DNA of 32,000 bases from Actinopolymorphaceae bacterium (GCA_036564245.1 DATCKU010000056.1:21392-53391), one strand, 5' to 3'; shown: positions 1 through 32,000, counted from the first letter of the stretch. The notes: generated by a model from the sequence alone, not told the origin. Made by a program: numbers and translations.

Positions 1-472
1 CGGCCAGTGCACCCACGAGCAGGCCGATGATCCACGCCAGGACGGCCGAGATGCCGAGCAACCCGACGGTCCACGGCAGCGCCCGGATGATGACGACCTG
101 CACCGGCGTCGGGTAGTTGATGAGCGACGGCCCCAGGTCGTGTCCGATCAGGACCTGGTACATGTAGTGCAGGTACTGGGTGAAGATGTTGCCATCCAGG
201 CCGAAGACCTCACGGTAGTGAGCGATCACCTCGGCACTGGCCGCCTGGTTGTAGATGTAGTTCTGCTGCAGGCTCTGGATGAAGGTCTGGATCGGGTCCC
301 CCGGGATCATCCGGAAGAAGAAGAACGCGACCGTCATCGCGCCCCAGAGCTCGACCAGATACAGACCGAACCTGCGGATCGCATAGTTCGCGAGCGGGTG
401 GCGGCCAAGCCAGGCCCGGATCGGGTCTCGCTTGACCACCTCCTGCTCTGCACTCTTGGTTACCGCCGCCAC
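1..472 (-). CDS. ABC transporter permease, Dpp/Opp (peptide/nickel) type; N-terminal part only, 3' end lies outside the window
   Basis: Own minus-strand translation from GTG at 472: VAAVTKSAEQEVVKRDPIRAWLGRHPLANYAIRRFGLYLVELWGAMTVAFFFFRMIPGDPIQTF... The hydrophobic helix followed by PGDP is typical of DppB/OppB N-termini. It starts 4 nt after the stop of the upstream binding-protein gene, and the frame is open to the window edge. Confidence 0.8.
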   Translation of the reverse strand, partial: MAAVTKSAEQEVVKRDPIRAWLGRHPLANYAIRRFGLYLVELWGAMTVAFFFFRMIPGDPIQTFIQSLQQNYIYNQAASAEVIAHYREVFGLDGNIFTQYLHYMYQVLIGHDLGPSLINYPTPVQVVIIRALPWTVGLLGISAVLAWIIGLLVGALA

Positions 473-476
473 CGGA

Positions 477-2339
477 TCACCTTGGCGCCTTCTGTCCCGT
501 CGGCTTGAGCCGTCCGATCACGAACAGGAACTGACCCCACCAGTTGTTGGGCACCTGGTACAGGTCGTCCTCCGTGGGCCAGCCAGTCCAGAACGTCGTG
601 TTGTAGTACGCCGGGTACGCCGTCTGGATGACCGGGATCACCGGAAGGGTCCGGTAGTACTCCTCCAGCGCCTGCTGCAGCAGTGGCTGCGCCTCCTCGC
701 TCTCGGGGTTCATGTTGTTGAGCTGTTGCGACAGCTGGTCCAGCTTCTGGCTCCGCAGCCGGACCTGGTTCCGGCCGACTGCGTTCTCACCCACGGGCTT
801 GGCCCACCGGCTCTGGTGCCGGCTGTACAGCTGGTTGGGATCCCAGGAGACGTCACAGCACCACTGCGAGGAGATGTCGAACTGGCCGCGTTCCCACTTC
901 TCGCTGTGCACCGAGCCGCTGTAGCTGCGGATCGAGGCCTCGACCCCGAGCTTCTTGAGCTCCTCCACGACGAGCTGGCCGATGATGAACTCGGCACCGT
1001 CCACCGGCGCCGGCGTGATGACCTCGACGCTCGCCGGCTTGCCCTTGTACATCCGCTTGCCGTCAGGGCCCTTCGGCGCGATCTCGTCGAGCAGCTGCTC
1101 GGCGCGCTTCGGGTCGTACGTCATCGGGTACTTCTCGGCGATCTCGGCGATCTCCCACTTCTTGTTGCCGTCGTAGTCCGCCCACGGGTACTGCGCAGGC
1201 GGGGTCTCCACCGGCCACACCGTCTTGCCGATCTTCTCGCGGTCGAGGAGATACGAGATCACCCAGTGCATGCGCGGCTCGCTGATGATGCCGCGTGCCG
1301 GGTCGCAGTTCAGCCAGAGCGCACGTGGGCACGGGTCGTGGAAGGGCGTGGTGATGAGGTTGGGGTAGCCCTCCGACCGGAGGATCTTCGCGTGCTCCTC
1401 GTCCAACGAGCCCACGTCGAACTCGGCACGACGGAACGCCTGGCTCGCTGCGTCCTGTGACTCGGCGACGGACTGGAAGATGACGTACTCCGGCGCCGGA
1501 TCGAACTTCGCCTTGTTCCAGTAGTTGGGATCCTTCTTCCAGACGAACATCTTCTGGCTCTGGATCGCCTGGTCGAGGACGTACGGCGCCGTGCGTACCG
1601 GCGGGTTGTCCTTGAACTTCGTCGGGTCTTCCTTCGACCAGATGTGCTCAGGAAGGATGTCGAAGCCCGCGACGATCGTGCAGATGAAGCCGTAGTGCAG
1701 CCGGGGGTTCGGCTTGGACAGCTCGAGAACCGCAGTGTGCTCGTCGGGCGTCGCGACGTTGCGTACGTAGTCGGCCAGGTCTCCACCGCCGCCGAGCAGG
1801 TTGGGATTGTCCCGCTTCAGCTCGACCGTGAACTTGAAGTCCCGCGAGGTCAACGGCTGGCCGTCGTTCCACTTCGCGTTCGGGTCGAACGTGAAGGTGA
1901 GCGTTGTGAAATCCTCGTTGTATTCGTAGTCCGTGGCAAGCCACGGGATGAGCTCACCGGTCGGCAGGTTCAGGTAGAACATGTACTCCCGCGCGACCGT
2001 GTCGAAGCCGCTCCCGGCCTGGACGCCGTTCGGGATCATCGGGTTGAAGCTGTCGAAGACCTGGAAGTCCACCTGACCGATGATGACCGTCTTCTCCCGT
2101 GGCGTCGGGATGTTGGCCTTGCCGATGACCGGCTGGTCAGCACCCTTGGGAGGCTTGCGTCCCTGACTGGAGTACGAGCCACCGTCTCCTGAGCACCCAC
2201 TGGCCAGCCCGCCGAAGAGCAATGCTGCGCCCGCGCCGAGCCCGGCCCCCAAGGCTCCGCGTCGGCTGATTCGTTGTTGGGACAACTGGTAACGCAGTAC
2301 GTCCCCAACGTTTTCGTACTTCCTACCTTTCGACCCCAT
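477..2339 (-). CDS. ABC transporter substrate-binding lipoprotein, family 5 (peptide/nickel type)
   Basis: Long ORF (track 477..2354). ATG at 2339 has a GGAGGG Shine-Dalgarno 8 nt upstream. The N-terminus has a Tat-like SRRGALGAG and a lipobox LASGC. Size (~620 aa) and segments such as KWNDGQPLTSRDFKFT fit family-5 binding proteins. Confidence 0.9.
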   Translation of the reverse strand: MGSKGRKYENVGDVLRYQLSQQRISRRGALGAGLGAGAALLFGGLASGCSGDGGSYSSQGRKPPKGADQPVIGKANIPTPREKTVIIGQVDFQVFDSFNPMIPNGVQAGSGFDTVAREYMFYLNLPTGELIPWLATDYEYNEDFTTLTFTFDPNAKWNDGQPLTSRDFKFTVELKRDNPNLLGGGGDLADYVRNVATPDEHTAVLELSKPNPRLHYGFICTIVAGFDILPEHIWSKEDPTKFKDNPPVRTAPYVLDQAIQSQKMFVWKKDPNYWNKAKFDPAPEYVIFQSVAESQDAASQAFRRAEFDVGSLDEEHAKILRSEGYPNLITTPFHDPCPRALWLNCDPARGIISEPRMHWVISYLLDREKIGKTVWPVETPPAQYPWADYDGNKKWEIAEIAEKYPMTYDPKRAEQLLDEIAPKGPDGKRMYKGKPASVEVITPAPVDGAEFIIGQLVVEELKKLGVEASIRSYSGSVHSEKWERGQFDISSQWCCDVSWDPNQLYSRHQSRWAKPVGENAVGRNQVRLRSQKLDQLSQQLNNMNPESEEAQPLLQQALEEYYRTLPVIPVIQTAYPAYYNTTFWTGWPTEDDLYQVPNNWWGQFLFVIGRLKPTGQKAPR

Positions 2340-2912
2340 CACGCCGCCCTCCACTCCGCGATGAGTAACCGATCATCGTCGCTGCGTCACGGCACAGCGG
2401 TGCCATGCACGGAACACAACGGGAAGCCACTCCGGTTGCTGCTGAACGCCAGCAACTCCATCGGCCGAGCGCCTAGGGAGTCAGGCCAAACTACAGTGGC
2501 AAGTCGGATGGAAGTCAACAGGTGGAACTGCCCATTTCAGGCCATGGAACGGGTTGCGTCGGCCGATCCACCCGGCGGGCACCTCCACCGGCACGTCCTA
2601 TGTGTACCTCGGGACGGGACAAGCCCGCGGTCGAACGGCTTGACCAAAGCGTTATGAGCGACGCGCCACTCGATCGTCTCCGTCCCGATCAGTGGCCGCG
2701 TACGAAGGTGGCGCGGGTGAGCAACCGGCTCGCCGACATGCGATGGGCGACCGGTCGTGCCGTGGCTCCGGTACGGCCTTACGTCCATTCCCTGCATGCC
2801 GCCCATGATCCGCGCATGCCTGCGGCCTCGCCCGGCAGACATGATCATTCGAGCTGTCGTACGCAGCGACGAGGACGTACGGCATTCGTACACCTGACCA
2901 GCACCGATGCCG

Positions 2913-2965
2913 GCGGCAACAGGTCGACGACACGACTGTCCGCGGCAACAGGTCGACGACACGAC
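2913..2965. repeat. Perfect 24-nt tandem direct repeat x2 (GCGGCAACAGGTCGACGACACGAC), 5-nt spacer
   Basis: Read directly: 2913..2936 and 2942..2965 are identical, separated by TGTCC. The 29-nt period is not a multiple of 3. Confidence 0.9.
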
Positions 2966-3148
2966 GCCCAGGCAGGGACGACCCTGAAGACGATCATGTC
3001 CGATCCTCTGCCACTCGGCTCCGGACGAGTGGCAGAAGATCGGAGCACGATCTCGAACTTCCCCTGCAGAGCCCAGGCCCTCAGCAGGGATGTTCCGTAG
3101 AGCGGAATGGAGCTGTCTGGGTGTCGCCTCAGGTGGGCCTCAGGTGCG

Positions 3149-3808
3149 TCACGGCATCTGCGACCGGATCCACCGCTCGAGGGCCGGCCCGGACTCGAAG
3201 CTCGTGATCAGCGCGTAGCGCGGCTCGGGACCCGGGTGGTACACCGCGTGCCAGAGCCGCTCGGTGTCCACCACGAACTGAGCGTTGCGCGGCAACGGGA
3301 TGCGGCGCTCGGTCGACGGATCGTCCTTGCGCTCCCGCAGCACCATGAAACTGTCCGGGTCGTCGGTGAGGTTGAGCCACGCTCTGACCACCCAGCCCTC
3401 GCCGTCGGGGTTGAGTCGGTTGTTGTCGTCCTGATGCAGGAAGCGGTTCTGCACTTCCTCGAGGCTGTTCGACGGATTGAGCTTGATGATCCTCACCCGG
3501 CCGAACCGGGCGCCCACCTGCTCCACCCAGCGCCGCAGGGTCGGCGCCTTCTGAGCATTGTCGGTCCACAGGCCGTCTTTGTCGGGCTTGCCGTGCTCCC
3601 AAAATCCTCGTGGGTCGTCCGAGCCGTCGCCAGAGGCGAGGACGGCGAAATTGGTGTCCCCGCCAGATTTCCAGTCGAGGTAGCTCAGTGACTCCCACTC
3701 CGCGGCCGGAATTGTCTGCTCAAACGACTTGAGGATGACGAACCCATGGGGCTCGAGCAGCTTGAGTCTGCGATGTGTCATGGAAAGTGCAACCCCCGAA
3801 ATGACCAT
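3149..3808 (-). CDS. Hypothetical protein; tentative cupin / Asp-Asn beta-hydroxylase-like 2-His-1-carboxylate fold
   Basis: 219-aa ORF with good high-GC codon pattern. Pattern LNPSNS..FLHQDD...RAWLNLTD...FVVDTERLWHAVYH resembles the HxD...H beta-barrel layout of AspH-like oxygenases (weak, from memory). Alternative start is ATG at 3779 (MTHRRL). Confidence 0.6.
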   Translation of the reverse strand: MVISGVALSMTHRRLKLLEPHGFVILKSFEQTIPAAEWESLSYLDWKSGGDTNFAVLASGDGSDDPRGFWEHGKPDKDGLWTDNAQKAPTLRRWVEQVGARFGRVRIIKLNPSNSLEEVQNRFLHQDDNNRLNPDGEGWVVRAWLNLTDDPDSFMVLRERKDDPSTERRIPLPRNAQFVVDTERLWHAVYHPGPEPRYALITSFESGPALERWIRSQMP

Positions 3809-3818
3809 GTGTCGTACG
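3793..3818 (+). repeat. Copy A of dispersed motif (CCCCCGAAATGACCATGTGTCGTACG; core 3800..3811)
   Basis: Exact match to core AATGACCAYGTK. It overlaps, antisense, the candidate ATG (3808) of the cupin-like gene. Confidence 0.8.
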
Positions 3819-4024
3819 CGCCGTGCCCCTGGTTACACGCGTCGAAAGACAGGGGCCGTACGCCGATGGCGTATCAGTCGGGGGCTAGATCCCCGGCTCG
3901 TCGAGCCATGACGCCGCCCGGAGCAGGTGAACCTGCTACACACGATCATGCGTATGCATCGATACGCGCCACTGGCCTACCAAAGGCACTAAAGGGGGTA
4001 TGCCTGGCTTGAGCCATTCCCGAT

Positions 4025-4093
4025 GGAACGTACCGCGAAACCTCCCGCGTCGTTGCCTACCTTCGCCGAACCTCCCGCGGCGTTGCGTACCTT
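4025..4093. repeat. Imperfect direct repeats with ~31-nt period (GAA(A)CCTCCCGCGKCGTTGCSTACCTT)
   Basis: 4037..4063 and 4068..4093 agree at 24 of 26 aligned positions with one 1-nt indel. A partial third unit (GGAACGTACC) lies at 4025..4034. Confidence 0.7.
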
Positions 4094-4098
4094 TCCGA

Positions 4099-4156
4099 GG
4101 CGTCTAGGACCCGCAAAGAGGTCAATGGTCGACTGAACGTGGTCATTTACAGGGGG
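4099..4156 (-). repeat. Copy F of dispersed element (core on minus strand = plus 4136..4147), abutting the response-regulator stop codon
   Basis: Minus strand reads TGA|CCCCCTGTAAATGACCACGTTCAGTCGACC... It also shares GGCGTCTAGGAC (4099..4110) and GTCGAC with the element at 28183..28278. Confidence 0.75.
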
Positions 4157-4828
4157 TCACTTTCGGGGGCGGGAGACGAGGCGGTAGCCGATGCCGCGGA
4201 CCGTCTCGATCCGTTCCGGGCCGATCTTGCGGCGTAGATAACGGACGTAGACATCGACGACGTTCGAGCCGGGGTCGAAGTCGTAGCCCCACACGTGCGA
4301 AAGCAGCTGTTCCCGGCTGAGCACCTCGTCCGGATGGCGGAGCAACAGCTCGGCGAGCAGGAACTCCCTGGTGGTGAGCTCCACCTGACGCCCGGCGACG
4401 TACGCCTTACGAGTACGAAGATCCAGCGCAATGTCGCCATGCCGCACGATCGTGGTGACCTGGGCTCGCACGGACCGGAGCCGAAGCCGGATCCGGGCCA
4501 GCAACTCCTCGAACCGAAAGGGTTTTCTCATGTAGTCGTCAGCGCCGCCATCCAATCCCGCCACCGTGTCCTCTACGGAATCGCGTGCGGTGAGGACGAC
4601 GATCGGAATGGAGTTCCGGGACTGGCGAAGTCGCCGCAGGACGTCGAAACCGTCGACGTCGGGAAGTCCGAGGTCGAGGACCATGAGGTCGTAGTCACCG
4701 GTCGAGGCCTGGCGGATCGCGGACTCCCCGTCCGGCACCGTGGTGCTCGAGTAGCCGTGTGCGCGAAGGCCTTTCTCGATGAAGCCGGAGACACCGACCT
4801 CGTCTTCTGCGATGAGGATGTTGCTCAT
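4157..4828 (-). CDS. OmpR/PhoB-family response regulator
   Basis: MSNILIAEDE... receiver domain (DLMVLDLGLPDVDG, phospho-acceptor Asp context) plus a winged-helix C-terminus (...IETVRGIGYRL). Start taken at ATG 4828, not the longer track ORF. Confidence 0.95.
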   Translation of the reverse strand: MSNILIAEDEVGVSGFIEKGLRAHGYSSTTVPDGESAIRQASTGDYDLMVLDLGLPDVDGFDVLRRLRQSRNSIPIVVLTARDSVEDTVAGLDGGADDYMRKPFRFEELLARIRLRLRSVRAQVTTIVRHGDIALDLRTRKAYVAGRQVELTTREFLLAELLLRHPDEVLSREQLLSHVWGYDFDPGSNVVDVYVRYLRRKIGPERIETVRGIGYRLVSRPRK

Positions 4829-4944
4829 CCTCGTACCTCTCTCTCCGCGGCGATACCGGTCACTCTTGCCGAGTCTCGTTCCCCGTCCGTCGGCACAAAA
4901 CACCGGAACGCAATCAGGCGTTTCGCCCAACCCCGCCACTCACC

Positions 4945-6177
4945 GTGGAGATAATGGCAACCGGGAATTTCGACGCCTTACGCGCAGCCTCTCCAGCGCA
5001 TCCGCACGGTGCGCGAGTAGGCATGTGTGTCTCTAGCGGGAACCAACGGCCGACGGGGGTGCCAGTGACGGTCGGTGTCCACAAGGGCGGCGGGCTCGCG
5101 AGCCTACGGATGACCGTGGGCGGCGCGATGAAGCTGCCTGGCCGCATGGCGCGGCCACGCAGCGACGGCCAGCATCGTCTGGCGTACGCCGGTCGCGTGA
5201 AGCCCACGCGTGTGGAGCACCTGTGCGCCACCAGCGTCGTCCTTGGCGCGGCCATCCTGGCGCTCGGGCTCGGCCTCAGCACACCCACCCTGCCGGACGG
5301 AGTGTTCACCATCGCACTCACGCTCGTCGGCCTGCTCGGCATCGTCATGCTCGGCTGGTTCGGCACCGGTCGGATCCTCGCGTCGGCCTTCCACCACCGC
5401 ACGGAGACGATGGCCGACGAGGTGCTCGCTGACGCCGGTCACGAGCTTCGTACCCCGCTCACGGTCATCCGCGGGCACCTCGAGCTGCTCGACCCCGACG
5501 ACTCCGACGACGTGGCGCGGACCCGTGGGCTCGTGCTCGGCGAGGTCGACCGGGCCGAGCGGCTGGTCGACGATCTCGTCACGCTGACGACCGCGAACAA
5601 GCCGGGCTTCCTCCGGCTGAGCATCGTCGACGTCGCCGAGCTCGTCGACCGGGTGAGCGCCACGGCGCGTGCCATGGGCCGGCGTGACTGGCGGATCGAC
5701 GCCCAGGCCCATGCGTACGTCGTCGCCGATCCGGAGCGACTGACCCAGGCGCTGTTGCAGCTAGCCCACAACGCGGTACGCCATACGAGAGACGGCGACG
5801 TGGTGGCGTTCGGGTCGGGCTACGACGAGCGATCCAACGAGGTCCACATGTGGGTACGCGACACCGGCCCAGGGGTGCCACCCGAGGATGCGCAGCGGAT
5901 CTTCCGTCGGTACGAACGCGGCACGGCGGCGGGTCTTCAGGATCGTCGCGCTGGCCGGCGGGGGCAGGGGCTCGGCCTTGCCATCGTCCGGGCGATCGCG
6001 CGAGCTCACGGCGGCAGAGTCGACGTCGAGCCGGCGCCCGTCGAGTCCCAACGTCCTCCCGGATCGTCCGGCCCGGGTGCGAAGTTCACGCTCACACTCG
6101 CCGCGGTCGGCAAGGACGAGCGGGCCTCCGGCGCGCCGTCGGCAAGCCAGCAGGCGACGACCGGCACACCACGGTGA
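4945..6177 (+). CDS. Sensor histidine kinase, minimal two-TM (intramembrane-sensing type); start uncertain (4945..5140)
   Basis: H-box HELRTPLTVIRGHLELL, N/G boxes (LLQLAHNAVRHT, DTGPGV, GQGLGLAIV). Two predicted TM helices are separated by only ~7 residues (TPTLPDG), with no HAMP or extracellular domain. Confidence 0.9.
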   Translation: MEIMATGNFDALRAASPAHPHGARVGMCVSSGNQRPTGVPVTVGVHKGGGLASLRMTVGGAMKLPGRMARPRSDGQHRLAYAGRVKPTRVEHLCATSVVLGAAILALGLGLSTPTLPDGVFTIALTLVGLLGIVMLGWFGTGRILASAFHHRTETMADEVLADAGHELRTPLTVIRGHLELLDPDDSDDVARTRGLVLGEVDRAERLVDDLVTLTTANKPGFLRLSIVDVAELVDRVSATARAMGRRDWRIDAQAHAYVVADPERLTQALLQLAHNAVRHTRDGDVVAFGSGYDERSNEVHMWVRDTGPGVPPEDAQRIFRRYERGTAAGLQDRRAGRRGQGLGLAIVRAIARAHGGRVDVEPAPVESQRPPGSSGPGAKFTLTLAAVGKDERASGAPSASQQATTGTPR

Positions 6178-6229
6178 CGCGGGGTCGGACGACGACACAC
6201 CTGCAGGCGGCGGACCAGGACAGGCGACC

Positions 6230-7774
6230 GTGAAGCCAACCCGACGGGCCGTGGTGCGATCCTCGGCGCTGCTGGCTGCGCTCACCGCGGTGAGTCAGGT
6301 GCTGGGGTTTGCTCGGGACGCCGTGATGGCGGCAGTCTTCGGCGCCACGTCTGCCGTGGACGCCTTCCTGGTCGCCCAGGGCCTGGCCAACCTGGTGCTC
6401 GGCCTCATCACCGGGGCCATGTCGCGCGCCCTGATCCCTCCGGTCACCCGAGCCGCTGCCGCCGGGAACCCGACAGCCGCGCATCGCACCGTGCGGGTTG
6501 CGCTGACCGTGACCATCACGGTGCTGCTCGCCGGCTCGGCCGTGATGTTCGTGGCCGCCCGGCCCATCGTCGGTGCCCTTGCCCCGGGCTTCGACCCGGC
6601 GACCGCTGACGAGGCGGTTCGCGCCACCAGGATCGTGTTGGCGGCGACGTTCTGCATCGCGGGTACGAACCTGCTGGCCGCCGCCGCCCAGGCTCACGGA
6701 CGCTTCTTCTGGTCGGGCTTTCAGGGTGTCCCGTTCAACCTCATCATGATCGCGTGTGCTGCCGGGCTGGGTGGCCAGTTCGGCGCGACCGCCCTGGCGT
6801 TGGGTTTCGTGCTCGGTTCGTTGGCCCGACTCCTGGTCCAGCTTCCGGCGGTCGGCGCGATCCGGCTCCGGCTCTGGCCCTCGTTCCGGCTCCGCGACCC
6901 CGGCTTCCGCGAGATGCTGCGGCTCGCCCCACCGCTACTGGTCGGCAGCGCCATCCTCAACGTCAACACCATGGTCGACCGCGCGGTCGGCTCGGCACAG
7001 GGCGCGGGGGTGATCGCGTCGCTGAGCTACGGCTGGCGGATCGTGACGCTGTCTGAGGTGGTGCTGGTCACGGCGTTCACCACCACGCTGTTCCCCGCGT
7101 TCAGCACACTGGGCGACCCCGCGCGGCGTGCCGAGCTGCGACACGCCACCCAACGGGTGCTCGGCGTCGTCATGCTGCTCATGGCTCCACTCGTCGTCGT
7201 CTTGATCGTCGGCGCCCGACCGATCGTCATCCTGCTCTTCGCACGCGGCAGCTTCGACGACCGGGCCATCGCGCTCACCGCTACCGCTGTCTCCTTCTAC
7301 TCCGTCTCGCTGGCGGGGCTCGCGGTACGCGAGGTCGTCGCGCGTACGAGCCTCGCCGTAGGCGACAGTCGTAACCCCGTGCTCTCGGCGTTCACCGCCA
7401 TGCTGGTCAACGTGGTCGGTGACCTCACGTTGGGCGTGCGGTTCGGCGTGGCCGGCCTCGCGGTGTCGACGTCACTCTCGGTGATGCTCGCGGCCACGAT
7501 GCTGAGCACGCTGACCGCGCACCGACATCGCGCGGTCGCACTCCGCCCGCTGCTGCGAACGGCGGCCTGCGTCGCCGCGGCGTCCACCGTCTCCGCCGTC
7601 GCCGGCTGGGTGGTGTCGCGGATGATTCCGGTCGACGGAGCGTTGCACGCATTGCTAGCCCTCGCAGCGCTCGGCGCTGCGTGCCTTTTGTCGTACGCCG
7701 CGGTGATCCTGGCCTTGCGCCTTCCCGCGCTGACCGACCTCCGTCGCAGCCTTGCGGACCTGCGCATCCGCTGA
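6230..7774 (+). CDS. murJ: Lipid II flippase MurJ (MviN family)
   Basis: From in-frame GTG 6230: VKPTRRAVVRSSALLAALTAVSQVLGFARDAVMAAVFGATSAVDAFLVAQ..., the classic MurJ N-terminus, followed by ~14 hydrophobic segments. The upstream part of track ORF 5888.. overlaps the kinase and is Arg/Ser-rich junk. Confidence 0.85.
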   Translation: MKPTRRAVVRSSALLAALTAVSQVLGFARDAVMAAVFGATSAVDAFLVAQGLANLVLGLITGAMSRALIPPVTRAAAAGNPTAAHRTVRVALTVTITVLLAGSAVMFVAARPIVGALAPGFDPATADEAVRATRIVLAATFCIAGTNLLAAAAQAHGRFFWSGFQGVPFNLIMIACAAGLGGQFGATALALGFVLGSLARLLVQLPAVGAIRLRLWPSFRLRDPGFREMLRLAPPLLVGSAILNVNTMVDRAVGSAQGAGVIASLSYGWRIVTLSEVVLVTAFTTTLFPAFSTLGDPARRAELRHATQRVLGVVMLLMAPLVVVLIVGARPIVILLFARGSFDDRAIALTATAVSFYSVSLAGLAVREVVARTSLAVGDSRNPVLSAFTAMLVNVVGDLTLGVRFGVAGLAVSTSLSVMLAATMLSTLTAHRHRAVALRPLLRTAACVAAASTVSAVAGWVVSRMIPVDGALHALLALAALGAACLLSYAAVILALRLPALTDLRRSLADLRIR

Positions 7775-7835
7775 GCTGGCAGCGACACTTTCGCCTATTC
7801 TGCGAATCGAAGCCATATGAAGGTGAGGCTTTGGC

Positions 7836-8309
7836 ATGAAACTCACCGACGAGCAGTTTCGCAGCCTCTTTCTTTTCCGCTATGCGCTACGGCGCTTCCT
7901 CTTGCGTAGTGCCCAAAGCGCCGCGCAGGTCGGGCTCACGCCGCAACAACACCAGCTGCTGCTGATCCTGCGGGCCTATCCCGGACCCACTCCGCCCAGC
8001 ATCCGTGAGGTGGCGGACTATCTGCTGGTGCGCCACCACAGCGCGGTCGAGCTCGTCTCCCGTGTCGAGGCGATGGGGTTCGTACGCCGGCAACTCGACC
8101 CGCGAGACCACCGGATCGTCCGCCTGGAGCTCACCGAACGCGGTCGCCGCTGCCTGGACGACATGGCACCCACGCACCTGCAGGAGCTCCAGGACGTTTC
8201 CTCCGCGCTCGGCATCAGTGAGGAGGGAATTCACGAGATCGCAGAACGTTACCTTCGGGCGAATCTTGGTGACATTGCCACCATCACGGCCGATCTCCGC
8301 CTAGGCTGA
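7836..8309 (+). CDS. MarR-family transcriptional regulator
   Basis: 157 aa. Winged-HTH pattern LTPQQHQLLLIL...SIREVADYLLVRHHSAVELVSRVEAMGFVRRQLDPRDHRIVRLELTERG. Confidence 0.9.
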   Translation: MKLTDEQFRSLFLFRYALRRFLLRSAQSAAQVGLTPQQHQLLLILRAYPGPTPPSIREVADYLLVRHHSAVELVSRVEAMGFVRRQLDPRDHRIVRLELTERGRRCLDDMAPTHLQELQDVSSALGISEEGIHEIAERYLRANLGDIATITADLRLG

Positions 8310-8423
8310 GGGATAGCTCGGAACCCGATCCTTTTTGAAGCGTCGGGGATGGATCTTGGGACGCGAGTGCTCGGGTGGTTCTCGACGGCCGCAGGACTAC
8401 CGAGCAGCGCGGGGAGGCCAGCC

Positions 8424-9398
8424 ATGGGCGCATCTTCGCCGCGACCCGCAGACCGCGGTGGTGGCGGCTACCGGCGACCGCTCGCCGGAGGCTGGGATGG
8501 TTCTGCCCTGCGCCGCGCCCTCCCTGGCGCCCATGCGGGCGGTGACGTCGGGCGCGCACCCATGGTCGACGATCCACTGAACAAGGCTCGCGGGGAGAAC
8601 TTCCCGGTCGCCCTCCGGTTGTTGCCGGAGCGAACCCGACGCGACCTCCAAGCCATCTACCGGTTCGCCCGCCACGTCGACGACATCGGCGACGACACCA
8701 CGAGGTCGGTGCCCGAGAAGCTGCGTACGCTCGACGCGCTGGCCGCTGACGTCCGCGGGCTCTACGACGGGTCGCGGACGCCGGCCGACCCGATCGTCGC
8801 GGCGCTGGCGTCCCCGATCGCTCGCCGTCGCATGCCGGCCCACGCGTTCCTCCGGCTCATCGAGGCCAACCGGCGTGACCAGCACGTCGTGCGCTACCAG
8901 ACGTTCGACGACCTGCTCGACTACTGCCGGCTGTCCGCCAACCCGGTCGGCGAGCTCGTCCTGTGCGTCTTCGGCCGCGCCACGCCGGAGCGCATCGAGC
9001 TCTCCGACCGGATCTGCACAGCGCTGCAGCTCATCGAGCACTGGCAGGACATCGGCGAAGACTACCGCCGCGGCCGCGTGTACCTGCCGCAGGAAGACAT
9101 GGCGAGCTTCGGCGTCGCCGAGTCCGACCTTGCCAGACAGGAGGCGAGCCCCGCGCTCCGCGCGCTGATCGCATTCGAGACCGAGCGGGCCGAAGCGTTC
9201 CTGCACGCTGGCACACCCTTGCTCTCCGGACTCTCAGGCTGGGCGCGGATCGCGGTCTCGGGCTATCTCGCCGGCGGGCGGGCAGCCTGCCGAGCACTGC
9301 GGCGGAGCGAGTACGACCCGCTGCGACGCGTACCCAAACCGACGTCCCCCCAGATCGCGGCCGCATGGTTGAGCGGTGCACTCAAGGGATGGGCATGA
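8424..9398 (+). CDS. hpnC: Hydroxysqualene synthase HpnC (squalene/phytoene synthase family)
   Basis: ENFPVALRLLP...IYRFARHVDDIGDD motif set. ATG 8424 has a GGGGAGG SD 6 nt upstream; alternative start at 8562. The stop overlaps the hpnD start (ATGA). Confidence 0.85.
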   Translation: MGASSPRPADRGGGGYRRPLAGGWDGSALRRALPGAHAGGDVGRAPMVDDPLNKARGENFPVALRLLPERTRRDLQAIYRFARHVDDIGDDTTRSVPEKLRTLDALAADVRGLYDGSRTPADPIVAALASPIARRRMPAHAFLRLIEANRRDQHVVRYQTFDDLLDYCRLSANPVGELVLCVFGRATPERIELSDRICTALQLIEHWQDIGEDYRRGRVYLPQEDMASFGVAESDLARQEASPALRALIAFETERAEAFLHAGTPLLSGLSGWARIAVSGYLAGGRAACRALRRSEYDPLRRVPKPTSPQIAAAWLSGALKGWA

Positions 9399-10426
9399 GC
9401 GACGAGACCAGGATGACTGCGAAAGCCACCACGTGGGGTAGCCACCGTGGCATCAGCCCGAGCGTGGTCGACCGAGCCTACAAGGAGTGCGAGGCGATCA
9501 CGCGACGTGAGGCACGGAACTTCTCGTACGGCATCAGGCTGCTGCCCACCCCGAAGCGCCGCGCGCTCTCCGCCATCTACGCGATGGCGCGCCGCATCGA
9601 CGACATCGGTGACGGTGAGCTCGACGAGGACGAGAAGCTACGCCGACTCGCCGCCGTGCGGGAGCAGATCCGCGCCATCGAGAAGGACACCGACCACACC
9701 GATCCGGTGCTCGTGGCTCTGGCCCATGCAGCGCGGACGTTCCCCATCCCGCTGGCAGCGTTCGAGGAGCTCATCGACGGCTGCGAGATGGACGTACGCG
9801 GTCGGACGTACGACACGTTCGCCGAGCTCGTGGAGTACGCCCGCTGCGTCGCCGGCTCGATCGGCCGGCTGTCGCTGGGAGTGTTCGTGGGCCCGGGGGC
9901 CGGGACCCGGAGGAGCACGAGCGGTGGTTCGGGAGTCGTCGGCGGGATCGACACCGGCAGCGGTCCGAACGGTCCGGCAGAGGACGGGATGCCCGCCGAC
10001 CCCAGCGGCGAGCCCGAGCAGCTCGCCGACACACTCGGCATCGCGTTGCAGCTCACCAACATCCTGCGCGACTTACGCGAGGATCGCCGACGCGGCCGGA
10101 TCTACCTGCCACGTGAGGACCTGAAGCGGTTCGACTGCTCGCTGGACTTGAACGGCGACGGTGACCTGGCGTTCGATCCGGGGTTCGCTGCGCTGGTGCG
10201 CTTCGAGGCCGATCGGGCACACCAGTGGTACGACGCCGGACTTCGCCTGCTGCCGCTGCTCGACCGGCGCAGTCGGGCGTGCACGGCGGCGATGGCGGGG
10301 ATCTACCGCCGCCTGCTCGAGCAGATCTGGGTCGACCCACACCGGTGTCGGCGGACCCGGATCTCGCTGTCCGGCCGGCAGAAGGTGGCTGTCGCGATGC
10401 GTGCGATCGTCTGGGGCAAGGCATGA
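9395..10426 (+). CDS. hpnD: Presqualene diphosphate synthase HpnD (squalene/phytoene synthase family)
   Basis: ARNFSYGIRLLPTPKRRALSAIYAMARRIDDIGDG and LQLTNILRDLREDRRRGRIYLP motifs. ATGA overlap with hpnC; alternative ATG at 9389. Confidence 0.85.
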   Translation: MSDETRMTAKATTWGSHRGISPSVVDRAYKECEAITRREARNFSYGIRLLPTPKRRALSAIYAMARRIDDIGDGELDEDEKLRRLAAVREQIRAIEKDTDHTDPVLVALAHAARTFPIPLAAFEELIDGCEMDVRGRTYDTFAELVEYARCVAGSIGRLSLGVFVGPGAGTRRSTSGGSGVVGGIDTGSGPNGPAEDGMPADPSGEPEQLADTLGIALQLTNILRDLREDRRRGRIYLPREDLKRFDCSLDLNGDGDLAFDPGFAALVRFEADRAHQWYDAGLRLLPLLDRRSRACTAAMAGIYRRLLEQIWVDPHRCRRTRISLSGRQKVAVAMRAIVWGKA

Positions 10427-11883
10427 AGGATCTGGCGGGGATCGATGTCGTGGTGGTCGGCGGCGGCCTGGCGGGAATCTCGGCCGCATGCGCCCTCGCC
10501 GACCGTGGTGCGCGGGTCCGCTTGCTGGAGGCGCGGCCGCAGCTCGGCGGCGCGACGTACTCCTTCATCCGTGGCGAGCTCACGGTCGACACCGGCCAGC
10601 ACGTCTTCCTGCGGTGTTACAGCGCCTACCGCGGCCTGCTCGAACGGTTGGGCGTCACCGACCTCGCCCCGTTGCAGGCCCGCTTCGCCATTCCCGTGCT
10701 GGTCCCGCGGGCGGGATCAGGTCACGAGGTGACGTGGCTGCGGCGTGGGCCGGGCCCGGCACCCCTGCACCTCGCCGGTTCGCTCGCCCGCTACCACCCG
10801 TTGCGGCCTGTCGACCGGCTCCGGCTCGCCCCCGCCGCGGTCGCGCTTCGCAGCGTCCGCTTGGACGACCCGACGGTCGACGAGACGAGCTTCGGTGACT
10901 GGCTCCGCCGTCACGGTCAGAGCACGGCAGCCATCGAACGCCTCTGGGCCCTCATCACGGTCGCCGCCTTGAACCTGCATCCGGACGAGGCGTCGCTCGC
11001 CCTTGCCGCGCGGGTGTTCCAGACCGCACTCCTCACCGACCCCACCGCGGCGGACATCGGAGTCCCGGCGGTGTCGCTCCGGGAGCTGCACGCCGAGCCG
11101 GCCATGCGCCACCTGCGCCAGTTGGGCGTCGACGTGCGCGTCAAGAGCAAGGTGACAGCTGTTACGCAGGAACCAGACGATGCGGCGTCGGATCGCAACC
11201 CCGGCTTCGTCGTCCGCCTGAGCGACGGCGAGCTGCGAGCCGACGCCGTGGTGGTGGCGGTTCCACACCGCGCTGCGGCCTCACTCGTCCCCGCCACTGC
11301 AGCGCCAGATCGCGACGCCTGGAAAGGACTGGGCTCGTCGCCCATTGTCAACGTCCACCTGCGCTACGACCGCACCGTGATGCCGAACGAGCTGCCGTTC
11401 GTCGCGTGCGTGGACTCCCCCGCGCAGTGGATCTTCAACCGCAGCGCTTCGGCCGGACGGCACGACGGGGGTGCCGGGCAGTATCTTGTTGTCTCGGTTT
11501 CGGCAGCCCATGACGAGGTCGCGACTCCTGCCGAAGAGTTGCGGACGACAATCATGACGGCCGTGTCCCAGATCTTCCCAGACGCGCACGCTGCGCGCGT
11601 GCTCGATGCATTCGTCACCCGAGAACCCCACGCCACGTTTCGCCAGGCACCTGGTACCGCACGCCTGCGTCCATCAGCACGCACGGCGCTGCCGGGGCTG
11701 GTGCTCGCCGGCGCGTGGACCAACACCGGCTGGCCCGACACCATGGAGGGCGCGGTCCGCAGTGGGCTCGCCGCCGCCGCCGCGATCACGCACCCACCAA
11801 GCGGCAACTGCTCGGTCGCCGGCCATCAACCGCTCGCGAGGTCGGTCATGACGACAGCAGGCCGGAAGGCGGTGGGCCGATGA
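10423..11883 (+). CDS. hpnE: Hydroxysqualene dehydroxylase HpnE (FAD-dependent amine-oxidase/desaturase family)
   Basis: N-terminal dinucleotide fold DVVVVGGGLAGISAACALADRGARVRLLEARPQLGG. Position between hpnD and shc. ATGA overlaps on both sides. Confidence 0.85.
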   Translation: MKDLAGIDVVVVGGGLAGISAACALADRGARVRLLEARPQLGGATYSFIRGELTVDTGQHVFLRCYSAYRGLLERLGVTDLAPLQARFAIPVLVPRAGSGHEVTWLRRGPGPAPLHLAGSLARYHPLRPVDRLRLAPAAVALRSVRLDDPTVDETSFGDWLRRHGQSTAAIERLWALITVAALNLHPDEASLALAARVFQTALLTDPTAADIGVPAVSLRELHAEPAMRHLRQLGVDVRVKSKVTAVTQEPDDAASDRNPGFVVRLSDGELRADAVVVAVPHRAAASLVPATAAPDRDAWKGLGSSPIVNVHLRYDRTVMPNELPFVACVDSPAQWIFNRSASAGRHDGGAGQYLVVSVSAAHDEVATPAEELRTTIMTAVSQIFPDAHAARVLDAFVTREPHATFRQAPGTARLRPSARTALPGLVLAGAWTNTGWPDTMEGAVRSGLAAAAAITHPPSGNCSVAGHQPLARSVMTTAGRKAVGR

Positions 11884-12902
11884 CCGCCGCCACGTCTCCC
11901 CTTCGAATCGACACGTTGCGCCTCGTCGATCCGGCGCTTCGCGACGCGATCGACCGGCTGGACGGGCCCACCCGTTTCGCCTGCGGATACCACCTCGGCT
12001 TCTGGGATGCCTCCGGGCGCCCGAACAACTCACGAGGTCATCGAGGCAAGGCCATCCGCGCCACACTCGCCCTGCTCTCGGCCGCAGCCGCCGGCGCGCC
12101 ACCGGCCGCGGGCATTCCTGCCGCGGTCGCCTGCGAGCTCGTGCACAACTTCTCGTTGCTGCACGACGACGTCATCGACCGCGACACCGAACGCCGACAT
12201 CGGCCGACGGTCTGGGCGCGGTTCGGGCTGCCCGATGCGATCCTGTCCGGCGACGCGCTCCTCGCCCTTGCGTACGAAGTGCTCGCCGAGGCGCCCTCAC
12301 CGCACGTCGCAGCTGCGGTCCGCAAGATCAGCACGACCGTGCGCCGACTCATCGCAGGCCAAGCAGCCGACGTCTCCTTCGAGAAGCGCGACGACGTGAC
12401 GCTCACCGAATGCCTCACGATGGCCTCGAACAAGACCGGCGCCCTGCTCGCGTGCTCCGCCTCGATCGGCGCGCTGCTCGCCGGCGCGCCCGCGTCGGTC
12501 TGCAGCGGCCTGTCGGAGTACGGTGACCACCTGGGTATGGCGTTCCAGCTCACCGACGACCTGCTCGGGATCTGGGGCGACCCGGCACGCACCGGCAAGC
12601 CCGTCCTGTCAGATCTGCGGGCCCGCAAGAAGTCCCTGCCGGTCGTGGTGGCGCTCAACTCGACGCACGAGGCAGGCAAGAAGCTGCGCGAGCTCTACGC
12701 CAAGCCGGGTCCGCTGGACGAGGACGAGCTCGCCTTGGCCGCCCGTCTCGTCGAGGAGGCCGGTGGCCGGACCTGGACGGAGGCGGAGGCCGACCGACAT
12801 CTCGCCGACAGTCTGGAGGTGTTGCGGACTCTAAAGCTGCATCCGGAAGTGCACAGCGAGCTTGTCGCCGTTGCCCATCAGCTGAGGGGGCGTGACCACT
12901 GA
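11880..12902 (+). CDS. Polyprenyl (farnesyl/geranylgeranyl) diphosphate synthase
   Basis: First Asp-rich motif LLHDDVIDRD and second motif FQLTDDLLGIWGD. ATGA overlap with hpnE, TGATG overlap with shc. Confidence 0.9.
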   Translation: MTAATSPLRIDTLRLVDPALRDAIDRLDGPTRFACGYHLGFWDASGRPNNSRGHRGKAIRATLALLSAAAAGAPPAAGIPAAVACELVHNFSLLHDDVIDRDTERRHRPTVWARFGLPDAILSGDALLALAYEVLAEAPSPHVAAAVRKISTTVRRLIAGQAADVSFEKRDDVTLTECLTMASNKTGALLACSASIGALLAGAPASVCSGLSEYGDHLGMAFQLTDDLLGIWGDPARTGKPVLSDLRARKKSLPVVVALNSTHEAGKKLRELYAKPGPLDEDELALAARLVEEAGGRTWTEAEADRHLADSLEVLRTLKLHPEVHSELVAVAHQLRGRDH

Positions 12903-14836
12903 TGACGAGAAGCACGGTCACCCAGCGTGCGAACGTCGCGCTCGACCGCGCCGTCGAGCACCTGCTGAGCCTGCAAGACGCGGCAGGGTGGTGGAAGGGC
13001 GAGCTGGAGACCAACGTCACCATGGACGCCGAAGACCTGTTGATGCGACAGTTCCTCGGCGTCCGTACGAAAGAGCAGACCGAGGAGTCGGCCCGCTGGA
13101 TCCGAAGCCAGCAGCGCGCCGACGGGTCCTGGGCGAACTTCTACGGCGGCCCGGGCGACCTCTCGACCACCGTCGAGGCCTACGTCGCACTGAAGCTTGC
13201 TGGAGACGACCCCGACGCGCCTCACATGGCGTTGGCGCGGGAGTTCATCCGGCTCAGTGGCGGCTTGGAGCGGTCTCGCGTCTTCACCCGCATCTGGCTC
13301 GCCCTCTTCGGGGAATGGAGCTGGGACGACGTCCCCGCACTGCCGCCGGAGCTCATCTTCCTGCCGAACTGGATGCCGTTCAACGTCTACGACTGGGCGT
13401 GCTGGGCGCGGCAGACAATCGTCCCCCTCACCATCCTCGGAGCGCTGCGACCCCAGCGCGAGCTCGGTGTGTCGACTGCAGAGCTGCGCACCGGTGCTCG
13501 TCAACCGGGCCCCGGCAACCCCTTCACGAGCTGGAAGAACGCGTTCGGCTGGATGGACCGGATCCTGCACAAGTACGAACGCCGACCGATCGGTCCGCTG
13601 CGCCGCGAGGCGCTGCGGCGGGCCGCCGAGTGGATCATCGCGCGACAGGAAAAGGACGGTTGCTGGGGAGGGATCCAGCCACCCTGGGTGTACTCGCTCA
13701 TGGCCTTGCACGCCCTCGGCTACCCGGTGGACCACCCGGTGCTCGCCTCCGGTCTCGCCGGCTGGGAACGGTTCACGATCCGCGAGGACGGACCTGACGG
13801 TCCGGTGCGCCGGATCGAGGCCTGCCAGTCACCGGTGTGGGACACGGCGCTCTCGCTGGTGGCACTGGGCGACGCCGGCCTGTCAGGTGACGAGCCGGCG
13901 ATGGTCAAGGCCCGTGACTGGCTCTTGGGCGAGGAGGTCCGGGTACGCGGTGACTATGCCGTCCGTCGACCGAACGCACCGGCTGGCGGATGGGCGTTCG
14001 AGTTCGACAACGACCTCTACCCCGACACCGACGACACGGCGGAGGTGGTGCTGGGGCTACGCAAGGCCGCCCCGAGCCCGGAGGTCGACGCCGCGGTGCG
14101 TCGGGCCATCGCGTGGTTGCGCGCCATGCAGTCGAAGAACGGCGCATGGGGTGCCTTCGACGCGGACAACACGCGTGAGCTCGCCTACGAGCTTCCGTTC
14201 TGCGATTTCGGCGCGGTCATCGACCCGCCGAGCGCTGACGTGACCGCGCACATCGTCGAGATGTTCGCCCACGAAGGCCTGGCCGACGATCCGGCCGTGC
14301 GGCGCGCGGTCCAGTGGCTGCTGAAGGAACAGGAGCCCGACGGGTCGTGGTTCGGTCGCTGGGGTGCCAACTACATCTATGGAACCGGTGCCGTCGTGCC
14401 GGCGCTGGTGGCGGCTGGCGTGTCGCCCCAGCATCGGGCCATCGTGCGCGCGGTTCAATGGCTCGAGGAGCACCAGAACGCCGACGGCGGCTGGGGCGAG
14501 GACATGCGGTCGTACGTCGATCCGGCCTACCGAGGTGTCGGCACGTCGACCGCGTCCCAGACGGCCTGGGCTCTGCTGGCCCTCCACGCGGCGGGCGAGG
14601 GAACGTCGGAGGCCGCGATGCGCGGGATGTGCTGGCTCGTGGACTCGCAGCGTGAGGACGGTACGTGGGACGAGCCGCAGTTCACCGGTACCGGATTCCC
14701 CGGTGACTTCTACATCAACTACCACCTCTATCGCTTGGTGTTCCCGATCACCGCGCTCGGCCGGTTGCTTGGTCGTAGCACCGGCGAGGGCAAAGCGAGA
14801 CACTCGGTACGGAGCTTGGACGGCCGGCAAGCATGA
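12902..14836 (+). CDS. shc: Squalene-hopene cyclase
   Basis: 644 aa. Catalytic DxDDTA (PDTDDTAEVV) and multiple QW repeats (e.g. QQRADGSWANFYG, QSKNGAWGAF, EQEPDGSWFGRWG, HQNADGGWGE, QREDGTWDE). Confidence 0.97.
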   Translation: MTRSTVTQRANVALDRAVEHLLSLQDAAGWWKGELETNVTMDAEDLLMRQFLGVRTKEQTEESARWIRSQQRADGSWANFYGGPGDLSTTVEAYVALKLAGDDPDAPHMALAREFIRLSGGLERSRVFTRIWLALFGEWSWDDVPALPPELIFLPNWMPFNVYDWACWARQTIVPLTILGALRPQRELGVSTAELRTGARQPGPGNPFTSWKNAFGWMDRILHKYERRPIGPLRREALRRAAEWIIARQEKDGCWGGIQPPWVYSLMALHALGYPVDHPVLASGLAGWERFTIREDGPDGPVRRIEACQSPVWDTALSLVALGDAGLSGDEPAMVKARDWLLGEEVRVRGDYAVRRPNAPAGGWAFEFDNDLYPDTDDTAEVVLGLRKAAPSPEVDAAVRRAIAWLRAMQSKNGAWGAFDADNTRELAYELPFCDFGAVIDPPSADVTAHIVEMFAHEGLADDPAVRRAVQWLLKEQEPDGSWFGRWGANYIYGTGAVVPALVAAGVSPQHRAIVRAVQWLEEHQNADGGWGEDMRSYVDPAYRGVGTSTASQTAWALLALHAAGEGTSEAAMRGMCWLVDSQREDGTWDEPQFTGTGFPGDFYINYHLYRLVFPITALGRLLGRSTGEGKARHSVRSLDGRQA

Positions 14837-14879
14837 TCATCACGTTGGACGACAGGGAGCACGGTCGAGGTAAGGGACG

Positions 14880-16499
14880 ATGATGCCGGAGGCAGGGCGC
14901 TACGTGGTGTGTGCGCCGACCCATGCCGAGGCCAATCGGCTGCGCCGAGGCCTGCGGACAGGCGTTCTCGTGCGCACGGGTGTGGGGCCGGCTCAGGCCG
15001 AGCGCGCCCGTGACTCGGGCACGCTGCGCCAGCAAGCGGGCCTTCCCGTGAGCGGAGTCGTCGTGGCAGGCATTGCCGGCGGTCTACGGCCCGATCTGCG
15101 ACCCGGCGATGTGGTCGTCGCGACCGAGGTGAGACGGACGGACGGCACATCCGTACCGTGTCCCAGCGCAACCCTGCTGGCGTCGACGCTGCGGCGGTCC
15201 TTCGCTGACAACCAGACCAACCACACCGTCCACACGGGAGCCATCATCAGCGCGGACCGGATCGTGACCGGCCGCACGCGTACCCAGCTGGCACAGACGG
15301 GGGCACTCGCCGTCGACATGGAGTCGGCCTGGCTCCTGGCCAAGGACTCTCCGAACGGTGCTCCGCCCGAGCCTGCGGCACCAGCCGTGGCATGCGTACG
15401 CGTGATCGCGGATCCGGCGACCGGTCGCCTGTTGCGTACGGCCACGCTGAGCCACGTGCTCACGGCCATCAGCAGGCTCACCGAGCTCGGACCAGCACTG
15501 GACAGCTGGGGTGCCGCCCTGCACCCCTCGCGCAAGGTACTGTTGCCGGCGCCCCGGTCGTTCTGCGCAGGCGTCGAGCGCGCGATCGACATCGTAGAAC
15601 GCGTGCTGGATCAGCGCGGAGCGCCGGTCTTCGTTCGCAAGCAGATCGTGCACAACGCGCATGTCGTCCGTGAGCTCGAGGAACGCGGTGCCGTGTTCGT
15701 CGACGAGCTCGACGAGGTGCCCGACGGCGCGACCGTGGTGTTCTCCGCACACGGTGTCGCGCCAGACGTGCGACGGCATGCCGAGGAACGCGGTCTGGCC
15801 GTCGTGGACGCCACGTGCCCCCTCGTGGCGAAGGTGCACAGCGAGGCGCGCCGCTTCGCCGACCGCGGCGACACGGTGCTCTTCATCGGGCACGCCGGTC
15901 ACGAGGAGACCGAAGGCACGCTGGGGGAACGGCCGGAAGCAACGATGCTCGTGGAGAACATCGAGGACGCGCGCCGGGTGCAGGTGCCAGATCCGGACCG
16001 GGTCTCCTACCTCGTGCAGACCACACTGGCCGTCGACGAGGTGGCAGAGATCGTGTCGGTGTTGCAGGAACGCTTCCCGCGCCTGGCCGCGCCCGGTTCC
16101 GACGACATCTGCTACGCCACGACCAACCGGCAACGCGCGCTTCGCTCGGTGGTGGACGAGGCCGACCTGGTGCTCGTCGTCGGCTCGGCGAACTCGTCGA
16201 ACTCCAACCGGCTGGTGGAGCTGGCCGAGCGGCTCGGCACTCCGGCGTACCTCATCGACGACGCCTCCGACATCGACCTCGACTGGCTCGCAGGAATCGA
16301 CACGGTTGCGGTGACTGCCGGCGCTTCGGCCCCCACCGAGCTCGTCGACGACGTGGTCGGCGCACTCGGCGGACTCGGTCCGATCACCGTGGAAGAGCGC
16401 GAGGTCACCCGAGAAGACATCAGTTTCACGCTCCCCAAGGAGGTCCGCTCGACCTCGTCGATGCGAGAGCGTGCTGCGAGAAAGGCTCGCGCCCAATGA
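14880..16499 (+). CDS. hpnG-ispH: Fusion protein: HpnG-like nucleosidase (PNP/UDP family) N-domain + IspH/LytB HMBPP reductase C-domain
   Basis: One uninterrupted 539-aa frame. The N part (~aa 1-220) has VVAGIAGGL...GDVVVATEV...AVDMESAW, typical of the MTA/SAH-nucleosidase-like HpnG family. The C part, from ~nt 15540, has IspH hallmarks: [42 protein letters not shown] (three Fe-S Cys ligands). Confidence 0.85.
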
Positions 16500-17503
16500 G
16501 TATGCCCTTGCGACAAAGCCTGCGTATCGCGCGGTACCTCTTGGCCCAGCGCCTCAAGCGGCGGGAGAAGTTTCCGCTGCTCGTGGAGCTCGAGCCGTTG
16601 TTCGCCTGCAACCTTTCCTGCGCTGGGTGCGGGAAGATCCAGCATCCAGCGTCCGTGCTGCGCCAGCGGATGCCGGTCGAGCAGGCGGTGGCCGCCATCG
16701 AGGAGTGCGGCGCCCCGATGGTGTCGATCGCCGGCGGCGAGCCCTTGATGCATCCGGAGATCGACCGGATGGTCGATGAGCTCGTGAAGCGCAAGAAGTA
16801 CGTCTTCTTGTGCACCAACGCGGTGCTGCTCCGCAAATGGTGGGACCGGTTCTCCTTCAAGCCCTCGCGGTTCCTCGCCTTCGCCGTGCACATCGACGGT
16901 CTGCGCGAACGCCACGACGAGTCGGTGTGCCAGGAAGGTGTCTTCGACGAGGCGGTCGCTGCGGTGCGTTTCCTGCAGGAGAAGGGATTCCGCGTCACGA
17001 CGAACACGACGTTCTTCTCCCACGACAGCCCGCAGAGCGTCATCGACGTGCTGAACTTCCTCAACGATGAGCTGCGCGTCGACCAGATGATGATCTCTCC
17101 TGCGTACGCCTACGAGAAGGCACCCGACCAGGACCACTTCCTCGGCGTGACGCAGACCCGCGAGCTGTTCCGCAAGGCGTTCGCCAACGGCAACCGCAAG
17201 CGGTGGCGGCTCAACCATTCACCGCTCTTCCTCGACTTCCTGGAAGGAAAGGTCGACTTCCCCTGCACCGCGTGGGGCATCCCGTCCTACTCGATATTCG
17301 GCTGGCAGCGTCCCTGCTACCTCATGAGCGACGGATACGCCAAGACCTACAAGGAGCTGGTCGAGGAGACCGACTGGTCACGCTACGGTCGCGGTCGGGA
17401 TCCGCGTTGTGCCAACTGCATGGCCCACTGCGGTTACGAGCCGACGGCGGTCCTCGCCACGATGAGTTCTCTGCGCCAGTCCCTGCGGGCCCTCACCGGC
17501 TGA
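16496..17503 (+). CDS. hpnH: Adenosylhopane synthase HpnH (radical SAM)
   Basis: [16 protein letters not shown]... with radical-SAM CNLSCAGCG and a conserved C-terminus. ATGA overlap with the preceding gene. Confidence 0.9.
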
Positions 17504-17532
17504 CCCCTCACAAAATGACCACGTTAGGTGGG
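17504..17532 (+). repeat. Copy B of dispersed motif (CCCCTCACAAAATGACCACGTTAGGTGGG; core 17514..17525), starting at the base after the hpnH stop
   Basis: Exact core match. Same C-rich prefix as the copies at 4156 and 28278. Confidence 0.8.
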
Positions 17533-17607
17533 CCAGTTGCCTCTGAGAGTGGCCTACATCCTGCGGTGGGCTACTCGTTGCCGCGGAAAGTACATGCGGG
17601 TACGCCG

Positions 17608-17691
17608 TGAAAGGTCCGTGAGCTCCCGGCAGAGGTACATCGCGATCTGCCGGGCGGTCACGAGGACCCGGCTTCGGCTCGAGCCGCACTC
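17608..17691 (-). pseudogene. dnaA-derived fragment (DnaA domain IV helix-turn-helix segment), non-functional remnant
   Basis: Minus-strand frame reads [28 protein letters not shown]. From memory this is essentially the conserved actinobacterial DnaA C-terminal DNA-binding segment (...[29 protein letters not shown]...). The flanks are Arg-rich nonsense and the frame stops 17 codons later. Confidence 0.7.
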
Positions 17692-17887
17692 GTTGTGCGC
17701 CGCGGATGCGCGGGTACGCCACGGCAAACGCACGACGAACGCGCACGCCCGGCCACGGAAGCCTCGTGGCATGCCTACGGCGTCAACCGGCCGACATCGT
17801 GGGAGCCACGGTCCCCCGGCTCCACCAGGCGATGTCAGTCCGCCCCAGCTCGACGGCCACGGACCTGAGCGGCGAGGACGCCGTCCT

Positions 17888-18661
17888 TCACGTGAGCTGT
17901 CGAGCCGCCAGGCGGGCGTAGAGCGTAGGCGCCAGCGCCTGCAGCCCGACCGCGACGCGTAGCCACCGCGGCAGGATGAGCTCGGCGCGATCCCGCTCGA
18001 TCGCACGAATCAACGCCCCCGCGACGCGCTCTGGCGGGAGCGGTCGCGGAAACCGGCGCGCGTACGGCGCTCCTCGCCGTTCGAAGAACTCCGTGTCGAC
18101 GATCCCGGGCGCGACGATGCTGACCCCGACGCCAGTGGTCGCGAGCTCCTCTCGGAGGCTTCGCGCGTACGCATGCAGACCGGCCTTCGTCGCTGCGTAA
18201 CCGGACTCGTTCGGAACGCCAAGCAACGCCGCGATCGACGTCACGAAGCCGATGTGGCCGCCGCCCTTCGCCAGCATGCCGGGTATCACCGCCCGACTGA
18301 GCGCCATGGGCGCCCGGAGGTTGACGGCACTCATGCGGGCAAAGGTCGCGTCGTCATAGACGGTGGCAGGCGCCACATGGCCCACGCCCGCGTTGTTGAC
18401 GAGCAGGTCCGGCGCTGGGTCCAGCTCGGCGAGCTCACGGGCGAATTCGTCCGTACGAGCTGGGTCTTCAAGATCCACGACCGCCGACTGACCACTCGTA
18501 CGCCGGGCAACCTCGGCGAGCCGGGCGGGATCCCGGCCAACCAGCAACAAGCGGCAACCGCGTCGTGCGAACGCGAACGCCAGCGCCCGGCCGATGCCAC
18601 TCGAAGCGCCGGTGATGACGACGAACGACCCTACAACGCGCACCGGCGACAACCCTGCCAC
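17888..18661 (-). CDS. SDR-family oxidoreductase (short-chain dehydrogenase/reductase)
   Basis: TGASSGIGRA cofactor motif, NNAG, catalytic YAATKAG. Confidence 0.9.
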   Translation of the reverse strand: MAGLSPVRVVGSFVVITGASSGIGRALAFAFARRGCRLLLVGRDPARLAEVARRTSGQSAVVDLEDPARTDEFARELAELDPAPDLLVNNAGVGHVAPATVYDDATFARMSAVNLRAPMALSRAVIPGMLAKGGGHIGFVTSIAALLGVPNESGYAATKAGLHAYARSLREELATTGVGVSIVAPGIVDTEFFERRGAPYARRFPRPLPPERVAGALIRAIERDRAELILPRWLRVAVGLQALAPTLYARLAARQLT

Positions 18662-18757
18662 GGATTGCGGCCTTTGTGGAGCTTTTCGATCCCGCCGGTC
18701 ACGGTTCCGAGCCCAAAGCCCCGTGAGGTCATGGCATTGATCCGCTGGAACGACTAC

Positions 18758-18782
18758 GGGTACGGCTGGTCAGCCTGGGTAC
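18758..18782 (+). promoter_or_regulatory. Candidate SigB/SigF-class promoter of dps: GGGTA-N14-GGGTAC
   Basis: GGGTAC at 18758..18763 and again at 18777..18782. The pair fits GNNTN-N14-16-GGGTAY. It is followed by the 7-bp inverted repeat GAGGCAC-CT-GTGCCTC (18783..18798), SD GGGAGGA (18821..18827) and the GTG start at 18835. Confidence 0.45.
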
Positions 18783-18834
18783 GAGGCACCTGTGCCTCCG
18801 CGACACATACCGGACCTCGAGGGAGGAATCGCAC

Positions 18835-19317
18835 GTGGCCGCCAACAGAGAGTTCACGGAGAAGCCGGCAGTTCCCGTCGCCACCAAGGAAGTCGGCCGT
18901 CTGATGCAACCCGTCCTGGTCGACCTGATCGCGTTGTCGCTCAACGGGAAGCAGGCGCACTGGCACGTCCAGGGACGGCACTTCACCCAGGTGCACGAGC
19001 AGCTGGACGATCTCGTAGCCGACGCCCGCAAGTACGCCGACGAGGTCGCCGAACGCCTCATCGCCCTCGACGTCGCGGTCGATGGTCGCCCGGCGACGGT
19101 AGGCAGCACGACCGCGCTGCCCGAGTTCGACGAGGGCTTCCTGAGCGACGACAAAGTAGTGAGCGCCATCGTCGACCAGATCGATGCGGCGATCCGTCGG
19201 GCGCGCGCCGCGCTGAAACCACTCGACGAGATCGACCAGGTGAGCCAGGACATCATCATCGAGCTGCTCCGGGCGCTGGAGAAGCACCGCTGGATGTTCG
19301 CAGCACAGGTCACCTGA
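18835..19317 (+). CDS. dps: Dps (DNA starvation/stationary-phase protection protein, ferritin-like)
   Basis: LNGKQAHWHVQGRHFTQVHEQLDDLVADARKYADEVAERL, the canonical Dps ferroxidase-site region. Confidence 0.93.
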   Translation: MAANREFTEKPAVPVATKEVGRLMQPVLVDLIALSLNGKQAHWHVQGRHFTQVHEQLDDLVADARKYADEVAERLIALDVAVDGRPATVGSTTALPEFDEGFLSDDKVVSAIVDQIDAAIRRARAALKPLDEIDQVSQDIIIELLRALEKHRWMFAAQVT

Positions 19318-19372
19318 CCAGCGGTTTCCCGCTTCACGGTCGGCCTGTGTCTCTCATGATGTGAAACGGGCG

Positions 19373-19396
19373 GATCCCCGCGTTTTGCGCGGGATC
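19373..19396 (+). terminator. Hairpin downstream of dps (possible intrinsic terminator without U-tract)
   Basis: GAT(C)CCCGCG-TTTTG-CGCGGGATC: 6-bp GC stem (19377..19382 / 19388..19393) extended by 3 bp across a one-base bulge. Confidence 0.4.
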
Positions 19397-19469
19397 GGAT
19401 TGGGCACGACAGAAAAGAACGGCGGGATTCGTTCATGCCCAGATTTCCGCGCGGACGAAGGGTCCCCCT

Positions 19470-20219
19470 ATGACTATCCACAACCGTGACCAGCTCGTAC
19501 TCGACCACCTGAGCTTGGCGAGGAAGCTGGCGCATCGATATGCAGGCCGGGGGGAGCCGTTCGACGAGCTCGTCCAGGTCGCCATGCTGGGCCTGGTTCA
19601 GGCGGCTGATCGCTTCGACGCCGATCGTGGGACGAAGTTCTCCTCGTTCGCCGTCCCCACGATCCTCGGCGAGCTACGGCGACATTTCCGTGACCACTGC
19701 TGGGCGGTCCACATCCCGCGCCCGCTGCACGATCGCTACCACCAGGTCTCGCACGCGACCGAGCAGCTCACCACGACCCTGCAACGCCCACCTACGGTCC
19801 GCGAGCTTGCCGTCGCGGTCGGCGTGCGGGAAGAGGAGATCCTCGAGGCCCAGGAAAGCGCGAACGCCTACAGCGCCATCTCCCTCGACGGGCCCACCTC
19901 GACGGACGACTCCGGGGGCGAGACCTCGCTCGGCGACATCCTCGGCGGCGAAGACGGTGAGCTGGATCGAATCGAGAAGCGAGAAGCCGTCCGCCCCGTG
20001 ATGGCGACCGTACCTCCTCGCGAGCGTCGCATCCTCGAGCTGTGGTTCTTCCGCGGGAAGACCCAGGCCGAGATCGCCGACGAGCTCGGCATGTCGCAGA
20101 TGCACGTCTCCCGGCTGCTCGCCACCACGCTGGACAACGTGCGAGCCGTCGTCTTCGAAGACAAGACCGCCGACCAGCTCGAATGGCCCACACCGCGCCC
20201 CCGTCGCAAGGCGAGCTGA
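19470..20219 (+). CDS. RNA polymerase sigma factor, SigB/SigF/SigG (group 3) subfamily
   Basis: Region 2 DELVQVAMLGLVQAADRFDADRGTKFSSFAVPTILGELRRHFRD, region 4 AEIADELGMSQMHVSRLL. Confidence 0.9.
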   Translation: MTIHNRDQLVLDHLSLARKLAHRYAGRGEPFDELVQVAMLGLVQAADRFDADRGTKFSSFAVPTILGELRRHFRDHCWAVHIPRPLHDRYHQVSHATEQLTTTLQRPPTVRELAVAVGVREEEILEAQESANAYSAISLDGPTSTDDSGGETSLGDILGGEDGELDRIEKREAVRPVMATVPPRERRILELWFFRGKTQAEIADELGMSQMHVSRLLATTLDNVRAVVFEDKTADQLEWPTPRPRRKAS

Positions 20220-20232
20220 CGCGACGCCTGGC

Positions 20233-20505
20233 CTACTCGGGTGCACGGGTGGTGTCACGGTAGACCCGCTGCTCGGACTTTACCTCCCGGCCGTCCTCGT
20301 ACACCTGGCGCTTCGTGACCGTGCCACCGCGCCGACGCTTCGACCAGATCGCAAGCTTCAGCGTCACCAGGACGAGACCCGTGAGGATCAGGACCCATCC
20401 CACGACGTTGATCCGCAGCCAGTCCGACTCCGCCGACACGGCGAACGCCAGGATCGCGCCCAGCGCGACCAAGAAGATGCCCACACCGACGTTCACAGCT
20501 TCCAC
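20233..20505 (-). CDS. Small two-TM membrane protein (actinobacterial DUF-type)
   Basis: 90 aa. Two hydrophobic helices (VGIFLVALGAILAFAV, VVGWVLILTGLVLVTLKLAIW) then a basic/acidic tail. Good codon bias. Confidence 0.7.
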   Translation of the reverse strand: MEAVNVGVGIFLVALGAILAFAVSAESDWLRINVVGWVLILTGLVLVTLKLAIWSKRRRGGTVTKRQVYEDGREVKSEQRVYRDTTRAPE

Positions 20506-20624
20506 CTCCTCGTCACCGCGCTGGTACCCGCGGTCGTGGGCGTAACACGTTGTTCGGTCGACGCCACGCTCCGGCCGCCTTTAGGCTCGAGGCAGTGCCA
20601 GCAAAGCCTCGAGGAGTTGATCCG

Positions 20625-22292
20625 GTGCAGCCGTTGCGCAGCGACGATCCCCGACGGATCGGTTCGTACGCAGTCCGTCATCGGCTCGGCTCGGGCGCAA
20701 TGGGCACGGTGTACTTGGGCTTCTCCCCTGGCGGCCGCGCGGTGGCGGTGAAGGTCGCTCGCGACGAGCTCGCCGACGACCCCGAGTTTCGGGAACGGTT
20801 CCGTCGCGAGGTCGAGATGGCGCGGACCGTCGGCGGCTTCTGGACGGCGGCAGTGGTCGACGCAGATCCTTCAGCACCCAGGCCGTGGCTTGCGACGGAG
20901 TACGTCCCGGGCCCGAGCCTGCAGCAGGCGGTGGCGGAGCAAGGCCCGCTCCCCGAGACCGTCGTACGCCGACTCGCTGCCGGTCTCGCCGAGGCGCTGG
21001 TCGCGATCCACGCCGCGGGACTCGTCCATCGCGACCTCAAGCCCTCCAACGTCCTCCTCGGGCCCGACGGTCCTCGGGTCATCGACTTCGGCATCTCGCA
21101 GGCGCTCGAGTGCGCCAAGCTCACCGCCACCGGGATCTTCCTGGGCACACCGGGGTTCCTCTCACCGGAGCAGATATCAGGTGGGGAGATCGGGCCGGCG
21201 AGCGACGTGTTCTCGCTCGGTGCGGTGCTGGTGTACGCCGCCACCGGACGGGGGCCGTTCGGCGACGGCCAGACGTCTGTCCTCATGTATCGCGCGCTGC
21301 ACAACGAGCCGGACCTCGACGACGTGCCGGCAGGGCTGCGCGAGATGGTCTCCCGCTGTCTGCGACGCGACCCAGCCGAACGTCCCGGCCCGGCAGCCCT
21401 CCTCGCCGAGCTGGCCGACACGGGTAACGGCCAGCCAGCGGTGGAATCAGAGCGACGAAGCTGGCTACCGGATCGGCTGCAGACGGTCGTCGACGGCTAC
21501 GTCACGCGCCTGCGCAACGAGGCCGCCACGAGCGGGGTGACCACGGCAGACTCCGACACACCCGCACGGGCTCTTCCCGCGACCAAGCCATACACGCAGG
21601 TGATCGCGTCCGAGTCGCCGGCGGCGCGAGTGGTCCAGCCACCAGGTCCTACGAACGACGGTCTCGCCACGCCAGGGTTGGGCGGATCGGCCGGAGCTCT
21701 CCGTGTGCACCCGAACGGGTCGTCGGCCGCCGGCTCGCCCGCGCCGCCCCCGACGCCGAAACACCCGGCGTACCACGCTCCCTCGTCGGGTGGCGTCCGG
21801 TTCGGCTTGTCCCGGGTCCGGGCGACCGTCTCCGGCATCGCGGCCCTGGTCGGCGGACTCACGGCCGGCGGCATCGCCGACGACCTCGGAGAGGGCGGCG
21901 TCGCCCTGGTCGCGCTGGTGGTGTGCGTTGTCCTGCTCGTGATGGCGACCCGGTTCTTGATCCTCGCCTGCCGGTCTCCGATCAGTCTCGAGGTGAGCTC
22001 ACAGGGCCTGGTCCTCACCAAGGGCCGTGGCCGGTGGGACCTCCCGTGGCATGCGGTCAACCGGGCGCGGGTCGTCCAGCATGGCAAGAAGGCCTGGCTC
22101 ATCGTGTGGTTGACGCCCGGCTGGATGGTGCCGAAGACGGTGGGCGGCTGGTCGCTTCGTCCGTACCACGGCGGCATCCGGCTGTTCCCCATCGCGCCCG
22201 GACGTCGCCGCAAGCAGGTGGGACGGGAGATCCGCGAGCTGCGCGCCGCGCTCGCATGGCACGCGCCACAGGTCTTCGACCGCAGCCCTTGA
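20625..22292 (+). CDS. Ser/Thr protein kinase with Pro/Ala-rich linker, TM segment and small C-terminal domain
   Basis: GTG 20625 with GAGGAG SD. Motifs: GSGAMGTVYLG, AVKV, HRDLKPSNVLL, DFGIS, SPEQ. TM around GGVALVALVVCVVLLVMA. Confidence 0.9.
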   Translation: MQPLRSDDPRRIGSYAVRHRLGSGAMGTVYLGFSPGGRAVAVKVARDELADDPEFRERFRREVEMARTVGGFWTAAVVDADPSAPRPWLATEYVPGPSLQQAVAEQGPLPETVVRRLAAGLAEALVAIHAAGLVHRDLKPSNVLLGPDGPRVIDFGISQALECAKLTATGIFLGTPGFLSPEQISGGEIGPASDVFSLGAVLVYAATGRGPFGDGQTSVLMYRALHNEPDLDDVPAGLREMVSRCLRRDPAERPGPAALLAELADTGNGQPAVESERRSWLPDRLQTVVDGYVTRLRNEAATSGVTTADSDTPARALPATKPYTQVIASESPAARVVQPPGPTNDGLATPGLGGSAGALRVHPNGSSAAGSPAPPPTPKHPAYHAPSSGGVRFGLSRVRATVSGIAALVGGLTAGGIADDLGEGGVALVALVVCVVLLVMATRFLILACRSPISLEVSSQGLVLTKGRGRWDLPWHAVNRARVVQHGKKAWLIVWLTPGWMVPKTVGGWSLRPYHGGIRLFPIAPGRRRKQVGREIRELRAALAWHAPQVFDRSP

Positions 22293-22339
22293 CCAGGCTC
22301 TGAGCGGAGCCCTCCGCAACCGCCACCACTCACCCGCCA

Positions 22340-22351
22340 CACGTGGTCATT
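22340..22351 (-). repeat. Copy G of dispersed motif core (minus strand AATGACCACGTG), 12 nt after the permease stop
   Basis: Exact core match in the 71-bp convergent gap. A 6-bp hairpin GCGGAG-CC-CTCCGC lies at 22304..22317. Confidence 0.75.
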
Positions 22352-22363
22352 GCCAGTGGAGCG

Positions 22364-23299
22364 TCAGCCCTTGCGGCCGGTCGTGGAGATGCCTTCCACG
22401 AAGTGTCGCTGCCCGAGGAAGAAGATGATGATGAGCGGCAGGGTGGCGATGACGCTCGCCGCGAGGACGATCTCCCACTTCATCTCACCGCCGTAGCCGA
22501 ACGAGTCGAGGATCGTCTTCAACCCGCGCGGCAACGTGAAGAGCGCCGAGTCCTGCAAGTAGATGAGCGGCTTGATGAGGTCGGTCCAGCTCTCCCGGAA
22601 CTCGAAGATGAACACCACGATCAGTGCCGGTTTGCAGAGCGGCAACGCGATCCGTCGGAAGAGCCCGAAGTAGCCGCAGCCGTCGACCCGTGCCGCCTCG
22701 AAGAGCTCCCGCGGCAAGGTGAGGAAGAACTGCCGCAGCAGGAAGATGAAGAACGCAGAGCCGAAGAGGTTGTTCGCCCACAACGGCACCTGCGTATTGA
22801 CGAACCCGAGGGCGTCCCAGATCAGGTAGACCGGAATCATCGTCACCGCACCCGGCAGCATCATCGTGCTCAGCACGAGCCCGAAGAGCAGGTTCCGCCC
22901 CGGAAAACGAAAGTAGGCAAACCCGAAGGCCACCAGCGCGCTGCTGATCGTCACGCTTGCAGCGGCCGCGACGCCGACGACGATGCTGTTGACGAACCAT
23001 GTGAAGACCGGCGCCGCCTGCCAGACGGTGATGTAGTTCTCCGGGCTGAACTCCTTGGGGATCAGCGCGTTGTCGAAGACCTGTGCCCGCGGCTTCAACG
23101 ACGCACTGACCAGCCAGATGAAGGGATACGTGAAGAGCGCGGCCAGCAGGATCGCCACCGTGTAGCGGATGACGCTCAAGACCCGCGACGGACGCTCACC
23201 CGGCAGCAGACCGTGGCGCTGCCTCGTCACCCGGCGGCGTCCGGAGACGAACACGTCCGAGGTCAGCCGTCCTGTGCCGACCTGCTCGGTCGTGGCCAT
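22364..23299 (-). CDS. Carbohydrate ABC transporter permease (MalG-like)
   Basis: Six hydrophobic segments and EAA loop EAARVDGCGYFGLFRRIALPL. Confidence 0.9.
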   Translation of the reverse strand: MATTEQVGTGRLTSDVFVSGRRRVTRQRHGLLPGERPSRVLSVIRYTVAILLAALFTYPFIWLVSASLKPRAQVFDNALIPKEFSPENYITVWQAAPVFTWFVNSIVVGVAAAASVTISSALVAFGFAYFRFPGRNLLFGLVLSTMMLPGAVTMIPVYLIWDALGFVNTQVPLWANNLFGSAFFIFLLRQFFLTLPRELFEAARVDGCGYFGLFRRIALPLCKPALIVVFIFEFRESWTDLIKPLIYLQDSALFTLPRGLKTILDSFGYGGEMKWEIVLAASVIATLPLIIIFFLGQRHFVEGISTTGRKG

Positions 23300-24202
23300 C
23301 TACTTGTCCTCCGCCTCGTAGTAGACGAACCGGTTGCCGAAGACCACCTGGATCAACGTGATCACGACGATGATGACGAAGAGGATCCACGCCAGGGCTG
23401 AGGCGTATCCCATGCGCAGGAACGTGAACGCGGACTGGAAGAGGTAGATGAGGTAGAGCGTCGCCGCATCCGAGGAGAACTTCGACCCGGTGCCGAAGTA
23501 CATGGTGTAGACCTGGGTGAACATCTGCAGCGAGCCGATGGTGTTGGTGATCACGCTGAAGAAGACCGCACCGCTGATCATCGGCAGCGTGATGTGGCGG
23601 AACCTGCTCCACCGTCCGACACCGTCGATGGCACCCGCCTCGTAGAGCTCGACTGGCACGTCCTTCAAGGCCGCCAGGAAGATCACCATGGTGCCGCCGA
23701 CGCCCCAGAGGCTCATCAGGATGATTCCGGGCATGATCCAGTCCGCTTCGGTCGTCCAGCCCGGACCGGGAATCCCGAACAGGCCGAGGAACCGGTTCAG
23801 CATGCCGGTCTGGCCGTTGAGCAGGAGCAGGAAGAGCACGCCCACCGCCACCGCGGGCGTCATCGACGGAAGGTAGAAGACGGTCCGGAAGAAGCCCTGC
23901 ACCTTCCGGATCCGGTTGAGCAGCATCGCCAGCAGGAGCGCGATGATCGTCGCGAGAGGCACGTGGAACACCGTGTAGTAGAAGGTGTTCCACAGTGCCC
24001 TTCGCGCGACCGGATCCGACCACGCTTCCCGGTAGTTGTCGAGGCCGACCCAGCTCGGCGGGTTGATGACGTCGTACGACGTGAGCGACAAGACGAAGCT
24101 CGCCACCATCGACCCCGCCGTGAACACCAGGAAGCCGATGAGCCACGGCGAGAGGAACAGATACGCCGCCCGCGTCTCTCCCGAGAACCGGACTCGTGCC
24201 AT
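23300..24202 (-). CDS. Carbohydrate ABC transporter permease (MalF-like)
   Basis: AAYLFLSPWLIGFLVF N-terminus and EAA loop YEAGAIDGVGRWSRFRHITLPM. Abuts the downstream permease with no gap. Confidence 0.9.
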   Translation of the reverse strand: MARVRFSGETRAAYLFLSPWLIGFLVFTAGSMVASFVLSLTSYDVINPPSWVGLDNYREAWSDPVARRALWNTFYYTVFHVPLATIIALLLAMLLNRIRKVQGFFRTVFYLPSMTPAVAVGVLFLLLLNGQTGMLNRFLGLFGIPGPGWTTEADWIMPGIILMSLWGVGGTMVIFLAALKDVPVELYEAGAIDGVGRWSRFRHITLPMISGAVFFSVITNTIGSLQMFTQVYTMYFGTGSKFSSDAATLYLIYLFQSAFTFLRMGYASALAWILFVIIVVITLIQVVFGNRFVYYEAEDK

Positions 24203-24224
24203 CTGCTGCCTCGCGTCGAAGCGT

Positions 24225-25640
24225 CTATCGCACCGCTTGCGCGGCCTTGTCCACGTCGGACTGCGCCCGCTGCAGGGACGCGGCAGGATCCTGCTCCCCT
24301 TGCAGGATGCGGTTGACCGCCTTCACCATCGCGTCGGCGAACTGGGCGCCGATCGGACTGGCGGGCTGGATCACGGCGTGGCTCTGCTGCTCCAGCGCGT
24401 TTCGTACTGCATCGTCGAACACCGACATCTCGCCGCCGGCCGGCTTCCAGATGCCCTCACCGCTCGCGTCGGCGAAGATCTGCTCGTCCGCCTTCAAGTT
24501 TCCGGTGTAGGTGCCGGCGTAGTACTTGCCCTCCTTGGCGAACGCCTTGACCTTGCCCTCGGCCGCGGCGATCCACGCCGGAACCGACGTCATCTCCTTG
24601 GCGAACTTGCACGCGAGGTCCGGGTGCTTGGAGTCCTTCGGGATGACCCACGCCGCTCCACCAGCCGTCGTGACCGGCTCGCCCCTTGCGTTCTTGATGG
24701 GGACGACGGTGAAGTCAACCTTCGTCGGCGCAGTCTCAGCCAGGACAGTGAGGTACCACTGCTCGACGATCATCGCGCCCACTTGGTCGGTGACGAACGG
24801 ATTCTCCGCACCGAAGAAGTCCCAGCTGTCCTTGAACGACTTGACCTTGGTCCAGCCGCCTTGCGCGTCGGCGAGCCGCTTCAGGTTCGTCATCACGTCG
24901 ACCACGGCTGGATCGTCGATGCGCGCGCTCAGACCGTCGTCGCCCATCAGCTGGATCTCGTGAATCGCGCTCCACAACACCGAGGAGTCAGGCAGGGACG
25001 GGTCGAATCCCAACCGCACCAGCTTGCCGCCCTCCATCTTGGTCATCTTCTGGGCGGCGTCGATGAGACTCTCCCAATCGCCGGTGTCGATGCTCTTCGG
25101 ATCGACTCCAGCTTCTTTGGCCACGCGGTTGTTCACCAGCAGCAACGGATAGTTGTAGAACTCGGGAATGCCGTACGTCTTGCCTTCGTACGTGACCGGC
25201 GACATCGCCTGCTCGCGGTATTGGGAGACGTCGATGTGCTCCTTTGCTATGCAGTCGTCGACTGGGATCAACGCACCGCGCGCGGCATAGGACGCGACCT
25301 GGTCCCGGCCCATGTTGACGACGTCCGGCGGGTTGCCCGCAGCGACCGCGGCGAGGAACTGCTGCTCGTCGAACGCACCCTTGTTGAGCTTGGCCTTGGC
25401 ACCGAGATTCTTCTCGGCAAGCGCCAGGCGAATCTGCCCGATCTCGTCGTCGGCTCCGAAGCCGGAGACGGTGAAGCTCTGTGGTCCGGTCGTGGAGTCC
25501 GAGCCCGACTCAGGCTCGTCGTCTGCTCCCACTCCGCCACACGCGGCGAGCGCCAATGCGAACGCCACCGCCGAGGCCGCAACCCCGGTCCGACGCGTCG
25601 ACGTTCCCCGCCACTTTGCGGATCTGATCACCTGAACCAC
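24225..25640 (-). CDS. Extracellular solute-binding lipoprotein (family 1, sugar ABC)
   Basis: Signal peptide with lipobox LALAACGG; size ~470 aa; first gene of the three-gene transporter operon. Start could be the GTG 9 nt downstream. Confidence 0.88.
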   Translation of the reverse strand: MVQVIRSAKWRGTSTRRTGVAASAVAFALALAACGGVGADDEPESGSDSTTGPQSFTVSGFGADDEIGQIRLALAEKNLGAKAKLNKGAFDEQQFLAAVAAGNPPDVVNMGRDQVASYAARGALIPVDDCIAKEHIDVSQYREQAMSPVTYEGKTYGIPEFYNYPLLLVNNRVAKEAGVDPKSIDTGDWESLIDAAQKMTKMEGGKLVRLGFDPSLPDSSVLWSAIHEIQLMGDDGLSARIDDPAVVDVMTNLKRLADAQGGWTKVKSFKDSWDFFGAENPFVTDQVGAMIVEQWYLTVLAETAPTKVDFTVVPIKNARGEPVTTAGGAAWVIPKDSKHPDLACKFAKEMTSVPAWIAAAEGKVKAFAKEGKYYAGTYTGNLKADEQIFADASGEGIWKPAGGEMSVFDDAVRNALEQQSHAVIQPASPIGAQFADAMVKAVNRILQGEQDPAASLQRAQSDVDKAAQAVR

Positions 25641-26263
25641 CTGCCGTCATCACGAGGTACGCACGAATGCGGTAACGATTCCACATGTGCCGGCTAACCG
25701 TACTCACAGGGGATATGACGGTCAACAGCTTCATGCCATGACACGTGGCACAGGGGCATCGACGACGACGCTCGACCCACGTGACGGGGCCCAGTGTGCG
25801 CTTCGCACCAAGCGCGACGCCGACCTCGGACGACAGCTCGAAAGCCTGGTCGGCCGCACACTGCCTGCCAGCACGACGTCGGCTCTGCGCACACCACGAC
25901 TGGAGCAGTCGCGGCATGGCGCGACGGCGATGACGAGGTGGCGGTGACGGGACGACTGAGGTGGCCCTTACGACGGCCGGTCACGTGACGTGACCTGTAT
26001 CCCGCATAGCGGGATCAACTCTGTCGGCCGCTGGTTCGCGTGGTCTCCGATACGGCCACGGTGCGACCGCCGGATCCGGGGTGACCCGAGATACGCCGTC
26101 GGCGTCAAAAGCTCGTGTGACACAAAAAGGCGAAGGCACCGTACACAGCGAGGTAACACACGAAGAACCAGGCGGTGCTGAGTGCGGTGCCTCCGCGATT
26201 GACTACTGGCTACTCGTGGATCGTCTTGCTTCGCTACGGATGAACGGACAGATGTCGCGCCGG

Positions 26264-26476
26264 TTATCGATCGAACTGGCCGGCACGGACACCGCTGACA
26301 AACGCGCGCCACTCACCGACGCCGAACGTCAGCACGGGACCGCCGCGATCCTTCGAGTCGCGGACGGCCATCGACCCTTCGTCGAGAGCGGCGACCTCTA
26401 CGCAAGCACCATTGGATGCGCTATAACTGCTGATGCGCCATCTGAGCGCAGCGGTGTTCGTGTGCACGGGTCTCAC
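26264..26476 (-). CDS. DUF397 domain protein (BldB-like small protein)
   Basis: WRISSYSASNGACVEVA...VAVRDSKD..GPVLTF..EWRAFV is the canonical DUF397 pattern. GTGA overlap with the upstream XRE gene. Confidence 0.9.
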   Translation of the reverse strand: MRPVHTNTAALRWRISSYSASNGACVEVAALDEGSMAVRDSKDRGGPVLTFGVGEWRAFVSGVRAGQFDR

Positions 26477-27345
26477 CTCAACTTCGCCTCCAGCGCTTTG
26501 GCACGCTTGGCGAGTAGCGCTCTGGTCTCGCCGGGATCGTATGCCATCGCGCTCAAATGTCTGTAGGCAATGCTATACCTGTGCACTTCGTTCGGTTCAG
26601 ACAGATAGGTATTTCTGGTCAACGTTTCGATGTAGACCACGTCTGGTTCCCACGATTCGGGGAACTCGAGGATGACGAAGGCGCCGGTCAAGCCTGGGTG
26701 AGCGCCCTTCGACGATGGAAGTATCTGCAGGTCGATGTTCGGTAGCTCAGCCAGCTCGAGAAGGTGCTCCAACTGACCGAGCATCGTTTCCGGCGGACAT
26801 GTGCCGCTGTCGAGTACCGACTCGGCGATAACCACCCATAGTTGCAGTGGATTGTCCTGCCGAGTAAGCGCGCTCTGGCGGGCCATCCGAATCTCGAGGC
26901 GGCGGTCGATTTCTCCAGGTGAGAGAAGTCCCATCGAATGGCCCTCCATGACGGCTCGCGCGTAAGCCTCGGTCTGCAGCCGCCCGTAGAGGGTGCACGC
27001 ATCGAACGCACGGACCCCAGATGCGAGCACTTCCATCTCGAGGTATTCGGTGTAGTCGGCTGGCACGAATTGTTCGTACGCAGACCATTGACGGTGGCCT
27101 GCGGTTGAAGCGCGGGCCATGAGTTGTTCCCGGCGTTCCGGACTTACACCGTAGTAATCCAGCAGAATGCCGAGATCCTTTGAGCTGATACCGCTGGCGG
27201 CAGTTTCAATCCTGCCGAGTTTGGCTGTCTTCCAACCAATCGCCTCGGCGACCTGTGCGAGGGTGGCCTGGCGCGTCTCGCGGAGGAAACGGAGCTCCTT
27301 GGCGAGGCGCCGTTCTCGAAGGGTTGGCGGCCTGCGGCGTGGCAT
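26473..27345 (-). CDS. XRE-family HTH regulator with DUF5753-type C-domain (WhiJ-like)
   Basis: N-terminal HTH LRERRLAKELRFLRETRQATLAQVAEAIGWKTAKLGRIETA and a long C-domain, as in Streptomyces WhiJ-like paralogs. Visibly lower GC than surrounding genes. Confidence 0.88.
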   Translation of the reverse strand: MPRRRPPTLRERRLAKELRFLRETRQATLAQVAEAIGWKTAKLGRIETAASGISSKDLGILLDYYGVSPERREQLMARASTAGHRQWSAYEQFVPADYTEYLEMEVLASGVRAFDACTLYGRLQTEAYARAVMEGHSMGLLSPGEIDRRLEIRMARQSALTRQDNPLQLWVVIAESVLDSGTCPPETMLGQLEHLLELAELPNIDLQILPSSKGAHPGLTGAFVILEFPESWEPDVVYIETLTRNTYLSEPNEVHRYSIAYRHLSAMAYDPGETRALLAKRAKALEAKLR

Positions 27346-27823
27346 TTCTCATCTCCCCTGGTGCCCACGGCAATGTCGCGTTGTGATGGTTCTCGATCAG
27401 CGGGTCTCGGCGGGATCGTGACGGGCGAGGCGGCGCCGGGTCGAGCTCGAAAGTCTGACGGTCGATGTGTGGCTCATTGTGCCCTAACGGAACGGAATCG
27501 ACACGGGCGCCTCATGACGTGCATCCGGAGTGGGAGCCATCACGGCACGTCGACGGACCAGGAACGGCAGCAGCTGACACTTCGTCGGCGTCAGGACCCC
27601 GCGAACCTGATCTTCAGCTGGGCGTACGTCCTCACCGCATCCCACCTGATGGTCCGACAAATCAGGTGAGAATTCTTACCGCAAGTGCTTGCGGATGGGA
27701 CATATGAGGTACTACGTTCTGTTTCATCCTGTCAACGCTGAGTAGCCCCCGGGCCCCCGAACCGCTACCCCGTTGCAGGCACAAACAAACACAACGGTGT
27801 GTGACAGTGACGGGAGGACCCGC

Positions 27824-28165
27824 ATGATTTGGGCTGAGCTGGAAGCCATCGCCGATCGCCGTCTGGCGGAACGGCGCATCGCCCAGGAGCAGCACATCCG
27901 CAAACTTCACGAACGTCTCGTCTCCGATGGCTACCACGCCCAGGTCCTCGACCAACCACGTGAGGGATGGCAGGTCCGGGTGCAGTATCCACCGTCAACC
28001 AGTGTCTGGGTGACCGTACGCTGCGTCATCACCGAGGGGCGGGCGACGTTCGAGTGGTGCCGGTGGCTGCCGTGGACCTGCTCTGCGAACGACATCGACA
28101 CAGCTGTCGCGTTCCTGCGGGACCTGCTCGGCGCGCCATCGCCCCGCCCCGCCGTCGCCGGTTGA
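27824..28165 (+). CDS. Hypothetical protein (113 aa), no family recognised
   Basis: ATG 27824 preceded by GGGAGGA SD. Coding-like composition (MIWAELEAIADRRLAERRIAQEQHIRKLHERLVSDGYHAQVLD...). Confidence 0.6.
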   Translation: MIWAELEAIADRRLAERRIAQEQHIRKLHERLVSDGYHAQVLDQPREGWQVRVQYPPSTSVWVTVRCVITEGRATFEWCRWLPWTCSANDIDTAVAFLRDLLGAPSPRPAVAG

Positions 28166-28182
28166 CCGTCCATCCCACCCGG

Positions 28183-28278
28183 CCCAAATGACCATGTGCA
28201 CTACGGCCGTCTGACCTGCACTACGTGTCGACACGTGTTGTACGTCCTAGACGCCTAGTGCACATCGTCATGTGAGGG
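28183..28278. repeat. 96-bp palindromic doublet (copies C and H of the dispersed motif in inverted orientation); REPIN-like
   Basis: Arm 1 is CCCAAATGACCATGTGCACTACG (28183..28205). Arm 2 is CCTAGTGCACATCGTCATGTGAGGG (28254..28278), an imperfect reverse complement. The centre holds the perfect 14-bp palindrome ACGTGTCGACACGT (28223..28236). TGCACTACG is repeated at 28197 and 28217. Confidence 0.85.
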
Positions 28279-28286
28279 CCGCGCAC

Positions 28287-28700
28287 TCAGCCGCGAGCGA
28301 TGAGACATTCGTACGACTGACCCTTGTTGCGGGGTCGGCAGCCGGCCGCAACCACCTTCCACCCGGTCTCGTACCGTCCGACGAACACCGTGTCGCCGGT
28401 GAAGGCGACCTGCGCCTGGTCTCCAGCGACCCGCACTTCGCGCAGCTTGCCCAGGCGGGCGACGTCTTGGGTGAGCACAGCACGGGCACAGGGCAGCTTC
28501 ACCGCCTTTTCCAGGCCCGCCACCGTCTCCCGCGCAAGCCAGGCGCATGCGCGCGCTCCGTTCCTCTGGGCCACCGCGGCATGAAAGGCGCGGGCCGCTT
28601 CGGTTGCCGCCTCCCGTCGCTCCGCGGCATCACTACAGCCGACGAGCGATGTCAGCAACGCGACAGCCGTCACCACGACCGGGACCGGGCGTACCTTCAT
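28287..28700 (-). CDS. Small secreted lipoprotein (137 aa), function unknown
   Basis: MKVRPVPVVVTAVALLTSLVGCSD, a signal peptide with lipobox LVGC. The longer track ORF (to 28994) is an upstream read-through. Confidence 0.7.
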   Translation of the reverse strand: MKVRPVPVVVTAVALLTSLVGCSDAAERREAATEAARAFHAAVAQRNGARACAWLARETVAGLEKAVKLPCARAVLTQDVARLGKLREVRVAGDQAQVAFTGDTVFVGRYETGWKVVAAGCRPRNKGQSYECLIARG

Positions 28701-28941
28701 GGCTCGCAGGAGACGCCTCTCCTTTCCGTGACAGTGGGTCATTCGCCGTAGATACCCAGCCCGCAAGATCACGAATACTGTCGCGCAGGCGGAGCCGCGG
28801 TCGTGGGAGTGGGCGCGGCAGCCTGGCGCTGCACAGAGCTGCGTCAAACCGGGCTCGCGACCGCCTTCCGTGGCGCTGCAGAAGCCTTGTGACGTCAGCC
28901 CAGGCCTCGCAACCGAAGCCGTTGACCCTGCCGAGGCGTTT

Positions 28942-28979
28942 GTGGCCCTCGCATGGCGCCAAGGCCGTGCGAGGGCCAC
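28942..28979 (-). terminator. Strong hairpin downstream of the PhyH gene (12-bp perfect stem, 14-nt loop)
   Basis: GTGGCCCTCGCA (28942..28953) and TGCGAGGGCCAC (28968..28979) are exact reverse complements. There is no U-tract. Confidence 0.5.
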
Positions 28980-28985
28980 GAAGGC

Positions 28986-29008
28986 TAGCTGCACATGGTC
29001 ATTCTGGG
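28986..29008 (-). repeat. Copy E of dispersed motif; the TGA inside the core is the PhyH stop codon
   Basis: Minus strand: CCCAGAATGACCATGTGCAGCTA. Core = plus 28992..29003; PhyH stop = 28999..29001. Confidence 0.8.
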
Positions 29009-29754
29009 ATGTCGGCGACGATCTTGCCGTCGCGCAGGAACGGGTCGAACGAACCCCACGGCTTCGAGCCGTCCTTGGTTTTGATGATCTCGCTGGAGTA
29101 CTGCGCCAAGTAGACCCGGCGCAACCGGTCAGTCAGGTTGGGCCCACTCCGATGCAGCACGACGCTGGAGAACACCACGATCGTTCCCGCGGGAGCCGTC
29201 ATCGGAATCCCCGGATCCGAACCGAAGTAGCCCACCAGGTCGTTCACCTCAGGGTCAGGGATGTGCTTGACGTACGAGCGAATACCGGAGCGGGAGTACG
29301 GCAGCAGATACACCGAGCCGTTCTCCTCGGTCACGTCGTCGAGCGCGATCCAGCACGTGAGGTAGGGCTCGTGATCCTCGTGGACGTAACCGGAGTCCTG
29401 ATGCCAGGCGAAGCTCGTGTCGGGGTCCGCCGCCTTGATGACGTACTGCTCCCAGAACAAGTAGGCCGTGTCCCCCAACGTCGCCCGGCAGATCTCTGCC
29501 ATCGTGTCGCTGAAGAGGAACTTCCGCAGCTCCGGCCGATCCTTGTAGATCATGTTGGAGAAATAGCGCTTGCCCCGTGCGTTGATGCCGATCCGATCGA
29601 CACCGGCCTCGTCGAATGCCTTGTCGAGTTTGTCGATCGAGTATTGAGCACCGCTCCGAAGCAGCTCGAGCTGCTCGTCGGTGAGCACCTTCTCGAGAAC
29701 GAAGTACCCCTCGTTGCGGTACTGCTCGCGCATCTCGTCGGTGACCAGGCTCAT
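28999..29754 (-). CDS. Phytanoyl-CoA dioxygenase (PhyH) family Fe(II)/2-oxoglutarate oxygenase
   Basis: MSLVTDEMREQYRNEGYFVLEKVLTDEQL..., facial triad WHQD...LHRSGPN plus an Arg (RRVYLAQY). Start ATG 29754 chosen over the 344-aa track ORF. Confidence 0.85.
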   Translation of the reverse strand: MSLVTDEMREQYRNEGYFVLEKVLTDEQLELLRSGAQYSIDKLDKAFDEAGVDRIGINARGKRYFSNMIYKDRPELRKFLFSDTMAEICRATLGDTAYLFWEQYVIKAADPDTSFAWHQDSGYVHEDHEPYLTCWIALDDVTEENGSVYLLPYSRSGIRSYVKHIPDPEVNDLVGYFGSDPGIPMTAPAGTIVVFSSVVLHRSGPNLTDRLRRVYLAQYSSEIIKTKDGSKPWGSFDPFLRDGKIVADIPE

Positions 29755-29807
29755 GGTTGTTTCACATCCATCCAATTTCGAGCACGCCCACCAGGCCTGT
29801 CGGAGCT

Positions 29808-29866
29808 GTGACACGTGCCGACACGTGTTGCACCCCCGACGGGCGTAGTGCACATGGTCATTTGGG
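29808..29866 (-). repeat. Copy D / half-element in the PhyH-AraC divergent region
   Basis: 29844..29866 is the exact reverse complement of 28183..28205 (23/23; 28/29 when extended). 29808..29830 carries two GACACGTG units 10 nt apart, homologous to the centre of the 28183..28278 element. Confidence 0.85.
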
Positions 29867-29942
29867 TCGCAGACCACCGTAGGCAGGCGGAACCCGGGCC
29901 GAGAATGGTCGAATCGGATCCCTTCATGTACGTTTTGGCGCC

Positions 29943-30800
29943 GTGGCGACCCGCAGGAGCCGCGCGTCGGCCAGCCCCCCACCGTCACGCCGGCACGCCG
30001 ACCCGCGTGCCCGGATCGCCGTCTCCAATGCACCGCGCACGCGGCTGGGCCAGATCGTCCTCGCCGGCGAGGTCGTCGACGACGAGCCCGTGATGCCGTC
30101 GGGTCTGCGGGTCATGCCGGAGTACGTCCTCTCGGTCGTCCTCGACGGCCACGGTCGGTACCGCGATGCCGACGGGCGCGACGAGCCGCTCACGGCCGGT
30201 GCCCACACGCTGGTCGGGCCAGGCCATCCGCACTGGTATGGCACCGCGCCGGGCGAGCGATGGACTGAGCTCTTCGTGGTCTTCACGGGTCCGCTCTTCG
30301 ACACGCTGGCCGTGGCGGGCGTGCTGGGTCGGCCGGGCCCCCGCTATCCCCGTCCGCTGCCCTCGATGGCGGCCTTGCGGACGGTGCTCAGGGCGACGCC
30401 CCGGTCGCCGCGCGCCGCCGAGCACCAGCTCATGGCCCTGGCCGATTGGCTGCTGGACGTCACCGAGCCGGACGAGGGAACGGCTCTCGACCCGGCCATC
30501 GCCACGGCGGCCGAACGCCTGGCCGACGACCTCGCCGCACCAGCCGACATCCGGCGAACCGCCGCCGAGGTGGGGCTTTCGTACGACACGTTCCGACGCC
30601 GCTTCACGGCCCAGATCGGGCAACCGCCGCTTGCCTACCGCAACGCCCGGCGCCTGCAGACCGCGGCAACCCTGCTCAGGCTCACCGACATGACGCTGCG
30701 GGAGATCGCCCGCACGCTGGGGTTCACCGACGAGTTCCACCTGTCGCGGCGGTTCCGCGCGCACTTCGGTATGCCGCCCAGCGACTACCGCCGTTCCTGA
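29943..30800 (+). CDS. AraC-family transcriptional regulator
   Basis: C-terminal double HTH (...LREIARTLGFTDEFHLSRRFRAHFGMPPSDYRRS) and an N-terminal cupin-like sensing domain. GTG 29943 is the first in-frame start after the stop at 29880. Confidence 0.9.
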   Translation: MATRRSRASASPPPSRRHADPRARIAVSNAPRTRLGQIVLAGEVVDDEPVMPSGLRVMPEYVLSVVLDGHGRYRDADGRDEPLTAGAHTLVGPGHPHWYGTAPGERWTELFVVFTGPLFDTLAVAGVLGRPGPRYPRPLPSMAALRTVLRATPRSPRAAEHQLMALADWLLDVTEPDEGTALDPAIATAAERLADDLAAPADIRRTAAEVGLSYDTFRRRFTAQIGQPPLAYRNARRLQTAATLLRLTDMTLREIARTLGFTDEFHLSRRFRAHFGMPPSDYRRS

Positions 30801-32000
30801 CGTACGACCCGACCAGCGGAGTGCTCCAGCGCACCACCGGGAGGCAGAGCAGCAAGCCCACCGCGACCCAGCAGAATGCACTGCCTCCAAGCACTCCGTC
30901 GATGCCGCTCGCGTCGTACCGCCAGAGGAAGACCAGGCTGCTGACCAGCGTCACGTACGCGCATCCCGCGCCGAGCAGGATCCGGCGCCGCCGGGCACCG
31001 GTCGCGCACAGGCCCGCATCCACGGTGAGCACGAGCGCGGGGATCAGCCACACCAGGTGATGGACCCAGCTGATCGGGCTCACGAGACAGGCCGCCACAC
31101 CGGTGAGCGCAAACCCGCCGAGCACGTCGGTCGCGCCGAGCACCTTGCGGACGGCGTACGCCCACCCCGCCAGCACGACCGCCACCAGCACCAGCCAGAC
31201 CGCTCGGTTGGGCGGCTGGCTCGGATCCAACCGGGCGAGCACACCGAGCAGCGACTGGTTGGAGATGTACGCCGGTGAGCCGACCCGCTCGGTCTGCCAG
31301 AGCGCCTCGGTCCAGTACGTCCACGAGGCGTGCGGGGCGACGATGGCGGCCAGCAACGTGGCGCCGCAGGCGGTCCCGCTGGCGACAGCCGCGGCCCGCC
31401 TCCGGCCGGCGAGCAGCAGGTAGACGATGAAGAGCCCGGGTGTCAGCTTCAGCGCCGTCGCAAGCCCCGCCCCCACGCCGGCACATCGCCGGTGACGAAC
31501 GAACCGAGTCGTCCCGGCCAGCAGGCGCGCGTCGGCGAAGACCACCACCATGAGGATCAGGTTGACCTGGCCGAAGCTCACGGTGTCGTAGACCGGTTCG
31601 AGCAGCGCGAGCAGGCAGCCGGCCGCCACGACCGCGAACCACACCGGCCACCCCTGGCGCCGCGCGATCGGACGCACGAACCAGTAGGCGAGGAGCAGCA
31701 GGCAGCCGACGTTCAGCGCCGCACTCGCCGCGACCACGACCGGATAGCTCGCCAACGCCATGGGCAGCATGACGAGCGCGGCAAACGGTGGATAGGTGAA
31801 GCCGTACGACGTCCCCGGAAGGAGGTAGTCGTAGAGGGCGCCGCCCCGTACCCAATGGTGGATGGCGCCGTAGTAGATGCTGAGGTCGAAGAGCCCACGC
31901 CAGTACTGCACGCCGGCGAGGAAGACCACCGTGGCGACCGTCATCGCGACGGCGAGCACACCGAGCCGCTTGCCGCGCAGAGCCCGCTTGGACAGCGCAC
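30724..32000 (-). CDS. GT87/DUF2029-family polytopic membrane glycosyl(mannosyl)transferase; N-terminus probably beyond the window
   Basis: Many TM helices; YGFTYPPFAALVMLP loop typical of DUF2029/PimE-like GT-C enzymes. The frame stays open from 31959 to the window edge (...ALSKRALRGKRLGVLAVAM...). Confidence 0.8.
   Translation of the reverse strand, partial: ALSKRALRGKRLGVLAVAMTVATVVFLAGVQYWRGLFDLSIYYGAIHHWVRGGALYDYLLPGTSYGFTYPPFAALVMLPMALASYPVVVAASAALNVGCLLLLAYWFVRPIARRQGWPVWFAVVAAGCLLALLEPVYDTVSFGQVNLILMVVVFADARLLAGTTRFVRHRRCAGVGAGLATALKLTPGLFIVYLLLAGRRRAAAVASGTACGATLLAAIVAPHASWTYWTEALWQTERVGSPAYISNQSLLGVLARLDPSQPPNRAVWLVLVAVVLAGWAYAVRKVLGATDVLGGFALTGVAACLVSPISWVHHLVWLIPALVLTVDAGLCATGARRRRILLGAGCAYVTLVSSLVFLWRYDASGIDGVLGGSAFCWVAVGLLLCLPVVRWSTPLVGSYVRNGGSRWAAYRSARGTAATGGTRR

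Follow-up and report, generated by a model that had tools for sequence, protein, structure and literature searches.

The window analysed here, a 32,000-nt stretch of DNA from an uncultured compost-type Actinopolymorphaceae bacterium, contains seven exact copies of the 12-mer AATGACCAYGTK, which start at positions 3800 (+), 4136 (-), 17514 (+), 22340 (-), 28187 (+), 28992 (-) and 29851 (-). About 0.01 copies are expected from shuffles, with a shuffle maximum of 1, and all coordinates and strands agree with those reported in a first-pass annotation of the window. When up to two mismatches are allowed, 11 matches are found against 3.97 expected. These include a degenerate copy listed earlier, at 28261-28272; it represents the right-hand, inverted head, now decayed, of a palindromic element (28183-28274). 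Two other degenerate copies proposed at 28733-28748 (AATGACCCACTGT) and 25738-25756 (CATGACACGTGG) are weak look-alikes in which an indel is present. The 12-base core makes up only the terminal tag, or inverted repeat, of a larger element. Two whole elements (28183-28274 and 29794-29869) are present in the window, together with five heads whose bodies have diverged, and one more copy is located 3.5 kb to the left of the window.

Stop-codon adjacency was judged against the JGI gene calls for the same contig. The element at 28183-28274 (+ strand) is a full-form, type-1 copy composed of a CCCAAATGACCATGTGCACTACG head, a long imperfect palindrome and a decayed inverted head (…TAGTGCACATCGTCATGTG). 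It occupies the convergent spacer between a 113-aa ORF (stop 28165, head 21 nt further) and a 137-aa ORF (stop 28289-28287, inverted head 14 nt further). The latter had been described as a lipoprotein gene with a copy next to its stop; the adjacency holds, but the ORF has no family match and the lipoprotein identity is not retained. The inverted repeat has 45-nt arms with zero gap between them, nhmmer gives one match per strand (E = 3.6e-20 and 2e-13) and the RNA fold is -55.4 kcal/mol (z = -7.2). The second whole element, at 29794-29869 (- strand), is a short-form, type-1 copy made of a head and a hairpin, without the right-hand inverted head (nhmmer E = 6.7e-24; RNA fold -42.5 kcal/mol, z = -2.6). 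The PhyH start codon lies 39 nt downstream of its 3' end. The copy starting at 29851 had been placed at the 5' end of an oxygenase gene. However, PhyH (29754-28999, - strand, 251 aa) does not extend to 30033, which places the copy in the divergent spacer that separates PhyH from AraC (29943-30800, + strand).

The remaining copies are heads with diverged bodies. The TGA of the solo head CCAGAATGACCATGTG at 28992-29007 (- strand) is itself the PhyH stop codon (29001-28999), and is followed by an unrelated 12-bp hairpin at 28979-28942. The type-2 head ACAAAATGACCACGTT at 17510-17525 (+ strand), 10 nt past the hpnH stop (17501-17503), stands at the start of a 384-nt hpnH-SDR spacer (17504-17888). 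A head of the variant …CCACGTG, at 22340-22355 (- strand), is found 12 nt past the stop of an ABC permease gene (22366-22364), in a 71-nt convergent spacer shared with a Ser/Thr kinase gene (stop 22292). Another type-2 head, at 4136-4151 (- strand), is 9 nt past the response-regulator stop (4159-4157) and forms the left terminal inverted repeat of a composite, 3796-4151. The composite also contains a solo head at 3796-3811 (+ strand), inverted relative to the former and 19 nt upstream of a gene start. These two heads point outward, each with a CCCCC flank, and enclose the entire 348-nt spacer between the response regulator and a 210-aa ORF (start 3781 confirmed by gene call). At L063, a 1.5-kb segment is likewise enclosed by outward-facing heads. 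The gene calls bear out the earlier assignment of copies to the hpnH, response-regulator, permease, 113-aa ORF and PhyH stops.

The 20-mer head was found in 68 further metagenome loci, all of one JGI sample series and with a GC content of about 67% that matches the window's organism. Sixty copies can be aligned gap-free. The canonical short form is 73 nt long and comprises CCCA, the 20-nt head AATGACCATGTGCACTACG and an imperfectly paired hairpin (about 23 modelled pairs). About 7% of copies are full forms of 94 nt, which carry a second head in inverted orientation and so make up a 43-bp palindrome bounded by terminal inverted repeats of 23 nt. Four full forms have perfect inverted heads and 53 short forms lack the right-hand head, a ratio of about 13 to 1 in favor of the short form. 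Conserved sequence extends from position -4 (5' boundary) to about position 68 (3' boundary), where short forms end at one discrete point (~idx 68). The ends are asymmetric. CTAC on the top strand (GTAG on the bottom strand, and on the top strand of full forms) directly adjoins the stem foot, and GTAG is 3' of the stem on its own strand, inside the 20-nt conserved tag. The C-rich flank noticed 5' of the core is real, C, C and A being present at positions -4, -3 and -1 in 60, 66 and 68 of 74 non-redundant copies, respectively, and so are the two head sub-types that had been distinguished. The statement that single copies form no obvious hairpin fails for the main sub-type, …CCATGTGCACTAC, whose copies fold into a hairpin that begins 18 nt into the head-containing element, directly 3' of the core. 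The head is essentially invariant, which is partly an ascertainment effect of retrieving loci with the 20-mer, and the arms vary by 10-15%.

On average, 74% of the hairpin cells are paired in the 60-copy alignment. No base-pair covariation was detected in it: 73.9% of cells are paired versus 75.4% in shuffles (497 of 500 shuffles are at least as high), and the covariation score falls short of the mean of the shuffles. Within the variable boxes of the arms, pairing is no commoner than with independent draws, and the arms behave as independent, sequence-constrained half-sites. Since the arms do not covary, the element is copied DNA and not a selected RNA fold. Each of the two short-form mismatch classes, AGGT/AGGT and ACCT/ACCT, is the reverse complement of the other. 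At four dimorphic pairs, 68 G·T wobble combinations are counted versus 43 A·C. With the above proportions of paired cells, no T-run (U-tract) after the stem and no family matched in Rfam, a structured RNA family or intrinsic terminator was rejected. No target-site duplication was found at the 4 full forms, whichever boundary was chosen; at the hpnH empty site, the flanks compared across genera are too diverged for a decisive target-site reading.

The head lies at most 15 nt past a sense-strand stop in 29 of the 53 short forms, versus about 2% for random non-coding positions, and the tail lies at most 15 nt from an antisense stop in five of them. In 15 convergent spacers, the median gap is about 5 nt on the head side and about 57 nt on the tail side. 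Moreover, the head TGA serves as the stop codon of the gene (…CCC AAA TGA) in 16-17 of 73-76 copies (about 21%). For the two proteins compared with homologues, this donated stop falls within 1-2 codons of the homologues' ends; PhyH terminates in …IVADIPE*, versus …VVAQIP* or …VVAQL* in homologues. Genes neighboring the copies include unrelated housekeeping genes (dapF, a murB neighbor, ggt, glycogen-debranching). Fragments of dnaA and ABC-ATPase genes are also seen beside copies.

Neither the head nor nhmmer gave a match in about 84 kb from Thermasporomyces composti, Actinopolymorpha rutila and a third Actinopolymorphaceae MAG. The hpnH-SDR spacer, 384 nt long in 8 of 8 sampled strains, measures 12 nt in T. 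composti and 27 nt in A. rutila. By these comparisons, the family is derived and lineage-specific rather than ancestral. No presence/absence polymorphism was observed among strains 1-2% diverged, in which the copies are fixed; current mobility is therefore unproven. Plasmid and phage collections contained no match to the element. About 0.55 Mb of the organism's DNA (<10% of a genome) yielded no transposase gene, whether Y1/RAYT-like or otherwise multi-copy; tblastn used only two queries, IS200 TnpA and E. coli RAYT, and its sole match was to the opposite strand of a murB-like ORF. No repeated ORF, long repeat or DDE gene with the element's ends was found in the same 0.55 Mb. The earlier proposal of a REP-like dispersed family at gene 3' ends, in sense orientation, is supported by the 68 further loci, the 73-94-nt hairpin element, its proximity to stops and its absence from orthologous regions of sister genera. 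As no RAYT/IS200-type gene was found in the 0.55 Mb, it holds as a resemblance rather than a demonstrated membership. The stem and tag lengths are also outside what is published for REPs.

It can be proposed, with a probability of about one half, that the repeats make up a lineage-specific family of small, non-autonomous DNA elements, copied and dispersed in an uncultured Actinopolymorphaceae bacterium, with AATGACCAYGTK as their invariant 5' head and with mobilisation in trans as single strands. Copies sit at the very 3' end of genes, head toward the gene, either a few nucleotides past the native stop or overlapping it, in which case the head's own CCC-AAA-TGA ends the protein. Older or diverged copies, five of the seven in the window, retain the head beside an unrelated or decayed body. 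Full forms may have arisen by fold-back copying of the head. The element would probably be mobilised as single-stranded hairpin DNA, in the manner of REPs and REPINs, by an HUH/Y1-type (RAYT/TIRYT-like) enzyme, presumably encoded elsewhere in the genome. Each insertion would place a hairpin of -40 to -55 kcal/mol 15-40 nt downstream of a stop codon. This hairpin may well act as a U-tract-less barrier at the transcript 3' end or as a terminator, and the gene-end position would therefore be tolerated. The lack of target-site duplication, the asymmetric ends, the GTAG/CTAC at the stem foot and the occurrence of singlets and inverted doublets are in keeping with single-strand mobilisation. Against an HUH/REP reading, GTAG is 3' and not 5' of the stem, and the stem and 20-nt tag exceed the published REP range.

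A DDE-type MITE would equally show terminal inverted repeats such as those of the full forms and of the 348-nt composite at 3796-4151. According to this rather unlikely alternative, the 94-nt form would be a classical MITE, and the DDE transposase that moves it would come from a parent insertion sequence with identical ends, and short forms and solo heads would result from one-ended decay or deletion. The perfect inverted heads of the four full forms and the enclosed spacers, including the 1.5-kb segment of L063, agree with such an origin, and reverse-complementary mismatch classes are what loss of either end would give. Random decay would not, however, yield a 13-fold excess of short forms sharing a single end point, nor is a strong head-to-stop-codon polarity anticipated for a symmetrical element; furthermore, target-site duplications are absent from every full form and no DDE gene with these ends occurs in the 0.55 Mb. 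It is likewise rather unlikely that the repeat is a domesticated, no longer mobile 3'-UTR module, kept by selection on expression, in which the head would be a tag for a protein or RNase and the hairpin a terminator or mRNA stabiliser. The conserved head beside more variable arms, the fixation of copies among strains, the tight, sense-oriented placement past stop codons and the excess of G·T over A·C, compatible with use of the sense-strand RNA, would fit. Yet head invariance is in part ascertained, the hairpin shows zero covariation and no U-tract, the family is missing from all sampled sister-genus regions, some copies are in 5' regions (29794-29869, 3796-3811), and any function leaves the spread of copies unexplained.

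A transcription-factor box, for instance for the adjacent AraC-family or response regulator, would account for the copy in the AraC/PhyH divergent spacer, for the one 19 nt upstream of a gene start and for arms acting like independent half-sites. The evidence is strongly against such an operator, which is highly improbable: most copies are past the stops of unrelated housekeeping genes, homology among copies spans 70-90 nt, well beyond a box, and the 12-mer is non-palindromic. More speculatively, and with distinctly low likelihood, an unknown enzyme may insert head and hairpin at or just past stop codons, in sense orientation; since the cassette would carry its own replacement stop, CCC-AAA-TGA, genes would never be extended. 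If so, the family would be a class of actinomycetotal mobile DNA that homes to stop codons and has no relation to known REP/RAYT or MITE systems, and breaks at the hairpin might allow fragments of genes, for instance the dnaA and ABC-ATPase pieces, to be captured beside copies.

The REP/REPIN GTAG superfamily and its RAYT (Y1/HUH) transposases are described in Proteobacteria, Cyanobacteria, Chloroflexi and PVC (PMC3733652, PMC3116915); Actinobacteria are not among the phyla given for REPs (PMC3733652). Published REPs are found downstream of genes and are able to donate stop codons (PMC3733652). The canonical REP is a 20-40-bp palindromic unit with a 5-13-bp stem and an unpaired GTAG tag 5' of the palindrome, and the RAYT gene is present once, with repeats on its flanks. 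Like REPs and REPINs, the present elements are short extragenic hairpin repeats, lineage-specific and mainly downstream of coding regions, in families of tens to hundreds of copies. They have a conserved unpaired tag beside the stem with GTAG/CTAC at its foot, occur either singly or as inverted doublets with a longer hairpin, lack target-site duplications and have termini that may supply a stop codon, as the head TGA does here. They differ from REPs by a tag of 20-23 nt (CCCAAATGACCATGTGCACTACG) instead of 4 nt, by GTAG on the 3' side of the stem, by a 73-94-nt unit whose stem has about 23 modelled pairs, or 43 in full forms, by a donated TGA instead of TAG, and by an actinobacterial host in whose sampled 0.55 Mb no RAYT gene was found.

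With the bacterial MITEs (Correia of Neisseria, ERIC/IRU of enterobacteria, Nezha of cyanobacteria), the family shares 70-150-nt non-coding dispersed repeats capable of forming long hairpins, terminal inverted repeats (here in the full form) and a location in transcribed intergenic DNA, where 3' ends or mRNA stability can be changed. However, about 93% of copies here are without one terminal repeat, the sense polarity to the upstream stop is strong, no parent insertion sequence is known, and the TA duplication made by Correia has no equivalent. The TIR families flanking TIRYT genes ('TIRtrons', PMC3733652) and the IS200/IS605-derived PATEs are also moderately abundant, with long terminal inverted repeats or subterminal hairpins. 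They are thought to be moved by Y1 transposases and, as here, show orientation-specific insertion without target-site duplications. In contrast, no flanked Y1 gene is seen here, and apart from CC(C/A)A, possibly the element's own sequence, no tetra- or pentanucleotide is conserved as a target.

Integron attC sites were rejected, as the ends CCCAAATGACC… and …CCGACAGGCC are not R''/R' (RYYYAAC…GTTRRRY) and the copies are dispersed by housekeeping genes; the gene calls contain no integron array or integrase. The MIRUs of Mycobacterium tuberculosis are, like the present elements, actinobacterial intergenic repeats oriented with flanking genes and overlapping the stop (and start) codons of neighbors, and the head contains ATGA, an overlapping stop/start. 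MIRUs are, however, non-hairpin tandem arrays of 46-101-bp units in operons, with small ORFs that overlap the stop and start codons, whereas the elements described here are hairpins dispersed as single units, and half of them lie in convergent spacers. With single units, no array detected by TRF at the elements, 15 mapped copies in convergent spacers and only stop overlap common, a MIRU was rejected. The family is previously uncatalogued and looks like an actinobacterial counterpart of REP/MITE elements.

All seven exact copies of the 12-base motif AATGACCAYGTK listed in the first-pass annotation are present in the 32-kb window at the positions and on the strands it assigned to them, where dinucleotide-preserving shuffles predict 0.01 copies. 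With up to two mismatches, 11 matches are found against 4 expected, and the degenerate copy reported at 28261-28272 is recovered. The G+C content of the window is 61-71%. Alignment of the seven copies with their flanks shows that those at 28187 (plus strand) and 29851 (minus strand) have about 80 nt in common, and 28185-28274 is a near-palindrome. These copies belong to the only two type-1 elements of the window (a head, the conserved 5' tag containing the motif, followed by a hairpin body), a full form at 28183-28274 and a second element at 29794-29869. The remaining five are heads with diverged bodies. The bodies of these solo or type-2 heads have no significant or detectable repeats elsewhere in the sampled DNA, and a dnaA fragment is the sole Pfam match of their translated pieces. 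Two of the heads, at 3796-3811 and 4136-4151, face outward and enclose the whole 348-nt spacer that separates the response-regulator gene from the ORF after it. This spacer also holds a tandem repeat of two 30-nt copies (87% identical; 4034-4093) carrying a AAGGTACGCAAC-like motif, found after other elements too; another tandem repeat, of two 29-nt copies (93% identical), lies at 2908-2965.

Taken with its adjoining DNA (50 kb of contiguous sequence), the window has 8 exact heads, one of them in a further type-1 copy situated 3.5 kb to its left. From about -9.5 kb to +40.8 kb (the window together with sampled loci L143, L138, L001, and L140), the eight heads span about -3.5 to 29.9 kb, and the 10 kb to the right contain none. 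The flanks of the loci fished from metagenomes contain further type-1 copies at a rate of about one per 75 kb; thus, the window is locally dense. Compared with the flanks of other sampled loci, solo and type-2 heads are about 10 times denser around the window.

To sample the family, metagenomes were searched for the 20-mer AAATGACCATGTGCACTACG; this gave 68 loci (496 kb), all from the JGI series Ga03108xx/Ga03253xx and with a unimodal G+C content of about 67%. In a scan of a genome collection with the 17-mer AATGACCATGTGCACTA, all the matches listed are single, uninformative chance ones in unrelated low-GC taxa. Sixty non-redundant copies align without gaps (consensus CCCAAATGACCATGTGCACTACGCCTGnCGGAGGTGCAACACGTGCCGGCACGTGTTGCACCTCCGACAnGCC), and in this alignment, proposed at the outset as a means of defining the element, conservation of the short form runs from CC(C/A)A to about position 68. 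The short form comprises a 4-nt CC(C/A)A lead-in, a 20-nt head (CCMAAATGACCAYGTK) and a 23-pair imperfect hairpin with a CCGG centre; the head is invariant, partly by ascertainment since the exact 20-mer served as bait, and type-2 copies are under-sampled. Four full forms (28183-28274 in the window, L093, L111, and L115) carry the extension GTAGTGCACATGGTCATTTGGG, an inverted head, and are 94-nt palindromes with terminal inverted repeats of 23 nt. The head, each of the two arms and the right-hand head all contain a GTGCA(C/A)(T/A)ACG core, so that two direct units precede two inverted ones in the architecture. Type 2 corresponds to AATGACCACGTT followed by nAGTCGGGCA… and has a different, poorly conserved body. 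Searches with nhmmer found no hairpin devoid of a head. Stutter duplications of the 3' arm are seen just downstream of 4-6 of 55 short forms (L067, L076, L103, L115) and in none of the 5' control flanks. At L063 4803-4866 and L070 9299-9344, the head region is duplicated in tandem, over 32 nt and 23 nt; the 23-nt duplication takes in the stop codon of the gene.

Gene calls for the window were obtained independently from the JGI metagenome contig Ga0310828_1000066 (195,874 bp), reached by exact-protein match. With ORFs on all loci from a GC3-based caller, our own heuristic being the basis of the calls outside the window region, a sense-strand gene end lies at most 50 nt upstream of 46 of the 76 non-redundant heads. 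In 16 of these 76, the TGA within AATGACC is itself the stop codon of the gene, and the protein then ends with …Pro-Lys-stop. The sense-oriented bias toward gene 3' ends, initially noticed in the window, extends to the sampled loci: 29/53 short forms have their head no more than 15 nt from a sense-strand stop, a distance reached in about 2% of draws of a random non-coding position and strand, and just 5/53 have their tail equally close to an antisense stop. In convergent spacers (n = 15), the median gap is about 5 nt on the head side vs. about 57 nt on the tail side. Placement at gene ends is almost codon-precise.

Two proteins with an element-borne stop were compared with their homologues. 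For PhyH, the proposal that the TGA of the core is the stop codon is borne out; the extent of the gene has to be revised to 28999-29754 (251 aa), and the neighboring 'lipoprotein' is replaced in the gene calls by a 137-aa ORF (28287-28700) without family match. PhyH ends with …IVADIPE*, where its homologues have …VVAQIP* or …VVAQL*, and the FAD/ALO oxidase ends with …RRLFAPK*, where homologues have …DRVLGP followed by 0-10 aa. By this comparison, both proteins end where their homologues end. In both, a native proline codon falls on the CC(C/A) ahead of the head, so that the CCCA lead-in may be either the element's own sequence or a preferred target. A TGAC found 4-12 nt upstream of other copies was considered as a part of the element and rejected, because 14 of the 16 copies in which the TGA of the head serves as the stop lack it; it therefore corresponds to the native stop codon.

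RNA folds of the type-1 copies of the window reach -55.4 kcal/mol (z = -7.2) and -42.5 kcal/mol (z = -2.6), and its type-2 regions give no strong fold. Across the family, 73.9% of the cells are paired vs. 75.4 ± 0.6% with partners shuffled (497/500 shuffles at or above the observed value), and shuffles have, on average, a higher covariation score. The two variable boxes pair in 16 cases vs. 17.6 expected from independent draws, and in 6 vs. 9.3. Both arms carry the same small set of alleles; CGAC/CAAC/TGAC in the arms and CCGG/TCGG/CCGA in the loop resemble C-to-T transitions. AGGT and ACCT are mutual reverse complements, and the two strands of one imperfect palindrome would give the two mismatch classes seen most often, AGGT/AGGT and ACCT/ACCT. 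Pairing is not upheld by selection, and a conserved RNA structure is ruled out by the absence of covariation. The hairpin bears the signature of copied inverted-repeat DNA. In the window, the Rfam search at gathering thresholds found no family and the tRNA/tmRNA scan found none; the elements contain no sigma-70-like promoter.

The comparison with relatives suggested in the first-pass annotation gave a difference. The convergent spacer between hpnH and the SDR gene measures 384 nt in 8/8 sampled strains of the window's species vs. 12 nt in Thermasporomyces composti and 27 nt in A. rutila, and about 84 kb from these two and a third Actinopolymorphaceae MAG contain no head and no profile match. 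All copies are common to strains diverged by 1-2%. The 94-nt consensus had no blastn match in plasmid and phage collections. Judged from these sequences, the family is derived and lineage-restricted. The HpnH protein of the window is 100% identical to an NCBI protein of 'MAG TPA: Actinopolymorphaceae bacterium' and 87-88% identical to HpnH of T. composti and Actinopolymorpha species; the window's organism and T. composti are found in the same samples. The hopanoid gene cluster is complete (7836-17503; MarR, two SQS_PSY, hpnE-like amine oxidase, polyprenyl synthase, squalene-hopene cyclase, a PNP_UDP_1/LytB fusion, and hpnH) and syntenic with those of T. composti and Actinopolymorpha. At the hpnH stop of a relative MAG (L127/L128, about 10995-11055; HpnH 87% identical), about 3.5 copies of the 17-nt ATGACCAGCGGCTAGCC correspond to a tandem duplication of hpnH's own last codons and stop codon; this repeat contains ATGACCA and is otherwise unrelated to the head.

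Gene fragments adjoin two elements. Inside the 384-nt spacer, behind the head at 17514, 26 codons of a DnaA C-terminal helix-turn-helix (17608-17685, minus strand, …SRVLVTARQIAMYLCRELTDLS…; PF08299, E = 1.5e-8, above the gathering score) lie where no gene is called, and look like a captured gene fragment. The second, a low-GC piece of about 290 nt, codes for the C-terminal half of an ABC ATPase and lies immediately 3' of a type-1 element (L108 8400-8660, minus strand); it is missing at L062 4780-4800, the strain flanks being 99% identical.

The family is thus shown to be a dispersed, homologous, lineage-restricted repeat with asymmetric ends and a strict polarity toward stop codons. By analogy with the REP/REPIN-RAYT and 'TIRtron' systems, we infer that an HUH/Y1-type enzyme acting in trans would mobilise it in the form of single-stranded hairpin DNA; the full forms could result if the 3' end of the stem folds back and is extended across the head. 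The main rival is an origin as a DDE-type MITE. Likeness to MITEs is limited to the minority full form, and no target-site duplication is detectable. An RAYT/IS200 gene flanked by copies, proposed at the outset as something to look for, did not appear: about 0.55 Mb of this organism's DNA contain no Y1/RAYT-like or other multi-copy transposase, the two tblastn queries being IS200 TnpA and E. coli RAYT. A lone match (E = 0.07), antisense to a murB-like ORF, was treated as spurious. All-against-all blastn for multi-copy segments returned only the orthologous locus pair differing by the ABC-ATPase fragment. One arrangement mimics a composite element (L063 4803-6311), with a 319-aa ORF between two elements with outward heads, the only gene so bracketed; its product was rejected as a candidate transposase, AbiEi_4 at the N-terminus being its only recognisable domain.

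A purely functional role in 3'-UTRs is the second rival and is compatible with the other explanations. No T-tract follows the stem, and the terminator consensus was not found in the elements. How actinobacterial transcripts end is still debated, and, if the polarity reflects selection, the family would be a natural collection of 3' hairpins lacking a U-tract in which this question could be studied. If the polarity reflects targeting, it would point to a new insertion specificity and to a mobilising enzyme. The 20-mer is a species-specific metagenome marker for this uncultured Actinopolymorphaceae lineage, and gene callers should expect element-made C-termini of the form …PK*.

Small dispersed hairpin repeats such as REP, REPIN, and MITE have been amply characterised in Proteobacteria and Cyanobacteria; for high-GC actinobacteria, there is essentially no record of them. 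Literature searches found no description of the present family. It is neither an attC site, nor a MIRU, an Rfam RNA or a canonical terminator. According to two studies, REP/REPIN-type repeats show a downstream-of-gene bias, donate stop codons and occur as singlets and inverted doublets (PMC3733652; PMC3337134), and a survey of REPs includes no actinobacterial families (PMC3733652). The present family behaves alike in all these respects, being found downstream of genes, donating stops, and occurring as singlets and inverted doublets. However, it falls outside the REP/REPIN size criterion, its GTAG is on the other side of the stem, and its design is unusual: the tag is invariant over 20 nt, the stem is long, and the 5' edge carries an in-frame stop codon.
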